Part shown: piece by piece, positions 1 to 64,000 of the stretch
Position numbering within the stretch: position 1 is the stretch's first letter
Layout of the letters: every line of letters starts with the position of its first letter
IMG/VR virus record: IMGVR_UViG_3300028558_000791
Coordinates: 372,001-436,000 of that record
Length of the DNA stretch: 64,000 nt
Direction: 5' to 3' (one strand)
Made by a program: the position numbers and the translations under genes
Notes under the pieces: generated by a model
The model's database searches: none
What the model was told of the DNA's origin: nothing
Seen by the model: only the letters and a program-made list of their open reading frames with translations

Positions 1-1058
1 GTATAGCTAACTAACTGTTTACCATTATCAGTTGAAACCCAAATGTTTCCGGCAGTAGGAAATCCCGTAGTAGAAGCTACTGTGATAGTACCGGCAGTCG
101 CTGTTGGCAATCTGGTCGCATTGGAGGCGGATGCAATTGTTGTTGTAGCAGTAGTTGTTGAAGCGACGTTAATAGTTGCTTGCGGCAAAGATTGACCGTT
201 AGATCCAGAAGCAATCGTAGTGGTAGTTGCAGAAACTATTGTAGAGAATCCAATGACACCTGTACCACCCGAACATCCTGTGAAAGTGGTAGCCGTTATT
301 CCGGTATAGCTAACTGTTTGCCTACCGGTACTAGTATAAACAAATAGAGTTCCGCTACTTGGAAATGGTGTAGTGGATGGGACCGTTAAGGTAGTTTGAG
401 GTAGAGTAGTTGCATTGTTAGCTACACCATTTCCAGTTCTCATAGCTCCAGTGCCACCCGTACAACCGGTGAAAGTAGTAGCCGTTTTTGCAGTATAGGT
501 TACAGTTTGCACGCCGTTATCAGTATACACTAAAATAGTTCCACTAGCGGGAAATACTGTTGTTGAGCTTACGTTAATAGTGCTTGTAGGAAGAGAAATG
601 GCATTAGAGCTAGATATGATTGTTGTATCTGGAGTAATTGATGTCCCACTTCTATAATCAATGACATAAGAATTAGTGCCAGTATCAAATCCGGTAATTA
701 GAAAACAACCTGAATTAGATTGTGGATTAGCCGTACTTCTTAGGACTAGTATTCTACCCTTATCGGTAGCAGAAACTGTTCTAGTCCCTGATGGAATAGA
801 AACGTTCAACTCGGTATTCAAACCTAGATTGATTCCGGCTCGTGAGCCGCCAGCAAAAGTTGGGGCACCAGTAGGAGTAGAGTCGGCGGTAGAGATTAGT
901 AACGTTCCAACAGAATTTATGTTGTAGTTCGTATCACCAACATAGGTATACAACAAAACTCTTCTTAAAAAGATCGTTGATAGATACGAGCCAATGAATG
1001 TAGAGGTTGTAGTATTGAAATTCTGTGTTACATAATCTCTGAGTAAATGCCTTACCAT
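1..1058 (-). CDS. Virion/tail-fibre-like protein, truncated by the window start; paralogue of 1559..3286
   Basis: Manual translation from the ATG at 1058 gives MVRHLLRDYVTQNF...YTYVGDTNY..., matching the N-terminus of 1559..3286, followed by several TTFTGCTGGTG modules. Missing from the ORF track because it runs off the edge. Confidence 0.8.
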   Translation of the reverse strand, partial: MVRHLLRDYVTQNFNTTTSTFIGSYLSTIFLRRVLLYTYVGDTNYNINSVGTLLISTADSTPTGAPTFAGGSRAGINLGLNTELNVSIPSGTRTVSATDKGRILVLRSTANPQSNSGCFLITGFDTGTNSYVIDYRSGTSITPDTTIISSSNAISLPTSTINVSSTTVFPASGTILVYTDNGVQTVTYTAKTATTFTGCTGGTGAMRTGNGVANNATTLPQTTLTVPSTTPFPSSGTLFVYTSTGRQTVSYTGITATTFTGCSGGTGVIGFSTIVSATTTTIASGSNGQSLPQATINVASTTTATTTIASASNATRLPTATAGTITVASTTGFPTAGNIWVSTDNGKQLVSY

Positions 1059-1067
1059 ATTTTACCT

Positions 1068-1586
1068 TTACTGGATCCATCTTGCTACTATTTTTATGTT
1101 GGAAAGAGTATTTCCAGAAGGAGGAGCGAAGAAAACATTCAAATCTACATTGGGTGGGTTTCTAGTTGGATCAAACACTTCAGGACGCGGCACGATTTCT
1201 TCTGAAATTATCCATGTTTCGTAGGAGCTAGTGTTCTGATTAAACCCAGATAGTTTGTAATATATCTGTTGGTCTTTAGGATGAGGATAAACTGTGTTAG
1301 TGTCTAGTTGAACTGTTTGAAAATTCAATTCTGGAATGGCACTATAGTTATCTATAAACCCATTATATCCTTGATCTCTGAATGAGCTTGATAGGTTTTG
1401 GACTGTATTGCCTCCGTAATTGCCATTATTACCTTCATACAACACATTGAATTCGCCTTGTGAACCTTTTGGTAGTACAGATCCGCCAAAATTTTGATCG
1501 AATCCTTGATAGGGAAGAGTGCTTCCGGCAGTGTTAATTCCTAAATCAGCGGAGTTACTCATGGTACGACCTGTGGACCATTCCAA
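1068..1586 (-). CDS. Hypothetical virion-associated protein (start may be 1562)
   Basis: 172-aa ORF packed between structural genes. Confidence 0.6.
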   Translation of the reverse strand: MEWSTGRTMSNSADLGINTAGSTLPYQGFDQNFGGSVLPKGSQGEFNVLYEGNNGNYGGNTVQNLSSSFRDQGYNGFIDNYSAIPELNFQTVQLDTNTVYPHPKDQQIYYKLSGFNQNTSSYETWIISEEIVPRPEVFDPTRNPPNVDLNVFFAPPSGNTLSNIKIVARWIQ

Positions 1587-3286
1587 GTTACATAAACACC
1601 ATTTCTCATATGCTGCCAGGAATGATTGGCATCGGTGGTTAGTGAATACTCACCAAAGTTAGATCGGCCCGCTCTTAGATGAGGAACAGTTCCAATAATT
1701 CTTGGTTCAAGAGGAAATAAGGTTTGTGAGACGCCGCTATAACCACTAAAAGTAGTTGCTGTTCCATTAACAATATCTACCGAGAATAGTTCTGTGGCAT
1801 TTAACCATACACCATCGGTTGCGCTACCATCGAATCCGGGGCTATTAAATTGACCTACCCCTGTAGTATAAGTCCAAAGAGACGGCACACTACTGCATGG
1901 TAGTCCGCCCTGTGATTGACTAACGCCTTGACCTAGATTGGAATCGGGTGTCGATCCGTTGCTGGCAAATACGTTTCCTGGAGACCAACCAACATTATTT
2001 GCGCTATTTCCATAGTCGTTGCTGTTATTGTTAGAAAGTCCAGAGCCATAACAAAATAATCTAGCCGCATTATTAGTTGGTAAAGGAAGAGGCTCATTTT
2101 CTGGCAAACCAAAAGCCAACATAAATGATTTTGGAGTGCTAGCATCAAATGCTCTTCGTGCAAACATTGCTACACCCTGTCCCGTATCATCACCAACAAT
2201 AGTTATTCTATATTGAAATGCAAAGAATGAAGAACCACCGATGGTAGTAGAAGCATCACCAAATCCAGGTGTATTGCCAGCGTATTGTGTAGTTGAATTT
2301 GCAATATATGTAAAATAGTATTGCGCAGTATGAAGATGTGGCCCGGCAATCGCATAATCTCCGGCAGAATTGCCGCCAAATCCAGGGATAGCCGTCATGA
2401 CTGGAACATTACCCTGAGTATTATTGTTGTTAGCATAATCAGAAAATGTCTCATGACATAATCTAACTTGCCAACCAAGTGAATGTGGACTTTGCATAAT
2501 AATACGTGGAGTTGTTGAATTGCCATTTCCGCCATAGTTAGCAGGCCAAGTAGTATTTGGATTACCAGAAACTGGGGCGAATGAATCTGCAGCATACAGA
2601 TACCAAATCATACTATCAAAAGATTCTTGAGGAGGTAATCCTGCAGCACCCATCGTCCTATAATCAATAATATAACTATTAGTAACTACCGCACCACCAC
2701 TAACATAAGCTCCATTACCAGTAGTATTGATTGTAAATTGTGTACCATTCAAAACTGTAATAGTCCAAGTTCCATTAGCTGCTGTATTTCCAACTACTCC
2801 AGAAATAGCGACTGTTTGGCCGGTAGTTAGTGTATTAGTGGCAGTTGTAGTTATTGTAATTGGTGATACGCCGTTACCTGTAGTTGTTTGAACGCTTAGA
2901 TTTAATGCTTCAAATCCGGTGATGTTGTATACTCCAGAATTGGAAGTTGAATTAGCTGTGCTTTTTAGAACCAATAGACGGCCAACATCAGATAATCCAA
3001 CTGTTCTAATAGAAGGGGGAACCCAAACATAGAATTCTCTTCCGGTACCCTGATTGATGCCAGCTTTAGTACCAGCAGCAAATGTTGGCGTAGCTGCTGT
3101 TGGAGTAGAATCAGGAGTAGCAATTAACAATGTTCCTACTGTATTAAGTGGGTAATTAGTATCTCCAATATAAGTGTATCCAAGAATTCTTCTCATAAAA
3201 ATTCCAAGAATATATCCAGCCGCCCACTGCTTACTAGAAGTGGAAACGTTTTGAACAAGATAATCTCGAACTGTATGTATGGCCAT
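1559..3286 (-). CDS. Virion/tail-associated protein with an E1-FCCH-like beta module
   Basis: 575 aa, T/G/N-rich; contains PITITT...GQTVAISGVVGNTAANGTWTITV...AYVSGG. Confidence 0.7.
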   Translation of the reverse strand: MAIHTVRDYLVQNVSTSSKQWAAGYILGIFMRRILGYTYIGDTNYPLNTVGTLLIATPDSTPTAATPTFAAGTKAGINQGTGREFYVWVPPSIRTVGLSDVGRLLVLKSTANSTSNSGVYNITGFEALNLSVQTTTGNGVSPITITTTATNTLTTGQTVAISGVVGNTAANGTWTITVLNGTQFTINTTGNGAYVSGGAVVTNSYIIDYRTMGAAGLPPQESFDSMIWYLYAADSFAPVSGNPNTTWPANYGGNGNSTTPRIIMQSPHSLGWQVRLCHETFSDYANNNNTQGNVPVMTAIPGFGGNSAGDYAIAGPHLHTAQYYFTYIANSTTQYAGNTPGFGDASTTIGGSSFFAFQYRITIVGDDTGQGVAMFARRAFDASTPKSFMLAFGLPENEPLPLPTNNAARLFCYGSGLSNNNSNDYGNSANNVGWSPGNVFASNGSTPDSNLGQGVSQSQGGLPCSSVPSLWTYTTGVGQFNSPGFDGSATDGVWLNATELFSVDIVNGTATTFSGYSGVSQTLFPLEPRIIGTVPHLRAGRSNFGEYSLTTDANHSWQHMRNGVYVTWNGPQVVP

Positions 3287-3294
3287 TATATACC

Positions 3295-6200
3295 TTATAA
3301 GATGAAGAAGAGGTTTTGAGGAATAATCGTGTTATCCCAGATTATAGCAATTCCGTTTTGTACGTTAATGAATTGAGGTCCACCTGCAGTTCCAAATCTA
3401 TGAAAACCTGGTAGTGGTGTACTAGTAAATTTGATTGTTCTTAACTTAACTCTTCCAAGAGAATATTGATTAGTAACAGCAGGCAAACTTAATACACAAT
3501 CAGAAGCCAAGACGGTACCTCTAATAGTATTAAATGCTAATCTAACGTCTGTTAGCTGTGTACCAAAGTTAGGAGTTCCATCTCCAAACAAAGACTTAGA
3601 CAATGCATAGTGAGTTCTGACAGCCCCATCAGTTCCTTTCATTAAGAATCCACGTGATATGTTACCTCCAGCATTGCTGTTAGTGATAACATAAACTGAT
3701 CCGTTAAATACTCCGCCTCTATTTAACGCTACCATAGGATTAGTATCTGAAGCAGATGGATACAGTCTAGTTGGAATCTCGACATGTATATAAGAGGATC
3801 CATCGCCACTGTTTACATCTTTGAAATGCATCCAGAAGAAACCTGGATCAGCAGCCATAGTTACAGCCATGGTGGTTGCCGGAGATCCGTTGAACAAGTT
3901 GCCGCTTTGACTAGTGAATTGTCCAGTTGCATCTGTCTGTATATTGCCAGTAACTGGGAAGGCAACACCATTCCAATTTCCACCTGGTGACATATTCATT
4001 CCAATAGTGCCAGCAGAATCATTTCCAAATATCTGTACTTGACTATTAGCTTGACCAGGGTTTAAGCTAATAGAGGATGGATTGAATTGCATAACCATAT
4101 AGTTACCGTTACCAGAGCTAGCGTTTTGCGCCAAACCAACTTCAACTACTCTATAGTTAATGTTACTTCTCTGATTAAAAGATGGATGTAATGTAATAGG
4201 ATCTGGTGTGCCACCTGTGTTAATATTTATTCTTATTGTATTTGAGTTTACGACCGATGAGATGGTGTATATTCCATCTTCGCTGGTTCCTGAATTTGGC
4301 TGCCACATTACAAACAATTTGCCAACCATATTGATAGTGCTTACTGTTTGTGTTCCGCCGCTCGTCCAAGCTCCATTAGGAATAGAGTTAATGATAGTTA
4401 AGTTAGTTCTGTCATTAATAATTCCACCACTAGTATAGGTTCCGCTTGGTACCGTACTGTTAAGTGAGAAATTTCTATTATCAATTCTAGTTACTGTGAA
4501 GATACCGTTAGCTCCATTCAAACCACCAATACCAGATGTTACAGAAAATTGATTGGTTGTTAAAGTAGTGCCAGTAGTCGTTGTAACTTGAACTGGAGAA
4601 CTCATAATACTGCCGGTTGAAATGGTTCCAATACCGCCTGTACCACCTGTGAAAGTTGTTGGCGTTGTAGCTGTATAGGCTACTGTTTGGGTTCCTTGAG
4701 TAGATACTACGTTGAATGTTCCAGTGGGTGGATAACATATGACTACCGCATTACCAGTACTCATAGTTCCAGTACCGCCAGTGCATCCTGTAAATGTAGT
4801 ACCTGTAGTTCCAGTATATGTGACTACCTGGAATCCCGTGCTAGTGGTTACGTAAACATATCCGCTTGTAGGGAATCCTGTCGTGGAGGATACGTTAATA
4901 GTTGATTGTGGAAGAGACGCTCCGTTAGAACCTGCGGTAATAGAAGTATAGTTTGATGCTGGTGAAAAAGCTGTGAATACAGAGCCACCGGCCGATGTAT
5001 TGCCAGTGCCATTAGTGCATCCGGTAAGTGTAGTTGCTGTCGTACCGGTATATGAAACTGGTTGAGTTCCAGTAGTTGTTACTATGTAAACAGTACCGGT
5101 AGTTGGGAAATTAGTAAAGAATCCGTTGTTGTTGATAGTATTACCAGATTGCATTAAACCAACACCACCCAAACATCCTGTAAAGGTTGTAGATGTGACG
5201 CCGGTATAAGTAACAGTTTGCGCAACAGGTGAAGGTGGCGCTACGCTACTATTAGTTAGCATAGTTCCAGTACCACCTGTACATCCAGTAAATGAAACTC
5301 CAGTAATACCAGTATAAGCAACTGAAGTTGCAAGAGCAACAGCACCACCAGTGGACATAGTTCCAGTACCACCAGTACATCCTGTGAAAGTTGTTCCAGT
5401 AGTTCCAGTATAAGCTACAATTTGTGGTCCGTTGGCAGTTGTTACAAAGATATTTCCTGAGGTTGGGAATCCGGTTGTAGCAGCAACGTTAATCGTTCCT
5501 TGAGGTAGAGTCTGTCCGTTAGATCCAACAGCAATAGTTGTTGTAGTTGATGTTCCTACAAGCAAGTTACCAGTTGTAGGAAATCCGGCAGTAGAGCCTA
5601 CGTTAATGGTCGATTGTGGCAAAGTTAATAAGTTAGATGGAACAGTAACGCTAGTAAAAGGTGTTGCAAATACGCTGATAGTTCCCGTAGTTGGAAACCC
5701 TGTAGTTGATGTCGCGTTAACAGTAGTTTGTGGTAAAGTACTGCCGTTAGAAGCCGCGAGAATTGTAGTACTAGCTGTGGCGGTTGCAGTTACGTTGACT
5801 GTAGAAGTTGGAAGAGTCTGAATACCAGATGTCGTTGTGAATGGTGCCGCAGTGCTAGAGTTGATAGTAGTTTGTGGTAAAGATAATCCGTTAGATGGAA
5901 ATGCAATACTTGTGTTAAAAAAGTTTGCAGTGCTAACATTGTAGGTTGGTATACTAACAACTTGAGTTCCGCCTGTTGATACTCCATTAGCTGATGTATT
6001 TCCAAGAACACCATTAACCACTACTGACTGTAAATTATTATAGGAGTTAGATGAGTTCAAAGTTAGCTGTATTGTTGCGCTAACAGCTCCACCAGTCGAC
6101 ATAGTTCCAGTACCACCAGTACATCCTGTGAAAGTTGTGCCAGTGATACCAGTGTATGTGACTACTTGGTTGCCAGCGCCCGTGGTTACGTTAATAGTTC

Positions 6201-7077
6201 CGCTAGCCGGGAAAGAAATCGATACTGCTCCACCAGTAAACATGGTGCCTATACCAAAAGTACATCCAGTAAATGTTGTTGCAGTTGTTCCTGTATATAG
6301 AACTTGAACTGTTCCTTCAGTAGTAGCTATGTTAATATAGCCTGCAGATGGGAATCCTACAGTTGAAACAACGTTAATGGTGCCAGTTGGTAATGACACG
6401 TTATTTGATGAAGCGGTTATTGTAGTAGAAATTGGTGTGGTAGTAGCTACGTTAATAGTTGATTGTGGAAGGCTTTGACCGTTAGATCCTGAAGCTATTG
6501 TGGTCTGAAAGTTGGAAGCGTTCGTAACAGTAAAGCTAGTTGCGGTAGAGGTGAATGGATTGCTATTAAGTGCGGTAAATATAGCATCGCCAGTAAAAGT
6601 TGTGCTAATCTGTGCGGCTGTGTATCCATCATTTCCTACAGCTAGAACAGTGTTTCCTTCTGTGAAGTTAGTGCTCCAAGCAAATGGAGTGGTATTAACC
6701 GTACCTCCACCCGTGTAACCGCCGTTTCCAGTGGTGCTATTTAAGCTAAATGTAGAGCCTGTAATAACTGTAATTTGATAGATACCATTAGCCGCAGTAT
6801 TTCCAAGAACACCATTAATACTAACCTGTTGGCCAGTAAATAAAGCATTAGTTGTAGTTGTGGTAACTACAATTGGAGAGGTGCCAGCTCCAGTGGTATT
6901 AGAAATGGAGTAGTTGAGTGATGAGGTTGTGGACATTCCACCTGGAGTTTGAAGTGCAGAGGTACCATTGACTGCATATCCCCAAAATTCATAAAGCATT
7001 TTAAGGAACTCAGATGCGCGTCCATTTTGGTTGTAATTGTAGATCATTCCTCTACAAAATCTTAATGCTGTTGCCAT
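3295..7077 (-). CDS. Large tail-fibre-like protein with 8 nested ~65-aa repeat modules and FCCH-like modules
   Basis: 1260 aa Thr/Gly-rich; repeated SNGxxLPQxTINVxSTxGFP and VxYTGxTxTTFTGCTGGTG halves. Confidence 0.75.
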   Translation of the reverse strand: MATALRFCRGMIYNYNQNGRASEFLKMLYEFWGYAVNGTSALQTPGGMSTTSSLNYSISNTTGAGTSPIVVTTTTTNALFTGQQVSINGVLGNTAANGIYQITVITGSTFSLNSTTGNGGYTGGGTVNTTPFAWSTNFTEGNTVLAVGNDGYTAAQISTTFTGDAIFTALNSNPFTSTATSFTVTNASNFQTTIASGSNGQSLPQSTINVATTTPISTTITASSNNVSLPTGTINVVSTVGFPSAGYINIATTEGTVQVLYTGTTATTFTGCTFGIGTMFTGGAVSISFPASGTINVTTGAGNQVVTYTGITGTTFTGCTGGTGTMSTGGAVSATIQLTLNSSNSYNNLQSVVVNGVLGNTSANGVSTGGTQVVSIPTYNVSTANFFNTSIAFPSNGLSLPQTTINSSTAAPFTTTSGIQTLPTSTVNVTATATASTTILAASNGSTLPQTTVNATSTTGFPTTGTISVFATPFTSVTVPSNLLTLPQSTINVGSTAGFPTTGNLLVGTSTTTTIAVGSNGQTLPQGTINVAATTGFPTSGNIFVTTANGPQIVAYTGTTGTTFTGCTGGTGTMSTGGAVALATSVAYTGITGVSFTGCTGGTGTMLTNSSVAPPSPVAQTVTYTGVTSTTFTGCLGGVGLMQSGNTINNNGFFTNFPTTGTVYIVTTTGTQPVSYTGTTATTLTGCTNGTGNTSAGGSVFTAFSPASNYTSITAGSNGASLPQSTINVSSTTGFPTSGYVYVTTSTGFQVVTYTGTTGTTFTGCTGGTGTMSTGNAVVICYPPTGTFNVVSTQGTQTVAYTATTPTTFTGGTGGIGTISTGSIMSSPVQVTTTTGTTLTTNQFSVTSGIGGLNGANGIFTVTRIDNRNFSLNSTVPSGTYTSGGIINDRTNLTIINSIPNGAWTSGGTQTVSTINMVGKLFVMWQPNSGTSEDGIYTISSVVNSNTIRININTGGTPDPITLHPSFNQRSNINYRVVEVGLAQNASSGNGNYMVMQFNPSSISLNPGQANSQVQIFGNDSAGTIGMNMSPGGNWNGVAFPVTGNIQTDATGQFTSQSGNLFNGSPATTMAVTMAADPGFFWMHFKDVNSGDGSSYIHVEIPTRLYPSASDTNPMVALNRGGVFNGSVYVITNSNAGGNISRGFLMKGTDGAVRTHYALSKSLFGDGTPNFGTQLTDVRLAFNTIRGTVLASDCVLSLPAVTNQYSLGRVKLRTIKFTSTPLPGFHRFGTAGGPQFINVQNGIAIIWDNTIIPQNLFFIL

Positions 7078-7167
7078 TTATTCTCCATTTACCCAAAATG
7101 TCGTATTATTGAGTGTTATTCTCTACACTCTGCATTGGCAAATCTTCAAATCTTATCAAAGAGATGT

Positions 7168-8694
7168 TTATGTCGTCAAAGTAGGAATAGTTTGAATCCA
7201 GGATCCAATTACTTCAACTGTAGAATATGGTCCGCCACACGATGGTGCAGGGGCATTTGCCAAAGAAACTTGCGTATCTGTCCATACCACTGGGGTTGGA
7301 GTAGAACATCCTAAGTCAAAAGCTTGTAATTTATAAACAAATTGAACTGTCGGAGTGATTGTCTGAATGCCGTATTTATAAACATTTTGAAAATAGGAAA
7401 GCGGTCTAGCTACATTAGCTATTCTGATATCTTGAATCATATAATTAGCTTCTTCTTTGTTAGCAGATCCAGTAGCTGTAATAGCGCCAATCTTCCAAGG
7501 ACCACTTCCGTTGACTCCATCAGTATAGCTAATGGCGGCGCTAGAGGCTACTGAATTGAATTGAGTGGCGCCAGTATAGAAAATACACTGAGTTCCATTT
7601 AGGTAAGCTTTTAATGAAGTACCGTCGTAAGTCATTCCGATATGTGACCATGAAGAAAGTGGAATTGGATAGTCATCTATTTGAATAGAAATTTGAGTCG
7701 ATGTACTATTAGCGAACTGACATATCCAAGAAAGCCCGCTAGTAGTAGTTAACATAGATATATTGATAGCATAGAATGGTGCCGTCCAAGTTTGCGTGCT
7801 ATTAGTATCCCTATATTGTTTAGCTATGAGACTACCATTATTAGATGAGTTATACGATCTGACATAAACCCACGCTGAAACAGTCATTGGGAAAGCTGGC
7901 TGTATAGTATTAGCTCCCTGAGCATAATTTCTAATGGCAGAAGATCCGTTAGGAAAATTTCCAGTTCCAGGAATGAATGGACAAGAATCAAATATGCCAT
8001 TTCCATTTCTTAGAACGGTTGTTGTATTCAGTGAATAAGTTAATTTTGTTCCATTGGCTGGAATGTTAATACCATTACCAAATATAGTTGCAAAAGTTCC
8101 TGCAGAACTTTGAATGCCCGCACAACCTGTAAATCCAGAAGTGGCGGTAGAGTTTCCATAGATAACTTCAAAAGTCTGGCTATTCTCAAATAACCTTATT
8201 TCATAGTTAAGTGTACTAGTCTGGCCGAATGGCCTATTTCTAAATTCTATATTGAATATCCTGCTACCTGCTGAGCCTACAGTGGACGTAAAAATACCAA
8301 AGCCAGCAGTACTAGTATCTTCATCTCTAGTAAAACCAAAAATGGTAGCGCCAAAATCAGCACGGGGCATAGTAACGTTAAATGCTTGAGTCGCAAGTCC
8401 AAATTCTATAAATCCATTAGATGATACGTTAACAGAACTATATGTAGTGCCATAAAATGTAAAATTAAATGGCAAAGCTACTACAGTCATAGCTTCATCA
8501 GCATGATTACCAATATCAGTAGTTCCGGGATCAATAGACGCGCCAGAAGTTTGTGTTATCGAATAAGCTGTTGTAAGATTCAAATCAGTAGTAGTGCTAT
8601 TAGGAGATTGTGTGCCTGTATTTCTATAAGCTCCAGTCTGCTCATTCAATTTCCAAACTATGATGTCATTAGAATCTGGTAAAGTTCTGGCCAT
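7168..8694 (-). CDS. LamG/concanavalin-A-like lectin domain virion protein
   Basis: TVSAWVY...WSHIGMTYDGTSLKAYLNG...IQDIRIANVAR LamG pattern. Confidence 0.8.
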   Translation of the reverse strand: MARTLPDSNDIIVWKLNEQTGAYRNTGTQSPNSTTTDLNLTTAYSITQTSGASIDPGTTDIGNHADEAMTVVALPFNFTFYGTTYSSVNVSSNGFIEFGLATQAFNVTMPRADFGATIFGFTRDEDTSTAGFGIFTSTVGSAGSRIFNIEFRNRPFGQTSTLNYEIRLFENSQTFEVIYGNSTATSGFTGCAGIQSSAGTFATIFGNGINIPANGTKLTYSLNTTTVLRNGNGIFDSCPFIPGTGNFPNGSSAIRNYAQGANTIQPAFPMTVSAWVYVRSYNSSNNGSLIAKQYRDTNSTQTWTAPFYAINISMLTTTSGLSWICQFANSTSTQISIQIDDYPIPLSSWSHIGMTYDGTSLKAYLNGTQCIFYTGATQFNSVASSAAISYTDGVNGSGPWKIGAITATGSANKEEANYMIQDIRIANVARPLSYFQNVYKYGIQTITPTVQFVYKLQAFDLGCSTPTPVVWTDTQVSLANAPAPSCGGPYSTVEVIGSWIQTIPTLTT

Positions 8695-8697
8695 AAT

Positions 8698-9618
8698 TTA
8701 TCCTATCACATTCCAGGTTTCAACTACTTCTACTGGTCCATAACTACCGCCACATGGCCCAGCAGGCGCAGCATTGATAGAAATCGAAGTAGAAACCCAA
8801 TAAACGGGCGTTGGCGTACTGCAAGATAGATCATAGGCACGAAGCTTATAATAAGTTGTGAGTCCAGAACCAGTAGAGGCAGGACTTATTCCGCTGTTGT
8901 ATACGTTTTGAAAATAAGAAAGTGGTCTTACTACATTGGCTATTCTAAAATCACATAATGACATAGAACTTTCTTCTGGGTTACCAGATCCGGAAGGAAT
9001 AGCACCAAAGAACCATGGACCATGACCACTATAGTTTATTGATCCCGTTGTAGATGCAGTGCCATATAAGGTTCCATCCATATATCCATTTACAGTTGCT
9101 CCATCATAAGTCAAACCTAAATGGAACCATCTTCCTTGTGGATATTGATTGGCTGATGGAATCGATATTGTAGTGGCTCCAAAATCCATATTCAACTGTA
9201 ATGGTAAGCTTGAAGATCCTTTAGTATGAAAACTAAAAATAGCGAATGTCGGGCTACTCCAAATTCCAGCAGTGTCTTGTTTGTTAGCCATGTGCTGATC
9301 AAATCCTGTTGGATTAGTAGCTCTAAGAAAAAACCAACCAGAGAATGTAACTGGGGCTTGTGGTTCAACAGTATTGGCGCCTGAAATATAATTGCGTGTA
9401 CCGCTATTATTTCCAGTAAAGCGAACACAACTATTCAATCCACTAGCAGAGAATAAACTAGGCTGTTGTATTAAAAAGGATCCTCCAACGGTGGTTAAAT
9501 TGGCCGCAGAACCAAGAGAATTAATTGACGTAGAAGAGTTAGCGAAAACAGTTGCTGTGCTGTCATCAAACTTCCATACTACAATATCATTATTATCTGG
9601 TGTTACTCTATTACCCAT
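8698..9618 (-). CDS. LamG/concanavalin-A-like lectin domain virion protein
   Basis: TFSGWF...WFHLGLTYDGATVNGYMDG...DFRIANVVR; paralogue of its neighbours. Confidence 0.8.
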   Translation of the reverse strand: MGNRVTPDNNDIVVWKFDDSTATVFANSSTSINSLGSAANLTTVGGSFLIQQPSLFSASGLNSCVRFTGNNSGTRNYISGANTVEPQAPVTFSGWFFLRATNPTGFDQHMANKQDTAGIWSSPTFAIFSFHTKGSSSLPLQLNMDFGATTISIPSANQYPQGRWFHLGLTYDGATVNGYMDGTLYGTASTTGSINYSGHGPWFFGAIPSGSGNPEESSMSLCDFRIANVVRPLSYFQNVYNSGISPASTGSGLTTYYKLRAYDLSCSTPTPVYWVSTSISINAAPAGPCGGSYGPVEVVETWNVIG

Positions 9619-10327
9619 TTATATGAACCCCATTATAATAAATGTTAGCAAAATAACTTTGTGGGCGAGCAATGTTAGCTACCCTAATATCTTGGATAAG
9701 TGCCGGAGCACCTTGAACAGTTGCAGAACCCGGAATAGCTCCCGCATACCATTGTCCTCTATTACCTGCTGTACCATAGTCTATAGTTCCAGAGAAAGCC
9801 GAGCTAGCAACCACAGAGCCATTCATATAAGCTATAAGTGTAGCGCCATCCCAAGTACCTCCGATATGATACCATCGTCCTGGGGCTATAACATTATTTG
9901 AGCCTGAAGATACAGATTGTAATGTTCCATTAAGTGTAATGTAAAAATGCCATTGACCATCACTTGTATTATCCATTTGTATACCAAACGTTAAGAATGG
10001 TGATGACCATCCATTCAAAAAATATTGCTTATTGAATAACTCGGCAAAAAAGTTTGGACTTCTTCTAACAAATACCCATCCAGATAGAGTGAGTGTTGGA
10101 GTTACAATAACATCATTAGCTCCGCCGGCCCCATCATGATTAGGAGAAACAAAACTACCTGGTACATATAAAGCTCGTCCTACGATACCTTGTGTATTAG
10201 AAATTGGATTACCATAATCGGCCCAATTACCAACGCTGCCAAAAGTACCCGTATTAACATGTGTGCCAGGGCCATCGTCTAGGGCCCAAACAAAGACATC
10301 ATTTGAATCTGGTAAAGTTCTAGCCAT
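9611..10327 (-). CDS. LamG/concanavalin-A-like lectin domain virion protein
   Basis: TLSGWV...WYHIGGTWDGATLIAYMNG; same MARTLPDSND N-terminus as 7168..8694. Confidence 0.8.
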   Translation of the reverse strand: MARTLPDSNDVFVWALDDGPGTHVNTGTFGSVGNWADYGNPISNTQGIVGRALYVPGSFVSPNHDGAGGANDVIVTPTLTLSGWVFVRRSPNFFAELFNKQYFLNGWSSPFLTFGIQMDNTSDGQWHFYITLNGTLQSVSSGSNNVIAPGRWYHIGGTWDGATLIAYMNGSVVASSAFSGTIDYGTAGNRGQWYAGAIPGSATVQGAPALIQDIRVANIARPQSYFANIYYNGVHING

Positions 10328-10339
10328 AATTAAACTCCG

Positions 10340-11722
10340 TCACTGATACACTATAGTTATTCGAGCGTTATTACATATTACTCTATCTGTAACTGCATTA
10401 CTTACTTTCCATAACTGAACCTCATACCTACTAGTTACATCGCTTCTAATATTTCCATTAGTAGTTCCAACTGTTAAAGGAATGGAATGCACTTCTGCGG
10501 CGACAGTATTAGTAAAATGGAATAATGTATTAGTTACAGCAACGTTATGAGTAGTATCGAATAATTGACAGTATCCATCAACTCCTGCTGCTGATACTTC
10601 GAGGTCGGCGAAAAATTGCATACTTCTGGTTCGGCCACTTCCGTCCGTCATCAAAGCTGGAAATTGTGTGACGTCGAAGAACCTACCGCCGATACCAGCG
10701 GGGGTGGGGAATCCATTCAATTCGGTTCCGGCTACAAAAGAAATGTCTGTAGGCATGGCCAGCGCCAGCAAAGTCGTAACGTTGACAGGCGGACTATAGG
10801 TAATGTAAATTCTTGCATTCCTACAAATGACCTGATCATTAGCTCCGCCATTTGTAATGAAGATTTGAACTTCATACATGGCAGTCATATCAGTTCTCAT
10901 TGTTCCGGCAAAGTTTCCTGAACTAATGGCTGCCGAAAGTTCTACAGACGTTAAGCTCTGTGTAGTAAGTACGCTATTAGTTATGATGACGTTATTTGTT
11001 ACATCCTTTAATTGTACTGTGGCGGTAGCAGCGGGATTGGTAACTTCCAAGTCCGCCCTAAAAGTCATAGTTCGTGATCTGCCGTCTAAAGTAGTTACCG
11101 GATACGAAGACATATCGACGGCACGCGCACCAACTCTCAATGGACTAGAGATATTAGAGTATCCGTCACCACTTAAGAAAACAACTTCAGTAGGTAAAAG
11201 AGTTACAGTCGGCAGAATATTAAGTGTAACTGTTTGCGTAACAGGCTTCCAAATGTATCCGTCCCAGGTCAGAACCTGATTGTTAGTTGGAACTTGTGTT
11301 GATACTGGAAGTCCTTGTAGACCAGTAACAAATGGTAGGGCGTATGTATTTCCTAAGTCCTGAGCAAGCTGAATGCTGTTGGTTGGTTGCCACACGATAC
11401 CATTCCATCCTAGAACTTGAGTTGGTAATGGTGCAGCACTAGAGATTGTTCTTCCTTGCATTCCAATGACTAGAGGATTTGATGGAGTTCCTCCCAAATC
11501 ACCAGCAATTGTAACGACCTGCTGAGTAATAAGGGTCTCGATATGGTCCATTCTAGCTCTAACGGTAGCAAAAGTTCCGCTAGGTTTGGCGCCCAATTCA
11601 TTTTCAATTGCAATAATAGCGTCTCTGAGTCGATTGACAGTTTCCCCACCAACTGGGGTCTGATTGTCAATGACACGAGGTAGAGAAGCATTATTGTCTA
11701 TCTGTGCTGGATAACTGGTCAT
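10340..11722 (-). CDS. Putative tail-fibre/virion protein with a duplicated C-terminal domain
   Basis: YPxxxD...AIIAIENELG head shared with 11831..14815; AGDLGG..P.V.G repeats; DGRxRxMxFxADLEV...VICxNARI domain present twice. Confidence 0.65.
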   Translation of the reverse strand: MTSYPAQIDNNASLPRVIDNQTPVGGETVNRLRDAIIAIENELGAKPSGTFATVRARMDHIETLITQQVVTIAGDLGGTPSNPLVIGMQGRTISSAAPLPTQVLGWNGIVWQPTNSIQLAQDLGNTYALPFVTGLQGLPVSTQVPTNNQVLTWDGYIWKPVTQTVTLNILPTVTLLPTEVVFLSGDGYSNISSPLRVGARAVDMSSYPVTTLDGRSRTMTFRADLEVTNPAATATVQLKDVTNNVIITNSVLTTQSLTSVELSAAISSGNFAGTMRTDMTAMYEVQIFITNGGANDQVICRNARIYITYSPPVNVTTLLALAMPTDISFVAGTELNGFPTPAGIGGRFFDVTQFPALMTDGSGRTRSMQFFADLEVSAAGVDGYCQLFDTTHNVAVTNTLFHFTNTVAAEVHSIPLTVGTTNGNIRSDVTSRYEVQLWKVSNAVTDRVICNNARITIVYQ

Positions 11723-11830
11723 TTAGTAAGCCCTTGGATCTCTTGACGTTATTTTTTAGTCACATGTATGCTAAAAATTTAGTATAACTATACGGCAAGA
11801 ACCATTCACAAAATAGGCTAAACGTTAAAC

Positions 11831-14815
11831 ATGAGCAATTACCCTTACAGTTTAGATAACAACATCACATTACCTGGCGTTTCTGGAAGTACGCAGGAAG
11901 ATGTCGCTATTACAGCTTTGCGTAGCGCCGTTTTTGCCATTGAAACCGAGCTGGGCGTCACACCAAGTGGGATCTATCCAGACGTAAGAACTAGATTAGA
12001 TATTTTAGAAGCTAGAATCCAAAATGGTATTTCTCCAAATATTCCAAACGATGGATACGTAAAGAGTCCACTATATGTTTGGAACGTTCCGGCTAGTACA
12101 ATCCTAAGCATTAGCGATGGTTACGGCGCTCCGACTGAAAATAGATTAGATGGCTCTATCTACATGAGAGGTGGAGATGGTTACGCCAATAATCAACTTT
12201 ATGTCCGACTCAATGGGCACTGGTTCCCTGTTCAAACCGAACATTTCCAAGCGGCTAACGATTTAGCACCTTTGCTTTCAGTCTCTGGTAATAGTGACGG
12301 ACATTTATCTCAGACAGTTATTGGATTATACAACCATCCATTCAATCCAACTATGAATTCTGTGGGGGCTACTCAAGATGGTTACCATGTTACCTGGAAC
12401 AATAGCTTAGCAGAATGGGAAGCTCAAACTGGATTTATCCCAACTCACGACTTAGCGGCCTTCTCTGGACCTTATGGTAGAACGGGTCAAATAGTTACTG
12501 GTATTCAAGGTAGCCACGTGTCTCCAGTAGCACCACAAGATGGATACATGCTTGTTTGGAGTGCCGCCGATTCTGCTTGGGAGCCAAGGGTTAGGCCGTT
12601 TGTTTTCACTAACTCAGTTGTAGCAGGAGATGGTTACGTTGTAAGGACTAACATCTCTTCCAATAGAGGTTCCACACAATCTCCAAACATTTCCGCTGCC
12701 AGCAAAGTTGGTATGAATAATTTTGGAAGTCGTTCTTCAGGGGCTACTACCGGAGTCACTAATAGCTACGCTTCTATTTTGGGTGGCGATAGATTGTCAG
12801 TAAGCGGTTTGTACGGTGTTGGTGTAGGTGGAGATAGTAATATTGTCGCTGGACAGTATGCAGCCATTTTAGACGGTCTATCCAATACTGCATCAGGACA
12901 ATATAGCATTGTCCTAAATGGAACCCTTAACCTAGCCAGCAATACACAGTCTACTGTAATTAATGGTACATCTAACACTGCTTCAGGAGTAAACTCCACA
13001 GTTGAAAATGGTACTAATAATACTGCTGCTGCCAATTTCTCTACAATTCTAAATGGAGCAACTAACAGCATCTCCTCTGGATCCTTACACTCTGCAATAG
13101 GTTTTGGTTCAGGTCATCAGATTATCGGTGGTGGCTCTTCAATTTACTCTGTTTTGTTAGGCGGTGTTTCAAACACTATCTCCAGTGCACAAAATGTGTT
13201 GGTAGGTACACCAACTAGCTCAACTACAGCGGGTCATTACTCAGTTCTATTATCTGGTACTAATAATACCATCACTACATTATCTGACTTTGCAGTAATT
13301 TTATCAGGAGCCACAAACACAATCAACAACTCTTCTGAGTTTGGATTTATTGGTACCGGTCAGAACAATGCAGTTACTGGACACTTTGCAACCATTTTAA
13401 GCTCTGATCATTCAACAGCTAATGGACAGAGTGCCATGGTATTGAATGGATTTACCAACTCTGCAACTGGACAGTACTCTACTATCCTCAATGGCCAGAA
13501 TAACACTGTCAATAATAGTGGCTGGGGTCTAATTCTAGACGGTTATAGTAATTCTGTAACTGGCACTGGCTCGTTCATTGCTGACGGTTACAACAATAGT
13601 ATTTCTGGGTTCTTCTCTTCTATTATTAATGGTAATCTAAACACCATTGCCGGTAGAAACAGTACAATCCTAAACGGTTCCAATAATAGCGTGGACGTTA
13701 ATAGCCCTGAAAGTACCATTTTAGTTGGTAATAACAACGTTTATACAAACTCTAATAGCGGACTTGTAGTTGGTAACGGAAACATATTAACCAACGCTTC
13801 TCAACAATTCATACTTGGAATAAACAATAATACGCAATCAGCTCAGTCTTTCATCAATGGAGGATTTAATACATTAGCAAGCGGAGCTTCTTTTAATAGA
13901 ATTTTTGGCTCGAATAATAGTTTAGGATCTGGTGCTGCCACCAACTTTATCCATGGAAGTGGTAACAATCTTGGCCCAACTTTAACTACTGCTAATGCAA
14001 CAGTTCTTGGTTCTAGTAACATCATTGATGGTGTATCAAGTGGTTATATTAATGGATCACAAAATATCACTACATCTAGTTTAACTAATATTCATGGTCA
14101 ATTTGGTAGGGCTAGAATGTTTGGTCAAGAGGTAAGGGCCAACTCTAGATTTACTGCCACCACAATTGCTGTCGGATCTAATGGAATCTCTCTACCAACA
14201 GGAACCATTAACGTAGCTTCTACTACGGGATTCCCAACTAGTGGAACTATTGCCATCGTAACTAACGCTGGATTACAGACTGTTGCTTATACCAGCACTA
14301 ATGCTACACAGTTCTTAACTTGCACTGGTGGTACGGGCACTCTTGTTACAGGTGCAGCGGTTGGTAAGATTGGTGAAGCTCAATGGTCACGTCTTATCCT
14401 AACAGGATCTTCAACTGGTGGTTCAGCTATTCCGCTACAACTACAAGATACGGTAGCAACTAATCCAACATTTGTAGACGGATATTCCTACGATATGAGC
14501 ATCAAGCTACTCATCGTTAATACTTCTCCAATCTCACCTAATCCAGTTGTTCCAGCCAGACACTATATTGATGTTCTAGCTCATCAAGAGAGCGGCGTCT
14601 TAATTATCGACAACATCAACTTTACAGTATCTACGCCTAACACATCTGATAGCTCAACTAGAACTCCTTGGACAGTAACTGTTACGGCAGTTGGTAATCA
14701 ATTGGTATTGCAGGTAGACGTTGAAGCAATTACTTCTTACGTACAACCAAGCAACGGACCTTCTAACAGAAGAGCAATCGCCACAATCGATATGCGAGAA
14801 ATTTCGAGAATATAA
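11831..14815 (+). CDS. Putative tail fibre with an Asn/Ser-rich beta-solenoid (YadA-head-like repeats)
   Basis: 994 aa; ~15-aa repeats NTASGxxSxILNG; one TxFxTCTGGTG module near the C-terminus. Confidence 0.7.
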   Translation: MSNYPYSLDNNITLPGVSGSTQEDVAITALRSAVFAIETELGVTPSGIYPDVRTRLDILEARIQNGISPNIPNDGYVKSPLYVWNVPASTILSISDGYGAPTENRLDGSIYMRGGDGYANNQLYVRLNGHWFPVQTEHFQAANDLAPLLSVSGNSDGHLSQTVIGLYNHPFNPTMNSVGATQDGYHVTWNNSLAEWEAQTGFIPTHDLAAFSGPYGRTGQIVTGIQGSHVSPVAPQDGYMLVWSAADSAWEPRVRPFVFTNSVVAGDGYVVRTNISSNRGSTQSPNISAASKVGMNNFGSRSSGATTGVTNSYASILGGDRLSVSGLYGVGVGGDSNIVAGQYAAILDGLSNTASGQYSIVLNGTLNLASNTQSTVINGTSNTASGVNSTVENGTNNTAAANFSTILNGATNSISSGSLHSAIGFGSGHQIIGGGSSIYSVLLGGVSNTISSAQNVLVGTPTSSTTAGHYSVLLSGTNNTITTLSDFAVILSGATNTINNSSEFGFIGTGQNNAVTGHFATILSSDHSTANGQSAMVLNGFTNSATGQYSTILNGQNNTVNNSGWGLILDGYSNSVTGTGSFIADGYNNSISGFFSSIINGNLNTIAGRNSTILNGSNNSVDVNSPESTILVGNNNVYTNSNSGLVVGNGNILTNASQQFILGINNNTQSAQSFINGGFNTLASGASFNRIFGSNNSLGSGAATNFIHGSGNNLGPTLTTANATVLGSSNIIDGVSSGYINGSQNITTSSLTNIHGQFGRARMFGQEVRANSRFTATTIAVGSNGISLPTGTINVASTTGFPTSGTIAIVTNAGLQTVAYTSTNATQFLTCTGGTGTLVTGAAVGKIGEAQWSRLILTGSSTGGSAIPLQLQDTVATNPTFVDGYSYDMSIKLLIVNTSPISPNPVVPARHYIDVLAHQESGVLIIDNINFTVSTPNTSDSSTRTPWTVTVTAVGNQLVLQVDVEAITSYVQPSNGPSNRRAIATIDMREISRI

Positions 14816-15243
14816 TGGCAACAACAGTTAAAACAACTAGAACATTAGCGCTGCCCGATATGTCGGACAGATATACAGCGAACAATCCTCCTGACGGGTA
14901 TATTCTTACCTTCAGCCAGACTGACGGCTACTATCTTGCTAAACCATTATCTAGAATTCTAGCTATCAGTACTCCAACTACTCCTTATACTCCAATTGGT
15001 GAAGACGTAGTTTTAGTTCCATCTCATGCTGGAACTTTTACAATTAACTTACCATTAGGACAAACTCCAGGTAAAGTCTTCTTTGTTAAGGATTTTGGAG
15101 GAGTAGCAGCGGCCAACAACATTGTGGTTTCTGGAAATGGTAATAATATTGATGGTGCCCCTAACCAAACGATTAATACTAATTTCGGTGGTTTGGAAAT
15201 CATTTGGAGCGGCGCTTCTTGGGCTATCTTAGCGAGAGTCTGA
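14815..15243 (+). CDS. Small virion protein sharing the C-terminal TINLP...KD...GNGNNIDG domain
   Basis: Same domain ends 15313..19653 and 19653..20777. Confidence 0.65.
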   Translation: MATTVKTTRTLALPDMSDRYTANNPPDGYILTFSQTDGYYLAKPLSRILAISTPTTPYTPIGEDVVLVPSHAGTFTINLPLGQTPGKVFFVKDFGGVAAANNIVVSGNGNNIDGAPNQTINTNFGGLEIIWSGASWAILARV

Positions 15244-15312
15244 TATCTTTTAGAATTCTACGCATTTAGAATACCGATAATCTAATAAAGAGACATTCTC
15301 TTAGGAGATTCA

Positions 15313-18300
15313 ATGGCAATACAGTACTATATGCGAGCATTTAATACGACCCTAGTCAGGTATGTTGACTGGGTTGTAAATGATACGCCCGACAGTACAG
15401 GAGTTTTTTCTGGTTTCCCAACCAATCAACTCATCAACATTACTGTAAACAGAATTGTACAGTCTAAAGTATCGAACTTTCTGAAGCCAAATCAGTCTTT
15501 AGGCGGCACAGATGGTGAGTTTTTCCATGTTAATAGTTATGACTGGAGAAATGCTGTCACACCTATTTCACCTCCAACCACTCTAACTGGATTTGCCGTT
15601 GAAAGAGGAGTTTCTGCTGTATCATCTATTACCAGTGCCTCTAATACTTCTCCAATCAACGTTATCTCTGCTACTAACCATGGTTTAGTAACTGGCCAAA
15701 TTGTAACTATTAATGGTGTCACTGGTAACGTAGCCGCCAATGGATCCTGGCCAATCAATGTAACTGGTCTAACCACATTCACCTTACTTGGTTCTTCTGG
15801 TAGTGGAACGTATGTTTCTGGTGGAAACATTTTCTTACCAAACGATTTTTCTACACTCACTTGGGATGAAACCAATGCAGTGTGGAGATTTATGCTTAAC
15901 ACGAATGGCGATGGTACCACAATTGGTAATAGCCAGTCTGTAAAGGTAAACAATTTCTTTATCGATGGTTACCTAGCTCTAGGAAGCCCTCCACTCCCAA
16001 CTCATGGCATTATCAGATTGCCAAATAACCAGTTTATCTTTGGAGAAAATGCTCAAGGAACTGGTGACATTCAACTTATTGGATCTGATGCTCTCAATAG
16101 AATTAGACTTGGTTCTTTAACTACGGACATTGTTTATACGCCAGGAATCATTGATGTAGATGGATACATTCAACATGATGGTAATGGCTCTAATGTTGCT
16201 TCTACTGGATTTATTCGCGAACAAAACAACACAGCCATCGTTGGTTTCAAAAATGTAAACACAACTTTTGCCGATGTTACCGCCTTATCTTCTAACTCTT
16301 TTAACCAAGTAGTTATTGGAGATAGCGTTAATACTGGTACAGTTCATAATACATCAACTTCTACATTTAGTATTACGGCTGTTACGGCAACTAACCCAGT
16401 TCAAATAACTGTATCTGCTCCAACTACGTTTGTTACCGGACAGAACGTTAGCATTGCTGGTATTACTGGAACTATTGGAACCGATGCTACTAATGGTCTG
16501 AATGGTAAATCATTCGGAATCTCAGTTATTGATACGACTCACTTTACGTTAACCGGGTCTTTAGGTTCAGGATTGGTTTATACTAGTGGTGGTACAGTTA
16601 CAACTAATAATGTCCACGCTTTTCAAGAGGGCGGAGTTACACAAGTTGAAATTGGTACATCTGTCATTAGATTTCCAGCCGGTGTAAGTGCGCCTTTCCT
16701 AACACAAACTACAGCAACTGGTAGCAATAGCGGACAGAACTTAACTATTCAGTCTCAGAACTCTGGATTGGGAGGAACCAACGGTGGTAACCTAACCCTT
16801 ACCACTGGTACTGGTGCAACTAACGGTATATTGAATCTCGTAATTGGTGGTACTACTAGAGTAACGTTGAATGATACAACTGAAACGCACACTCATCCAA
16901 CTATCACGTTTGCTAATACAGTAGTCAGTCCAACTATTACGCAGAACACTACTTCTAGTGCGCCAACTAACCTTACTGTTTCTGCCCAACCAACTTCACA
17001 AGCAGCCACACTTGGAGGTTCCCTTAACCTAAGTTCTGGTACAGGAACTTCAGCGGCTGGTAACGTCAACGTTCAAACGGGTGGCACGAACCAAATTATC
17101 GTTTCTCCAAACTTCATTACTCCAGGAACTACTTCCTCAACGGGTGGTAGCGTAGTTATTAGAGGCAGCTTAGAAGTCGTTGGTACAACTACAACCGTAG
17201 ATAGCACCGTAGTTGATATCATTGGTAGAATCATCCATGCTAACTGGGCAGATCCAACTGGCTCCCCTAACGTAGCAGTTCCATCTCAGGTCGTTGGATA
17301 CAGCGTACACCGTGGAAACGCATCTGGTGTTCCTCGTGATGGTGGCGCTCTAATTTGGACTGAAGGCTCTCTAAACTCAGGTGCCGACGGATTCTGGAGA
17401 CATGTCACTTATCCTGGTGATGGTATCGGTACCGACAACTTCACTATTGCTAACTCTCTAAATGCTGTTGGCTCAATGGCTAGCAACTTCTCTTCTAGCA
17501 CGGATCCAAACCCAATCTCTGGATACTTGGCAGCCAGTGGTAGTTTAAGGACTGCTAACAACGTCTCAACTGTTGTTTCCAGAAACTTAACTCTAACTAC
17601 AACCGTTTCGGCAACATCTAACTTACAGACACTCCCACAAGGAACTATCAACGTAGCATCCACCGCCGGATTCACAGCGGCTGGAACCTTACTCATTCTA
17701 TCTAGCACTGGTGTACAGACTGTCACCTATACAGGTACAACTGGCACGACCTTCACTGGCGCCGTTGGTGGTACTGGTACAATAATTACAGGAAGCATTG
17801 TTGGTCAGACTAATCAATCAACTACGATTGCAGCCGGCTCTAACAACATAGCACTTCCAACAGGTACTATCAACGTTGCTTCTACAGTTGGATTCCCGGC
17901 TTCCGGAACTCTACGCCTTGTCAGTCGTACTAGCGCATCAGCCACGGCACCTCCAAGCATTCAAGTAATTACATATACTGGAACTGGTGCAACTACCTTT
18001 ACCGGTTGTACAGGTGGCACAGGAACTATGTTTACTGGAGATGCCGTTACAAGCCCTCCAAGCCCAGGAACTCAAGACTTAGTTCTATTGGGAACTGACT
18101 TTGGTAACCGTATCCTACATGGTGCTCCAGCCAACAACACTGGCCACATCTTCAATACAACTACTGGTAGCATCTATGACTTCCAGATCAACAGCGTATC
18201 TCAGGTTCAGCTAAGAGGTGATGCAGATACTGATACGTTTACTAAAACTATCACTATTGCTCCAACTGTTTCTACTCCTAAGTTGTATCAAGTAGTTCGT

Positions 18301-19653
18301 CCAGACACCGGAGCTAACAATGGATTCAATCTTGGAGTATTTGCTCAGGCTGGTCAGCAGCAAACTGGTGGCAACAATAATAACAATGGCGGAAACGTCG
18401 TCATCGGTTCTGGTGCTGCTGGTACTGGTGGTGGTGGTACAGCAGGTATCAACGGAAGCGTTGATCTCCAAACTGGAGCAACGCTCAAAGTAAGAATCTT
18501 CCCAACTACAGCAGTATCTGCTACTGATAATAACAGCATTATCTACTTTGAGAATTTGTTCAGAGTTGATACTGCACAGACTGCACCACTCTTTAGACAA
18601 GACAGCAATGTTACTAACGGAGCAACAGCCCAGAACTATACTGTCCAGGCACAGAATGCAACTGGTACAACCAGCACAGGTGGAGATATCATCAACACCT
18701 CTGGTACTGGTACAACAACTGCCGGTAACAACAGACTACAAACAGGTGGCGTAGATAAGATTATCGTTCATCCATCCTTTACTGAGTTTAGAGATACAGC
18801 AGAAGCTTATCGTATTACTCCAGTATCTGCCGGTACAACTACTTTGCAAGCAGCTAGCACAGTTACAGCGCTTGTTTACAAGCAAGCTGACTTAACTACT
18901 AACGCTGGAACTGGTGCAACTACAACTCTACAAGCACAAAATGAGACTGGCACAACGTCTACAGGTGGTTTGCTAGTTCTTACTTCAGGAACTGGAACGA
19001 CCACTGCTGGTAACGTCACTCTACAAACTGGTGCGGTTGATAGGGTAATTGTTCACCCAACCTTTACTGAATTTAGAGATACCTCTGAAGCTTATCGTAT
19101 CACTCCGCTATCCGCTGGAGCCACGACCCTTCAGGCTATTTCTACCGCCACTTCTGTTACATACAAACAAGGCGATTTGGCCACTGCTTCCGGTACTGGC
19201 GCAACTACAACCGTTCAAGCACAGAACGAAACTGGTACCACTTCAACTGGCGGTGCGTTAAACCTAACTTCTGGTACGGGTACAACTACTAATGGAGCTT
19301 TGAACCTACAAGCTGGTGGCGTAACGACAGCGTCTGTGGTAACTAACAAGTTTGTATTTAATAAGGGTAGTCGCAGAAATGTTACGCAAGTAACAAATAC
19401 ATATGCAGTACTTACTACTGATGACTTTATCGCAGTAACTACTTTATCTGCTCCATTTACCATCACTCTTCCAACGGGAGCGGCAACTGGTGATAGCTAT
19501 ACTATCAAAGATGCAACTGGAAATGCCGTAACAAACACCCTTACAATTGATGGAAATGGTAACAACATTGATGGCTCTCCTACATTTATAATGACGCAAG
19601 CATATGCGGCAGCCACCTTTACTTTCCTTAATAGTCAATGGAGCGTAAGCTAA
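15313..19653 (+). CDS. Large tail-fibre-like protein
   Basis: 1446 aa; FCCH-like modules, two TTFTG modules, QAQNxTGTTSTGGxxxLTSGTGT repeats. Confidence 0.75.
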   Translation: MAIQYYMRAFNTTLVRYVDWVVNDTPDSTGVFSGFPTNQLINITVNRIVQSKVSNFLKPNQSLGGTDGEFFHVNSYDWRNAVTPISPPTTLTGFAVERGVSAVSSITSASNTSPINVISATNHGLVTGQIVTINGVTGNVAANGSWPINVTGLTTFTLLGSSGSGTYVSGGNIFLPNDFSTLTWDETNAVWRFMLNTNGDGTTIGNSQSVKVNNFFIDGYLALGSPPLPTHGIIRLPNNQFIFGENAQGTGDIQLIGSDALNRIRLGSLTTDIVYTPGIIDVDGYIQHDGNGSNVASTGFIREQNNTAIVGFKNVNTTFADVTALSSNSFNQVVIGDSVNTGTVHNTSTSTFSITAVTATNPVQITVSAPTTFVTGQNVSIAGITGTIGTDATNGLNGKSFGISVIDTTHFTLTGSLGSGLVYTSGGTVTTNNVHAFQEGGVTQVEIGTSVIRFPAGVSAPFLTQTTATGSNSGQNLTIQSQNSGLGGTNGGNLTLTTGTGATNGILNLVIGGTTRVTLNDTTETHTHPTITFANTVVSPTITQNTTSSAPTNLTVSAQPTSQAATLGGSLNLSSGTGTSAAGNVNVQTGGTNQIIVSPNFITPGTTSSTGGSVVIRGSLEVVGTTTTVDSTVVDIIGRIIHANWADPTGSPNVAVPSQVVGYSVHRGNASGVPRDGGALIWTEGSLNSGADGFWRHVTYPGDGIGTDNFTIANSLNAVGSMASNFSSSTDPNPISGYLAASGSLRTANNVSTVVSRNLTLTTTVSATSNLQTLPQGTINVASTAGFTAAGTLLILSSTGVQTVTYTGTTGTTFTGAVGGTGTIITGSIVGQTNQSTTIAAGSNNIALPTGTINVASTVGFPASGTLRLVSRTSASATAPPSIQVITYTGTGATTFTGCTGGTGTMFTGDAVTSPPSPGTQDLVLLGTDFGNRILHGAPANNTGHIFNTTTGSIYDFQINSVSQVQLRGDADTDTFTKTITIAPTVSTPKLYQVVRPDTGANNGFNLGVFAQAGQQQTGGNNNNNGGNVVIGSGAAGTGGGGTAGINGSVDLQTGATLKVRIFPTTAVSATDNNSIIYFENLFRVDTAQTAPLFRQDSNVTNGATAQNYTVQAQNATGTTSTGGDIINTSGTGTTTAGNNRLQTGGVDKIIVHPSFTEFRDTAEAYRITPVSAGTTTLQAASTVTALVYKQADLTTNAGTGATTTLQAQNETGTTSTGGLLVLTSGTGTTTAGNVTLQTGAVDRVIVHPTFTEFRDTSEAYRITPLSAGATTLQAISTATSVTYKQGDLATASGTGATTTVQAQNETGTTSTGGALNLTSGTGTTTNGALNLQAGGVTTASVVTNKFVFNKGSRRNVTQVTNTYAVLTTDDFIAVTTLSAPFTITLPTGAATGDSYTIKDATGNAVTNTLTIDGNGNNIDGSPTFIMTQAYAAATFTFLNSQWSVS

Positions 19654-20777
19654 TGAGTTATCGTGTAGATGACGGATACGTCACAATAAATACAGCAGCA
19701 AGCGGAGTTGGAGCCACCTACAGCGTTAGAGCCCAAAATGCAACTGGCACAACTTCTACTGGCGGCAATTTAACACTTGAATCTGGTTCTGGTACCAGTA
19801 CGGCAGGTAATGTTATAGTAAAAACTGGCGGCATCACAAGGTTAACAATTTCTCCAGCTTCAACTACTTTTGCTGATACAGCCACAGCATTAACTATTGC
19901 ACCAGTTTCATCTGGCACAACCACACTTACATTTGCTAATACTGTTACGGCAGCTACGATTACTCAATCTGCGTCAACCACTGGCACTGGAACTCGCTTA
20001 TCAGTTATCGCTCAAAGCACTAGCAATCCTGGTTCCACTGGAGGTATAGCAAATATTAGAAGTGGTAGTGCAACAGGCGCTTCAGGAACTGGAGGTTCTT
20101 TGTTCTTAGATTCTGGTGGTGGTGTAACTGGTAACGGAGCTATTAGTTTTAGAACTGATACCAATCCAACTGGTGGTACAGCATTCACTACGTTTCTTAC
20201 ATTCTTAAACTCTGCAGGTTTAGGGCCTGAGCCGTCTGGATCAGTAGATATGAACTGGGTTAGCACTATTACGGCGCCTCGTATTGTTCATGCCACTAGT
20301 GCTGTTAACGGTGCAACTGGCGCTGACTTTGTAATTAGAGCCCAGAATATGGGTGGTACCACTACAACTGGTGGTAACGTAAAGCTTCAATCAGGAACCG
20401 GAACAACTATTGATGGTTATACGACTATTCTAACGGGCAACACTGAGAACACCAGGTTTATTCCAAACAAGATGGTTCATTTATCTGGGCAGAGACAGAA
20501 ATTAACTTCCGTCTCAACAACCCCATATGCGGTACTTGCATCTGATTTCAATATTATGGTAGATACAAGTACGCTTGCCATTACTGTCAACCTTCCAGCC
20601 ACACCAACTACTGGTGATGCTTACAGGATCAAAGACTCAACTGGAACTGCATCTACTCATAACATTACTGTTGCGGGTAATGGTAGCAATATAGAAGGTA
20701 CATCAACTAAGACTATCAACGTAAACTTTGATAAATTATCAGTCTTGTACAATGGTACGCAGTGGGTGCTAATATAA
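19653..20777 (+). CDS. Tail-fibre-like protein (ATG at 19653 overlapping the upstream TAA preferred to 19638)
   Basis: AQNATGTTSTGGNLTLESG repeats and the shared C-terminal domain. Confidence 0.7.
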   Translation: MSYRVDDGYVTINTAASGVGATYSVRAQNATGTTSTGGNLTLESGSGTSTAGNVIVKTGGITRLTISPASTTFADTATALTIAPVSSGTTTLTFANTVTAATITQSASTTGTGTRLSVIAQSTSNPGSTGGIANIRSGSATGASGTGGSLFLDSGGGVTGNGAISFRTDTNPTGGTAFTTFLTFLNSAGLGPEPSGSVDMNWVSTITAPRIVHATSAVNGATGADFVIRAQNMGGTTTTGGNVKLQSGTGTTIDGYTTILTGNTENTRFIPNKMVHLSGQRQKLTSVSTTPYAVLASDFNIMVDTSTLAITVNLPATPTTGDAYRIKDSTGTASTHNITVAGNGSNIEGTSTKTINVNFDKLSVLYNGTQWVLI

Positions 20778-21308
20778 TCAGATACAACAGCTTCCTGGCT
20801 GGATTTTCTCATATATTGCAACCATAGCTTTAAGCTCTGGTTTCTCAGGAGCTAGTACGAGCATGCTTCTAAGTTCAAATTCTAATGGGTTAATCCATGG
20901 GAATCTAGCAGACTCTTGACCATAAACCACGTCTACCCACTGTGGAACAAGAGTAAGATGGATCTCATCTATAAACTCCATGCCGGCCTCATAGATTTTT
21001 TCACCACCTACGATCCAAGTATTTTTACCATTATCACAAGCATCAAGTGCTTCAGCAACACTTCCGAATACCTCAATACCTTCAGAGTTTAGAACTCCAA
21101 GACTATTAGCCAGTCGACTAATGATGATGTTTCGTCTACCAGGCAATGGCTTATTACCAATAGTCTCGAAGGTCTTCCTGCCCATGATAATATTGGAGTT
21201 CTTTGTTTTGTGAGTAAAGAGTCTCATATCTTCCGGTAGTTTCCATGGCAGTTTGTTATCCACGCCAATGTAACCGTTTTGAGAAACGGAGGCGATCATA
21301 TTAATCAT
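20778..21308 (-). CDS. folA: Dihydrofolate reductase
   Basis: IGVDNKLPWKLPEDM...IMGRKTFETIG.KPLPGRRNIIISR...IVGG motifs. Confidence 0.95.
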   Translation of the reverse strand: MINMIASVSQNGYIGVDNKLPWKLPEDMRLFTHKTKNSNIIMGRKTFETIGNKPLPGRRNIIISRLANSLGVLNSEGIEVFGSVAEALDACDNGKNTWIVGGEKIYEAGMEFIDEIHLTLVPQWVDVVYGQESARFPWINPLEFELRSMLVLAPEKPELKAMVAIYEKIQPGSCCI

Positions 21309-21337
21309 TTGGTGCCTTTATAATTTGGTATATACAT

Positions 21338-21757
21338 ATGCCATTTATCAGAAAAAGAAGAAAGAGAATTAGATATAAGAACGAGCATTTAACAGGCGTT
21401 TACTTAGAGAAACTATTAGGATTTGCTCCGAAAAAACAGCTTTATATTAGAAAGCCAATCGTTGTTAACAATGAAACTATCAAGAAATACATCATCTGCG
21501 ATTTCTACTTTAAACTTCCTAACAACGTTCAATGTATTGTTGAGTACAATGGCGCCCAACACTATGTTGCCAAGAAGTATAAAACACGTTGGCGACAAAA
21601 AAGAGCAGATGAAAATTTCCGTAAACAAGTCATACGAGACAAATGGTTAGAAACTTATTGCTACGATAATGACATCATTCTAATATCTATTGATGGCAGG
21701 AAATATACTGGACCAAAGATACTGGCGTATCTAAAAGACTTAGTTACTTATTTATAA
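21338..21757 (+). CDS. PD-(D/E)XK / Vsr-DUF559-like endonuclease (possibly a homing endonuclease)
   Basis: DFY...IVEYNGAQHY...RDKWLETYC...LISI pattern; sits antisense between folA and thyX. Confidence 0.65.
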   Translation: MPFIRKRRKRIRYKNEHLTGVYLEKLLGFAPKKQLYIRKPIVVNNETIKKYIICDFYFKLPNNVQCIVEYNGAQHYVAKKYKTRWRQKRADENFRKQVIRDKWLETYCYDNDIILISIDGRKYTGPKILAYLKDLVTYL

Positions 21758-22405
21758 TTATTCGTAAATCTTCTCTTTAGTCCAACCAAAAGCATCTAGT
21801 GATAGATTGAATTGATTGGTCTCGGATGTCAGTTTGAGCATAGTTTTAGCTAGATTCTGAACTTCAAGCTGTGCACCTTCTTCATTGCGCAATCCCTGAA
21901 AGTGCATGAAGGAGCGGAAGTTAAACATAACGTCAGCCGTGAGCTGATGATTGTATGGTAAGTAGAAGCGAGCGCTTTCCTTAGCACGTTTGCGCGTGAA
22001 TCCTTTAGCAACCAAACGCTCTAAAGTGTCGTGGTACTTTTTGAAGGATTCCTGATAGTGCGTGATTAGTTTTACCTGTTCATCTTCGGGCCAATCGATT
22101 GGTACATAAAGCTTCTCTTCCTGAAGTTTCTTGTAGCGAGCAGACTCTCCATTTACAGAAACTCCGACTCGATGTTTTAAAATGTGGATATGGGTGGCAA
22201 TATCTGTAGTCACTAAGAAATGTAGGGATGATTTTTCAAATGGGGTATGGTGTCCATTAGTTGCTAACATTGTAAGTAGCTTGCCCATACGGCCACGCTT
22301 CTCATCATTCAAATCTCTGGAAGTAGAAGTCCAGGCAGAAAGTGCATGCGTCTCATCAGAGCCGTAGAAACCTACTAGCTCAACCTTATTAGTATAATCT
22401 TCCAT
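21758..22405 (-). CDS. thyX: FAD-dependent thymidylate synthase
   Basis: GHHTPFE, KHRVGVSVNGESARY, KESARFYLP, NFRSFMHFQGLR...AQLE. Confidence 0.92.
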   Translation of the reverse strand: MEDYTNKVELVGFYGSDETHALSAWTSTSRDLNDEKRGRMGKLLTMLATNGHHTPFEKSSLHFLVTTDIATHIHILKHRVGVSVNGESARYKKLQEEKLYVPIDWPEDEQVKLITHYQESFKKYHDTLERLVAKGFTRKRAKESARFYLPYNHQLTADVMFNFRSFMHFQGLRNEEGAQLEVQNLAKTMLKLTSETNQFNLSLDAFGWTKEKIYE

Positions 22406-22416
22406 AACTTATCCTC

Positions 22417-23064
22417 TTATTTAGCTACAGTCATTAAATCAGTAACCATCTTATCTAATGCTGGGTCAGAGGCAGACTCTGGTTTACCAGCTTTAATGTT
22501 AGCTGCCTCAGCAGCGAATTTAGCGTCCTCACCGAATGGCATCATCCAGTAGTATGCTGACGTTTTGAAGTTGTCTGTGTAATGTGGTGCAAGAGCAACT
22601 GGGTCCCAACCATATAGCGCATTACCAACTCTCATACTAACAAAGTATGCCCTTCTCTCAAAGTAAGCTCTGAATGGAGCTGGCCAAGGAAGGAGACATA
22701 ATAAGAATAAAGGTAGGACAATCTTCCAGGTTAGTACAAAGAGAAGAAGTAACATCGGAAGGGCAAGGAGCTGCGGAAATAGATAGCCTAACTTGAACTT
22801 TAGAGAGCCTAATCTCTTTTCATCATATATGTGAGTACACTCATGGATGAAAATTTCAGAGACGGCGTTAGGGTTGTTCTTTACATAATCTTCATTTGGC
22901 CAATAGATAGTATCACCAATAGTAGTAATGAATGACGTTTTGAAACCCGGATTGAAAAACAACAGAGTGCCCAAAACTTTCATAAGAGTGTCTTGGTCTT
23001 TATACTTAATCTGTAGCGTTGGGAAGTATGTCTGTGCTTTTGTTACGAGTTCGTTGAATGCCAT
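22417..23064 (-). CDS. Membrane-associated zincin-like metalloprotein
   Basis: HECTH (HExxH) followed by a hydrophobic hairpin and FERRAY. Confidence 0.6.
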   Translation of the reverse strand: MAFNELVTKAQTYFPTLQIKYKDQDTLMKVLGTLLFFNPGFKTSFITTIGDTIYWPNEDYVKNNPNAVSEIFIHECTHIYDEKRLGSLKFKLGYLFPQLLALPMLLLLFVLTWKIVLPLFLLCLLPWPAPFRAYFERRAYFVSMRVGNALYGWDPVALAPHYTDNFKTSAYYWMMPFGEDAKFAAEAANIKAGKPESASDPALDKMVTDLMTVAK

Positions 23065-23065
23065 A

Positions 23066-23371
23066 TTAACCTATTTCTTTAACTGTTATTCCCTCTGGTA
23101 GGAAACCGAAGGTAGCTGGTTTGAATGGTATGTCTTGAAATCCACCAGCCGTGGGATTGATAATGAGCCTATCGCCCATTAGATAGTTATGGCACACATC
23201 GTATCGGTAATCATCCGTGATGAAGACTATACCATAGTAATCCTTACACGAATAGGTCTCAACTTTTATGTTGAGAGGATAGATAATCCAATACTTATCC
23301 AAGACAAATATACTGTATTCTTTAAGAAACTCGGCAAGTGCTTTTTTTACATCTTCCATAGGCGAGCCCAC
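23066..23371 (-). CDS. Hypothetical protein
   Basis: ORF in the leftward operon. Confidence 0.55.
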   Translation of the reverse strand: MGSPMEDVKKALAEFLKEYSIFVLDKYWIIYPLNIKVETYSCKDYYGIVFITDDYRYDVCHNYLMGDRLIINPTAGGFQDIPFKPATFGFLPEGITVKEIG

Positions 23372-23497
23372 CTACAAAACCAACAGCACAAGCAACTAGT
23401 CCAGACCAGCAATGATACTGAACCCCGCTATATATTGATTCTGCGATTACAAGCCCGAAAAACATCCAGGCTAAAGATTTTCCAACTTTGCAGTTTA

Positions 23498-23704
23498 TCA
23501 TTTTTTACCAAAAAAGTATCGATAATCTGCGTATGAGAAGTATCCAAATCCAGCAAGCAATGCGCCAAAGGTGACTGACAAGATTGCTGGTTTACCGGTT
23601 GCGATTGACCAGACTATACCACCAATTAGTGCTATGTTAGTAAGCGCGGTGGCAGATGCAGTAACAACCTTAATAGTTTTAGCGACATCCATATTAAACC
23701 TCAT
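23498..23704 (-). CDS. Small two-TM membrane protein
   Basis: Two hydrophobic segments; overlaps the stop of the upstream gene. Confidence 0.6.
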   Translation of the reverse strand: MRFNMDVAKTIKVVTASATALTNIALIGGIVWSIATGKPAILSVTFGALLAGFGYFSYADYRYFFGKK

Positions 23705-24744
23705 TTAATGATTACATCATGCGGATGAGATTCCTTCAGACCCGCATTAGTGATTCTAATAAATACCGGATTATCCTTAAGTTCTTCTAGATTATGGGCT
23801 CCTTGATAGGAACATCCAGAAGTCAAGCCCTCTAAAAGCTTAGTTAATACGGACATATAGCTCCCTTTGGTTGGAACTAGGGCGGCCACACCCTCGATAT
23901 GGTTAGTCTTATGAGTTGAACTGCCTACATATTCTTTGTAGACGACCTTATCAATCTCAACTCTTCTGCCCGGAGTTTCCTCGCAGCCAGCAAAGAGATT
24001 ACCTGCCATTACCATATCTGCAAAGCATAGCGCTTTGATAACATCTCCGCTATTCTTAACACCGCCATCTGCAATGAAGGGAAATTTCCTTCTCTTTTCA
24101 ATGGGGTATGTTCGAGTGCGTTCTAATTCGTTCAATTGTCTTTGGACTTCAGCTACATCCATTAGGGCGGTTAGCTGAGGAACTCCATTACCAGTTTCAA
24201 TTCTAGTAGTACAGAGGCTACCTGGTCCGACACCTACCTTAACAACATCAGTCCCGGCTGTCCATAATCTACGAGCACCTTCTCCAGTAGCTACGTTGCC
24301 AGCAATGACAAACATGTCTGGATACTTACTTTTGATCCAAGCAATCATATCGGTGCACATGTTAGAGTCGCCATGAGCTACATCTATACAGATGTTACGG
24401 ATTCCGGCATCTCGGAATCTACTAACCATCTCTCTATCTGATGGTTTGACACCAACAGACATAGCTAGATGTTCATTACCATGATCATCAAAAAGCTTGT
24501 TAGCTGTTAAGAGCTGCTCTTTTTCATCCATGAAACGATGAAGAATGGCTAGTCCACCACTCTTAATGATCTTGACGGCCATCTCTTCACCAGTAACAGT
24601 TTTCATGTTAGCTGGGATAATGGGGTGAGCGAAGTGGAGCCCTCCCCATCTTACAGAAATGTCTACGTCTTTGGATCGACTTGTGATATCAGAATGTTGG
24701 GGAACTAGAAGCACATCATCAAAAGTTAAGCCTTCACGAATCAT
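23701..24744 (-). CDS. guaB: IMP dehydrogenase / GMP reductase family protein lacking CBS domains
   Basis: [47 protein letters not shown]. Confidence 0.85.
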
Positions 24745-24800
24745 TGATTACCTCCACGGCAGGCGCCATCACCGATATAACCTACGCTATATTGTGAAAC

Positions 24801-25034
24801 TTACGCGCCTTTAATTCTGTATACGATTCTTCCTTTGCTTGGATCGTATTCAGAAACTTCAATTTTCACTCTATCACCTAGCAGAATACGAACCGAATTG
24901 ATTCTAATTTTCCCGCTTAGTGAGCAGAGAACTGTATAGGTATCAGTTACTTGAACTTTGAACTGGCCCTTATTGGCATCAATTACTTCGCCTTCAAACT
25001 CTAGTCTATCTCTATCTCTATCTCTATCACTCAA
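24801..25034 (-). CDS. infA: Translation initiation factor IF-1
   Basis: LEFEGEV...FKV...SGKIRINSVRILLGDRVKIEVSEYDPSKGRIVYR. Confidence 0.92.
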   Translation of the reverse strand: MSDRDRDRDRLEFEGEVIDANKGQFKVQVTDTYTVLCSLSGKIRINSVRILLGDRVKIEVSEYDPSKGRIVYRIKGA

Positions 25035-25046
25035 TGTAGTATCCCT

Positions 25047-25697
25047 TTACTGTTTCAAAATGGAGGCCAGCATCTCCGATTGTTTATTCAAATCGGATAT
25101 GAAAGCTGAACTCGCTGGCAGATATGATAGCCATGCCGCGCCCGTGGCGCAAGGAATGGCCGAATTTTCTTTGTTTCCCAACTGGTGGTAATGCTTGACA
25201 TCTATATGATTTGCAATAGTTTTCAAACTTCTCATGCCCATTACTAGGGGAGAAACCTGTTGCCATTCACCATACCAATATAGGTATGAGCGCAGATGGT
25301 CATCGATACCTAAAAACGTTAGAATGGCGCAGTCTTCATATACATCTTCATCCTTACCGGATACCAGATGTACTAGCTTACTCATCTTAGCTACTTGCTC
25401 TAGGGCCAATCCATAATACAAATCGGTGCTAACGATTCTCTTCCTATCTAATCGCAAATCATTATGGATGAGTTCAACCTTCTTACTCTTCTCCATTGAG
25501 AGAGAGTTGCCGAACTCATCGAACCACCATTTGTATAGAATAATCCTCTCACTTCGCTCATCAAACACATAGTCATATGGTTTGAGACGACAAACCTTAA
25601 TGATAAACTCTAACTCAGGAATATCGCTATACGAAGCTGCTAGTCTAATTTGTTTATCAAGTTTAGCGTGGAGTAATTCTATACTGGGGCTTCTCAT
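25047..25697 (-). CDS. Hypothetical protein
   Basis: 216-aa ORF overlapping the exonuclease stop. Confidence 0.65.
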   Translation of the reverse strand: MRSPSIELLHAKLDKQIRLAASYSDIPELEFIIKVCRLKPYDYVFDERSERIILYKWWFDEFGNSLSMEKSKKVELIHNDLRLDRKRIVSTDLYYGLALEQVAKMSKLVHLVSGKDEDVYEDCAILTFLGIDDHLRSYLYWYGEWQQVSPLVMGMRSLKTIANHIDVKHYHQLGNKENSAIPCATGAAWLSYLPASSAFISDLNKQSEMLASILKQ

Positions 25698-26359
25698 AAA
25701 TCTAATAGGGCAGGATCTAATCCTTCATCATCTGCCGGTGGGGCAACTGAATGAATATCAGTCTTGATGTGTGGAAGGTAGTCTACTTGCTTGTCGTCAA
25801 TGAGGCTACGATACAATAGATAAGTGTTTCTACTATCTACCTTAGCGTTGTGAGCCTCGGAAATCTTCTTGATGCCAACCATATCGCAGCAGGCATGGAG
25901 CTGGGTGCTAGTTCTACCAGTGGCAGTCTTGACAATGGTTAGCTTGGACTCATCAGCGGTTTTTAGAAATTCTTTGGTGAGGGAGATGGTGTCTAGCCAT
26001 AGGTGAGCTGGAAACTCTTTACCTGAGGCTTCCCACATAGCCTGGAGAAATCTCCTATCGAATGGAGCATTGTGAGCTATGATGCAACGGTGAGCTGGAG
26101 TTAATCCATCTTCAGCAAAGAACTTCTCGCACTCTGCTATCACAGCTTCACGATCATAGCCGCGTTCAAGATCAGCTAAGGTCTTCTTGGTAATAGCTAA
26201 AGCATCAAAGCTTGCACGCTCAGGATAGATACACTTAATCTGTCTCCAGAGCTGTACCCTATCGGTAACACGAATGATACCAATTTCGGTCATTTCGTGA
26301 TGGCCGCTCTTCAAACCAGTTGTTTCTGTGTCGATTACGTAATATTGAATTCCGGACAT
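25694..26359 (-). CDS. DEDDh 3'-5' exonuclease (DnaQ-like)
   Basis: VIDTETTG, IAHNAPFD, HNAKVD motifs. Confidence 0.9.
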   Translation of the reverse strand: MSGIQYYVIDTETTGLKSGHHEMTEIGIIRVTDRVQLWRQIKCIYPERASFDALAITKKTLADLERGYDREAVIAECEKFFAEDGLTPAHRCIIAHNAPFDRRFLQAMWEASGKEFPAHLWLDTISLTKEFLKTADESKLTIVKTATGRTSTQLHACCDMVGIKKISEAHNAKVDSRNTYLLYRSLIDDKQVDYLPHIKTDIHSVAPPADDEGLDPALLDL

Positions 26360-26369
26360 TCTTCCTCAC

Positions 26370-26666
26370 TTACCAAAATGCTTTGTTTCTCATATAGCAT
26401 TCAAATTCTTGTTGTGTTTTGCAGAATAACTTATCGCCATTCAGCCACCATTCCATTGTACCATCAGATTTAACTGTAGCCGGACCATCTTCATTGTGAA
26501 GCATCCAACCTCTGAACATTGTATTGACTCCGGGCCTTTTATCTATATACACCATAGTGTATTCATTCCAATTTGGACCAAACCAACTTTCTAAAAGTCC
26601 CCTAAATAAGCTGCCCGGTGTAATATCCACACCACCATTGGACATTATATTTAGAGCTATAGTCAT
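26370..26666 (-). CDS. Hypothetical protein with LHNEDGPA...WWLNG motif
   Basis: Recurrent large-phage motif; ends KAFW. Confidence 0.65.
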   Translation of the reverse strand: MTIALNIMSNGGVDITPGSLFRGLLESWFGPNWNEYTMVYIDKRPGVNTMFRGWMLHNEDGPATVKSDGTMEWWLNGDKLFCKTQQEFECYMRNKAFW

Positions 26667-27160
26667 CGCTTTTGAATCATTGTCGGTTCCAATATGTAAA
26701 GTGGAACTAACTGCTTCTTTTTGTACGTATCTTGTAATGTCGCGTCTAGGTACTGAAACCCACTTATTAGTTTTCTACATTTGAAAGAGCCACAATGACA
26801 CTCCATCTTCCAAGTATCATATGTATCAGTAGACGTAAGCGAATAGTCGAATGTAATCTCGGCACCTTCGGGGATAAGGTATAGAGAGTATATGATTGCC
26901 CTATTACCAACTACATGAATATAGCAGTTGGGATCACACGAATGGTTTAGATACTCGGGAACATTCTTGCCCGATGGACCAATAAATGTATTAGGCCCAA
27001 TCTGTAAGTAGATATCTATATTGTCGTGCGGCGGAACATCTCTGTCCAATAGAACTGGTCCGCGAATCTCTGCTACTGGCAGTCCGGCAGGGATGCTTAC
27101 TTTTGTAAAAGTTCCCTTACCGGTTTTGGAGTCTCTAACTTCTAATTGTTGTGAATACAT
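26663..27160 (-). CDS. SET-domain protein lysine methyltransferase with post-SET cysteines (alternative start 27187)
   Basis: GKGTF, NHSCDPN, EITFDY, CHCGSFKCR. Confidence 0.88.
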   Translation of the reverse strand: MYSQQLEVRDSKTGKGTFTKVSIPAGLPVAEIRGPVLLDRDVPPHDNIDIYLQIGPNTFIGPSGKNVPEYLNHSCDPNCYIHVVGNRAIIYSLYLIPEGAEITFDYSLTSTDTYDTWKMECHCGSFKCRKLISGFQYLDATLQDTYKKKQLVPLYILEPTMIQKR

Positions 27161-27504
27161 TATCCGACCAATAGGTTCTTCATCCATCTCAGCATGGTGC
27201 TTCCAGCATCATACACACTAAGTTTGATGTCTTTTCTTCCAACTAATCTATGTTTGATTGTGGAAGGATTCATTCCTCTAATCAATCCGGCTGCTTGTTC
27301 GGGGTCCTCAGCCAATACACGAAAAGTAAGGGTAGCGGGTAACATACACTCTACCTTCACATCGTAGTAAAGTTTAGCTTTGATAGGAGGAGATTTCTCC
27401 TGCTTCTTCGCTTCCTTGGCAATAGGTGGTTTAGCTTGTCCTTGAGGGACAATTTGACTCATGATTTGATCTACTAATTGTGGTTCTTTTTTCTCTTCGC
27501 TCAT
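27160..27504 (-). CDS. Hypothetical protein
   Basis: 114-aa ORF in operon. Confidence 0.6.
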   Translation of the reverse strand: MSEEKKEPQLVDQIMSQIVPQGQAKPPIAKEAKKQEKSPPIKAKLYYDVKVECMLPATLTFRVLAEDPEQAAGLIRGMNPSTIKHRLVGRKDIKLSVYDAGSTMLRWMKNLLVG

Positions 27505-27517
27505 ATTTGTATCTATA

Positions 27518-28459
27518 TCAGAGGGAGTCTTTATACTTTAGATAATGCTCATAATGAGAAGAATCAGCCCCAATAAGTTCAAAGAATCTCTGCATGAACA
27601 TATCTTTAGCTTTATCCGGACTCCAAGATTCAATGGTGAAGGGAAGTGCCGTAATAGGCTGAACCCAGTCTGGGTGCAATGGGTGCATCAAATCTCTAGC
27701 TTCTGTGGCCAATAGCTTGGTATCAGCTTTCTTTACTGAGTGAGGCTCTTTAATTGGTAACCCAAAGCGCTTGCAAACGGCTTCTTGCATTACCCTCTCG
27801 AACTCGATATAACCTTCAATCTTACCAGACCTTTTCAAAGGACGAGGTACGTCTACTAAATAAGCTTCAGAAGCATCATGTAGTAATCCCCATAAAGCAT
27901 CCTCCTCATTACAGATATGGCTTACATAAACACTGTGCTGCGCAACGGAGTAGAACTTCTTGCAGTGCCCACTAAATCGACATTGCATAGATAATGCATG
28001 AGCAATATCCTGAATAACAATGGCATCTGGGTTAGGATTAGTCGGATTGAATCTACGACCAGAGTAAGTTTGAATCCAAGGTTCGCCTGGTTTGAAACCT
28101 GCAGTAACACCAGCTCCATTATAGTATATGTTGATCTTATTGGTCAGCATGATAGTATGATGGGCAGCATTAGCAGCCTCAAGCTGTTCTAGTGTAGCCA
28201 GGGGCGGGAACTGAGCACCTTTCAATGAAGAAGGGTCTAGCACATAATTAGGCACACCACTTCCTAATAGAGTATTATCAAATGGATCGAGAGGCACGGT
28301 CGTTCCAGTAGTTTGATCTACAAACTCTGTAGCGCCTCTTTTCATAGAAGAAGTGTGTGGACCGTCTCCGTAATCAGGAAACATATCATCCAGTTGATCC
28401 GAATCCACCGTTACCTCGCGAGGCACTTCGTTCTTTACAGAGCTTTTCGTATTCTTCAT
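27518..28459 (-). CDS. HD-domain 5'-deoxynucleotidase (YfbR/YfdR-like); true start may be 28384
   Basis: DIAHALS..CRFSGH...YSVAQHS...LLHDASEAY...KKAD...ATE. Confidence 0.85.
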   Translation of the reverse strand: MKNTKSSVKNEVPREVTVDSDQLDDMFPDYGDGPHTSSMKRGATEFVDQTTGTTVPLDPFDNTLLGSGVPNYVLDPSSLKGAQFPPLATLEQLEAANAAHHTIMLTNKINIYYNGAGVTAGFKPGEPWIQTYSGRRFNPTNPNPDAIVIQDIAHALSMQCRFSGHCKKFYSVAQHSVYVSHICNEEDALWGLLHDASEAYLVDVPRPLKRSGKIEGYIEFERVMQEAVCKRFGLPIKEPHSVKKADTKLLATEARDLMHPLHPDWVQPITALPFTIESWSPDKAKDMFMQRFFELIGADSSHYEHYLKYKDSL

Positions 28460-28940
28460 TTGTTACTCTTTCTACTATCATTTCTTCTCGACGAACTGGT
28501 ATGATTTGACCAATAGCTTCGCCCTCTTGAATGGTGAGGTCTTCAGCAACGTATTCAGTAATTACGCCGTTAATTTTGTATCCAGAACCGTAAGGTTCAT
28601 CTAAACCTGCTTCAATTCTAATAGGAGGAAGATACTGGCATGCAAAGATACACTGACCTTCGTAGTCTTCGTCTATAACACCATACAGTGCATGCAGGTT
28701 TTTCTTGGCAAAAGAAGAGGAACGTGGCCTCAATTCCATCCACCAACCAGTTGGGCAGAACATACGAAAACCTAATGAAATCTTAGCGTACTCTCCTGGC
28801 TTAATGATTAGCTTCTCAGTAGACCTAACATCCCAGCCAGTAGCTCTATCAGTACCCCTTGTAGGCAAATAGATATCCGATAACCCTTCATTTATCGCAA
28901 ATTTGAATGTCGCAACATTGTTTTCCATGATACCTCGCAT
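28386..28940 (-). CDS. dut: dUTPase
   Basis: GWDV, RPRSS, GVIDEDYEG, IGQII, RGNGGFGSTG. Confidence 0.92.
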   Translation of the reverse strand: MRGIMENNVATFKFAINEGLSDIYLPTRGTDRATGWDVRSTEKLIIKPGEYAKISLGFRMFCPTGWWMELRPRSSSFAKKNLHALYGVIDEDYEGQCIFACQYLPPIRIEAGLDEPYGSGYKINGVITEYVAEDLTIQEGEAIGQIIPVRREEMIVERVTNEEYEKLCKERSASRGNGGFGSTG

Positions 28941-28950
28941 AGTTCAAACC

Positions 28951-28978
28951 ATCTTAAATGCGCCATTATTTTTGTCAA
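28951..28978 (-). promoter_or_regulatory. Sigma70-like promoter for the leftward dut operon
   Basis: TTGACA-N16-TAAGAT on the minus strand just upstream of dut. Confidence 0.55.
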
Positions 28979-29000
28979 GCGCATAAAATCTCATACATTT

Positions 29001-29678
29001 ATGTCGTCTTTGCCGCCAGCAATCTTTTTTATTAATGGGGATATAAACTATCCGCCAAACCCACCATATTTCCCTGGTACAGATCCAAAAGCGCCAACGA
29101 ATACTCTTACAATTCTACAAAGACAGTTGTTCATTGATGACACAATGACCAAGGCAGAATTCGATGCTAGAGTTGCGGTTGACCCAAACTATCCAACTAT
29201 TGTTCATTTACAGGGATTTAGAATACTGGTAATTGTTCCAGAGTATAGCGACGGTTACGGCCACTATCCTCCTCACTTCCACCCGCACATAAATATACCC
29301 AACGTACGGTACGCTGACGTTGTTATGTTTTTACACCAGGGCCTCGCAGATATAGAAAAAAATCGTTTCGGACCGCCGTGCCAAAACTATGAAATTCAGA
29401 GAATAAACATGTACGCCTTGCTAAGGGCAGTAGGCTCTCCTAACGTAGTTATTCTGCCATTTTATACCATGCCACATTGCAATAGTTGTAACTATCCATT
29501 CTATTGTGATTGCTGTCATACTTTCTCCGGAATTAGGACTTGTGGAGGTTGTGGCGGTAGCTGTAAATGTGGTTGTAATTGTGGACTAATCGATAACCAG
29601 GGCATTAAACAGAGTAATATCCACGCTCCAAATTGCGATAACGAATATCATAATCCGGATTTTATCCACCGTAAATAA
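29001..29678 (+). CDS. Hypothetical protein with a Cys-rich C-terminus
   Basis: 225 aa; CNSC...CDCC...CGGCGGSCKCGCNC. Confidence 0.65.
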   Translation: MSSLPPAIFFINGDINYPPNPPYFPGTDPKAPTNTLTILQRQLFIDDTMTKAEFDARVAVDPNYPTIVHLQGFRILVIVPEYSDGYGHYPPHFHPHINIPNVRYADVVMFLHQGLADIEKNRFGPPCQNYEIQRINMYALLRAVGSPNVVILPFYTMPHCNSCNYPFYCDCCHTFSGIRTCGGCGGSCKCGCNCGLIDNQGIKQSNIHAPNCDNEYHNPDFIHRK

Positions 29679-29733
29679 CATTTCTGGTCATAATGGTGTA
29701 TAATCAATAGTATTTGCTGAAAAGGAACCCAGA

Positions 29734-30567
29734 ATGTCTAAAGCTGATAAATTACTAAAGAGAGTAGAATTCTACGAGAAAATGGCGTCCTCTAGGAAGC
29801 CAGAGAACGATGATTTACTCAAACGAGCATCTCTTTTTGAAAGACTAGCTTTGTATTCAGATCGTAAATCTTTTTTGAGTGCTTTAGCACAACAATTACC
29901 AAGCAGTGGTAGTGATGTAAAAGGCGCCGTTGATGCATTAGCACAAGCACTAGCTGCATGGTTAAATACTAGTGCTGAAAAGCGTGAAGACTTAGGCGGA
30001 ATCAGAGGCTTTCCAGCTTCAGTAGCCCCATACGCATCCAATGTTACAGTGTTGTCTAAATATCCAGAATCAGCTTTTAACCTAGATGTATTGAATCAAG
30101 TAAAAACTAATGCATCTCAGTTAGCATATGTCAATAAAAACTTGCGTGATGCAAGTGATGATGTTAGAAGGACTTGGATTAATACAGTTTTGCCTGCCGC
30201 AACCAATGTTATCACATTAGCAGACAAACAAATTGCAGCACTAAATGAATGGAAACAAAGCATTCCAACAGAGGAATCACCAGATGTCGGTAGTGGTAAA
30301 GTAACTATCCCAGAAGTGAACATTCAAGGTAGACCAGGACTACCATCGATTAACCCAGCCGATCAAGAAGCAGTATTCAACTTCGCAATTCAAGAAGCCG
30401 GACTTGTACCTAACCCAGCGGCACAGAAACCTGATGGACAACTCGGAAGAGAAACTAGAAAAGCATTAGAGGCTGTTAAGAATTACTTCGCTAAGAAGTT
30501 CCCACAGAACGCCCGCATGACTGATCAAGAAGCTATTCGCGCAGCAAAATTACCACCAAGACAATAA
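29734..30567 (+). CDS. Hypothetical protein, possible C-terminal peptidoglycan-binding-like helix
   Basis: DGQLGRETRKAL resembles the PG_binding_1 DGxxGxxT motif. Confidence 0.6.
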   Translation: MSKADKLLKRVEFYEKMASSRKPENDDLLKRASLFERLALYSDRKSFLSALAQQLPSSGSDVKGAVDALAQALAAWLNTSAEKREDLGGIRGFPASVAPYASNVTVLSKYPESAFNLDVLNQVKTNASQLAYVNKNLRDASDDVRRTWINTVLPAATNVITLADKQIAALNEWKQSIPTEESPDVGSGKVTIPEVNIQGRPGLPSINPADQEAVFNFAIQEAGLVPNPAAQKPDGQLGRETRKALEAVKNYFAKKFPQNARMTDQEAIRAAKLPPRQ

Positions 30568-30643
30568 CTTAATAGTATTGGACAGTACGGTAAGCGTCCC
30601 TGTCAGGTCAGTTAGTTCGACAGACATACACACTTAGACTTAG

Positions 30644-30678
30644 ATGGCGATGACTAAAAATCATCGCCATTTTTATTT
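30644..30678 (+). terminator. Rho-independent terminator
   Basis: ATGGCGATGA-ctaaaaa-TCATCGCCAT followed by TTTTATTT. Confidence 0.75.
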
Positions 30679-30839
30679 GCGATCATAACAAACTAGATCT
30701 CGACAAACGCATGGGGGATCTATGGGGGAAGTAGTATAAGTTGATCAGATCGATCCGCGGTATAATCGATCAATTAGTTGTTGCGGCCCGTACGACTGTG
30801 GTTATACTATTGATAGTGGTGTGAGCGTAGGGGTGTAGC

Positions 30840-31721
30840 ATGAAATCGTACAAGATGGTATTTTCTTGGATTTTAATTGTAGCGTTTACGGGTGTTTCTA
30901 CAGATGATAAGGCGGACGGTCTCAAAATTGAGACAAATAAAACAGGTGCTCCGCCAGAAAAAGCGGAAATTTCATGGCGGCGGAACGAAGATCGATCGCA
31001 CGCGTGTCCCAGTGATATGATAGAGGTACAAGGCGATTACTGTACCAATCTAAAGACAGAGTGTTTGTACAATATAGACATGGATGGTACTCGTCATTAC
31101 CCAGGAGATATTAATCTGGCCTGTGGGGAGTATAAAAACCCTAGCACATGTCTATCAGATAAGCTAGTACATTTACATTTCTGTATAGATAAATACGAAT
31201 GGCCCAATAAACCAGGTACAGTCCCTCAAGATTGGATGACTTATTTCGATGCAGAGAAGGCTGTAAACTCTGTAGGTAAGCGCCTGTGTACCCATAAAGA
31301 ATGGACGCTGGCGGCAGAAGGCCCCAACACACATCCACTACCGTATGGAGATGGTTTCCATCGTGATAGTAAGATTTGTAACTTCGATAACCATAATCCA
31401 AACATTGACGTATTCCAATCCAAAAATCCTAACGATGAGACTTCAGCTAAGCTTCGTGCCCTATTAGTTCCTTCTGGATCTATGGCGAGTTGTGTGAGCG
31501 ATTATGGTGTACATGATATGTCAGGTAACATCGATGAATGGGTTGTCAATGAAAGTAGTCAAGATATGTGTATTAGTAAAACTACTGGTAACTGTAAGAG
31601 TGGTCTAATGGGCGGTCATATCTGGCATGTACGTAATGCTAGTCGCCCCATGACTACTGCTCATGGTGCAGGATTCAGTTGGTATGAAACGGGCGCTAGA
31701 GCCTGTAAGGATGTTCAATGA
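30840..31721 (+). CDS. Secreted FGE-sulfatase (SUMF1) domain protein, myxobacterial type
   Basis: Signal peptide; CPSDM..V.GDYC, FCIDKYEWPN, GKRLCT..EW, YGVHDMSGNIDEW, GARAC. Confidence 0.85.
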   Translation: MKSYKMVFSWILIVAFTGVSTDDKADGLKIETNKTGAPPEKAEISWRRNEDRSHACPSDMIEVQGDYCTNLKTECLYNIDMDGTRHYPGDINLACGEYKNPSTCLSDKLVHLHFCIDKYEWPNKPGTVPQDWMTYFDAEKAVNSVGKRLCTHKEWTLAAEGPNTHPLPYGDGFHRDSKICNFDNHNPNIDVFQSKNPNDETSAKLRALLVPSGSMASCVSDYGVHDMSGNIDEWVVNESSQDMCISKTTGNCKSGLMGGHIWHVRNASRPMTTAHGAGFSWYETGARACKDVQ

Positions 31722-32374
31722 ATCTTCGAGAGTTCATTGACCAACGTACCAACTGCCCTATTTGTGATACTGCACTAGTAACACAGTTCATTTCTAATCG
31801 CAAGCAAAAAGTAAAGCTAATAGATAATAGATTTGTGGCAATTTTTGTAATGAAGGCATTGCGAGTTAATCAGCCAGACTATGAGATAGGCTACTCGTTT
31901 GATATGGATAGCAACCATTTCATGGTTGAGTTCTATTCAGAGTGGGATCACTACGAGCAAGTACCCATGCACCTAATAGATAAGTTCAAAGAGTTCCATA
32001 AGAACATGGGAGGATGTAAGTTCTATAGACGATGTACTTTCTGTAATAGGTATAGTAAAAGCTCTACGCCTTTCAGCCTTAATTTCAAGACCCAGAAGAT
32101 GGATACTGAATTGTGGGATGGTATAGAGGTAGCCTATGAATCGTTTGGCTTATCTTTGCCTACCGATGGAGGCTTCAAGATAATGCACCTGAGTAACTTT
32201 CATATACTGGAGCCCAAATCGAACCTGATCTGGTACCGCGCTGACTCAGAGATGTATGCCCGTTTAGACTATACACTACCTAATGCCCGTTCTGAAAAGA
32301 CATTGTCCTTCATTCCATTTGTTTCCAAAGAAGAAACAACAAAGAGGCTGAATAACCTAATAACTTTTGCTTAA
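31718..32374 (+). CDS. CxxC / C-terminal-tail array protein (long type)
   Basis: CPIC; ends KRLNNLITFA. Confidence 0.8.
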   Translation: MNLREFIDQRTNCPICDTALVTQFISNRKQKVKLIDNRFVAIFVMKALRVNQPDYEIGYSFDMDSNHFMVEFYSEWDHYEQVPMHLIDKFKEFHKNMGGCKFYRRCTFCNRYSKSSTPFSLNFKTQKMDTELWDGIEVAYESFGLSLPTDGGFKIMHLSNFHILEPKSNLIWYRADSEMYARLDYTLPNARSEKTLSFIPFVSKEETTKRLNNLITFA

Positions 32375-32937
32375 AGGAATGCAGATAGTTTCTTAACAGC
32401 CTGCATCCAACGCACAATCTCTACTGCAGTATCGATTGGTATGTTGGTGCCAAAGTTTCCTTGGTCAAAGTACTTCAACCAAGGTCTATTAATAAACCTA
32501 TTATCCTTCACAAAGATCATAGGATAATCAATCTTACAAGGCATTCCAGACGGTGTCTTGGTGCGTTCCTCCCAGACTTCCATGTCTACCGTCATCTGCA
32601 TGCCTTGCTGGCTCGGAACGCCGTTATAGCGCTTGATTCTAATCTTGAATGACCCAACCCTTAGGTTAGTGCATTTGAGAATTTCTTCTTTTATCTTACT
32701 GGATTTGACGGTTGTAAGGTCAATCATGCCGGCCGAGCTAGCTTGATGAATCTTTTGTTTAATTTCAGGTTCAGAAGGTGCCCACTCCATCTTGGTAATA
32801 TCATAATCATCAATAGCCTCATCATATTGTGAGTCTACTAACTTTTGAATGAGTTCCAGGTAATCCTGGTCTGTAAGTGATTTCATGGACATATATTCTT
32901 TAATATATCGCAATATTAATAACTTTGCATTTATCAC
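32371..32937 (-). CDS. Hypothetical protein, paralogue of 37126..37566
   Basis: Shared VGxxxIxI, DxRF...W and terminal LxAFL. Confidence 0.7.
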   Translation of the reverse strand: MINAKLLILRYIKEYMSMKSLTDQDYLELIQKLVDSQYDEAIDDYDITKMEWAPSEPEIKQKIHQASSAGMIDLTTVKSSKIKEEILKCTNLRVGSFKIRIKRYNGVPSQQGMQMTVDMEVWEERTKTPSGMPCKIDYPMIFVKDNRFINRPWLKYFDQGNFGTNIPIDTAVEIVRWMQAVKKLSAFL

Positions 32938-33597
32938 ATGAACCCGAACAAGCTACTTAGATTTGCCAATATGTTCTATTCCCTAGCTGTGGGTGAAGAG
33001 CTGCCATCTGATTCAGATGATTTGAAGGTAGTATTATCGAACATCGAGGGTTTGGAAACTTACAATGCCCGCAAGAATTATGCGGAGCGTAATCTTAAAC
33101 ATTTATCCTCGGGCTCATCGCGCATCGTCTACTTGACACCGAGCAAAACCATCATTAAACTGGCTAAGAATGACAAAGGCATCGCTCAGAATAAGGCGGA
33201 AGCTAATCCTGAGATGAAGTCCAAGTATCTAAACCAAATCATCAGTTCATCCAAAAATGATGCTTGGTTAGAAACCCATTACCTAGATAAGATAACCGAG
33301 AAGGAATTCGAGCAGATGACCGGCCTCAAATTTGAGGATTTCGGAGACTCTCTGCGTTATGGCCTTAAGGACGTATCCGGTAACAAAGATATTGAAAAAC
33401 CTAAAGAGTTTGAGAAGGTATCGAAGACGGACATATATAAGGAGCTACGAGATATCGGTGAACGATTCAAGCTCCTACCTGGTGACATTGCCAGGATTTC
33501 TTCTTGGGGAACCAAAGATGGCCGCCCCATCCTAATTGATGCTGGATTGACACGAGATATCTTCGATGAATTCTACGAAGACTCTGCATCCTCATGA
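32938..33597 (+). CDS. Protein-kinase-like fold enzyme
   Basis: GSSRIVY Gly-loop, IIKLAK, QNxxE, GD...WG, LIDAG. Confidence 0.65.
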   Translation: MNPNKLLRFANMFYSLAVGEELPSDSDDLKVVLSNIEGLETYNARKNYAERNLKHLSSGSSRIVYLTPSKTIIKLAKNDKGIAQNKAEANPEMKSKYLNQIISSSKNDAWLETHYLDKITEKEFEQMTGLKFEDFGDSLRYGLKDVSGNKDIEKPKEFEKVSKTDIYKELRDIGERFKLLPGDIARISSWGTKDGRPILIDAGLTRDIFDEFYEDSASS

Positions 33598-34187
33598 AAC
33601 AATTTAAGAACCTATTCGAAGTACTTCAATACCATTCTAAGTGTCCTTTCTGCTCCGGCAAGATGTCGACAGGATGGGATATGGCTTATGATGAGAATTC
33701 GATTAAAGCTTATCTCAAGTTTGGATTAACAACTCTAACTGTTGATTGCTATAACAATAACATTATAGAATGCCGTCAAACATCTAGCTATAATTACCTA
33801 CCCGCTATTGGAGGTATGGTAAGTCAATACGTAGGCTCATCTTTATCTGATCTTTCGTCTAAAGGTATTGATATCCGCCGTCTGAACATATCTTGTGATG
33901 TTTGCAGTAAGTATTCTTATTTGATTCAAGTACATATTTCACTTGAGCACGGCAAACTTATAGCGTTAGTTCTTAATTCAGAGTCCGCTTCAATTGAAGA
34001 GGGCACTAAATTGTATGAGATTAAGAACATCTATACAACCGAAAAGACAGAAATGTCCACGTTTCATACTCACCTCTCCAGTGCGAGAGGCGCACTAGAC
34101 AAGGTAGAGCTTCCGCTCGTTCCTCTGGACCTTCAGAATCCACTGAAGACTGTAGGGCGTATCAAGAATCTCCTCGTATTTTTGTGA
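33594..34187 (+). CDS. CxxC / C-terminal-tail array protein (long type)
   Basis: CPFC; ends GRIKNLLVFL. Confidence 0.8.
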   Translation: MKQFKNLFEVLQYHSKCPFCSGKMSTGWDMAYDENSIKAYLKFGLTTLTVDCYNNNIIECRQTSSYNYLPAIGGMVSQYVGSSLSDLSSKGIDIRRLNISCDVCSKYSYLIQVHISLEHGKLIALVLNSESASIEEGTKLYEIKNIYTTEKTEMSTFHTHLSSARGALDKVELPLVPLDLQNPLKTVGRIKNLLVFL

Positions 34188-34191
34188 AGAC

Positions 34192-34812
34192 ATGACAGAT
34201 AAATTTGAGTCCATCCTTGAGTTTACCAAACTCAAGGAGGAATGTGTATTTTGTAAAACACCATTACGTGCCCACTTAACTAATTTCGTTGGCCTTAATG
34301 AAGTTGGTTTAGCAATCATTAATGCTCCCCTAAAAGATAGTAGGATTGATTTCAAGATAGAACATACTACACCATCCTTTAAAATCAATGCTGATGTTTT
34401 TATCGATGCTACTAAAAATGTCCTTATATTTGATAACTACACTAATGGCGAATTGCCAGCCATAGATGATCATGTAATCAAGCAAACCTTTGAGGATTAT
34501 AGGCCCTATATGGAGCTTTATTGTCCTAGCAAGAAATGTGGTTTGAACTATCACCTATGTGGGCATTATATAAAGCTGAAGAAAGTTCATCCTGTCCAAG
34601 GTATGTGGTCAGTTCAGCCATTTAAACTTCTTCTAGAAGGTGTAAGAGTTAAGAATTATGTTATCCATAATGATTGGCATGGTCAGAAGACACGCATCTA
34701 TTCTAGGAACAATTCAGATGCGAAACCTATTGAGATAGCCTTAGTAGACTTCACTACTATGGATAAACAAAAATTAATAACACGAATACAAACGATAGTA
34801 ACATTCTCATGA
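34192..34812 (+). CDS. CxxC / C-terminal-tail array protein (long type)
   Basis: CVFC; ends [10 protein letters not shown]. Confidence 0.8.
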
Positions 34813-35903
34813 ATACCATACAACTAATATACGCCTGCCAAGAAAAGATCAAAGCTCTGGGCACAATGATTCCAGAGGCACAGCACCGTAGGCGCTTGGA
34901 AGAAATAGATGAGATAGTCAGTACCAATCCTAACCTATGGAATGATACTCGCAAAGCTGCTGCCCTAATGAAGGAGCGCACTAAGCTTGCAGACCTTTTA
35001 AGCAAACTAAAGTCTTTCCAAGAACAGGCCGCTTTCAATGCGGAGTTTGCGCAGTTAGCAGGTAATGAAATTGATACTATGTTTGATGATGTCCAACGCC
35101 TCCTTCAAGAGATGACGGATATGGAATTCAAACAGATGATGCAGGACCCTGTAGACGATACTCCTGCCATCATCTCTATTAATGCTGGTGCTGGCGGTCT
35201 AGAGGCAGCTAACTGGGTTACAATGCTATTGCGTATGTATATGCGATATGCCGATAGCCAAGATTTCAAAGTAGAGTTGCTTGACGAGAAGCCATCTGAA
35301 GAACACAGCTCTATTTGTACTGACTCTGTTTCTATTAGAGTAGATGGCCCATATGCTTATGGTTTCTTCAAGTCTGAGTCGGGAGTTCATCGTCTTATTC
35401 GTAATTCTCCATTCAATGCTGCCGATGCAAGACAGACATCATTTGCTGGTGTTCAAGTCTCGCCCGATATTGAAGATACAATTGACATTGTTATCAATGA
35501 TAAGGATATTGAGATTACAGCACAGACAGCAGGTGGCCCAGGAGGACAGAACGTTAATAAGGTGGCCAGTGCTATCAGATTGAAACACATACCAACTGGT
35601 ATTAATATTCTAGTTAGAACGGAACGAGATCAATTATCTAATAAGAAAACAGCTTTGAAGATGCTTAAGGCTCGCTTGTATGATATCGAAATGAAAAAGA
35701 AGCAAGCCGAGATGGATAAGCATATAGCATCTATTTCCGAGGTTTCATTTGGCAATCAAATTAGGACTTATACATTGACCCCTTATCAATTAGTAAAGGA
35801 TGAGCGTACTGGGTTTAAAACTAATGATGCTGATAGTATGTTAGATGGTGACATTCAAGGATTTATGATTGCCTACCTACAGGAATATGATAAAATCGCA
35901 TAA
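34809..35903 (+). CDS. prfB: Peptide chain release factor 2 homologue
   Basis: AGAGG.EA..W..ML.RMY, ESGVHRL, SPF (RF2-specific tripeptide), [17 protein letters not shown]; uninterrupted ORF. Confidence 0.92.
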
Positions 35904-35908
35904 GGAGT

Positions 35909-36493
35909 ATGAGGAAGTTCACCATCAAGGACTTCATAACGTACAATAATCCTTGTTTCAGTTGTGGTAATCAAATCAATTTTCGTATTGGGTTTCTGGA
36001 TTTAGAGACCAAGGCGGACATCTCATACTTGCGCCCCGTGGTTACCCCTACCTATACAGAGGTAGATTTAATCATCAAATACGCCAATACTGACGCTCTA
36101 AAGCTCTACATCTTCCATAAAACTAATAAAATACTAACTAATAGTCAGCAGGGGTTGACAAAGTATCTAGCCAGCCGTAAGTTGTTCTTATCAACTACAT
36201 GTGATAGGTGCTATACGCAGATAGAAAGCCAGTATTTAGATTTCAATATCGATAAGGGTTATGTAGCGGCCGTTGGCATTAGCACTGAGAGGCTAATGGT
36301 ACATGATGGGGATAGCGTATACCAGATTACTTCACATTTTATGGCAGAGAAAAGTAATCTGATTGTTGATAGACTTGACAAAATCAGACCACTTTCACCA
36401 TTTCAATTAGAATTGCCATTGATACCAAAATACAGATTTAAGGATAAGGCGCACTTCATCCAGAAAATGAAGACGTATATAACATTTTCATGA
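35909..36493 (+). CDS. CxxC / C-terminal-tail array protein (long type)
   Basis: CFSC; ends QKMKTYITFS. Confidence 0.8.
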   Translation: MRKFTIKDFITYNNPCFSCGNQINFRIGFLDLETKADISYLRPVVTPTYTEVDLIIKYANTDALKLYIFHKTNKILTNSQQGLTKYLASRKLFLSTTCDRCYTQIESQYLDFNIDKGYVAAVGISTERLMVHDGDSVYQITSHFMAEKSNLIVDRLDKIRPLSPFQLELPLIPKYRFKDKAHFIQKMKTYITFS

Positions 36494-37131
36494 ATTTACA
36501 AGAGATATTGAGCTACCGAGACAGTTGCCTGATATGTGACCGTCCGCTGGTCATGCGAATCAAGGAATATCCTAAACTCTCTATAACTCAGAATGATGAA
36601 GGACTCCAGATACGCTCAGGACATAAAGATGGCGTTCGTCTAAGCTTTGGTTTTGATGGTAAGTATGAGCGTAACAAGCGTGACTACAAGATTCATGCTG
36701 GTCCGGTCTTTATTCAGAAGCGCTGTCAATACCATCCATTGCGCGGCATGCACGTCACTGCCCCAGGTAATGGTAAAATTATCCTCAAGTCACGTAGCGT
36801 CGGGTTAACCACCATGACTAACTTTGGTACCACCTTAGATAGTCTAAAGGACCAGACCTGTCAGTATGGCTTTACCCTATTTGGAGATATCCAGGGTAAC
36901 TATGATGTTAATCTGACAACGGACTTTGTCTATTGGCATGATGACAAAGAGTTCTGGCATGTAAATACTTACTTCACATCGTCATATACTCAGGTTTATC
37001 ACTCAACATTTGAGAATACGATAGACGATGTAATACGAACAAGACTGCAAATTCCAGCAGTTAACCTAAAGAACGTAACCGGCGTACCTCAGTTACTAGA
37101 GAAACTTAAGCTGTATACACTCTTCTCATAA
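36490..37131 (+). CDS. CxxC / C-terminal-tail array protein (long type)
   Basis: CLIC; ends EKLKLYTLFS. Confidence 0.8.
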   Translation: MNLQEILSYRDSCLICDRPLVMRIKEYPKLSITQNDEGLQIRSGHKDGVRLSFGFDGKYERNKRDYKIHAGPVFIQKRCQYHPLRGMHVTAPGNGKIILKSRSVGLTTMTNFGTTLDSLKDQTCQYGFTLFGDIQGNYDVNLTTDFVYWHDDKEFWHVNTYFTSSYTQVYHSTFENTIDDVIRTRLQIPAVNLKNVTGVPQLLEKLKLYTLFS

Positions 37132-37566
37132 GAATGCTTTGAGTCGGTCTAGCCTCTTACAGTAACAGACGGCATCCAATAGATGCTTCATCTTAAGGTT
37201 ACCGAAAGAGTTATGTAAAACCCACTCCTGCCCTTTGAATCTAGAATCTCTCTTAAGGTCAATGCGCTTAGCCTTGGGTTCTAAACTATCATAAATAGCA
37301 ATCTCGAAATCTTTGAATTCTTTTAGCTTGCGAGGGCCGACTAAATCATATGGTAATTGAATCTTGATACTGTACATACCAACTTTAATGGTGTTACGAT
37401 AGAGAGTAATCTCGTTCTCTTTAGCTTCTTCCAAGCTTGCTAAACTACAATGGTCTAACTCGCGCTTTATCTTGTTTTTCGAACTCTTACCGTGACTGAA
37501 ATCGAGTACGATACGAGGTTCTTCATGTGATCGAATGGCTGTCATACTTCCTTGATAGTATGCCAT
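37126..37566 (-). CDS. Hypothetical protein, paralogue of 32371..32937
   Basis: Ends RLDRLKAFL. Confidence 0.7.
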   Translation of the reverse strand: MAYYQGSMTAIRSHEEPRIVLDFSHGKSSKNKIKRELDHCSLASLEEAKENEITLYRNTIKVGMYSIKIQLPYDLVGPRKLKEFKDFEIAIYDSLEPKAKRIDLKRDSRFKGQEWVLHNSFGNLKMKHLLDAVCYCKRLDRLKAFL

Positions 37567-37584
37567 ATACTTGCCATGTTATAG

Positions 37585-37911
37585 GTGTCCATCATGGAAA
37601 AATTTGATTGTCTGGTATGTAATAAAGAGATGGAGATGCATCATAAAATCATGTACATTGACTACTCATGTAATCGATCAGATGATCATCACTTCTCTTG
37701 GCGTATTAAAGACAATAGACTAGTTAAGCTTCGCATTCGGTTTCAAGATAATAGCGAGCGGCTATGTTTGAAAATTCATTATGATGAACAATACTCTGAG
37801 GTATGGTCTAAGTCTGCTAATAGGATACGTATCAATCAAGTGGTCATTCCTAACTTCCAAAATATAGAAGTGCTGAAAAACAAGATTAGAACTATGCTGG
37901 TGTTTGGATGA
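37585..37911 (+). CDS. CxxC / C-terminal-tail array protein
   Basis: CLVC; ends NKIRTMLVFG. Confidence 0.8.
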   Translation: MSIMEKFDCLVCNKEMEMHHKIMYIDYSCNRSDDHHFSWRIKDNRLVKLRIRFQDNSERLCLKIHYDEQYSEVWSKSANRIRINQVVIPNFQNIEVLKNKIRTMLVFG

Positions 37912-38237
37912 AACCGCCCATCAATTGCCCCGTATGTGGCGACCCATTACTTAATACTTTTCCACCCGCTGAAGACCTCAACACACGAGTTACCAAAACA
38001 TGCACTCGTCGAATTAACCACAATATAGTAATACTAGTTGAAGATGATGAGGTAACTCAATTAGCTATTGATATTGGTAATGGGCTTCAAGCTGTATGGC
38101 TATTCCTATTAGGAGCCGTATGGATTCAAGGTATGAAAAAGGATAAGGAAGTGATGGTGCTTCCATTTTTCGAACCCGATCTATCCAACTATAAAAAGCT
38201 GGTTGAGAAAGTAAAAACTTATCTGGTCTTCTCATAA
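37908..38237 (+). CDS. CxxC / C-terminal-tail array protein
   Basis: CPVC; ends EKVKTYLVFS. Confidence 0.8.
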   Translation: MKPPINCPVCGDPLLNTFPPAEDLNTRVTKTCTRRINHNIVILVEDDEVTQLAIDIGNGLQAVWLFLLGAVWIQGMKKDKEVMVLPFFEPDLSNYKKLVEKVKTYLVFS

Positions 38238-38269
38238 AGGAGTGGTATGGGCGCAGTTATATACTTTGT

Positions 38270-38635
38270 ATGGATGACGTCCTGAACTGCCCGATTTGTG
38301 GTAATAAATTAAGAACAAGCCACCATACAAATAAACACATTTACTTCATCGATCAGACTGGTGATTATACTGAGCGTATCTGCTCAAAAGGTCACAATCA
38401 TATCGTTGACATGTGGGTTAATAAGGCCACGAAACAAGTAGATTTCCTTAGGTTGTCCCTCAACTCAAAGTATTCTCGTTTTTTGGAGATTGATTACGTA
38501 AACCAAAAGTGTCGCATCTCCTGCGTCAAAGATGGTGAGTACGAGTATATCAACGTTCCTAAGATGATTGAACCAGACTTCCCTGATTTAGAAAAACTAA
38601 AAGAACGTGTAAGCCTCTACGTAGTATTCTCATGA
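38270..38635 (+). CDS. CxxC / C-terminal-tail array protein
   Basis: CPIC; ends ERVSLYVVFS. Confidence 0.8.
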   Translation: MDDVLNCPICGNKLRTSHHTNKHIYFIDQTGDYTERICSKGHNHIVDMWVNKATKQVDFLRLSLNSKYSRFLEIDYVNQKCRISCVKDGEYEYINVPKMIEPDFPDLEKLKERVSLYVVFS

Positions 38636-38964
38636 ATTGTCTATTCTGTAAACAAGATATGAATGTTGGTGAAAGAACCAAACTTGATTTCTTCTATCGG
38701 TATACCTGTTACTCAATTGAGTGTATGGTTAATAATGATTTCCCTAGATACATTTGCGGAACTGATAAAGAAGGTAGTGTATGTTGGCAAGAGTATGCTT
38801 TAGGCAGCTTCTATGTCAAAGTTAGTGACAATGGCTGTCTTATCTATAGATTAGAGAGCTGTATGCTAACTAATGAGATTAAGATAGCTAGACCTTTATG
38901 GCTCAATCCTACAAATTTCGACCACACGCTTGACAAGCTAAAGCTGATGGTTACATTCTCCTGA
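38632..38964 (+). CDS. CxxC / C-terminal-tail array protein
   Basis: CLFC; ends DKLKLMVTFS. Confidence 0.8.
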   Translation: MNCLFCKQDMNVGERTKLDFFYRYTCYSIECMVNNDFPRYICGTDKEGSVCWQEYALGSFYVKVSDNGCLIYRLESCMLTNEIKIARPLWLNPTNFDHTLDKLKLMVTFS

Positions 38965-38982
38965 AGATAGGGAATAAACTAA

Positions 38983-39327
38983 ATGCGATTCGCGACCCAT
39001 GAATGTCCTCTGTGCAATAATGTTCTCCAAATAAAACTAATGTCCGGAGTAACTACCTACTTCTGTCCAACTAAGATTACAGATGGTAATAACAATATTT
39101 CGCACTATGAAGTAGAGACAGATGGCAAACAAACCATTCAGCATCTCTATGTCTTCCCATATGCTATTGATAACTTTGCCAACGCAGGTAAGTCACGGGT
39201 TTATCTATGGGGAGAAACTAAGTGGCAGTTCCTAATGGAACTTCCTTTTGTCACAGCTCAACCACAAGAAAGTTTGCTGGACCACCTTTACAATGTGGCC
39301 CCTCCATCCTATGACATTGCTATGTAA
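38983..39327 (+). CDS. CxxC array protein lacking the conserved tail
   Basis: CPLC...YFCP; ends PSYDIAM. Confidence 0.75.
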   Translation: MRFATHECPLCNNVLQIKLMSGVTTYFCPTKITDGNNNISHYEVETDGKQTIQHLYVFPYAIDNFANAGKSRVYLWGETKWQFLMELPFVTAQPQESLLDHLYNVAPPSYDIAM

Positions 39328-39679
39328 GTTTTGCCAAGAAGAAGCTGCCTACGTTCCGCTCATCATTAAGGGCGGTAATGGAGATAATAATTTTCATACA
39401 TTCGATGTTCACTATTGCTATAATTGCGCAGCAGAATACGTCAAATGGTCAAGCTCCAATAGCATTCATCTATATACTATCATCAATACTAGAACGTATA
39501 GATGGACATTGAATGAAGGTGGAGCTACTGCTTATCTGTGGTATGTAGGAGAGCCAGGAGAACCAGGAGTGCGCCCCAATAGGAAGATGAAGCTGGTCAA
39601 GACATTCAGTGAACACTTCCCGCCAATCACTCCAGAAAACATAGAACGTAAACTCCGCTTCATGCTATTATTTTTATGA
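39311..39679 (+). CDS. CxxC / C-terminal-tail array protein (start reassigned to MTLLCKFC)
   Basis: CKFC, CYNC; ends RKLRFMLLFL. Confidence 0.8.
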   Translation: MTLLCKFCQEEAAYVPLIIKGGNGDNNFHTFDVHYCYNCAAEYVKWSSSNSIHLYTIINTRTYRWTLNEGGATAYLWYVGEPGEPGVRPNRKMKLVKTFSEHFPPITPENIERKLRFMLLFL

Positions 39680-40200
39680 GAAAAATCGAAATACTACAGT
39701 ACTCTTGCCCTCAATGCAATGCTGACCTGATAGTTAAAGCCGTTGACTTTTTATATAATCAAATGGATGGAGAAAAGACTAAAACATCATACCAGTGTAT
39801 AGGATGCCGAGAAGAGTTCTACTCATTGGAACAAGCGCATGTATCTAATACTAGCCTGACGCCTGAATACAAATGTCCCTACTGCCACCAGCAATGCTCC
39901 TATCTATCCCTTAAGGACGATTGGACTGATTACTGGAAGTGCTTACCATGTAAGGTAGCGTTTCAACAAACTTATAGTGCTAACTTTGCTGGTATCGATA
40001 CTATCAACATGTACACTACCATCAAAGGCAAGCTATTTGTATTGAGACAGTTCCTCAGAGAGAATCGGTCCAGAATAGATATGTTACCAGAAGACCCAGA
40101 GGATACGATTGTAATCGCTAAGGATTTCAATTTCCTGTTCCCTAATCTGCTGCCATCTAACATCCAAGAGAAACTCCTAACCTATCTTGTATTCTCATGA
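39676..40200 (+). CDS. CxxC / C-terminal-tail array protein with two Zn ribbons
   Basis: CPQC, CIGC, CPYC, CLPC; ends EKLLTYLVFS. Confidence 0.8.
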   Translation: MRKIEILQYSCPQCNADLIVKAVDFLYNQMDGEKTKTSYQCIGCREEFYSLEQAHVSNTSLTPEYKCPYCHQQCSYLSLKDDWTDYWKCLPCKVAFQQTYSANFAGIDTINMYTTIKGKLFVLRQFLRENRSRIDMLPEDPEDTIVIAKDFNFLFPNLLPSNIQEKLLTYLVFS

Positions 40201-40535
40201 ACTGTGAATTCTGTAAGAAGCCATTGCGCTTCTCTCATAACGAAAATGATAAAGATATTGAGGTATATGATTGCAATCATTGCCCCGTCCTAACTTCATT
40301 TCACTACCTTCACAAAGATGGTAGCCCAGTCAAGACCACGTTCATGATAGATAAGAATGAGAAGTGTTATCTGTGGACCAACAACTACATCCAGAATATC
40401 TCCTACATTCATGACTTGGGAACATCTATAGCTAGGGAAGGAAAAGACCCAATGATTCTCAAGTTCCCTAAAATTATGAATGTCAATCCAACTAACATTC
40501 ATGAGAAGTTCGCTTTCTATATGGTATTCCTATGA
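40197..40535 (+). CDS. CxxC / C-terminal-tail array protein
   Basis: CEFC, CNHC; ends EKFAFYMVFL. Confidence 0.8.
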   Translation: MNCEFCKKPLRFSHNENDKDIEVYDCNHCPVLTSFHYLHKDGSPVKTTFMIDKNEKCYLWTNNYIQNISYIHDLGTSIAREGKDPMILKFPKIMNVNPTNIHEKFAFYMVFL

Positions 40536-40945
40536 AGCCATTGCAGAACTGTCCATATTGCGGATGTTATCTATCTCGCATCAAACAGAACGAGAGCTGG
40601 CATGAGACCTATTGTTCTGACCGATGCTCCATGAAGTACCATCAGTATTTTGAAGGAGATTTCGATAGCGATAAGCTAAGGTATATCACGTTTGATACGC
40701 CCCGATTCAACGTCTACGTCTATTTTGAGACAGGGTTCTATCCTAATATCGTACACTTCTACTCTCATAAAGAGATGGCCGCTAAGGGAACAGCTATGCC
40801 AATAGTGGATAACTTGCCGTCAAGCAGGATTCCAACCCATGAACTAGAAGAGATGGCTAACTCTCGATATGAGACGGCCACCCAAGCACGGGAATGGTTG
40901 GACAAGGTAGATGAGAAGCTTCATACTCTAGCGTTATTCGCATGA
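40532..40945 (+). CDS. CxxC / C-terminal-tail array protein
   Basis: CPYC; ends EKLHTLALFA. Confidence 0.8.
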   Translation: MKPLQNCPYCGCYLSRIKQNESWHETYCSDRCSMKYHQYFEGDFDSDKLRYITFDTPRFNVYVYFETGFYPNIVHFYSHKEMAAKGTAMPIVDNLPSSRIPTHELEEMANSRYETATQAREWLDKVDEKLHTLALFA

Positions 40946-41274
40946 TCTGTCCATCTTGTGCTAAAGAAATCGGCCGCCCCAAAATGCACACGGCCACGTT
41001 TACTTGCAGTTACTATTGTATGTCATGTAAAGAAGAACATATCGTTTGGGAATCTATTACTCCAGGAGACTATGTAGTCGAGTGGGATAGGTATCGCATT
41101 TACTGCAACACTAAAGATAACACCGCCAAACTTCAAAAGATTTACATGGATATTGAATCAGATACCTCAATTATGTATCGATGGTACACCGTCCTAGAAC
41201 TACCCAATATCCCAGAGAATCTGACGCAAGATACCGCAGAAGAAAAGATTAAACTGTATTTGTTATTCTCATGA
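40942..41274 (+). CDS. CxxC / C-terminal-tail array protein
   Basis: CPSC, CMSC; ends EKIKLYLLFS. Confidence 0.8.
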   Translation: MICPSCAKEIGRPKMHTATFTCSYYCMSCKEEHIVWESITPGDYVVEWDRYRIYCNTKDNTAKLQKIYMDIESDTSIMYRWYTVLELPNIPENLTQDTAEEKIKLYLLFS

Positions 41275-41663
41275 AATGCTATTACTGCCAAAATGAAGTA
41301 GAACAAGACCCAGATAATAGCCCTGGTCCATTCAAAAGCCTGCGGTCCAAATCCTGTGATCACTGTACCAAAACTCATGATATCTATCATGTCTCGTTCA
41401 TCTATGAAACTGATGGTAGTTATCGGTACGCTCATATCTATTTGGATGAGGTAACATATACTACACTCCCAAAGACAGGATTCTCTAATCGCGGTCTAGT
41501 AATAGCTGACAACGAAACCTATCATATTAGATTGAATATGAAGGCAGGAAATACCAGCGTCATGCTATATGGAACGACGGAAGAGATTCTATGCCTACCA
41601 ACTCTTAACATCACTCCCGCCAATGTGCGCGAGAAGATTAAACTCTACCTATTATTCTCATGA
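41271..41663 (+). CDS. CxxC / C-terminal-tail array protein
   Basis: CYYC, CDHC; ends EKIKLYLLFS. Confidence 0.8.
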   Translation: MKCYYCQNEVEQDPDNSPGPFKSLRSKSCDHCTKTHDIYHVSFIYETDGSYRYAHIYLDEVTYTTLPKTGFSNRGLVIADNETYHIRLNMKAGNTSVMLYGTTEEILCLPTLNITPANVREKIKLYLLFS

Positions 41664-42001
41664 AATGTCCTATCTGTGAAGAACATGAACTAGTCACGCA
41701 ATCTCTAGAAGATTGCTATGGCCGGGCTCCAGATGTCTTCTGCCCCAAAGTCATTAGGTTGCCAGATGGTAAGATTGTCAATCATTACCGAGAGTATCCT
41801 GTGGTGGGCGATAAAACAAGAATCTTTGTTTGGCCCTTTAGAGTCATCACCTGGAAAGGCGAGTCTCAGGTTTCAGTAGATTCTCAATATAAGAGATCTA
41901 AAAAGCACTACTTTAAAACAGTTATGAGGATCCCAGCTTTGCATACAGATAAAGAAGATAAACTAAGGGATCGTATCAAGCTATTGATTCTATTATCATG
42001 A
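41660..42001 (+). CDS. CxxC / C-terminal-tail array protein
   Basis: CPIC; ends DRIKLLILLS. Confidence 0.8.
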   Translation: MKCPICEEHELVTQSLEDCYGRAPDVFCPKVIRLPDGKIVNHYREYPVVGDKTRIFVWPFRVITWKGESQVSVDSQYKRSKKHYFKTVMRIPALHTDKEDKLRDRIKLLILLS

Positions 42002-42372
42002 TGAACTGTAGATTTTGCCAGGCTCCAATGCTTCCCAATGAAGATGTTATACCTGACTCAGATACTCAATATTCACACTGCACTTGGGAATGTCATAACT
42101 GTCCAGCTACCGTTAGGCAAAAGAATGAACAACAAGATTGGTTTGCTATTCTGGCCTTTTATAATGGTTATTGGTTTGAAGTCATGCAGATGTATACAGA
42201 AAAGGGAAGCAAAGATCCACCGTTACTATCCATCTATAAACTAACCCCTTACATTAATGATGTTTATGAAGATGCTGTTAAATCAGAGTTTGTCATGGAG
42301 TTGAATGTTAATGGTAACATCACTCCCCAAAACATTAAAGATAAACTGGCCGTCATCCTAACCTTCTCATGA
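41998..42372 (+). CDS. CxxC / C-terminal-tail array protein
   Basis: CRFC, CHNC; ends DKLAVILTFS. Confidence 0.8.
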   Translation: MMNCRFCQAPMLPNEDVIPDSDTQYSHCTWECHNCPATVRQKNEQQDWFAILAFYNGYWFEVMQMYTEKGSKDPPLLSIYKLTPYINDVYEDAVKSEFVMELNVNGNITPQNIKDKLAVILTFS

Positions 42373-42701
42373 TTAACTGTCCATTTTGTAACGCCCAACT
42401 CCGAATCCAAATGTATCAATCCGATTGCAAGGATTGCCAGGTTAACTTCATATCCAGACAAACTGGCCACACATTAGATTCCCCTTGGCATACTTACTAC
42501 TACACCTTTAAGTTTAGAGATGATACCTATCATGCTCTCAATATAGATTTTGAAAAGCAAATCACCACAGTTTGGTTGGTCAATCCCAATTCACCATTAC
42601 ACCAAACTCCATTGCATATTCCTAGAGTCTTCCCAGATACTAATCCTAATAACGCATTAACATTAGCTAGAAAACTACACCACCTAATTGCCTTCACCTA
42701 A
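42369..42701 (+). CDS. CxxC / C-terminal-tail array protein
   Basis: CPFC, CKDC; ends RKLHHLIAFT. Confidence 0.8.
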   Translation: MINCPFCNAQLRIQMYQSDCKDCQVNFISRQTGHTLDSPWHTYYYTFKFRDDTYHALNIDFEKQITTVWLVNPNSPLHQTPLHIPRVFPDTNPNNALTLARKLHHLIAFT

Positions 42702-42759
42702 GCGGCAACACACTCCATTCCGATCTAACCGCCCCAATTCGCGCATGAATCCCTATCTC

Positions 42760-43044
42760 ATGAACTGTCATTACTGTAACCAAATCTGTGAATGCAATGT
42801 CTCCAGTTGGATTTGTCGTAAATGTGGCGCCGAATTTTTCGATGGACATATTAATCTGTATACCGTCATCAATGAAAAACATTATACTTTCCAAATGAGA
42901 TTCGAACATACAGAATTCCCCGCCCGTATCCTGGGAGGACCAATAAGTCAACTGAAACGAATTATCAACCTCCCCAAAATACCTGATAACATCACTCCGT
43001 CCAACGTCAATGAAAAGGTCAGACTATATCTGCTGTTCTCATGA
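42760..43044 (+). CDS. CxxC / C-terminal-tail array protein (start reassigned to MNCHYC)
   Basis: CHYC, CRKC; ends EKVRLYLLFS. Confidence 0.8.
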   Translation: MNCHYCNQICECNVSSWICRKCGAEFFDGHINLYTVINEKHYTFQMRFEHTEFPARILGGPISQLKRIINLPKIPDNITPSNVNEKVRLYLLFS

Positions 43045-43412
43045 TTACCTGCCCCTTCTGCGATAAGCCAGTCCACCTATCCAAGGACGAACGAGACTCC
43101 AATTCTCTGTTGGCTGATACAGATACCGATGACTTCTACTGCCCAACCTATGTAGACACCGCCCCAGGTAGACGCCAGTGCCACTACCAACGCACGACTA
43201 GACAAGGCTGGTATCCAGATTACCACGCCATCATCCCGCCCTTTAGAATCCACTACGTAGAGGGTGAAAGCATTACCGTCTTTACCATAGAGCCCGGCGA
43301 AAACTCCGATATAACCACCTTCAACCTTATCTACGAAGACAAAGTCAACCCAACCTTTGAAGCCTTTGTCAAAATGTATCACCGATTCAAAACCCTCCGA
43401 GCCTTCATATGA
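43041..43412 (+). CDS. CxxC / C-terminal-tail array protein
   Basis: CPFC; ends HRFKTLRAFI. Confidence 0.8.
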   Translation: MITCPFCDKPVHLSKDERDSNSLLADTDTDDFYCPTYVDTAPGRRQCHYQRTTRQGWYPDYHAIIPPFRIHYVEGESITVFTIEPGENSDITTFNLIYEDKVNPTFEAFVKMYHRFKTLRAFI

Positions 43413-43798
43413 TTACCACTCTGAAATGCCATCAGTGCAATAAAGAACTAACTCAGATTGACTGGGATGTCCCAGATGTCGGCCCAATCCCCAATCCAAA
43501 GACCACCATGACCCTGGAATGCCCTGACGTCCATTGCCGTGTTGTCTATGATAAAGAACTCCAGAACATCACCGAGTATACCATCTTCTTCGAAGACGCT
43601 ATCCAACGTAGATATAAAGTCAATGGCTTCCGCCATAACAAATCAACCCACTTCATGGTCAAAAACGGACCCAAACCCTGGAACTACCAAACCGCCCTGC
43701 AAATCAAACGCTTCCTGGCATTCAAACCAAATAAAGAAGGCCAACTGCAAGGCGAAGCTATCTTCCGGAAACTTAAAACCCTACTAACATTCTCATGA
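43409..43798 (+). CDS. CxxC / C-terminal-tail array protein
   Basis: CHQC; ends RKLKTLLTFS. Confidence 0.8.
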   Translation: MITTLKCHQCNKELTQIDWDVPDVGPIPNPKTTMTLECPDVHCRVVYDKELQNITEYTIFFEDAIQRRYKVNGFRHNKSTHFMVKNGPKPWNYQTALQIKRFLAFKPNKEGQLQGEAIFRKLKTLLTFS

Positions 43799-44154
43799 GC
43801 GATCCAACTTGCCGTTTCTGCCATCGTCGTATGACCTGGAGCTGTACCCATATCCCAACTCATATCTCAACTGGTCCCTACAAAGACGAGCAGGTGGATA
43901 GCTACTCTTGTGGTTACTGTGCCTCAGAACAAGACTTCCTAGAAACAGGACAGCCAGCAAGCTATTACTTTATGGTCGGTGCCTATAAACTATGCTTCTA
44001 TCCCCATAACCAAACCTTCCAAGTTAGACACTATCCACAAGGTAGATTAAGTGAGCACATCACCATCGTCATGACTCTCAACTACCTGCCCCATAATCTA
44101 ACCCCATCAACTGTGACTGTGGATAGACTAAAGACACTAATCGTATTCTCATGA
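43795..44154 (+). CDS. CxxC / C-terminal-tail array protein
   Basis: CRFC, CGYC; ends DRLKTLIVFS. Confidence 0.8.
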   Translation: MSDPTCRFCHRRMTWSCTHIPTHISTGPYKDEQVDSYSCGYCASEQDFLETGQPASYYFMVGAYKLCFYPHNQTFQVRHYPQGRLSEHITIVMTLNYLPHNLTPSTVTVDRLKTLIVFS

Positions 44155-44513
44155 ACCCTAAATGTCGATTCTGTAATGGCAAGCAAGAAAACAGCGGTTT
44201 TAAAAGAGAAAACAATATGACTATGTACCGGTACAGATGTAATACCTGTCTGATAGAACAAACTTACCATCCCGATGGCTCTTTGCTAGAAGCTACTTTG
44301 CGTATCCCCATAGATAGAAACACCAAATTTAATCATGGCATGTTCCATTACGTAATAGACTTCAATCCAACTACTATGAACCTAAAGGTAAGAAGTTACG
44401 GCGAAGAATGCGGCTGGAAAGAACACTTCAACGTTAAAGTCACCAACCAGCCCGATTGGTTTAATCCATCTCTTTCAGAAGAAAAACTCAAACTGTATAT
44501 ACTATTCTCATGA
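44151..44513 (+). CDS. CxxC / C-terminal-tail array protein
   Basis: CRFC, CNTC; ends EKLKLYILFS. Confidence 0.8.
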   Translation: MNPKCRFCNGKQENSGFKRENNMTMYRYRCNTCLIEQTYHPDGSLLEATLRIPIDRNTKFNHGMFHYVIDFNPTTMNLKVRSYGEECGWKEHFNVKVTNQPDWFNPSLSEEKLKLYILFS

Positions 44514-44833
44514 ACTGTCTCTTCTGCCAAAAACCTTGCTCCAACAATAGAATCGAATCCCAGCACTATTGCCTGCCTTGCTATGCCACCTTCTTCTACG
44601 AAAATGATATCCTTAACTTCATCGAACTCTGGGTCCAAATTAAAGATCGTAAATACATCGTCAGGCTATGGCAAGAATCCAAAACAACTGAACTAAAACA
44701 AACTAATCCCGTCGATCCCAATAACCTACAAGCAGGTTATTTTCATGAAGTTGTGCTAACTCTAGATTACTTAGCAAATGTCTCCCCAAGTAATATCGAA
44801 TCTAAAGTACAAACTATGTTGACTTTCCTATGA
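44510..44833 (+). CDS. CxxC / C-terminal-tail array protein
   Basis: CLFC, CLPC; ends SKVQTMLTFL. Confidence 0.8.
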   Translation: MNCLFCQKPCSNNRIESQHYCLPCYATFFYENDILNFIELWVQIKDRKYIVRLWQESKTTELKQTNPVDPNNLQAGYFHEVVLTLDYLANVSPSNIESKVQTMLTFL

Positions 44834-45156
44834 TTTGTCGTTATTGCAATCAACCATGTCGCCTAATCACAAAAGGCTCTTTGCCCGATGGACTGGCAGA
44901 AAACAGAATCGCCCACTGCGACCCATGCAATGTCAAATACTTCGATAGATTCCATGTCCTGGTCTGCAATATCAAAGATACCGAATACTCCGTCTCCTAT
45001 ATGGATGACCACCCAAACCACTGGACTTCTATCTACCAATACAACAAAAAGGAAAGGCCCAGGGTGCATGATATCGCCCTGAGCTTCCAATTCCATGTTA
45101 GGTTCACCCCAGCTAACTTCAAAGAAAAGCTAAAGATATACCTGCTGTTCAGTTAG
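44830..45156 (+). CDS. CxxC / C-terminal-tail array protein
   Basis: CRYC, CDPC; ends EKLKIYLLFS. Confidence 0.8.
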   Translation: MICRYCNQPCRLITKGSLPDGLAENRIAHCDPCNVKYFDRFHVLVCNIKDTEYSVSYMDDHPNHWTSIYQYNKKERPRVHDIALSFQFHVRFTPANFKEKLKIYLLFS

Positions 45157-45851
45157 TTAGGACAGTTAGTCAACACAGGTCCACCATCAGGTACCTGACT
45201 GCTATTAACTGGCTCCCCATCCACACAATAGTTCAAGTTCCTAAGCTCCAAATCAAAGAAAGCAGATACCTTAACCATGGTATCATAATCAATGCACTGA
45301 AACCTGGCTCGACTATAATGCGGATACATCAACCTCTGACCCACATGACCCGATCCCATCAAATGACCAATCTCATGTAATGTCACACCATAAACATCAT
45401 CATTCCCAAGTCTATCACGTACTAAGTACATGTGATGTCCACCAACTTGCTCGCAAAAACCAATGGTCCAATAACCCTTGTCGTTAATCGGTACCATCTT
45501 GTTCTTACTGTCAACCTTCAAGAATAACCACCCGCCACTATTCACCTGAGTAACTATCTTATCAATCTCCATATCAAACTTAGTATCAACTACCTTCAAT
45601 TTAACATAGCCATTCATAGCAAAGTTCCAAGCGTTAATAGCATCGTCAATAGCTAACTTGTCAGCTTCCCCAAAATTAATATCAATCCATATCGGTATCT
45701 CCCTAATAGGAGCCTCCTCAAAGACCGGTACATGTGTGTAATGATACAAACCTAGCTTAGGATTACTAGGATTTAATGTAACACCAGCGCAACCAACTAT
45801 AATAGCCGCAATAATAACAACTATTAATAAGACAATAGCAGTCATCTTCAT
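45153..45851 (-). CDS. Matrixin-like (metzincin) metalloprotease lipoprotein
   Basis: Lipobox IVGC; HEIGHLMGSGH; Met-turn LMYP. Confidence 0.85.
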   Translation of the reverse strand: MKMTAIVLLIVVIIAAIIVGCAGVTLNPSNPKLGLYHYTHVPVFEEAPIREIPIWIDINFGEADKLAIDDAINAWNFAMNGYVKLKVVDTKFDMEIDKIVTQVNSGGWLFLKVDSKNKMVPINDKGYWTIGFCEQVGGHHMYLVRDRLGNDDVYGVTLHEIGHLMGSGHVGQRLMYPHYSRARFQCIDYDTMVKVSAFFDLELRNLNYCVDGEPVNSSQVPDGGPVLTNCPN

Positions 45852-45874
45852 GATAACACCTAAAATAAGGTTAC

Positions 45875-46777
45875 TTACTTCTTGACCGATTTGTTGTTGT
45901 TGCTGTCCAAAAAACTTGCAATCGTGTCACGGTGTACAAAGAATCCAACCTCTGGAGCACGAGTAATACGAACCGCAATGCCAATTAACTCGCCATAATC
46001 ATTGAAACATCCACCACCAGAGTTACCATAGAAAATTGGTGACTGTACCTGCATGTATGGTCCCCTAGCATCATCCTTGCCAGCACTCAAACGCTTGTAA
46101 TGATCAGCATCACGGTAAGCAGCAACCTGACCACCCATGTACGTCCAGTATAATCCAGTCTGATGACCAACTACATTAACATGCTCGCCAAGTGCCGGTG
46201 TCTCACTAGCAATACGAGCTACCTTGTGTGCCGGTACTAAATCTCCCTGCGCCTCAAGTAACGCTAAATCATGCGCTTCATCAAATGCAACCGCCTTGCT
46301 CAAATGCCAGCCAGATGGCTCGGCCGCAACTCCCATAACTTCCTTCTCTACAATGTAGTGAATCTTAAGACCCTTCTTCTCTACCTTGTCAGCCTCTTGT
46401 GGTCCTCCACTGCCACCACCAAATAGCTTCTGAAGCATCTCTTGAAGACTCTTAGGCTCATCATTGCTGCCTTCCTTGCGCTTGTCAAGCCTCTCCTGCT
46501 GCCATTCAAGCTCTCCCTCAATACAATGATTAGCTGTGAGAATGTGAGTCTCATCAACCCAAACTCCAGTACAAAATGGACGATAACCAGTAGTAATAGT
46601 GGTCTCCTTATCGTCGTGGTATCCCATCAATGCAACAGTGGCTCCACCTTCCTGTATGATTAAATCGTGTGCGCTCAGCTTCGACTTAGGTATTACCCCA
46701 GAGTCTTTTAAACTAGCACAGCCGCCTAAAGTAACACTCAAAATAACTAATAGTAGCAAACTGAAATAACGTTTCAT
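45875..46777 (-). CDS. Trypsin-like serine protease lipoprotein
   Basis: Lipobox LGGC; LTANHC, DLALL, GNSGG. Confidence 0.9.
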   Translation of the reverse strand: MKRYFSLLLLVILSVTLGGCASLKDSGVIPKSKLSAHDLIIQEGGATVALMGYHDDKETTITTGYRPFCTGVWVDETHILTANHCIEGELEWQQERLDKRKEGSNDEPKSLQEMLQKLFGGGSGGPQEADKVEKKGLKIHYIVEKEVMGVAAEPSGWHLSKAVAFDEAHDLALLEAQGDLVPAHKVARIASETPALGEHVNVVGHQTGLYWTYMGGQVAAYRDADHYKRLSAGKDDARGPYMQVQSPIFYGNSGGGCFNDYGELIGIAVRITRAPEVGFFVHRDTIASFLDSNNNKSVKK

Positions 46778-46885
46778 GAAACCCCGACGAGGTTCAGTAG
46801 GCTACCGTACTTGGCAACCCAAGATTACAAAGATACAAGAATACATACCAAACCGTTACTCAAATGTTTCTTATACATTGTATAA

Positions 46886-47455
46886 TCAGTAATTTATATT
46901 ACTATCTTTATAACCTATTGCGTCAATTAACAATGGCTGAGTTGCATCAATTACCTTCTCACCTCTTAAGAGTATAGCCGTATGATACTCCCTACTACAA
47001 CCATCATCCGACCAGTCATGCCAGCGAGCCTCAAATTGGCTGCTAGAGAGACGTGCATACCGCCCAGCCACGCTGGGGTCCATTAGGTCCACAAAACCAT
47101 TTATAAGGTTAACCAGGACCACGTAATGACCGTCTTCCCAGACCTCCGAGAAGTCCGTATCAGGCCCGTAATTACCCCAAGCTTGAATATTAAGAATACA
47201 TGTGTATCCAGAATCTAAATACTCTTTAAGATCAGTTATCTTTAGGTTATTACGATACAACACTTCTAACCCATAAGATACTGCTAGTTCTATAATGCTA
47301 TAGCCAGAAGTACCATCGCAGTTTGTTCCAAGTAATGGGTATAACTCTGGTTCGCGCCCTGACCAAACTCCCCAATAGTATAAACAACTAGCTAAAGATG
47401 CTGCCCCACAACTGTAATCATAGGCTTGTCTAACTAGAGGAACATAGGTTGGCAT
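46886..47455 (-). CDS. C39-family cysteine peptidase (start reassigned to MPTYVPL)
   Basis: QAYDYSCGAASL, GHYVV, MDPS, FEARW. Confidence 0.85.
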   Translation of the reverse strand: MPTYVPLVRQAYDYSCGAASLASCLYYWGVWSGREPELYPLLGTNCDGTSGYSIIELAVSYGLEVLYRNNLKITDLKEYLDSGYTCILNIQAWGNYGPDTDFSEVWEDGHYVVLVNLINGFVDLMDPSVAGRYARLSSSQFEARWHDWSDDGCSREYHTAILLRGEKVIDATQPLLIDAIGYKDSNINY

Positions 47456-47810
47456 GTTGAATCTCCTGCTATTGAGAAAGTGAGAGAGTAAAAGAGAGAG
47501 AGAGGGTACAATCTGCCTGTATGCCATTATAGCCCAAGCGTATGCCTAACTGCAAAAACATATGTTTATAATGCGATAAGATGCTTTGAGAAATACCTAA
47601 TTTATATTTGCTAGTTTTGTCGTACCTATATCCTGAATAGACGCTAATAGGACACCCATATCGTCCATATGGGATACCAGAGCACACTCTAACTGCCCCA
47701 GATAGTCACTTGATGGTCACTTGATAGCTGTTAGACCCCTATTTGGGAGGCGAACTGCCACCGCGCACGACAATGGCCCACACTTTTCCAGTAGGGGTAT
47801 AATGGGGCTT

Positions 47811-47843
47811 TGGCATAGCCTTTGCAATATGCAATCTATGCCA
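47811..47843. promoter_or_regulatory. Inverted sigma54-like element, copy 1 (right arm 2 nt short)
   Basis: TGGCATAGCCTTTGCA-ata-TGCAATCTATGCCA. Confidence 0.55.
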
Positions 47844-47917
47844 ACTACATGTAGTATGATCTCTTTCCTTTCGATCACATCACATTATGTGTAGTATATT
47901 TCAATACATAGCAGAGA

Positions 47918-47952
47918 TGGCATGAGTATTGCAAAAAGCAATCAATATGCCA
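47918..47952. promoter_or_regulatory. Inverted double sigma54-like element, copy 2
   Basis: TGGCATGAGTATTGCA-aaa-AGCAATCAATATGCCA; GG-N10-GC on both strands. Confidence 0.7.
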
Positions 47953-48021
47953 GGTGGGATAAGGTGAGAGGTCTTTGGCTCCCATTCACTGTCTGATCTT
48001 ACCCAAGATCGAGGTGATTCG

Positions 48022-48396
48022 ATGAACAAGAGCCAGGTTTCCGCCATCCTCGCAAGCAATCCTCGTGCCGTCACCAAGGCCGTTGTCCTACTCTTCGGCT
48101 TGCAGACCCACCAGGAGCGTGGGACACATCGCACCATCGACGACAACGGGGTCGGGTTCAGCGCGGCCGACGCTGACTTCGGCACCTACTGCGCGATGTG
48201 GGTGCTCAACATCCACAAGACCACTCCGCCTCACATCGTGGCCGACCGACTGGCCCACTACTTGCAGGGCGACAACCACCGCAGGTATCGCACCCTGTCG
48301 GGGAAGTTCCTCCAACGTGCGCTGGAGATGACACCGCGCTACTGGCGGCAGCTCTCACATGCTGCGAAGGTGAAGGCGGAGTCGGTTCCCTTCTGA
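48022..48396 (+). CDS. Hypothetical early protein
   Basis: GAGGTG RBS; GC3-rich codons; NGVGFSAAD motif. Confidence 0.8.
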   Translation: MNKSQVSAILASNPRAVTKAVVLLFGLQTHQERGTHRTIDDNGVGFSAADADFGTYCAMWVLNIHKTTPPHIVADRLAHYLQGDNHRRYRTLSGKFLQRALEMTPRYWRQLSHAAKVKAESVPF

Positions 48397-48413
48397 CATC
48401 AGGCGACTCGTCG

Positions 48414-48448
48414 GGAGAGGTAGGACATCCTACCTCTCCTTTCTTTTG
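48414..48448 (+). terminator. Rho-independent terminator
   Basis: GGAGAGGTAGG...CCTACCTCTCC followed by TTTCTTTT. Confidence 0.8.
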
Positions 48449-48461
48449 TCTACAGTGTGGT

Positions 48462-48497
48462 TGGTATAGTCGTTGCAATATGCAAGGTGCCATGCCA
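48462..48497. promoter_or_regulatory. Inverted sigma54-like element, copy 3
   Basis: TGGTATAGTCGTTGCA-ata-TGCAAGGTGCCATGCCA (right arm 1 nt long). Confidence 0.6.
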
Positions 48498-48598
48498 GGT
48501 AAGTGCGAGCCAGGTAAAAGGGCGCGGCTCCCATTCACTGACTACCCAGGCCGGAAGGTGCGACGCCAACCCAAACCGAACGAAAGAGAGATACCGCC

Positions 48599-49294
48599 AT
48601 GTCCGACCTTTCCCTCTCGCCCGACAACATCATCGCTCTCCTCCTCTCGCAGCACACGTCGCACCAGGTCGCACACGAGGCGACCAAGGTGACCACCACC
48701 ATCATCCGCAACGCGGAGCCCAGCAAGAAGCAGGCCAAGCAGGCCGAGGCCCGCAAGGGCGAGGTGAAGGCTCCCATTCACAACGGCCCCAAGGTGTTCG
48801 GTGTGGCGATGCCCGACCGCAACACGCTGGATGCCAAAGGCTTCCTGATGGCTTGCCGCGATGCCGGCAAGCGCTCCTTCCAGACGGTCAACGAAGTGAC
48901 CGGCGAAGTTACCTCGGTCGTCAAGCGTGACGAGCGAGAGGTGCGCAACGATCTCATCAAGGCGATTCACGCCTACTGCGGTTACGACAACGGCCGTGAC
49001 TTCGGCTCGCAAGACACGGCGGCCAGGGCGAAGGCCAGTCGCGAGCTGAGCGGCAAGCCCATCGTCCTCGGTCCCTCGCGAGAGGAGCAGAAGGCGGCCG
49101 AGCGGTCAATGACCGGCTACGTTCACGGCATGCCGAACTACATGGCGTCCAAGGTGGCCGAGCTGACGGCACGTGAGACGGCCACGGCAGAGGAGCTGAT
49201 CGATGCCCGCAAGGAGGGCAACGAGGTGGAGGTGGCACGCTTGACCGCACTGCTCTCCAACGTGCGAGGCGAGCTGAGCCGCCTCGGTCTCTGA
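48599..49294 (+). CDS. Hypothetical early protein
   Basis: 231-aa ORF with strong codon bias. Confidence 0.8.
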   Translation: MSDLSLSPDNIIALLLSQHTSHQVAHEATKVTTTIIRNAEPSKKQAKQAEARKGEVKAPIHNGPKVFGVAMPDRNTLDAKGFLMACRDAGKRSFQTVNEVTGEVTSVVKRDEREVRNDLIKAIHAYCGYDNGRDFGSQDTAARAKASRELSGKPIVLGPSREEQKAAERSMTGYVHGMPNYMASKVAELTARETATAEELIDARKEGNEVEVARLTALLSNVRGELSRLGL

Positions 49295-49315
49295 CACACA
49301 CACGGACTTACATCA

Positions 49316-49355
49316 GAGAGGGCTGCACCTGGCGGGGTGTGGCCCTTTCGTTTTT
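49316..49355 (+). terminator. Rho-independent terminator
   Basis: GAGAGGGCTGCACC...GGTGTGGCCCTTTC followed by GTTTTT. Confidence 0.7.
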
Positions 49356-49367
49356 CCGCAATCGGCT

Positions 49368-49402
49368 TGGCACGGACGTTGCAGAGTGCAAACGATGTGC
49401 CA
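49368..49402. promoter_or_regulatory. Inverted double sigma54-like element, copy 4
   Basis: TGGCACGGACGTTGCA-gag-TGCAAACGATGTGCCA; near-perfect consensus on both strands. Confidence 0.75.
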
Positions 49403-49642
49403 CGGAGATCCGCCTCTCCACACAAGAAAGAGAGTGCCGCTCCCATTCACTGACAGTCGAGAGCGAGAAGCGCAGCAACGAACGGACGGCAGCAAGCGCA
49501 AGCAAGCGCAGCGCATGTAGGATGCGTGACTAGGAGACCCCGAAGACGTGCCCGAATGTGAGGGCATGTAAGTCACCCTACCCGATGACCATAGCGCAAG
49601 TCGTCCAGCCGAGCTGCTCCCATTCACCGCTCGCTGAAAGGA

Positions 49643-49888
49643 GTGAGCATGAGACGCCGCAACGAAGTCGATACCAACGCACTTCCGGATCTGATGCCAC
49701 GTGTGGCACGCATGTTGGAAGTGACGGGCGTGAGCATCGAAGACGTGGTGGCAGAATTGCGCACTACGGATCTGACGGAGTACAACATCTTCCTCACCAT
49801 CAAAGGTGCGGCCATGTGTTACCCTCACGTCAAGCAAGCGCTCGCTGATGCCTGCCCCGACACTCTGCCCTCTCCCATTCACGACTGA
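49643..49888 (+). CDS. Hypothetical protein (start 49643 or 49649)
   Basis: AAGGAG RBS; C-terminus PSPIHD is encoded by the repeat. Confidence 0.7.
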   Translation: MSMRRRNEVDTNALPDLMPRVARMLEVTGVSIEDVVAELRTTDLTEYNIFLTIKGAAMCYPHVKQALADACPDTLPSPIHD

Positions 49889-49944
49889 CTCGAAACGATA
49901 AACGCCGCAAGGCAATCACCGCAACGAACGAAAGAGAGACCATC

Positions 49945-50133
49945 ATGGAAAACGTCAAGTTCACCCGCAACGGCGACAAGCTCACCATCGAAGTCGACCT
50001 CGCCTACCGTGGGCAGGTGTCCGCCACCGGCAAGACCCTTCGGGTCGCCAGCACCGAAGGCAACGTCCCCTGCGACGGTTCCCCCGAGATCAAGATCGGT
50101 CTCAACATCTTCGCCCCTGTTCCCAAGAAGTAA
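49945..50133 (+). CDS. Small hypothetical protein, paralogue of 56324..56500
   Basis: MENVK...LTIEVDLA.RG..S.TGKT.RVASTEGN. Confidence 0.85.
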   Translation: MENVKFTRNGDKLTIEVDLAYRGQVSATGKTLRVASTEGNVPCDGSPEIKIGLNIFAPVPKK

Positions 50134-50203
50134 TTCGCCTACATCGGCGAGCCCCCTGCAATCCCGATACCAACAGGTACGCAAGGGACAGGGGGCTGAC
50201 TCT

Positions 50204-50290
50204 TCGCCAGTGCTACACGAAAAACGGGGCGGGACGCCTCGGCCTTCCAAGGTGGTGTAGCGTAAGGGTTCGATTCCCTGACTGGCGACC
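50204..50290 (+). ncRNA. tRNA-like element with acceptor-like stem and T-arm but no D-arm
   Basis: TCGCCAGT/ACTGGCGA, GCTACAC/GTGTAGC, AGGG-TTCGATT-CCCT. Confidence 0.55.
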
Positions 50291-50338
50291 CTGGCTCCCA
50301 TTCATGAGCCAGTAGATTCCAACATCGGAGGTTCCAAC

Positions 50339-50626
50339 ATGAAGTCACTCGACATGGCAGACAAGTATCCCCCGGCCGAAGACTTCGATGATGAGGACAC
50401 CACCGTCCGCATGCATGTGCCTACCTTCCTCCCCAAGGTCATCGTCGAGGATGAGGGTGAGGACGAGTACGACCTCTGGGGAGCTAGGGATACCATCCCC
50501 TGCCCACCTCCCTACCCTCATCCCCACATGAAGCGAGAAGTCAATTGGGGTGCAGTCGGCATCCTTGCCTTCACCATCGTCTTCTGGTGGACCGTCGGCT
50601 ACATGCTCTACTGCTGGATCTACTGA
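50339..50626 (+). CDS. Acidic protein with a C-terminal TM anchor
   Basis: GGAGG RBS; hydrophobic C-terminus. Confidence 0.75.
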   Translation: MKSLDMADKYPPAEDFDDEDTTVRMHVPTFLPKVIVEDEGEDEYDLWGARDTIPCPPPYPHPHMKREVNWGAVGILAFTIVFWWTVGYMLYCWIY

Positions 50627-50710
50627 CCAGCTCCCTGGCCCGACCTCCCATTCACTGGGAGGCGGGCTTTAGGCATTATCAGGGGGCATGGGCAATGTCC
50701 CCATCTGTGT

Positions 50711-50852
50711 AGGAGGAATGCCGAGTAGTCGCTCAAGCCTGGAACATGGCGACACGAGCGTAAAAAGACTAGCAGGTGTCACACACCGTTTGGGCTAACT
50801 AGCTCCCGAGTGTGTGAAACTGTAATCTAGTGTAGCTACTCGTAACTCTCCT
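50711..50852 (+). ncRNA. Candidate structured RNA
   Basis: Nested helices AGGAG/CTCCT, CGAGTAG/CTACTCG, CGCTC/GAGCG, TCACACAC/GTGTGTGA-like. Confidence 0.45.
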
Positions 50853-50892
50853 TGTGTTCTCTCCCATTCACAACTCACCCTGAGGTGCAGCC

Positions 50893-51141
50893 ATGGCGTA
50901 CGGTCTTTGGAATGTGAGCGGTAAGGTCATCATCCCCGGCACGCGCAAGAGCGCCAGCTTCGGTCCCGTTCGCATCGGCGATAAGGATCGTCAGACCGCC
51001 AGCAAGTGGCTGGCCTGCATGCTGAACGACAAGTTCAAGCGTGACCTGCGCGGAGGTGCGAAGTTCTCCGACCACTTCGCCCTCATGAACCTGAAGTGGG
51101 AAGATGTCGGCAAAGCTGCGCCGGCTCCCGCACAGACGTGA
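50893..51141 (+). CDS. Hypothetical protein
   Basis: GAGGTG RBS; follows a repeat copy. Confidence 0.75.
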   Translation: MAYGLWNVSGKVIIPGTRKSASFGPVRIGDKDRQTASKWLACMLNDKFKRDLRGGAKFSDHFALMNLKWEDVGKAAPAPAQT

Positions 51142-51188
51142 GGTGGATGGCTCCAGGGTAATACCTGGGGCCGTTCTTCAAAAGGCGG

Positions 51189-51223
51189 TGGCACGCCCGT
51201 TGCACTCTGCATCCCGCATGCCA
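51189..51223. promoter_or_regulatory. Inverted double sigma54-like element, copy 5
   Basis: TGGCACGCCCGTTGCA-ctc-TGCATCCCGCATGCCA. Confidence 0.75.
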
Positions 51224-51268
51224 TCGCCGCTTCGGCTCCCATTCACAACCCCCTGGAGAGCAACGAAC

Positions 51269-51415
51269 ATGGCAACGTCATTCGTCATCAAGCTCCCCAA
51301 GCAGAAAGCGCGTAACCCCCTGGGTCACATGCAAGAGCGGAAGCAGATCATGCGTGACCGTCGCAACCGGCGTCCCAAGGATGCCCGCAAGCAACGCGAA
51401 CCCTTCGAGTCCTGA
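51269..51415 (+). CDS. Small basic protein MATSFVIKLPKQKARNP...
   Basis: GGAG RBS; flanked by two repeat copies. Confidence 0.7.
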   Translation: MATSFVIKLPKQKARNPLGHMQERKQIMRDRRNRRPKDARKQREPFES

Positions 51416-51450
51416 ACCCTCCCATTCACCGCCAACAAGTGGAGATGCAC

Positions 51451-51633
51451 ATGAGCAAGCAAACGTTCCGAGTGGTCGAGATGACGATTGTCCCTGGCCA
51501 GGAGCCGGCGACCAAACTCGTGCAGGGCAACCTCCCCAAGGGCAAGGCTCAGTCTCTCCAGGAGAAGCTGGAAGAGAAGCTCGGCGACTTCGACCCGCAG
51601 AAGGTGGTCTCCTACCTGGTCCAACCAGCATGA
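51451..51633 (+). CDS. Small hypothetical protein MSKQTF...
   Basis: GGAG RBS. Confidence 0.7.
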   Translation: MSKQTFRVVEMTIVPGQEPATKLVQGNLPKGKAQSLQEKLEEKLGDFDPQKVVSYLVQPA

Positions 51634-51881
51634 CTGTAGCACCGAACCTTGCCAGCATCCAAAGCGTAGGATGCTGGTACGAGGACCAGGAACGTACGCA
51701 ACCCATGCGGTACCAGGTGTGTGTACGCCAGTTCCGTAGAGGTGAGTGGGAAGTCATGATGGGTAGCATCGTAACCTACCTGTCACCCGAAGACTACTGC
51801 GACATGCATCAGCTACTACTGGTGGAGATGTATCGTGGCACGCGCCATGCACTCTCACACGAACGCACGGAGTTGATCTAA
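51630..51881 (+). CDS. Hypothetical protein MTVAPNL...
   Basis: ATGA overlap with the upstream gene. Confidence 0.6.
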   Translation: MTVAPNLASIQSVGCWYEDQERTQPMRYQVCVRQFRRGEWEVMMGSIVTYLSPEDYCDMHQLLLVEMYRGTRHALSHERTELI

Positions 51882-52216
51882 CGATCCTCCTACAAGTCAG
51901 CAGAGCTGGGGAGGATGTCATGTAACATCACACGGTTGATGACCGTTGTTTACTTGCGCCGACAACCAGAGAGATAGTAGCGACTCCCATTCATCGACAC
52001 CCTCAAACCAAAGGAATCGAGATGCTGGGTTTAGTCGGGCGGGAGTGAGTCCCGCCCATCCTTGGCTACAGTGCTGCCCACGCGACTCTATGGGCTCTAG
52101 CTGCAAGGTAATTAGGTAACGTAGTCTGCAACGTTCTCACATAAGCGTTCCGGGTTTAGGAACCAGTGAGTCATATCCTTCTAGGATGTGGGGATACGTC
52201 AGCTACCTACCGTTGG

Positions 52217-52243
52217 ATTGGGGCCTGGCGAGGCCCCAATTTT
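52217..52243 (+). terminator. Rho-independent terminator
   Basis: ATTGGGGCCT-ggcg-AGGCCCCAAT followed by TTT. Confidence 0.65.
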
Positions 52244-52332
52244 AATACGAACGCACCTACCCCGCACCACAGCACAGCACACACGGCGCCATCAGGGCGC
52301 TTTTTGTTAGCGTACATGTAGGGAAAGGTAGT

Positions 52333-52367
52333 TGGCATGGGCAGTGCATATTGCAAACGATATGCCA
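52333..52367. promoter_or_regulatory. Inverted double sigma54-like element, copy 6
   Basis: TGGCATGGGCAGTGCA-tat-TGCAAACGATATGCCA. Confidence 0.7.
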
Positions 52368-52417
52368 GCAGGTTCCGCCCGCACAATCAAGCGACCGAAG
52401 GTGTGGGATAAGGTGGT

Positions 52418-52452
52418 TGGCATGGCCGTTGCATATTGCGAAGGCTATGCCG
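52418..52452. promoter_or_regulatory. Inverted double sigma54-like element, copy 7
   Basis: TGGCATGGCCGTTGCA-tat-TGCGAAGGCTATGCCG. Confidence 0.7.
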
Positions 52453-52632
52453 GGCTGGGCGCGAGGGTGCAAGGGAAGCGGCTCCCATTCACGGATAGCC
52501 GGCGACCGAAAGCGCCGCAACCAACCACGAACAAGCAAACGAGTCACACACTCACAATGACTCACAAGGTACGGAACGGCAGCTCCCATTCACGGCGCAT
52601 CGAACGCCAAGGTCACGACGGAGGAAACGAAC

Positions 52633-52833
52633 ATGGGTAAAGTCATCGTCATCATTCTGGCCACGTGTGCGGCACTGGGTATCCTGGTGCACTTCCTGGG
52701 CCATGCGACTATGGGGTCAACGGCCGTCACTGTCCCCAACACGGAACACACTCCCGCATTCGGACTTACATGGTTCGTGATCGGTGGTCTGTTCATCGGC
52801 GGTCTCTTCTACAAGCTCGTCAAGGGCAAGTAG
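52633..52833 (+). CDS. Small two-TM membrane protein
   Basis: GGAGG RBS; two hydrophobic segments. Confidence 0.75.
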   Translation: MGKVIVIILATCAALGILVHFLGHATMGSTAVTVPNTEHTPAFGLTWFVIGGLFIGGLFYKLVKGK

Positions 52834-52857
52834 GAGGGCCTGTAGGAATCTGGGTAT

Positions 52858-52925
52858 ACCCCCTACCCCTAAAAAAGTTTTACCTGTTTTCCCAAAAACG
52901 GTAATCGGGGTTCGGTATACGCATA
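52858..52925 (+). repeat. 68-bp intergenic element, copy 1
   Basis: ACCCCCYACCCCTAAAAAAGTTTT-N17-CGGTAATCGGG...CATA, collinear with 55527..55594. Confidence 0.7.
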
Positions 52926-53040
52926 CCATTCCTGTAGGTTTTCATGGGTGGGGTGTCAAGCCCCCAGCAAGTCTAGCTAGGAGCCTACCTTGGTTGCCAA
53001 CTAGCTAGCTCCCATTCACTGCACGTCGAGAGGTGAAAGC

Positions 53041-53295
53041 ATGGCACACTCAATCGGTCTCGGCGATATCGTCTCTCTCCAGTGGAGTGATGGGTACGAC
53101 AACGGTACTGTCTGTCAGGTCCACAAGGACGGAACGGTAGACGTCTTTCGTCCCTACGTCCACAATGCTGACTTCTCATGTGCAGGTAGTCACGAGGGTT
53201 CACTGTCGGTCATCTGCTACATTGGAGTCGAGACTAGCAAGGGTATCAATCCCGAGCGTCTCAAGGTACTCCGCAAGGGCGGCACGATTCGATAG
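53041..53295 (+). CDS. Hypothetical protein (SH3-like pattern)
   Basis: GAGGTG RBS; LGDIV...GTVCQVHKDGTVDV. Confidence 0.75.
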   Translation: MAHSIGLGDIVSLQWSDGYDNGTVCQVHKDGTVDVFRPYVHNADFSCAGSHEGSLSVICYIGVETSKGINPERLKVLRKGGTIR

Positions 53296-53331
53296 CCTCC
53301 CATTCACGGCGGCAGGAAAGCGACAATAGCA

Positions 53332-53533
53332 ACGGCGGGCTAGACTCTGGGTACATGGCATACTTGGTCGCTACCCAAGTAGGTCCCAACTGAGACAGTA
53401 TCTTGTAGCGAGGGAATGTCTTGGGGGCCACAAGCTCCCCACATAGGGGTTCGACTCCCCACTACTATCCAAGTGGTAGGAGACCAGGTTGGCTGGGTGT
53501 GTGTTGGCATGAACCTAGAGTCTAGCCCATCGT
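53332..53533 (+). ncRNA. Candidate structured RNA closed by a long terminal stem, with an internal T-loop hairpin
   Basis: GGGCTAGACTCTGGGTACATG pairs with CATGAACCTAGAGTCTAGCCC; internal GGGG-TTCGACT-CCCC. Confidence 0.6.
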
Positions 53534-53569
53534 CGGGCTCCCATTCACGGCCCATCAGCGGAGGATGAC

Positions 53570-53800
53570 ATGAGCAACAACAACGCAACGGCGCAGCAAG
53601 TCACGGCAGGCATCAGAGCAGCGGCGGCCATTGGTGAGGTAATTCGAGACTTGGGCTCTGTCCCCTCGGGGCACCTGTATGCCCGACTCATGGGACGTAT
53701 GAGCCTGGACACCTACAACAGTCTCATCGGACTACTCAAGCAAGCCAATCTGGTGGAGGAGTCTAACCACCTTCTCACCTGGGTCGGCCCCAAAGAGTAA
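53570..53800 (+). CDS. Small hypothetical protein (wHTH-like pattern)
   Basis: GGAGG RBS. Confidence 0.75.
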   Translation: MSNNNATAQQVTAGIRAAAAIGEVIRDLGSVPSGHLYARLMGRMSLDTYNSLIGLLKQANLVEESNHLLTWVGPKE

Positions 53801-53809
53801 CCATCTCAC

Positions 53810-54067
53810 ATGAAAAAACATCTCATCATCCTACTCACGCTTACCCTGATGGTGGCGGCAGGTGTTCACTGCGGGGAGCGTGAGTTGGAGTCAGAGTGTG
53901 ACTCTTTCGGTCCCACATCCACACACTGTCAGTGGAAGATCGAAAACAGGTATGCGGGACTCTGCTGTCCTGGCACACATCCCTACTGCGGTAGAGAGGG
54001 TACTACCTGTCCAGTTGGTAGTTGCTGCGAGTCGGCACCTCTGTACACACATCTACACACCAACTAG
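53810..54067 (+). CDS. Secreted Cys-rich small protein
   Basis: Signal peptide; CCP...YCG...CPVGSCC. Confidence 0.7.
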   Translation: MKKHLIILLTLTLMVAAGVHCGERELESECDSFGPTSTHCQWKIENRYAGLCCPGTHPYCGREGTTCPVGSCCESAPLYTHLHTN

Positions 54068-54099
54068 CTCCCATTCACGGCAGACCGGAGAGCAAGGTC

Positions 54100-54321
54100 A
54101 TGAAGACCGCAATCGAGGTTCCCAAGGCCATTGTCATCCAGGTGGCTACGTGGTACGATGGTGAGCTGGTACTGGAGACGGTGTGTCGAGACTACGACCA
54201 CTACACCACACTACCCAACGTGGTAGTCTACGAAGGGGTGGAGTGTGGTAAGACGGGTTGGAGTAGTGATAACCACTATGCCTGCTACAAGTCAGGAGCC
54301 AGTATCGCACATGGGCGCTGA
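54100..54321 (+). CDS. Hypothetical protein MKTAIEVP...
   Basis: GGAG RBS after a repeat copy. Confidence 0.7.
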   Translation: MKTAIEVPKAIVIQVATWYDGELVLETVCRDYDHYTTLPNVVVYEGVECGKTGWSSDNHYACYKSGASIAHGR

Positions 54322-54460
54322 TTCCAAGAGCAAGCGTGAGCGTTGGGGCGAGGTAGTTAGCAAGACGGGGAAGTGTCCCTTCTGCCCACCTCACAACGGG
54401 GAGAACGCCAAGAGGCGTACTCGTACGGACAAGTACAAGAGCAAGCGCAAGGGCCGCTGA
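54311..54460 (+). CDS. Small basic CPFCPPH protein
   Basis: AGGAG RBS; MGADSKSKRERW...CPFCPPHNGEN. Confidence 0.65.
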   Translation: MGADSKSKRERWGEVVSKTGKCPFCPPHNGENAKRRTRTDKYKSKRKGR

Positions 54461-54508
54461 GGGCTCCCATTCACGGTCGAACGAAACCCAAGGTCGGAGG
54501 CAACGAAC

Positions 54509-55138
54509 ATGGCTGACACGAAAGAGCGCAAGATGACCCCCAAGGGATTCTTGCACAAGACCACGACCAAGGCCGCAAACTCGGCCATCGCGTTTCTGAC
54601 TCAGTACCGGGAGTATCTGACCACGGGTGAGGTGAAGGAAGCCTGCGCCCCCATCATCGCCAAGGTGGACTCTGGTGAGCTTCTGCCCACCCCTGCCCTC
54701 AAGGAGATTCAGTATGCGGTGATGACGCACATCATCGTCTCTGACTCCACCAAGGCCGACAAGTCAGCGGTGGAGCCCAAGGTCAAGGGGCAGACACGCA
54801 AGGCATGGCGGTCAACCATCTACGATGCGGCTGGTGTAGTCCAGACTCGCACCAACGGCAAGGGTGAGGAGGAGGATCTCATTCAGGGGTTCGATCTCTC
54901 ACAACGTGCCAACGAGTGGGCAGACCGGCGCTTGTTCGAGGGGACGCATGGCTGGTATGCCATCGTGGAGCACACTGTCATCCCCAACATCTCCAGTCGA
55001 ATCGAGCGAGGGGATTCCATGGCACGAATCCTGAAGCAGCCCAAGGGGCCGGCCATTCAGCAGAAGGGCAAGAGCACCAAGACTCTCGGGTTCGGGGTCA
55101 AGGCCAAACAGACACGAGTGACTTTCTCGGGTAGCTGA
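54509..55138 (+). CDS. Hypothetical protein
   Basis: GGAGG RBS; 209 aa. Confidence 0.8.
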   Translation: MADTKERKMTPKGFLHKTTTKAANSAIAFLTQYREYLTTGEVKEACAPIIAKVDSGELLPTPALKEIQYAVMTHIIVSDSTKADKSAVEPKVKGQTRKAWRSTIYDAAGVVQTRTNGKGEEEDLIQGFDLSQRANEWADRRLFEGTHGWYAIVEHTVIPNISSRIERGDSMARILKQPKGPAIQQKGKSTKTLGFGVKAKQTRVTFSGS

Positions 55139-55207
55139 GACAAGGGAGGGGCAGGTAGGTTGTCGTGGGCCTGACCTGCCCCTCCCATTCACGGAAGGAC
55201 GAGTGAC

Positions 55208-55501
55208 ATGGCTATGACGTTGACCGAAGCAATGAAGGCACTGGGTACGACAACCGAGTCAGTCACGGCCAAGCTGAGGGAGAAAGGTATCAAAGGGTAC
55301 CGTCGTCTGGCACACTCGTGTCCCCTCGCCAAGTATCTCAAGCAAGAGTGTCAGGTCCAGGATGTGACTGTCGGCACCACGGCTAACATCTACCAGGGTG
55401 AGAGTCAGACACCGGATGAGAGTTACATGCTCCCCGATGGTGTCAAGGTGTGGGTGCAGAACTTCGATGATGGGATGTATCCGGAGTTCTGGTTGGACTG
55501 A
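55208..55501 (+). CDS. Hypothetical protein
   Basis: CPLAKYL...FDDG.YP motif. Confidence 0.75.
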   Translation: MAMTLTEAMKALGTTTESVTAKLREKGIKGYRRLAHSCPLAKYLKQECQVQDVTVGTTANIYQGESQTPDESYMLPDGVKVWVQNFDDGMYPEFWLD

Positions 55502-55526
55502 AGGTCCCTTGCTGGAGTAGGTGTAG

Positions 55527-55594
55527 ACCCCCCACCCCTAAAAAAGTTTTCGGTCAATTCTCAGAATCGGTAATCGGGCCTTGGAATCCACATA
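55527..55594 (+). repeat. 68-bp intergenic element, copy 2
   Basis: Collinear with 52858..52925. Confidence 0.7.
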
Positions 55595-55733
55595 GTTTTT
55601 TCCAGGGTTTTTTGGCTCCCATTCACTGAGCGAATCTAGCGGCGGATCGGAAAGGGTGTATGTCGCCATGAGAACCTGGGAAGAGTACGAGGAAGAGACC
55701 AGCAAGTTTCCCTGGTGGTACACGGGGGACTAG

Positions 55734-55994
55734 GTGGACACCGACGAATTCGAGATAACTGCAACACATCCACACATGGAGGCACGTGTGTGGACTAGGA
55801 GTCGCTACGAAGTAGCCAAGGCAATTGCTGATGGGGCGGTTACCAAGCTAGGGTATAGCAAGGTAGTAGTCATCAACACCTTCGGTGGCCATAGGAGCGA
55901 TACCTTGTACGAGGTAGTGTCGGGCTCCCATTCACGGGACTACGTGGAGGAGGAACGCAATGCAAGTCACCAAGCGTTCAATGCTCAGCGGTAA
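55734..55994 (+). CDS. Hypothetical protein
   Basis: GTG start with GGGGA RBS. Confidence 0.6.
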   Translation: MDTDEFEITATHPHMEARVWTRSRYEVAKAIADGAVTKLGYSKVVVINTFGGHRSDTLYEVVSGSHSRDYVEEERNASHQAFNAQR

Positions 55995-56157
55995 AGAGCA
56001 CACTCTGGAGATTGACATCACCTGGGAACAGATGCATCGTTGGAAGATGGGTGGAGAGCTACTACAGAACGTGTGTCCCCACTTGTCGGTGGATGACCGA
56101 GAGTTTCTCATCAGTGGTTCCACCAAGGAAGAGTGGGATAACTTCTTCAAGCGATAA
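55960..56157 (+). CDS. Small hypothetical protein
   Basis: GGAGG RBS; PHLS.DDREFLISG...EW motif. Confidence 0.75.
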   Translation: MQVTKRSMLSGKEHTLEIDITWEQMHRWKMGGELLQNVCPHLSVDDREFLISGSTKEEWDNFFKR

Positions 56158-56323
56158 GGGGCCTGCGAGTCTGGGTAGAACCAGTAAGGATCCCTTCACG
56201 TAAACCTGTAATAGTAACCTAAACCCTTGGCCCGTACCTATCGAAAGATGGGGCGGGCATAAGGCATTGAAACAACTTGGGAGATGCAATGCTCCCATTC
56301 ACCAACGCAACGGAGCAATGCAC

Positions 56324-56500
56324 ATGGAAAACGTCAAGATGTCGGTCAACGGAACGAAGCTCACCATCGAGGTGGATCTCGCCCATCGTGGTGCGAAGTC
56401 CAGCACGGGGAAGACGGTGCGAGTCGCTTCCACCGAGGGGAACATCGAGTGTCCCGAGAATCCGGCCATCAAGGTTGGCCTGAATATCTTTACGAAGTAA
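56324..56500 (+). CDS. Small hypothetical protein, paralogue of 49945..50133
   Basis: Most residues identical to 49945..50133. Confidence 0.85.
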   Translation: MENVKMSVNGTKLTIEVDLAHRGAKSSTGKTVRVASTEGNIECPENPAIKVGLNIFTK

Positions 56501-56561
56501 TTCGTAAGGGTAGGATCAACTCCCATTCACCAAACAACCAAACGAGAGACACAACATCAAC

Positions 56562-56759
56562 ATGTGCGGCAACAAGCGGGATGCAGTCGAGAACGTCCAG
56601 ATCAACCTCAACTACATGAAGGAGGACGTCAGCAGCGCACTCTCCTACGCCAGTGATGTGGGCGACCCGGAGCTGACCAAGCAGCTCACGGAGCTGAAGG
56701 ACAAGACCCAGGGCGTCAAGGACTACATCAAGTCCAAGGCCGACCCCAAGAAGGGCTGA
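56562..56759 (+). CDS. Small helical hypothetical protein
   Basis: Strong codon bias. Confidence 0.7.
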   Translation: MCGNKRDAVENVQINLNYMKEDVSSALSYASDVGDPELTKQLTELKDKTQGVKDYIKSKADPKKG

Positions 56760-56828
56760 AGCACAAGACGGGCATTGGACCGATAGCTATCTAACCATAC
56801 CTCCCTCTGGCGGTAGCTATCCGAGGTC

Positions 56829-56949
56829 CGAAACAAGGTAAGTGAAAGTATATAGGTAGGGTCCCTGTCACACTAGCGGTGGTGATGTCAGCCGTCCCGA
56901 CCATGCGAGTAACTACCTTGTCCCCAGCGTAGGGCGCTGGGCTGATGAG
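56829..56949 (+). ncRNA. Type II hammerhead ribozyme candidate
   Basis: C-GAA-ACAAGGTA/TACCTTGT-C (GUC site at 56920-56922), stem I CCCAGCG/CGCTGGG, CTGATGA-G. Confidence 0.7.
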
Positions 56950-56955
56950 CCAACC

Positions 56956-57123
56956 ATGAAGTATCTCCTCCCATTCATAGTAGTAGTGATGATAGGTTGC
57001 AGGACGGTACTACCCAAGGAAGACTACAGCATAGTCATTACCTCTCATGTCTGCGATGTAGACGGAGGTGCGTGTCACAAGGAGACGAAGGTTCTCCCAT
57101 TCACGGCGGAGGGTTCAAAGTGA
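56956..57123 (+). CDS. Small putative lipoprotein MKYLLPFIVVVMIGC (55 aa, not in the ORF track)
   Basis: Manual translation; lipobox-like MIGC; TGATG overlap with the next gene. Confidence 0.6.
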   Translation: MKYLLPFIVVVMIGCRTVLPKEDYSIVITSHVCDVDGGACHKETKVLPFTAEGSK

Positions 57124-57371
57124 TGGCAATCGGTACAACGCTGACGGTTCAAGGAATCACTTGGGCATCCATGAAGTACAATGGCAAGCTAGCCCTGGGA
57201 TACAGGAAGCATGCCATCGCTTGGGATTGTGGTAGTGGCAAGTATCACATCTTGGAAGAGGGTCGCAGTATCTTCTCTGACTCAAGTGTGACTGCCTGCT
57301 TGGAGAACGCGGCAGCACTGGTGTGGGACTACTACGCCAGCAAGATCATTCCCTCTTGGGAAGTGGCATAG
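57123..57371 (+). CDS. Hypothetical protein MAIGTTL...
   Basis: GGAGGG RBS. Confidence 0.7.
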   Translation: MAIGTTLTVQGITWASMKYNGKLALGYRKHAIAWDCGSGKYHILEEGRSIFSDSSVTACLENAAALVWDYYASKIIPSWEVA

Positions 57372-57454
57372 GGACGAAGGCGCTCCCATTCACGGGACGC
57401 CGGCACGAACGAACAACCGAGCAATCACGCTCAACTGAAAAGGACGAATCAATC

Positions 57455-57907
57455 ATGGCTTGGGACAAGACCCCCTCTCAGAAGGAAGCCGTCAAGGCGT
57501 TTCTCGTGACCACGGATGGCAAGACGGATCTGGAGGCTTCGGTGGAGAAGTACCGCCAGGTGTGTCTCGGATACATCGCTGGTCAGACGGCAGAGCAGGA
57601 TCTCGTTGCATCCTGCATGACGGAGCTGTTCAACTTCCGCAAGGGAGCCACGCTCAACCTGGACTACATCAAGAGCCAGACGGTGGCTCTGATGGTCAAG
57701 CGTGAGCCCAGCCTCAGCGACCCCACGCTGTTCGCCATGCTGAGTGGTCGGGTGGAGGACTACCTCCATGCCAACTGCAACCAGCCGGCGCAGGAAGCCA
57801 AGGGCAAGCGTCCTGCCAAGGAAGCTGTCACTGGCCAGACCTACTCGGTCCGTCGTGGTCTGGGTGGCGGGTTCTACCGCGACACCGACCAGGCGCCTAC
57901 CAAGTGA
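57455..57907 (+). CDS. Hypothetical protein MAWDKTP...
   Basis: AAGGA RBS; strong codon bias. Confidence 0.8.
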   Translation: MAWDKTPSQKEAVKAFLVTTDGKTDLEASVEKYRQVCLGYIAGQTAEQDLVASCMTELFNFRKGATLNLDYIKSQTVALMVKREPSLSDPTLFAMLSGRVEDYLHANCNQPAQEAKGKRPAKEAVTGQTYSVRRGLGGGFYRDTDQAPTK

Positions 57908-58005
57908 GGTTCATTCGCCGACAGTGGGCCAAGGTGGTTCACTGGATCAACGACGGAACGCACGGTCCCTGCGACTGGTAGGGTTACCATTCACGGAGAG
58001 TCAGC

Positions 58006-58629
58006 ATGCGTAATTCAATTGCGGTGATGTTGTGCTGCTTGGTTTGCGCATGCGGCTCTTTTGCTTCAGAGGATGAGGCGAGTGATACTGTTGCTGCTAC
58101 CACTGATTATGGTAGTAGCAGCAACAGTGATAGTGGGAATGACAACATTGTTGTCATCATTCACAAGGGAGTTTTCACTTTCTACAACGACAGTGATTCT
58201 CAGGTGAGTGACTCTGGTGTCGAGACCAGTGTGGATGTGTCGGATGCTGGAGTGGATTCCAGTGACGATGATGCATCGGCTGGTGATGATGCCGGCCTGA
58301 GCGAACCGACTTGCGAGACAGGAACCTACGTTGTCGGGCATTGCCTATACAACATGGCTACTGTTTGTCAGGAATACTTTTCTGACCATGAAGCTGACTG
58401 CAAGAGTCTGACGGTTCATCCTATGGGAGGGTCTTGGTGGCCTGGACCATGTGGTGGTGAGCCTGGCACTGACCTTCACCGTTCATCTGGTGGCTGTATG
58501 AACGAGTGTGGGAGCATTACTTGGAGTTACCGCCTGGGTGGTGGTCCTCCTGACGAGGTATCGATTCAGGGCGAGAAGGATCTTTGCGAAGCCTTCCCTG
58601 GTTATACCTACATCATGACTGGATTCTGA
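58006..58629 (+). CDS. Cys-rich acidic lipoprotein
   Basis: Lipobox VCAC; DSG/DAG low-complexity linker; Cys-rich C-terminus. Confidence 0.75.
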   Translation: MRNSIAVMLCCLVCACGSFASEDEASDTVAATTDYGSSSNSDSGNDNIVVIIHKGVFTFYNDSDSQVSDSGVETSVDVSDAGVDSSDDDASAGDDAGLSEPTCETGTYVVGHCLYNMATVCQEYFSDHEADCKSLTVHPMGGSWWPGPCGGEPGTDLHRSSGGCMNECGSITWSYRLGGGPPDEVSIQGEKDLCEAFPGYTYIMTGF

Positions 58630-58639
58630 CACGAGGTTT

Positions 58640-58819
58640 CCTAGACAGAGTGACGGTTGCCTCCCTGAATAAGACAGAGGGTTACTATGCAATGGTCAAG
58701 CGCCAGTAACCGGGACGCAGCTTGATAGGACTGACCAACTAACAAGTCAGTGGGTTTCGACTCCCATTCACGGCAGAGAACGTCGTGAGCTATATGAGGC
58801 AGGCGTCACCCTGTTTAGG
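58640..58819 (+). ncRNA. Candidate structured RNA overlapping the downstream RBS
   Basis: CCTAGACAG/CTGTTTAGG, GTGACG/CGTCAC, TGCCTC/GAGGCA closing helices; internal hairpins. Confidence 0.5.
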
Positions 58820-58828
58820 AGATACATC

Positions 58829-59188
58829 ATGTGCAATCCCGATGTGGATACTAAGGTCGAGTTGGCGAGACTGCCACAACTCCTACGGGAGAGGGGATGG
58901 TCAAGCTCAGAAGTCAAGAAGGACTATCCTGGTTCTTCTGGTCCTGGCGACTGGATCCAAGGTTCCTCGGGGCCAACCGAAACCCACCAGGGGATCACTT
59001 TCTTCTCTGGCACACCATTCCAGGTGATTGCCCGTGAGGATGACCTAAAGGTACGAGTAGGTTGGCCGGCACAAGGAACGACTACCTATACTTGCTTCTC
59101 AGCAGAGCAGGTGGAATGGTGGTTGGGTAAGATACTGGAGATGGCCGACAAGGACATTGCTGATAGACGACGGGCCTTACTAGTCTGA
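58829..59188 (+). CDS. Hypothetical protein
   Basis: AGGAG RBS. Confidence 0.7.
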   Translation: MCNPDVDTKVELARLPQLLRERGWSSSEVKKDYPGSSGPGDWIQGSSGPTETHQGITFFSGTPFQVIAREDDLKVRVGWPAQGTTTYTCFSAEQVEWWLGKILEMADKDIADRRRALLV

Positions 59189-59191
59189 GAT

Positions 59192-59271
59192 GTAGCTAAG
59201 AGAGCGTAGGTTCGCTCAAGGGTGTTGTAACCCTGGCCTGATCAACCGTGGTTCGAGTCCACCTAGCTACC
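59192..59271 (+). tRNA. Degenerate tRNA / tRNA-like RNA (non-canonical anticodon loop, identity uncertain)
   Basis: GTAGCTA/TAGCTAC acceptor, GAGCG/CGCTC D-arm, AGGGT/ACCCT with 6-nt loop GTTGTA, GTGG-TTCGAGT-CCAC T-arm; no encoded CCA. Confidence 0.55.
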
Positions 59272-59272
59272 C

Positions 59273-59410
59273 GAGCTGACTGTCACACCGAAGGATACGA
59301 CCCTCTCCAAAGAACCCCCAGGGAGGCTACGGAGGATCTTTTCGTCCCTCGATGGACTAGGTGGCACATCCCCGAAGGTGGTTGGGGAAGTGTGCAACGA
59401 CAGTCGGCTC
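59273..59410 (+). ncRNA. Candidate structured RNA
   Basis: 12-bp closing stem GAGCTGACTGTC/GACAGTCGGCTC; internal GCACATCCCC/GGGGAAGTGTGC hairpin. Confidence 0.45.
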
Positions 59411-59439
59411 TCTAATTGCACTCTGCAAAACAGGAGCCA
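59405..59439. promoter_or_regulatory. Inverted double sigma54-like element, copy 8
   Basis: CGGCTCTCTAATTGCA-ctc-TGCAAAACAGGAGCCA; GG-N10-GC on both strands. Confidence 0.6.
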
Positions 59440-59481
59440 TCGGTGCTCCCATTCACGGCACGACGAAAGCCGAGGGAGTCG

Positions 59482-59670
59482 ATGTATCCTATCGTTTGCA
59501 AACATCACAAGGAACATTGCGAGGACTGCGCTATGTGTCGTAACTTCGACCAGGCTGTCCAACAGAGCTTAGTGAGTTTCAAGCCTCATCCTAGCCAACA
59601 CTCCACGGTCATGATGCCGAGAATCAAGGCTTGGATTGACTCAGTGTTTCCGGTTCCCATCAAGTCATAG
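59482..59670 (+). CDS. Small Cys/His-rich protein MYPIVCKHH...
   Basis: GAGGGAG RBS. Confidence 0.65.
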   Translation: MYPIVCKHHKEHCEDCAMCRNFDQAVQQSLVSFKPHPSQHSTVMMPRIKAWIDSVFPVPIKS

Positions 59671-59676
59671 GGCCAC

Positions 59677-60045
59677 ATGAAACTCCTACTCAACGCCATT
59701 CAATGTCTGTCATGTGATGAAGTGATTGTCTCTCGGGACCGTCATGACTTCAAGACATGCAAGTGTGGTAAGGTTAGCGTGGATGGTGGGTTGGACTACA
59801 AACGGCGTGCCTTCCAGGGAGTACATAGTTACTTGGAGCGTTGTGCCTGGACCTATTCCAAGAACACCAATCCCAGCGATGTGGTAGACAAGTTCATTGT
59901 CTGGAGTCCTGGCGGCAAGACCAATCCTGGAGTCATCTTCGACTATCAGGGCGATGCCGAAGCATCGGCCAAGGAACTATCGGCCAGGGTTCCAGAGAGT
60001 GATTGGTACGTGGCACAACTGTATCACGTGCCCACTAAGCCATGA
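59677..60045 (+). CDS. Zn-ribbon protein
   Basis: NAIQCLSC..VIVS..RHDFKTCKCG.VSVDGG. Confidence 0.8.
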   Translation: MKLLLNAIQCLSCDEVIVSRDRHDFKTCKCGKVSVDGGLDYKRRAFQGVHSYLERCAWTYSKNTNPSDVVDKFIVWSPGGKTNPGVIFDYQGDAEASAKELSARVPESDWYVAQLYHVPTKP

Positions 60046-60749
60046 TTCGCTGGCTACTTGCCAAGCTCTGGGAGAAGGTCAATCTACCTGCTGTCTATCG
60101 AGAGATGAAAGCTCTTGGTAAGAAGCATGGTCGAAGATTCTTCTGGGCGGCTATCATCTGGGAAGCCATCGAAGACATCGTGCTCCCATTCATCGCCTGG
60201 TTGTGCGGAGTGCCAGAGTTGATTCCGGTCTTCCTGGTCCTGCACTTCGAGCCCATCGTTTACCCTGCCTTCTTCTGGGGATTCAAAACCTGGGACCGGC
60301 TACATGGTAGGGAACCTTGGGAGCCTAATCGAGAAGCTCAGTCTACACACTGGCGTTCTATCCTGAAAGGACTCACACTTCATCTGACTGTCTCTGGCTG
60401 GTTGTTACAGGTTGTTGCCTGGAAGCCACTAGCTATCCTGATGGTACTGATGAGTCTCTTTGGATTCATTCACGAGCGTATCTGGCATGATACTAACTAT
60501 GGTATCATTGGAGATGATGTAGTTCAGTATCGGCGAAGCCTCGCTAAAGCTGGCACCTACTTGCTCATCTCCAGCATGACACTGTATCCTCTCCTGAAGG
60601 TTACTGGCTCGGTGCATATTCTGCATTCGTTGCTACTGGCTCAAGGTATAACGGGTTTCTTGTACCTGTTGTTGGAGAGTGTGTGGGCCAAGTCTAAGTG
60701 GGGTGTGACTCCCATTCACCCGCCTGATGACCCCGAGGAACATCGATAA
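60042..60749 (+). CDS. Multi-pass membrane protein (DUF2061-like HERIW motif)
   Basis: Several TM segments; HERIW...YG and ESVW...WG internal repeat. Confidence 0.75.
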   Translation: MIRWLLAKLWEKVNLPAVYREMKALGKKHGRRFFWAAIIWEAIEDIVLPFIAWLCGVPELIPVFLVLHFEPIVYPAFFWGFKTWDRLHGREPWEPNREAQSTHWRSILKGLTLHLTVSGWLLQVVAWKPLAILMVLMSLFGFIHERIWHDTNYGIIGDDVVQYRRSLAKAGTYLLISSMTLYPLLKVTGSVHILHSLLLAQGITGFLYLLLESVWAKSKWGVTPIHPPDDPEEHR

Positions 60750-60754
60750 AACAT

Positions 60755-60946
60755 ATGCTGACTCCCGAGGAAGCTGTTGCCTATCACTTCATCAAGGCTT
60801 GGTTGGCGTGGGAAGAGGCCCATGACATTCAAGAATGGATGGAGCGAGGTTTCAAGTTCAACGACGCTGATAGCCATCTCTATCAGGCCATTGGGCTTGC
60901 TGGATTGAAGTGGCCTTGGGAGTATCGCCTTCCCCGCAAGAGGTAG
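60755..60946 (+). CDS. Small hypothetical protein
   Basis: ORF in operon. Confidence 0.6.
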   Translation: MLTPEEAVAYHFIKAWLAWEEAHDIQEWMERGFKFNDADSHLYQAIGLAGLKWPWEYRLPRKR

Positions 60947-60950
60947 CAAC

Positions 60951-61556
60951 GTGGCCTACACTGGACAACAACGGTTCCTACTCAGAGACGCTGACAAGTA
61001 TCTCGAATTGGGATATCGAGTTGGCCTAGCTAAGGACAAGAAGTTCCTCAAGGAATACAAGAACACAACGACCATGACCTTCTGGGGTCCAATGCAGACT
61101 ACTCCAGAAGTGAACGTTGACTTCAATGGCATCTCAATCATCCCCGATGAGATTGTCTGCGTGGACATTGACATACCAGACTTCAGTGTTGTGTACGAGG
61201 AACTACCTCCTACCTTCAAGGAGAAGACGCCACGTGGTTGGCATCTCTGGTATCGTCTACCACAAGTGATTGGCGCACCCTGGTCACCGCAGATCAAGTG
61301 GCGCCCGCATGTTGACTTACTGACAACAGAGAAGATTGTCACACTCAGTCTTGGTTCTCCCTTCAAACGGCGGTCTCGCTATGACACTGGGGATGACGAT
61401 GATGGGCAAGACGAACCGGCCATCGTCTCACACTGGGGTGAGCATGTGCTAAGCAGTGGAACTACAGGCTATCAACGAATGTGGCCTGATGAGACTCCTG
61501 CAAAAGCTGATCTTCCGATGGCGCCTCAATGGCTCCAAGACGCGCTGCTCAAGTAA
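60951..61556 (+). CDS. Bifunctional primase-polymerase (Prim-Pol)-like domain protein
   Basis: VCVDID, KTPRGWHLWY, C-terminal PMAPQWL. Confidence 0.7.
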   Translation: MAYTGQQRFLLRDADKYLELGYRVGLAKDKKFLKEYKNTTTMTFWGPMQTTPEVNVDFNGISIIPDEIVCVDIDIPDFSVVYEELPPTFKEKTPRGWHLWYRLPQVIGAPWSPQIKWRPHVDLLTTEKIVTLSLGSPFKRRSRYDTGDDDDGQDEPAIVSHWGEHVLSSGTTGYQRMWPDETPAKADLPMAPQWLQDALLK

Positions 61557-61568
61557 GGGCTCCCATTC

Positions 61569-61880
61569 ATGGAACCGGCTAAGCTGACTCATGTGGCGGT
61601 TCGAGTAAGAGGAGTCCTCTACTCACTACCGTCTCCCAACAGACACCATCATATCCTCTGGATTCTTGCCAAGAGAAAAGGCGATGAGGGTGCGCCAGAG
61701 GTGGCTGACGAGCACCTGCTAACGGAGACCTTGAATGCTGGCGATAACAGTCAAGGTTTCTTGGATGCCGATGGTCAGTACCTAAACAGGGCTGACGGTC
61801 TAATCAGGGCGCAAGCTACTGGACAGATCAAGAACGGGAAGACTATCGGAAGTGTTCTCACTTCGGAGGACTTGTGGTAA
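61569..61880 (+). CDS. Hypothetical protein
   Basis: RHHHI...QGFLD..G.YLNR...LTSEDLW; the ATG lies within the repeat (CTCCCATTCATG). Confidence 0.8.
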   Translation: MEPAKLTHVAVRVRGVLYSLPSPNRHHHILWILAKRKGDEGAPEVADEHLLTETLNAGDNSQGFLDADGQYLNRADGLIRAQATGQIKNGKTIGSVLTSEDLW

Positions 61881-62059
61881 TGGCCAACGAACAATCGGTT
61901 GCGGTCAACATCGAGAAGCTGGGTGAGTTTCATACTCGCCAAGACAAGTGCCCGAGCTGCAAGAGCAAGGACATCAAACAGACTGACCCACCGGAGAACG
62001 GTACGCACTCCAAGGAGTGCAACATCTGTGACTATCACTGGATGGAAACGCTTTCGTAG
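61880..62059 (+). CDS. Small Zn-ribbon protein
   Basis: CPSC...CNIC; TAATG overlap. Confidence 0.7.
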   Translation: MANEQSVAVNIEKLGEFHTRQDKCPSCKSKDIKQTDPPENGTHSKECNICDYHWMETLS

Positions 62060-62094
62060 CGCCTCCCATTCACGGCACATCGGGGGCCGAAGCC

Positions 62095-62493
62095 ATGAGC
62101 AAGCAGAACGAAATCGTACTCAAGCTGTATGACGAAGAGGGAGACGAGGTGGAGCACACCTTCCCTTCCAAGAACGAAGTGTGTCCGACCTGTGAAGGAT
62201 TCGGTACTCACCTCAACCCCAGCATCGGCAACCATGCTTACACCATGGAAGAATTCAACGAGTCCTTCGATGAAGAAGGTAAGGAAGAATACTTCCGTCG
62301 GGGCGGCATCTACGATGTCACCTGCGAAGAGTGCAAGGGCAACAAGGTCATCCAGGTAGTGGATGAGGACCATCTTAGCGATGAGCAGAAGAAGCTTTAC
62401 GCAGAGTGGGAAGAGCAAGAGGAAGAACGAATCAGTGATGAGAGGGCTGATGCTCGCACTCGCTACTACGAATCTGGAGGCTACGATTACTGA
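62095..62493 (+). CDS. DnaJ-type CxxCxG Zn-finger protein
   Basis: CPTCEGFG...CEECKG. Confidence 0.8.
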   Translation: MSKQNEIVLKLYDEEGDEVEHTFPSKNEVCPTCEGFGTHLNPSIGNHAYTMEEFNESFDEEGKEEYFRRGGIYDVTCEECKGNKVIQVVDEDHLSDEQKKLYAEWEEQEEERISDERADARTRYYESGGYDY

Positions 62494-62846
62494 TGCCATC
62501 TCCCATTCACAATCCGTCGTTCGTCCAACGTAATCCAGCCACCAAGGAAATTGATGTGCAAGCCAGCCTGCGTATCATTGCCAAGGACTTGATTACTCAG
62601 AGGGACGAAGAGAAGCGGGTTCGCTCCAGTCGTCGGTATCGCAATGCGGTCCGGGCTGTCCTTCTCGCCAATAACAACATCCCCATGACCAGGGCAGAGT
62701 TGGTCCGTGGTGCCATCACCAAGCTCAGAGTCAAGGATTCCGAACGGACCAAGACGCTGGATGACTTGTGGAACCATGTCACCGCCAACCGCGAATTCGG
62801 CTACCTGTATATGGCAGGCCGAGGAATGAATCTCAAGCAACCATGA
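62493..62846 (+). CDS. Basic hypothetical protein
   Basis: TGATG overlap; N-terminus MPSPIH encoded by the repeat. Confidence 0.7.
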   Translation: MPSPIHNPSFVQRNPATKEIDVQASLRIIAKDLITQRDEEKRVRSSRRYRNAVRAVLLANNNIPMTRAELVRGAITKLRVKDSERTKTLDDLWNHVTANREFGYLYMAGRGMNLKQP

Positions 62847-63172
62847 AGCTCCCATTCATCGCCTCACTCATCGCTCTCGTCAGTGTCGTGGGTTGTGCAG
62901 CAGCCCCGCCCCCTGCACCGTTGCCTCCAGTGGTGGTGACCATCAGGGACATCCCGACTCCTCCCGTCAGGGGTGAAGTTGTGGAGGACTCGGTTGTGGT
63001 GGTGGAGTCTGTCCAAGAGGAGACTCACGAGGCCATGAATCCCGAGGACTACCAGAGGTTGTCTGGTCTTATTCACCGTGAGACGGCCAGCATCAAGTGT
63101 GTCTGCACTGCGGGTGACCCGCACTGCTTCTGCCGACTGCCCAACGGCCCCAAGATTCTTCCCAAGGAGTGA
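62843..63172 (+). CDS. Putative lipoprotein MKLPFIASLIALVSVVGC
   Basis: ATGA overlap; lipobox VVGC; CVC..GDPHC. Confidence 0.75.
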   Translation: MKLPFIASLIALVSVVGCAAAPPPAPLPPVVVTIRDIPTPPVRGEVVEDSVVVVESVQEETHEAMNPEDYQRLSGLIHRETASIKCVCTAGDPHCFCRLPNGPKILPKE

Positions 63173-63175
63173 GTC

Positions 63176-63487
63176 ATGAGTGAGTATCTCAATAAGAACG
63201 GACTAGTGCAGGGTCTCATTCCTGCCAATACCGCTTGTCCGTTCTTGGAGAACTGCAAGCTCAAGGTTCACACCTGTCCTGGTGTGGATGGCAAGATGAA
63301 GCCAAACCACTTCTCTTGTGCCGCTGCCAGACTACACTCCGCAATCGCTCAAGCGGCTGATGCTCCCGCCTTTCAAGCTAAGGCTAGGAGTATCGTGGAG
63401 AAAGAGCCAACTCTCTTCGAGATTAGGCGCGGCAAAGCTTACATTACTTTTGGTAGTATGCCTGCCGTCAAGGATCCCAACAAGTGA
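63176..63487 (+). CDS. Cys-containing hypothetical protein
   Basis: AAGGAG RBS. Confidence 0.7.
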   Translation: MSEYLNKNGLVQGLIPANTACPFLENCKLKVHTCPGVDGKMKPNHFSCAAARLHSAIAQAADAPAFQAKARSIVEKEPTLFEIRRGKAYITFGSMPAVKDPNK

Positions 63488-63615
63488 AACCGTCTCCCAT
63501 TCACTGCAAGGTCTGTCAACACAACATGGGACGGTCCAGGGTCAAGGGTGGCCGAGTGCGGTGTAATAACTGCAAGACGGTTTATATCGTTACCATAGTC
63601 CCCAAGAAAGACTGA
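63484..63615 (+). CDS. Small Zn-ribbon protein (43 aa, not in the ORF track)
   Basis: GTGA overlap; MKPSPIHCKVC...CNNC. Confidence 0.6.
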   Translation: MKPSPIHCKVCQHNMGRSRVKGGRVRCNNCKTVYIVTIVPKKD

Positions 63616-63616
63616 C

Positions 63617-63943
63617 ATGGCTACCTACAAAGTCGAGCTGGATGCTGATGGACGTACTCACTATGTGATGGACTTGAAGTCTGGTCACGGCAAGGAGAAG
63701 TATGCTCACACCATGCTCATCTACTACTACCCGGCAGGTGACATCGACACTCGTATGAAAGACGCTCATATGATGTATGGCGCCCTTTACGATCTCTTCC
63801 AGACTCACGATGACTTGAAGGAAGGCGACATCTTCGAGACTGAGTTTGGTCACTACCGATGTGAAGGGGTTCACGTTCTACCCAACTTCGAGTTGGGGCC
63901 GCAGCCCGAGTACATGACTCGTCAACACAACTTGGAGTGGTAA
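63617..63943 (+). CDS. Hypothetical protein
   Basis: 108-aa ORF followed by a repeat copy. Confidence 0.7.
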   Translation: MATYKVELDADGRTHYVMDLKSGHGKEKYAHTMLIYYYPAGDIDTRMKDAHMMYGALYDLFQTHDDLKEGDIFETEFGHYRCEGVHVLPNFELGPQPEYMTRQHNLEW

Positions 63944-64000
63944 ACCCGCTCCCATTCACGAACCGCAAACGAGGAAGACCATGGACAACACCACACCGCC

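Follow-up and report, generated by a model that had tools for sequence, protein, structure and literature searches.

Symmetric double sigma54-type sites, proposed to be promoters, at the head of a putative early gene block in a 481-kb phage and in other viral contigs

We found that the G+C-rich gene block of a 481-kb uncultured rhizosphere phage, inferred to be early, starts with 35-bp palindromes, each made of two interlocked sigma54-type (-24/-12) sites on opposite strands. The same design recurs in about 250 viral contigs, while in bacterial contigs the strict pattern was not found. It may thus be an undescribed way for phages to use a host sigma factor. We analysed a 64,000-nt stretch of the genome (the window; positions 372,001 to 436,000 of IMG/VR record IMGVR_UViG_3300028558_000791). 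Unless marked as genome positions, coordinates refer to this window.

The preliminary description listed eight copies of the element, and the analysis bore this observation out in full. A search for TGGCA-N7-TGCA-N3-TGCA-N7-TGCCA with up to 3 mismatches gave 6 matches in the window (47918, 49368, 51189, 52333, 52418 and 59405), against 0.02 expected from 100 shuffles. The two remaining copies, at 47811 and 48462, have a perfect left arm (TGGCATAGCCTTTGCA and TGGTATAGTCGTTGCA) and the 3-nt centre ATA, but their right arms have a shortened spacer. The claim that the GG-N10-GC spacing is present in the left arm of 8 of 8 copies and in the right arm of 6 of 8, always with a 3-nt centre, is therefore correct. 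A ninth palindrome lies outside the window, at genome position 444646. The copies and the features around them are as follows.

47811..47845 (+): copy 1; left arm TGGCATAGCCTTTGCA perfect, centre ATA, right arm TGCA-N5-TGCCA with a spacer 2 nt too short; predicted + start about 47837; conserved in two related contigs, L072 and L073.
47918..47952 (no strand assigned): copy 2; both arms at consensus, the - strand arm reading TGGCATATTGATTGCT; predicted starts about 47944 (+) and 47926 (-); lies between - strand peptidase genes and + strand early genes.
48462..48496 (+): copy 3; left arm is the TGGTAT variant, right arm out of register; follows the terminator at 48413-48440.
49368..49402 (no strand assigned): copy 4; exact palindrome pattern with both arms perfect; follows the terminator at 49316-49349; predicted starts about 49394 (+) and 49376 (-).
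51189..51223 (no strand assigned): copy 5; exact pattern; left arm perfect, right arm with 1 mismatch to the 12-position consensus.
52333..52367 (no strand assigned): copy 6; exact pattern; first of a tandem pair 85 bp apart; follows the terminator at 52285-52301.
52418..52452 (no strand assigned): copy 7; left arm perfect, right arm with 2 mismatches.
59405..59439 (no strand assigned): copy 8; degenerate, with 3 mismatches to the pattern; the - strand arm TGGCTCCTGTTTTGCA is better than the + arm CGGCTCTCTAATTGCA.
47979..63958 (+): 37 copies of CTCCCATTCA, all on the + strand.
47734..47787 (no strand assigned): conserved non-coding block GACCCCTnTTTGGGAGGCG..CTGCCACCGCGCACGAC..CCCACACTTTT, exactly at the G+C jump; shared with two related contigs.
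48413..48440 (+): intrinsic-terminator-like hairpin that ends the first early unit; similar ones lie at 49316-49349 and 52285-52301.
48022..48396 (+): first early gene (124 aa, no Pfam family); homologues lie in the early regions of the related giant phages G020, G004 and G011.
45153..47527 (-): three genes with peptidase matches (C39; trypsin-like; a weak, below-cutoff M10-like match) to the left of the boundary; the only genes that the leftward arms of copies 1-2 could serve.

The sites are concentrated in one part of the genome. By a 12-position consensus, nine perfect half-sites lie within genome 419.8-424.5 kb (4.7 kb), against 0.04 expected in the 25-kb stretch that contains them, and only four lie in the other 420 kb. 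The arrangement is not an assembly artefact, as L072 and L073 show the same junction and a second metagenome run holds 90% of the sampled words of the region.

To find out whether the arms are of sigma54 type, we compared them with the published consensus mrNrYTGGCACG-N4-TTGCWNNw (PMC2725144). Each arm fits YTGGCACGr-N3-TTGCW, including positions on which we did not search. Over 136 arms from 68 viral elements, Y precedes TGG in 68%, C/T stands at position 6 in 97%, R at position 7 in 94% and at position 8 in 72%, and T precedes TGC in 68%. The chance hits in bacterial contigs show none of these biases. The fit also holds for variants with centres of 1, 2, 4 and 5 nt.

The placement of the elements is promoter-like. 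They sit at the head of a block of small genes without family matches, and terminator-like hairpins end at 48440, 49349 and 52301, just upstream of copies 48462, 49368 and 52333. E. coli-type sigma70-like promoters are scarce there (2 found against 6.9 expected). In the studied genome (G000) and in the giant phage G004 the gene-facing arm is the better kept.

Across IMG/VR, inverted pairs of half-sites are enriched only at centre lengths of 1-5 nt, with 11 loci at 1 nt, 72 at 2 nt, 69 at 3 nt, 58 at 4 nt and 40 at 5 nt, against 3-4 loci at the control lengths of 7 and 12 nt. The strict pattern has 29 viral loci and 0 hits in 596 Gb of bacterial contigs, where the paired layout in general is at chance level.

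The palindrome heads transcription units in the G+C-elevated regions, mostly one-stranded and taken to be early, of several giant-phage lineages; G004, G011, G020 and G023 carry 9-21 such elements each. It had been stated beforehand that a lack of conservation of the right arms in related phages would speak against the sigma54 reading; the right arms turned out to be conserved in relatives. In L073, however, the right arm has a 4-nt spacer instead of 7, so strict double-promoter geometry is not universal.

The element also sits in the central, often divergent control region of many unrelated 40-60 kb phages. Here, 22 of 43 scorable loci are in divergent junctions, typically between terminase and primase/helicase modules. 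Copies 1-2 of the window are divergent too, but copies 3-8 and most copies in G023, G011 and G004 have genes on one side only, so these counts do not settle whether genes on both sides are a general property of the element. Stand-alone half-sites with the same consensus lie next to the palindromes in small phages, so a half-site looks like a unit on its own.

The preliminary description also proposed looking in the genome for a gene of its own for sigma54 or for a sigma54 activator. Our searches of the genome returned no match to the sigma54 DNA-binding domain, the sigma54-activator AAA+ domain (PF00158, best E = 0.18) or RNA polymerase families, although the control genomes for PF00940 did not register either. 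Among 48 records of phages that carry the element, none has the sigma54 DNA-binding domain or a T7-type RNA polymerase, and one has a borderline match to the activator domain, the other 47 lacking even a weak one. A sigma70-family gene is present in the giant phages but absent from nearly all the small ones. Sigma54 promoters need an ATP-driven enhancer-binding protein, and no upstream activator site is evident near the elements. Since a host activator cannot be excluded, these searches leave undecided whether a cognate activator exists.

Taken together, these results make it somewhat more likely than not, in our view, that each 35-mer is a pair of sigma54-class promoters written on opposite strands and serving as early promoters. 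The two -12 elements would flank a shared 3-nt centre, and each -24 element would lie in the first transcribed bases of the other. As the phage encodes no detectable RNA polymerase and no sigma54, the host's sigma54 holoenzyme would read the elements, sitting on the palindrome in either orientation. What activates the elements and why they are symmetric is unknown. What the analysis demonstrates is the sequence, its symmetry and placement, its conservation across unrelated phages, its absence from bacteria and the absence of phage-encoded sigma54 and sigma54-activator domains; sigma54 binding, the start sites, the early timing and the source of activation (a host enhancer-binding protein or an unrecognised phage factor) are inferences. 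No RNA run was listed for this DNA, so start sites were not mapped, and neither holoenzyme binding nor dependence on rpoN was assayed.

In this view, the gene-facing (+) arm is the working early promoter, and each of the eight copies in the window and the ninth beyond it would open a short transcription unit just after the terminator of the previous one. The opposite arm could serve divergent genes where there are any, that is, the - strand peptidase genes next to copies 1-2 and, in small phages, the second gene module. Elsewhere it would be kept for a reason not yet known. One possibility is the capture of scarce holoenzyme, and another is easier DNA opening, because both sites share the point where melting begins.

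The interpretation given in the preliminary description was thus only partly supported. It correctly recognised the arms as sigma54-type, but the two sites are not convergent, as it had stated. With a start 12 nt after the C of each GC, the starts fall at positions 27 (+) and 9 (-) of the 35-mer, which means divergent transcription about 18 bp apart from one shared core. Its suggestion of a myxobacterial host has no support: the phage averages about 42% G+C and comes from an uncultured rhizosphere virus record. The host is not identified. Of 5 metagenome bins that held look-alike contigs, 4 encode a Sigma54_DBD protein, but binning is unreliable and this is about the background rate, so whether the host possesses sigma54 is not decided by it. 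The proposed mutual-exclusion switch and holoenzyme decoy were not put to a test.

Several points speak against the reading as a promoter pair. In G023 and G011 the arm that faces no gene is as well conserved as the gene-facing one, which promoter function in one direction does not explain. Polymerase bound the wrong way round should compete with productive binding. The tight 2-5 nt centre suggests that one complex reads both arms together, which two independent promoters would not require.

The palindrome might instead be the binding site of a symmetric (dimeric or tetrameric) DNA-binding protein other than sigma54, such as a phage early-gene repressor or activator or a conserved host protein, with the likeness to sigma54 sites being mimicry or overlap. 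The dyad symmetry is perfect, with four T(G/T)GCA blocks, the centre length is tightly limited, both arms are equally conserved in G023 and G011 although all genes run one way, and tandem arrays of 2-4 copies in small phages resemble operator arrays. However, the same sequence is kept across at least 21 groups of loci that share no flanking protein with one another and across genomes of 32-65% G+C, and the only recurrent neighbours are terminase and primase/helicase. This disfavours the operator for a dimeric phage protein suggested in the preliminary description and rather indicates a host factor. Outer and inner blocks differ consistently, in the way the sigma54 -24 and -12 elements differ, and single half-sites occur alone in promoter-like positions. 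The centre varies from 2 to 5 nt between lineages, which a rigid dimer would tolerate poorly. We therefore consider this alternative unlikely.

The sites might also bind sigma54 holoenzyme without productive transcription, as a sponge that drains the host's few sigma54 molecules or as stable roadblocks that insulate neighbouring transcription units. Sigma54 holoenzyme forms stable closed complexes and stays silent without an activator (PMC2725144), almost none of the carrier records shows an activator match, there are up to about 21 high-quality two-way sites per genome, and the sites lie between a terminator and the next gene. On the other hand, a sponge would not need gene-proximal placement, whereas the sites are found at the head of each unit, at the start of the early block and in the main divergent control region of small phages. 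The scarcity of E. coli-type promoters in the block and the better-kept gene-facing arm in G000 and G004 also speak against this reading, which we regard as quite unlikely.

We also considered a folded nucleic acid, either a cruciform or hairpin promoter for an unrecognised phage polymerase, as in phage N4, or an RNA hairpin that serves as a processing site. TTGCA-N3-TGCAA can form a 5-bp stem with a 3-nt loop, TGGCAY/RTGCCA can form a second stem, and the right-arm spacer changes in copies 1 and 3 and in L073 would still allow pairing. N4 hairpin promoters, which serve the virion RNA polymerase, are likewise early-region elements with a short inverted repeat and a 3-nt centre. However, the five spacer positions pair no more often than chance (0.20-0.23 observed, 0.26-0.29 expected), and the paired blocks never covary but are invariant in sequence, which is the signature of protein-DNA recognition and not of structure. 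Loop sequences are not conserved, the centre is 2-5 nt in other lineages, no RNA polymerase family and no virion polymerase was detected, though the control genomes for PF00940 did not register either, and a search of Rfam found nothing. This makes such a reading very unlikely.

Among known systems, bacterial sigma54 (RpoN) promoters share the GG-N10-GC spacing, the extended consensus on each arm and the position of the gene-facing arm upstream of genes. Here, by contrast, the sites are always or mostly paired head-to-head with a 2-5 nt centre, are carried by viruses in up to about 21 copies per genome, and lack both an enhancer-binding protein gene (with the one borderline exception) and an evident upstream activator site.

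Symmetric bidirectional sigma70 promoters (Warman et al.; PMC12825309) also have one short pseudo-symmetric core that can engage polymerase in two mutually exclusive orientations and give divergent starts, most often 18 bp apart. The dyad symmetry of both promoter elements in our 35-mer agrees with such a core, and the predicted separation is 18 bp for a 3-nt centre and 16-19 bp overall. There, however, the symmetry is inherent in the AT-rich -10 hexamer and arises almost for free, while here it does not derive from a sigma70 -10 element: two non-symmetric two-part sigma54 sites must be deliberately interlocked, and many copies have no gene on one side.

The PeSL (promoter-early stem-loop) cassettes of T4-type phages (Arbiol et al. 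2010) are repeated units of a terminator hairpin plus an early promoter in front of small early ORFs in a plastic genome region. Similarly, nearly every small gene of G023 has a terminator, a palindrome and a conserved leader of about 50 nt. PeSL promoters are sigma70-type and directional, whereas the promoter part here is sigma54-type and symmetric and is followed by a lineage-specific second motif. A promoter region of Pseudomonas phage YuA has been assigned to host sigma54 (PMC10914365). It is a single sigma54-like region among sigma70-like and phage-specific ones; the account consulted does not describe it as palindromic, and its sequence was not inspected here.

A more far-reaching possibility is that symmetric, interlocked sigma54 sites form a virus-specific promoter class, which would let phages with no polymerase, no sigma54 and no enhancer-binding protein drive their first genes with host sigma54 holoenzyme. 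The shared 2-5 nt centre, where both sites would begin DNA melting, might lower or remove the need for an ATP-dependent activator, or it might be the docking point of an unknown phage activator. This idea is tentative and, on the present evidence, rather unlikely, but if it is true, these phages could shut down sigma70 transcription without harming their own expression.

Finally, the reported second motif was confirmed as well. CTCCCATTCAC follows six of the copies, at 26, 31, 37, 12, 29 and 6 nt after their ends. Of the copies of CTCCCATTCA, 60 in the whole genome, most are intergenic and directly follow a stop codon, and the commonest distance to the next ATG is 22 nt (10 of 60).

The elements listed in the preliminary description are real: the observation of eight inverted double sigma54-type sites held. 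The genome is a single IMG/VR virus record of 480,838 bp, of which the window is bases 372001-436000, and comes from a rhizosphere metagenome. Within the window, a search with the pattern TGGCA-N7-TGCA-N3-TGCA-N7-TGCCA, allowing at most 3 mismatches, returned matches at 47918, 49368, 51189, 52333, 52418 and 59405, against 0.02 expected. The copies at 47811 and 48462 have a perfect left arm and the 3-nt centre, but their right spacer is shortened. When a 12-position consensus was applied, nine perfect half-sites were found within genome 419.8-424.5 kb, where 0.04 are expected in the 25-kb stretch that contains them, and only four in the other 420 kb. A ninth palindrome is located at genome 444646. 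Six of the copies are followed 6-37 nt later by CTCCCATTCAC, and three sit 20-30 nt after terminator-like hairpins.

The copies lie at an abrupt change in base composition. G+C content is about 0.42 over 0-420 kb, jumps to 0.58-0.61 at window position 47.7 kb (genome 419.8 kb) and then declines gradually to 0.48 by the contig end. To the left of the jump lie tail-fibre-like proteins and three minus-strand genes with peptidase matches, whereas every gene to the right of it is small and on the plus strand. Of ten of these small genes that were tested, seven have no Pfam match at all, and only one match, to a domain of unknown function, passes its curated threshold. Sigma70-like promoters of the E. 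coli type are depleted in this block (2 found, 6.9 expected). The following features surround the boundary:

Window 45153-47527, minus strand: three adjacent genes directly beside the early-region boundary, with C39-like, trypsin-like and weak, below-cutoff M10/metallopeptidase-like peptidase matches; the C39 gene is conserved in relatives.
Window 47566-47588 and 47734-47787: two non-coding blocks (TTTATAATGCGATAAGATGCTTT, and GACCCCTnTTTGGGAGGCG..CCACCGCGCACGAC) conserved with two related contigs exactly at the module boundary; their function was not identified, and a promoter, an origin, or a genome end or packaging site are candidates.
Window 47979-63958, plus strand: copies of CTCCCATTCA.
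Window 50150-50300, 50650-50860 and 51900-52320: gene-poor stretches inside the early block that may encode small RNAs.

The motif CTCCCATTCA occurs 60 times in the genome, always on the plus strand, including copies at genome 4586, 9040, 17350, 22736 and 38113 (0.13 are expected in the window). Most copies come right after a stop codon, and the commonest distance to the next ATG is 22 nt. Its nature was not established; it could be a second promoter class, a 5′-leader or a processing signal, and related giant phages have their own counterpart motifs in the same position. One of the gene-poor stretches holds a tRNA-like T-arm (GGTTCGATTCCC near 50268) that ARAGORN does not call as a tRNA and in which Rfam finds nothing. 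Over the whole of 47-64 kb, Rfam returned only one sub-threshold snoRNA-like hit.

The junction itself is real. Two related contigs (L072 and L073, with the peptidase 74% and 55% identical) show the same gene, the same conserved non-coding blocks, the same G+C jump and sigma54-like elements at the same place. The jump also occurs in the giant phages G004, G008, G011 and G023. We considered whether the G+C-rich part could be the host flank of a provirus; IMG/VR labels this record and several relatives "provirus". The host-flank reading was rejected because the motif and the gene order continue across the boundary and the same layout occurs in a contig with direct terminal repeats. The label is probably an artefact of the composition jump. 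The genome carries 57 tRNA genes and a tmRNA gene, and all but one of the tRNA genes lie in the low-G+C part, hence the early block may be tuned to host codon usage before the phage tRNAs are made.

To find out whether the arms are sigma54-type, we compared them with the published consensus mrNrYTGGCACG-N4-TTGCWNNw (PMC2725144). For this purpose we took 68 distinct viral elements found by a pattern that fixed only TGGCA, TGCA, TGCA and TGCCA. Their free positions follow the consensus: Y before TGG in 68%, C/T at position 6 in 97%, G/A at 7 in 94%, R at 8 in 72% and T before TGC in 68%. The 20 hits of the same pattern in bacterial contigs show no such bias.

The exact pattern occurs in 69 loci of IMG/VR. 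We then varied only the length of the centre, and all of the resulting sets carry the additional sigma54 letters at the free positions.

Loci in IMG/VR by length of the centre between the two arms
1 nt: 11 loci
2 nt: 72 loci
3 nt: 69 loci
4 nt: 58 loci
5 nt: 40 loci
7 nt: 3 loci
12 nt: 4 loci

In 596 Gb of bacterial and archaeal contigs, the loose 3-nt pattern gave 21 hits, which is chance level. Most of them are not sigma54-like, and the few that are lie on short binned contigs. The strict pattern gave 0 hits in bacteria, against 29 viral loci. In the phage regions that we examined, 85 of 113 perfect half-sites have an inverted partner. The centre is 3 nt in 74 of these pairs, 2 nt in 10 and 4 nt in 1, and no other spacing between -3 and 20 nt occurs. 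We have no explanation for why the centre is held to 2-5 nt. One idea is that both sites would start melting at the centre, so that flanking sigma54 contacts might ease opening, but this is speculation. In total, a precise and easily searchable design is present in about 250 viral loci, carried by several lineages of 330-480 kb phages and by many unrelated 40-60 kb phages.

Among the giant phages, G004 (452 kb, with direct terminal repeats) has 13 elements by the scoring used, G011 (448 kb) has 10 in the TGGTA variant, G020 has 9 and G023 (335 kb) has 21. All of them lie inside a G+C-elevated region of small, mostly same-strand genes, and many follow a terminator. The phage studied here (G000) shares early proteins with G004, G008, G011 and G020. 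Each lineage has its own second motif, of unknown nature, 6-40 nt downstream of the palindrome:

G000 and G020: CTCCCATTCAC
G004: TCCCATCCTCTAA
G011: CCCATCYNATAACGG
G023: ACTCTAAAAAGATATC, within a conserved leader of about 50 nt

In G023 (positions 2700-5400 of its stretch L115), nearly every small early gene has the full cassette, which consists of a terminator, the palindrome, a 17-30 nt gap, ACTCTAAAAAGATATCTTCCGAAGTAATAAAGAG, the ribosome-binding site and ATG. The leader can fold (ACTCT with AGAGT, CTTC with GAAG).

Many unrelated phages of 40-60 kb carry the element as well. Six complete small genomes fall into three groups with no shared protein, and the 69 loci form 21 clusters by shared flanking proteins. 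In the six complete genomes, 2-4 palindromes stand in tandem in one control region, with stand-alone half-sites nearby. That region typically lies between the terminase-led structural module and the primase/helicase or polymerase module, and 22 of 43 scorable loci are divergent junctions.

The search for an RpoN-like or enhancer-binding-protein gene, which the preliminary description had named as a way of checking its proposal, was carried out and found neither in this genome: profile searches returned no sigma54 DNA-binding domain (PF04552) and no sigma54-activator AAA+ domain (PF00158). Searches for a T7-type polymerase (PF00940) and for the multisubunit polymerase domain PF00623 also gave nothing, although the control genomes for PF00940 did not register, which makes that negative result weak. 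One 214-aa ORF of the sigma70 family was found. Among 48 carrier records, none has PF04552 or PF00940, and one has a borderline hit to the activator domain. Sigma70-family genes occur in the giant phages but in only one of the small complete ones.

A sequence that is kept letter for letter across phages that share no proteins and range from 32 to 65% G+C points to a conserved host reader, and the letters point to sigma54. Readings based on structure, such as an RNase III site or a cruciform, fail, since spacer positions are no more complementary than chance and the pairing blocks never covary. A packaging site or replication iterons were also considered, but they do not fit 9-21 dispersed copies in front of genes in giant phages.

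The interpretation in the preliminary description is supported only in part, as the geometry differs from the convergent second site that it proposed. With a start 12 nt after each -12 C, the predicted starts fall at positions 27 (plus strand) and 9 (minus strand), which gives divergent transcripts about 18 bp apart from one shared core. This is the layout known for symmetric sigma70 promoters, where polymerase binds in either of two mutually exclusive orientations (PMC12825309). In this genome and in G004 the gene-facing arm is the better kept, which fits a directional early promoter with an auxiliary partner. In G023 and G011, however, the gene-less arm is as well kept as the gene-facing one, for which we have no explanation.

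The sequences show that the feature is real, far from chance and conserved, while its function is inferred from them. It is best read as a symmetric pair of host-sigma54 promoters used as early promoters, a reading that we hold with moderate confidence, as somewhat more likely than not. No RNA run was listed for this material, so that transcripts were not examined, and the host was not identified. Sigma54 is the one bacterial sigma factor thought to be strictly dependent on ATP-driven activators, its holoenzyme being silent without an enhancer-binding protein, and we did not find the source of activation. Sigma54 promoters and bidirectional promoters are both known kinds, of which the elements, on this reading, are a variant; their virus-specific distribution is itself a new finding.

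Sigma54 is rarely linked to phage gene expression. A full-text literature search for sigma54 in phages returned only the mention of a sigma54-like promoter region in Pseudomonas phage YuA and no paper describing palindromic sigma54 sites. If the elements are read by host sigma54 holoenzyme, these phages have an early-expression strategy not described in the literature that we searched, there must be an unknown route of activation, and the element would be a compact two-way promoter that might be useful in engineering. The design also provides a simple marker for finding the early region, and probably the first-entering end, of uncultured giant phages.

Cultured relatives offered no close counterpart. 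Megablast of the region against cultured phages gave no match, and tblastn with the CCA-adding enzyme, the DNA polymerase and four terminases gave only distant hits of at most 38% identity. Cultured phage genomes were not scanned with the pattern itself. The nearest named relative, pelagiphage HTVC023P, has no cluster of such sites.

The rest of the genome holds further features away from the early block. Stop-codon recoding was not tested for the first of these, the possible suppressor tRNAs:

Genome 50073-50149, 172924-172997 and 173183-173255 (outside the window): tRNAs called by ARAGORN with anticodons UUA and CUA (the latter twice, labelled Pyl), possible suppressors of TAA and TAG.
Genome 170047-170403: a tmRNA with tag ANDNAFAMAA.
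Window 1559-3286, 3295-7077 and 15313-19653: large proteins of 575-1446 aa, each with a ubiquitin-E1 FCCH-like domain (PF16190); a neighbour has a laminin-G/lectin domain, and they are probably tail fibres or receptor-binding proteins.

What the first reader, a model, noticed from the sequence alone, without database searches (positions are those of the whole stretch)
47979..63959. 37 same-strand copies of CTCCCATTCA(C/T) punctuate the early region like cassette boundaries
Seen: 37 exact 10-mers in 16 kb (about one per 440 bp), all on the + (coding) strand; I saw none in the first 47.9 kb. Many sit within a few nt after a stop codon (51419, 53297, 54068, 54464, 61560, 62063, 63949) and shortly before the next RBS. 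Others lie inside coding sequence in all three frames (APIH/SPIH/TPIH, LPF, SHS) or supply the start codon (61560), which shows nucleotide-level selection. Flanks are often complementary (GCC-TCCCATTCAC-GGC; GGGC..GCCC; GTGC..GCAC), which would display the motif in an RNA loop. Established analogues are the polar stoperators of mycobacteriophage L5, PeSL cassettes of T4-like phages and nut-type antitermination sites; the sequence matches none that I know. Inference: a binding site for a phage repressor or antiterminator, an RNA-processing signal, a DNA-entry/translocation signal, or a recombination point for shuffling gene cassettes.
Basis: partly seen in the sequence, partly recalled or inferred. 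Interest (0 to 1): 0.87.

Follow-up and report, generated by a model that had tools for sequence, protein, structure and literature searches.

The report
Early-gene promoter-like box, huge phage
An invariant 11-base box sits in front of most small genes at the start of the early region of an uncultured 498-kb phage; it is most likely the core of a phage-specific promoter, which is an ordinary kind of signal, but the polymerase or sigma factor that reads it has not been identified.

Summary
The count is real: 37 exact CTCCCATTCAY, all on the + strand, at 47979-63959, none elsewhere in the window (0.07 expected). The window belongs to a 498,445-bp phage contig. The box runs on to the contig end: 51 + copies and 0 - copies in the 109 kb I could read. 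Five relatives carry the same box or a variant; the core CCCAT never changes.

The box starts where GC jumps from 41% to 60%. It lies mostly just after a stop codon and 15-62 nt before an SD-ATG, with a sharp mode at 21 nt. A purine follows 2 nt after it in 109 of 111 copies. No -35-like element lies upstream. The flanks show no covariation and no RNA structure or accessibility signal.

In the cultured distant relative XacN1, the equivalent block of small genes carries 16 consensus sigma-70 promoters. Their -10 hexamers sit 24-30 nt before the ATG; TCCCAT sits 25 nt before it here. Sigma-70-like promoters are depleted in this region.

Best reading (about 0.6): a -35-less, -10-type promoter read by an unidentified sigma factor or polymerase. 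Rivals are a per-cistron leader signal and a stoperator-like roadblock. The hairpin-display claim is not supported.

The parts
47979..47989 (+). box copy 1; 32 nt before ATG 48022
   Evidence: first copy of the region. The invariant GCTCCCATTCA is conserved in 5 phages inside variable flanks
48528..48538 (+). box copy; 60 nt before ATG 48599
48771..48781 (+). box copy inside ORF 48599-49294 (codons APIH); 27 nt before the in-frame ATG 48809
   Evidence: retained in the orthologous genes of relatives
49440..49450 (+). box copy followed by about 165 nt without an ORF
49617..49627 (+). box copy; 21 nt before ATG 49649
49872..49882 (+). box copy in the last codons of the upstream ORF; 62 nt before ATG 49945
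50295..50305 (+). box copy directly after a tRNA-like stretch; 33 nt before ATG 50339
50645..50655 (+). box copy 19 nt after a stop codon; it forms the 5' arm of a hairpin and no ORF follows
50861..50871 (+). box copy; 21 nt before ATG 50893
51236..51246 (+). box copy; 22 nt before ATG 51269
51419..51429 (+). box copy 3 nt after a stop codon; 21 nt before ATG 51451
51984..51994 (+). box copy before an 8-codon mini-ORF and terminator-like hairpins
52482..52492 (+). box copy in non-coding sequence, 48 nt after a sigma-54-like palindrome
52583..52593 (+). box copy; 39 nt before ATG 52633
53009..53019 (+). box copy; 21 nt before ATG 53041
53297..53307 (+). box copy 1 nt after stop TAG; followed by about 230 nt of structured non-coding sequence
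53538..53548 (+). box copy; 21 nt before ATG 53570
54068..54078 (+). box copy abutting stop TAG; 21 nt before ATG 54100
54464..54474 (+). box copy 3 nt after a stop codon; 34 nt before ATG 54509
55182..55192 (+). box copy right after a GC hairpin; 15 nt before ATG 55208
55616..55626 (+). box copy after the AT-rich repeated element; only mini-ORFs follow
55925..55935 (+). box copy inside the 3' part of ORF 55734-55994; 24 nt before ATG 55960
56292..56302 (+). box copy; 21 nt before ATG 56324
56520..56530 (+). box copy; 31 nt before ATG 56562
56968..56978 (+). box copy on codons 5-8 of the lipoprotein-like ORF 56956-57123
57094..57104 (+). box copy in the last codons of that ORF; 22 nt before ATG 57127
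57383..57393 (+). box copy; 61 nt before ATG 57455
57984..57994 (+). degenerate copy TTACCATTCAC (2 mismatches); 11 nt before ATG 58006
58761..58771 (+). box copy; 57 nt before ATG 58829
59446..59456 (+). box copy 25 nt after a sigma-54-like element; 27 nt before ATG 59484
60183..60193 (+). box copy inside the membrane-protein ORF 60042-60749
60709..60719 (+). box copy in the last codons of that ORF; 35 nt before ATG 60755
61560..61570 (+). box copy 3 nt after a stop codon; its ATG is the start of ORF 61569-61880
62063..62073 (+). box copy 3 nt after a stop codon; 21 nt before ATG 62095
62500..62510 (+). box copy on codons 3-6 of ORF 62493-62846
62849..62859 (+). box copy on codons 3-6 of the lipoprotein-like ORF 62843-63172
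63494..63504 (+). box copy 6 nt after a stop codon; 21 nt before the ATG of a 14-codon mini-ORF
63949..63959 (+). box copy 5 nt after a stop codon; 21 nt before ATG 63981
47811..47846 (+). palindromic element whose left half fits the sigma-54 consensus TGGCAY-N5-TTGCA
47918..47955 (+). second sigma-54-like palindrome; the box lies 45 nt downstream, the same distance as in two relatives
48462..48499 (+). sigma-54-like palindrome after terminator 48413-48440
49368..49402 (+). sigma-54-like palindrome that matches on both strands, after terminator 49316-49349
51189..51225 (+). sigma-54-like element TGGCACGCCCGTTGCA
52333..52367 (+). sigma-54-like palindrome after terminator 52285-52301
52418..52453 (+). 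sigma-54-like palindrome
59405..59440 (+). weaker sigma-54-like palindrome

Best explanation
The box is the core of a phage-specific promoter that heads individual early genes and small gene groups. It has no -35 element. TCCCAT acts as a -10-type element. The next 5 nt (TCAC-n in this lineage) act as a spacer. Transcription starts at the conserved purine 2 nt after the 11-mer, or possibly 4 nt further on, which gives leaders of about 20 nt that carry only the Shine-Dalgarno sequence. The box is read on duplex DNA by an RNA polymerase holoenzyme other than the host sigma-70 form. The many co-oriented copies give strong, gene-by-gene early expression, and density falls along the region.

Shown: the distribution, invariance, polarity and geometry of the box, its conservation with lineage-specific variants, and the absence of any RNA-structure signal.

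Inferred: that it is a transcription start signal, that the region is 'early', and what reads it.
For: (1) Placement. Of the 37 copies, 24 lie 15-62 nt before an SD-ATG and 7 lie before non-coding, ncRNA-like or mini-ORF stretches, so the box is not tied to translation alone. At most 16 of 49 copies lie inside called genes, although 78% of the region is coding.

(2) Start-site-like purine. Position +12 is G or A in 109 of 111 copies, including every copy inside an ORF. No information lies upstream of -2.

(3) Positional equivalence with real promoters. In Xanthomonas phage XacN1, the equivalent one-direction block of small genes holds 16 TTGACA-N17-TATAAT promoters. The -10 hexamer ends 24-30 nt before the start codon in 10 of the 14 that could be assigned. 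Here TCCCAT ends 25 nt before the ATG in 30 of 94 assigned copies, and 26-27 nt before it in relative L197.

(4) Sigma-70-like promoters are depleted in the region: 3 found against 8.5 expected.

(5) Relatives keep the core but change the rest. L196 has CTCCCATTCAC 24 times. L198 has GACCCATTCAC. L197 has TCCCATC-NNN-CAACGG, with purines kept at the same offsets. L199 has CCCATCGATCGC. L200 has CCCATC 18 times on + and 0 times on -. A bipartite site with a free spacer fits recognition by a protein and does not fit contiguous RNA pairing.

(6) There is no flank covariation and no accessibility signal in RNA.

(7) Further along the region the box occurs once per several tightly packed genes, so it works at operon level. 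Orthologues can lose it or carry decayed copies.

(8) The core resembles the sigma-32 -10 element CCCCATnT (established knowledge).
Against: - Every strong intrinsic terminator in the region is followed by a different promoter-like element, the sigma-54-type palindrome, which lies 25-56 nt upstream of a box. This would be expected if the box were a leader element downstream of the true promoters.
- The mode at exactly 21 nt, with C at -1 of the ATG in 30 of 31 modal copies, links the box to the translation start.
- A few copies are too close to the ATG, overlap it, or lie on the first codons, so they cannot serve that gene as a promoter (61560, 62500, 62849, 56968; gaps of 7-10 nt).
- The near-absolute invariance (111 exact copies against 8 one-mismatch copies) is stricter than in most promoter sets.
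- No polymerase or sigma gene was found, but only 22% of the genome could be read.
- The box lacks the A(-11)...T(-7) pattern and the -35 element of canonical sigma-70 and sigma-32 promoters.
- No transcript data exist.
Confidence: 0.6

Rival explanations
1. The box is a transcribed leader signal. It acts on the mRNA or on the non-template strand during elongation, once per cistron or sub-operon. Possible roles are a loading site for a processivity or antitermination factor (like ops or boxA), an RNA-processing or 5'-end-defining site, or a binding site for a translational enhancer or repressor (like T4 RegA). In this reading the sigma-54-type palindromes and the AT-rich elements are the real promoters.
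For: - The box always lies downstream of the palindromes, 25-56 nt from TTGCA, so it would be inside their transcripts. The same pairing recurs in the distant relative L197 at 41-46 nt.
- Palindromes follow each strong terminator. Their density, about 9 in 12 kb, is closer than the box density to that of the XacN1 promoters, 16 in 28 kb.
- The spacing to the ATG has a sharp mode at 21 nt.
- The box is G-free and pyrimidine-rich, as unstructured leaders are.
- It lies on the coding (non-template) strand only.
Against: - The flanks show no selection for an accessible or displayed box.
- Many genes lack the box and orthologues lose it, so it is not required for translating a cistron.
- It also precedes stretches with no ORF.
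- The L197 variant has a free 3-nt spacer, which argues against contiguous base pairing.
- The later 45 kb has almost no other recurrent promoter-like element.
- The purine at +12 and the geometry shared with XacN1 are explained more simply by a start site.
Confidence: 0.18
2. The box is a polar roadblock site on the DNA, like a stoperator. A phage protein binds the asymmetric box and stops polymerases that travel in one direction, which shuts off or silences the early region.
For: The asymmetric 11-14-bp site has one orientation relative to transcription and lies in short intergenic gaps that often touch stop or start codons. This is the distribution described for mycobacteriophage L5 stoperators (established knowledge; positions).
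Against: - The sites are confined to one co-oriented region. None lies in 47.9 kb carrying genes on both strands.
- A roadblock model does not predict the purine at +12, the mode of distance to the ATG, or the equivalence with the XacN1 -10 hexamers.
- No repressor or integrase was seen in the parts I read.
- The lineage variants keep a -10-like core rather than a whole operator.
Confidence: 0.1
3. The main role of the box is as a short homology or recombination point that shuffles gene cassettes between related phages.
For: - Gene order differs between relatives while each gene keeps its box.
- HSP ends lie within 15 nt of a box in 14-27% of cases against 5-10% at random positions.
- Some homology blocks run exactly from one box to the next.
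Against: - Any conserved signal at gene starts gives the same pattern when genes are the units of mosaicism.
- 11 bp is very short for homologous recombination.
- The box has no inverted repeat or recombinase-site anatomy.
- The invariance, the purine at +12 and the fixed distance to the ATG point to an expression signal. Shuffling is more likely a by-product, as proposed for the T4 PeSL elements.
Confidence: 0.05
4. The box is a DNA entry or translocation signal, or a Chi/KOPS-like polar signal read by a motor or a nuclease.
For: The box has strict polarity. Its density is highest at the sharp boundary where the region starts, which could be the end of the genome that enters the cell first.
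Against: Polar motor or nuclease signals ignore gene boundaries, whereas this box tracks gene starts to the nucleotide. If transcription pulls the DNA into the cell, the box would still be a promoter.
Confidence: 0.03

Closest known systems
Early sigma-70 promoter array of Xanthomonas jumbo phage XacN1 (AP018399), seen here
   Same: Both are one-direction blocks of many small genes. Both carry a repeated, co-oriented, highly conserved promoter element placed so that leaders are about 20 nt long: the -10 hexamer ends 24-30 nt before the ATG in XacN1, and TCCCAT ends 25 nt before it here. The two phages share a 694-aa protein at 41% identity.
   Different: XacN1 uses the textbook TTGACA-N17-TATAAT. 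This phage has no -35 element and a C-rich core, about 2.3 copies per kb against 0.6, and additional sigma-54-type palindromes.
Dense early-promoter modules of T4 (early promoters and PeSL cassettes) and of the SPO1 host-takeover module (established knowledge)
   Same: About one promoter per one or two small early genes, all co-oriented. Promoter-bounded gene cassettes are reshuffled between relatives.
   Different: Those promoters are sigma-70 or sigma-A promoters, and PeSL elements include a stem-loop. Here there is no stem-loop and no sigma-70 consensus.
-35-less single-block phage promoters, such as the T4 late promoter TATAAATA read by gp55 (established knowledge)
   Same: A short contiguous -10-type block is sufficient, nothing is conserved upstream, and a start purine lies a few nt downstream.
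   Different: The sequence is unrelated (C-rich rather than AT-rich). The box is used in the presumed early region rather than the late one. No gp55-like gene has been identified.
Sigma-32 (RpoH) -10 element CCCCATnT (established knowledge)
   Same: The core CCCAT(T/C) is invariant in all five lineages examined.
   Different: There is no CTTGAA -35 element at any plausible spacing, and the first C is T or A here. The resemblance is a lead only.
Mycobacteriophage L5 stoperators (established knowledge)
   Same: An asymmetric site of 11-14 bp, in one orientation relative to transcription, lying in short intergenic gaps that touch stop or start codons, present in dozens of copies.
   Different: The box is confined to one region rather than found across all transcription units. 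It is invariant rather than graded, and it has a conserved purine and a preferred distance to the ATG. The phage is huge and probably lytic.
ops (RfaH) and boxA/nut leader elements (established knowledge)
   Same: A linear element of about 12 nt on the non-template strand in leaders, downstream of promoters.
   Different: Those elements occur once or twice per operon, nut needs a boxB hairpin, and the sequences are unrelated. Here the box occurs per gene and has no adjacent hairpin.

Membership tests
sigma-70 promoter | -35 TTGACA and -10 TATAAT hexamers 16-18 bp apart | tested here: not met
   The region holds 3 consensus-like sites against 8.5 expected. No -35-like hexamer lies upstream of the box beyond shuffle level: 5 observed against 4.1.
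sigma-32 (RpoH) promoter | -10 element CCCCATnT | tested here: inconclusive
   CCCAT is invariant in five lineages, but the first C is T or A and the last T is not kept.
sigma-32 (RpoH) promoter | -35 element CTTGAA about 13-15 bp upstream | tested here: not met
   4 observed against 4.0 in shuffles.
sigma-54 promoter | GG at -24 and GC at -12 (TGGCAC-N5-TTGCA) | tested here: not met
   The box lacks this pattern. The separate palindromes do meet it: 9 matches against 0.21 expected.
T7-type single-subunit polymerase promoter | conserved block of 17-23 bp with an AT-rich upstream part and a TATA-like melting region ending at a +1 G | tested here: not met
   Only about 13-14 positions carry information, and neither an AT-rich nor a TATA-like segment is present. 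A purine start is present.
T7-type single-subunit polymerase promoter | the phage encodes the cognate polymerase | not testable with these tools
   Only 109 of 498 kb could be fetched. No ORF over 715 aa lies in the early region, and the 694-aa early protein has no Pfam or PDB match.
-35-less phage promoter (T4 gp55 type) | a single short -10-type block, nothing conserved upstream, start a few nt downstream | tested here: met
   The sequence logo shows this pattern. The free spacer in L197 keeps the purine offsets.
-35-less phage promoter (T4 gp55 type) | a cognate phage sigma factor or co-activator | not tested
   The genome is mostly unread.
L5-type stoperator | asymmetric site in one orientation relative to transcription, in short intergenic gaps | tested here: met
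L5-type stoperator | sites spread over all transcription units of the genome | tested here: not met
   None lies in window 1-47978, which carries genes on both strands.
nut / put antitermination site | adjacent conserved hairpin (boxB or put stem-loops) | tested here: not met
   There is no flank covariation and no structure signal.
PeSL-type cassette boundary | homology blocks between relatives end at the element | tested here: met
   14-27% of HSP ends lie within 15 nt of a box, against 5-10% at random positions.
PeSL-type cassette boundary | a stem-loop next to the promoter | tested here: not met
Chi / KOPS-type polar DNA motif | placement independent of gene boundaries | tested here: not met
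   At most one third of copies lie inside genes, although 78% of the region is coding. There is a sharp mode at 21 nt before the ATG.

The most novel reading that the evidence does not exclude
The box is not a promoter. It is a tag that every early cistron carries in its leader, on the RNA or on the non-template strand. A phage-delivered or host factor reads it to license phage messages for antitermination, protection or selective translation. Transcription itself starts at host sigma-54-type promoters, which would be an unprecedented way for a phage to drive its early genes.
Probability: 0.15. Interest if true: 0.8.

Novelty: new variant of a known kind. Interest (0 to 1): 0.55.

Why it matters
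If the box is a promoter, it defines the early transcription signal of a widespread but uncultured clade of 340-500-kb phages. The marker protein of that clade has more than 600 homologues, many on contigs above 400 kb. It would also show that the clade gave up the sigma-70 early promoters of its cultured relative XacN1 for a -35-less, CCCAT-core signal whose reader is unknown.

The box also works as a practical marker. It delimits early regions, orients contigs and defines gene starts in huge-phage metagenomic assemblies. Two accompanying features suggest testable ideas about host takeover: the sigma-54-type palindromes, and the fall in third-position GC from 0.75 to 0.30, which may mean that early genes are tuned to host codons and late genes to phage tRNAs.

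Tried and rejected
- **Hairpin or loop display of the box:** rejected. There is no covariation in any of seven pairing registers and no accessibility difference from flank-shuffled controls.
- **Known RNA families and tRNAs:** none at Rfam gathering thresholds across the window, none relevant at E of 1 or below in 47.5-64 kb, and no tRNA or tmRNA from ARAGORN.
- **Literature search for the string:** only unrelated primers. Searches for sigma-54 together with phage early genes or jumbo phages found nothing relevant. The XacN1 paper does not discuss promoters.
- **DNA similarity to GenBank phages:** none for the early region or for the first 20 kb.
- **Canonical -35 elements upstream of the box:** absent.
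- **T7-like promoter:** the anatomy does not fit.
- **Host search by scanning bacterial genomes for the 15-mer:** single chance hits in unrelated phyla. The one multi-hit locus (L152) is an unrelated 21-bp tandem repeat.
- **Search for a polymerase or sigma gene:** Pfam, PHROGs and PDB searches of the larger early proteins gave nothing. The rest of the 498-kb genome could not be fetched.
- **Late-promoter motif in the low-GC 47.7 kb:** no recurrent motif beyond paralogue junctions.
- **The same box in XacN1:** absent.
- **Pairing of the box with the mRNA's own SD or with rRNA:** only 4-7-nt matches, which are expected by chance, so I did not pursue it.

Full report
**The observation.** CTCCCATTCAY occurs 37 times in the window. 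All copies are on the + strand, between 47979 and 63959. Dinucleotide-preserving shuffles give 0.07. One-mismatch versions of the 9-mer are almost absent from the + strand of the region: 2 against 37 exact. The first copy lies at a sharp change in composition, where GC rises from about 0.41 over 1-47.9 kb to 0.61 and then drifts down.

The claims about stop codons, the ATG supplied at 61560 and the copies inside ORFs hold up on reading the sequence. The claim that complementary flanks display the box in a loop does not. No nested pairing of flank columns exceeds column shuffles. The predicted unpaired probability of the box in its natural context equals that in flank-shuffled controls: 0.472 against 0.475.

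**Where the window comes from.** The spacing of the copies identifies the window as part of IMG/VR contig 3300028558_000791. That contig corresponds to JGI contig Ga0265326_10000001, which is 498,445 bp long. An ENA assembly of 498,443 bp has the same ends. Window position x equals JGI position x + 389,326.

I joined the window with the fetched pieces. The box then continues from JGI 437,305 to at least 495,810, close to the contig end. There are 51 copies on + and none on - in the 109 kb covered. Density falls from about 2.5 per kb to about 0.3 per kb, and GC falls from 0.61 to 0.48. The shift is at synonymous sites: GC3 is 0.75 at the start of the region, 0.54-0.71 further along, and 0.30 in the large genes of the low-GC part.

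**Anatomy of the box.** I pooled 111 copies from this phage and two relatives, which share 70-80% nucleotide identity in patches. The consensus is gG-CTCCCATTCA(C/T)-n-R-c. Ten positions never vary. Position +12, which is 2 nt after the 11-mer, is a purine in 109 of 111 copies. Nothing upstream of -2 carries information.

In the window, 24 copies lie 15-62 nt before an SD-ATG. Seven precede stretches with only a mini-ORF or no ORF, some of them clearly structured. Six lie inside an ORF or on its first codons.

The gap between the 11-mer and the ATG is exactly 21 nt in 31 of 111 copies. In that class, C precedes the ATG in 30 of 31, although the 21 nt themselves differ.

At most one third of the copies fall inside called genes, although 78% of the region is coding. 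Further along the region the box occurs once per several tightly packed genes. There it is typically 0-12 nt after a stop codon with no terminator in between.

**Other signals nearby.** Sigma-70-like promoters are depleted in the region: 3 against 8.5 expected. A second repeated element is present: TGGCAY-N5-TTGCA-N3-TGCAA-N5-RTGCCA.
- Its left half fits the sigma-54 -24/-12 consensus exactly (9 matches against 0.21 expected).
- It follows each strong intrinsic terminator.
- It always lies 25-56 nt upstream of a box, or further when two palindromes stand in tandem.
- The arrangement at the start of the region (two palindromes, then a box 45 nt later) is conserved in five phages, while the 30 nt between palindrome and box vary freely.

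**Relatives.** Protein searches with the first gene of the region found only the same small group. The only large early protein, of 694 aa (phrog_33734, with no Pfam or PDB match), has more than 600 homologues, many on contigs of 340-490 kb. I fetched five of these neighbourhoods:

| Locus | Identity of the 694-aa protein | Box or variant | Strand count |
|---|---|---|---|
| L196 | 70% | CTCCCATTCA | 24 on +, 0 on - in 22 kb |
| L198 | 64% | cGACCCATTCACGA | 6 on + (looser pattern [AT]CCCATTCA: 6 on +, 1 on -) |
| L197 | 57% | TCCCATC-NNN-CAACGG | about 20 on + (looser core T[TC]CCATC: 23 on +, 7 on -) |
| L199 | 58% | CCCATCGATCGC | 9 on +, 0 on - |
| L200 | 51% | CCCATC | 18 on +, 0 on - |

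L197 also has sigma-54-type elements 41-46 nt upstream of its variant and a GC gradient.

CCCAT is therefore the invariant core and the rest is lineage-specific. In L197 three free positions separate two conserved parts. Even so, purines are kept at the same offsets from TCCCAT as in this phage, and the modal distance from TCCCAT to the ATG is 26-27 nt against 25 nt here.

**The cultured yardstick.** Xanthomonas phage XacN1 shares the 694-aa protein at 41% identity. It does not have the box. Its equivalent one-direction block of small genes carries 16 textbook TTGACA-N17-TATAAT promoters. In 10 of the 14 that could be assigned, the -10 hexamer ends 24-30 nt before the start codon, which implies leaders of about 20 nt. 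TCCCAT in the present phage therefore occupies, to within 2-3 nt, the place of the -10 hexamer of real early promoters in a relative.

**Interpretation.** Several features fit a -35-less, -10-type promoter core read by a protein as duplex DNA:
- the fixed purine after the box;
- the absence of any upstream element;
- the absence of any RNA-structure signal;
- the use of the box before non-coding stretches as well as genes;
- its operon-level use further along the region;
- its dispensability for individual orthologues;
- the variants that share a core but differ in spacer;
- the positional equivalence with the XacN1 promoters.

The core resembles the sigma-32 -10 element CCCCATnT, but the sigma-32 -35 element is absent, so this is only a lead. 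What reads the box is unknown. I could read only 22% of the genome, and no polymerase or sigma gene lies in it.

The main counter-evidence is the regular presence of sigma-54-type elements upstream of the box after every terminator, together with the very sharp 21-nt mode. Both would also fit a leader signal carried by each cistron. Tandem promoter classes in front of the same early genes are known from T4 (established knowledge), so I do not take the palindromes as decisive.

A stoperator-like roadblock fits the distribution. It does not fit the geometry or the restriction of the box to one region.

Homology blocks between relatives do end at the box more often than at random positions, and gene order is shuffled. 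That pattern is expected for any conserved gene-start signal, so cassette exchange is at most a by-product.

**Verdict.** The feature is real, strongly selected and specific to this clade. It is most likely a new form of a familiar thing, a phage early promoter (confidence about 0.6). Calling the region 'early' is itself an inference. It rests on the many small unknown genes in a single orientation, the host-like GC3 and the analogy with XacN1.

Noticed in passing
window 47700-48000 and onward; JGI 437.3-498 kb: GC jumps from 0.41 to 0.61 within about 200 bp and then declines over 60 kb. The change is at synonymous sites: GC3 is 0.75 at the start of the region against 0.30 in the large low-GC genes. 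The same jump and gradient occur in relatives (L022, L023, L197). This suggests that early genes are tuned to a GC-rich host and late genes to another tRNA supply.
   Followed up: partly
window 47811-47846, 47918-47955, 48462-48499, 49368-49402, 51189-51225, 52333-52367, 52418-52453, 59405-59440: Palindromic elements TGGCAY-N5-TTGCA-N3-TGCAA-N5-RTGCCA. Each half fits the sigma-54 -24/-12 consensus (9 matches against 0.21 expected). They follow the strong terminators and are conserved in relatives, including the distant L197. I found no report of sigma-54-type promoters in a phage early region. No activator gene was seen.
   Followed up: partly
window 47745-47805: A block of about 60 nt (CCCC..TTTGGGAGGCGA.CTGCCACC....CCCACACTTTTCCAG) at the GC boundary, in the divergent intergenic region. 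It is more conserved across five phages than the neighbouring genes. Its function is unknown; it could be an origin, a genome terminus, a promoter for the minus-strand genes or an RNA.
   Followed up: no
window about 50204-50294, 53400-53470, 59192-59270: Stretches with tRNA-like acceptor and T-arm features (GGTTCGAnTCC). ARAGORN and Rfam do not call them. One ends directly at a box copy.
   Followed up: partly
window 53337-53348 and 53517-53528: A 12-bp long-range inverted repeat (GGGCTAGACTCT / AGAGTCTAGCCC). It encloses about 170 nt of non-coding sequence between two box copies, which is a likely structured RNA.
   Followed up: no
window 52860-52910 and 55529-55579: A repeated AT-rich element, CCCCTAAAAAAGTTTT-N17/18-CGGTAATCGGG, lying 40-100 nt upstream of a box copy. 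It may be another promoter class or a terminator.
   Followed up: no
window 37908-45156, + strand: A tandem array of at least 17 back-to-back ORFs of 107-137 aa. They share an N-terminal CxxC...CxxC pattern and a C-terminal KLK..FS, at about 20% identity. Many junctions are the overlapping TCATGA.
   Followed up: partly
window 48771-48811: The box inside ORF 48599-49294 is followed 27 nt later by an in-frame SD-ATG (48809). A shorter 161-aa isoform may be made. The internal box is kept in relatives.
   Followed up: partly
window 56956-57123 and 62843-63172: Two small lipoprotein-like ORFs (signal peptide ending in Cys). The box itself encodes L-P-F in their first codons.
   Followed up: no
window 1-20777: Very large proteins (575-1446 aa) with E1_FCCH and Laminin_G_3 domains. 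They are probably fibre or receptor-binding proteins and have no PHROG match.
   Followed up: partly
window 20778-26359, 34809-35903, 45153-47527: The low-GC part encodes DHFR, ThyX, an RNase T-type exonuclease, a protein with an RF-1 (peptide release factor) domain, and a cluster of peptidases (M10-like, trypsin-like, C39-like) next to the boundary.
   Followed up: partly
L017:3025-5109 (JGI about 464.3-466.4 kb): A 694-aa early protein of unknown function (phrog_33734). It is preceded by a box and has more than 600 homologues, many on 340-490-kb contigs, as well as in XacN1 and Xoo-sp13. It is a useful marker for this huge-phage clade.
   Followed up: partly
L071 (XacN1 record 308-341 kb, minus strand): The block of small genes in XacN1 carries 16 near-identical consensus sigma-70 promoters with extended -10 elements and leaders of about 20 nt. 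The XacN1 paper does not mention them.
   Followed up: partly
L152:1600-1900 (uncultured bacterium bin KR_bin-2776): An unrelated 21-bp tandem repeat (GGCTCYCATTCACGGAACATT) contains the box by coincidence.
   Followed up: yes
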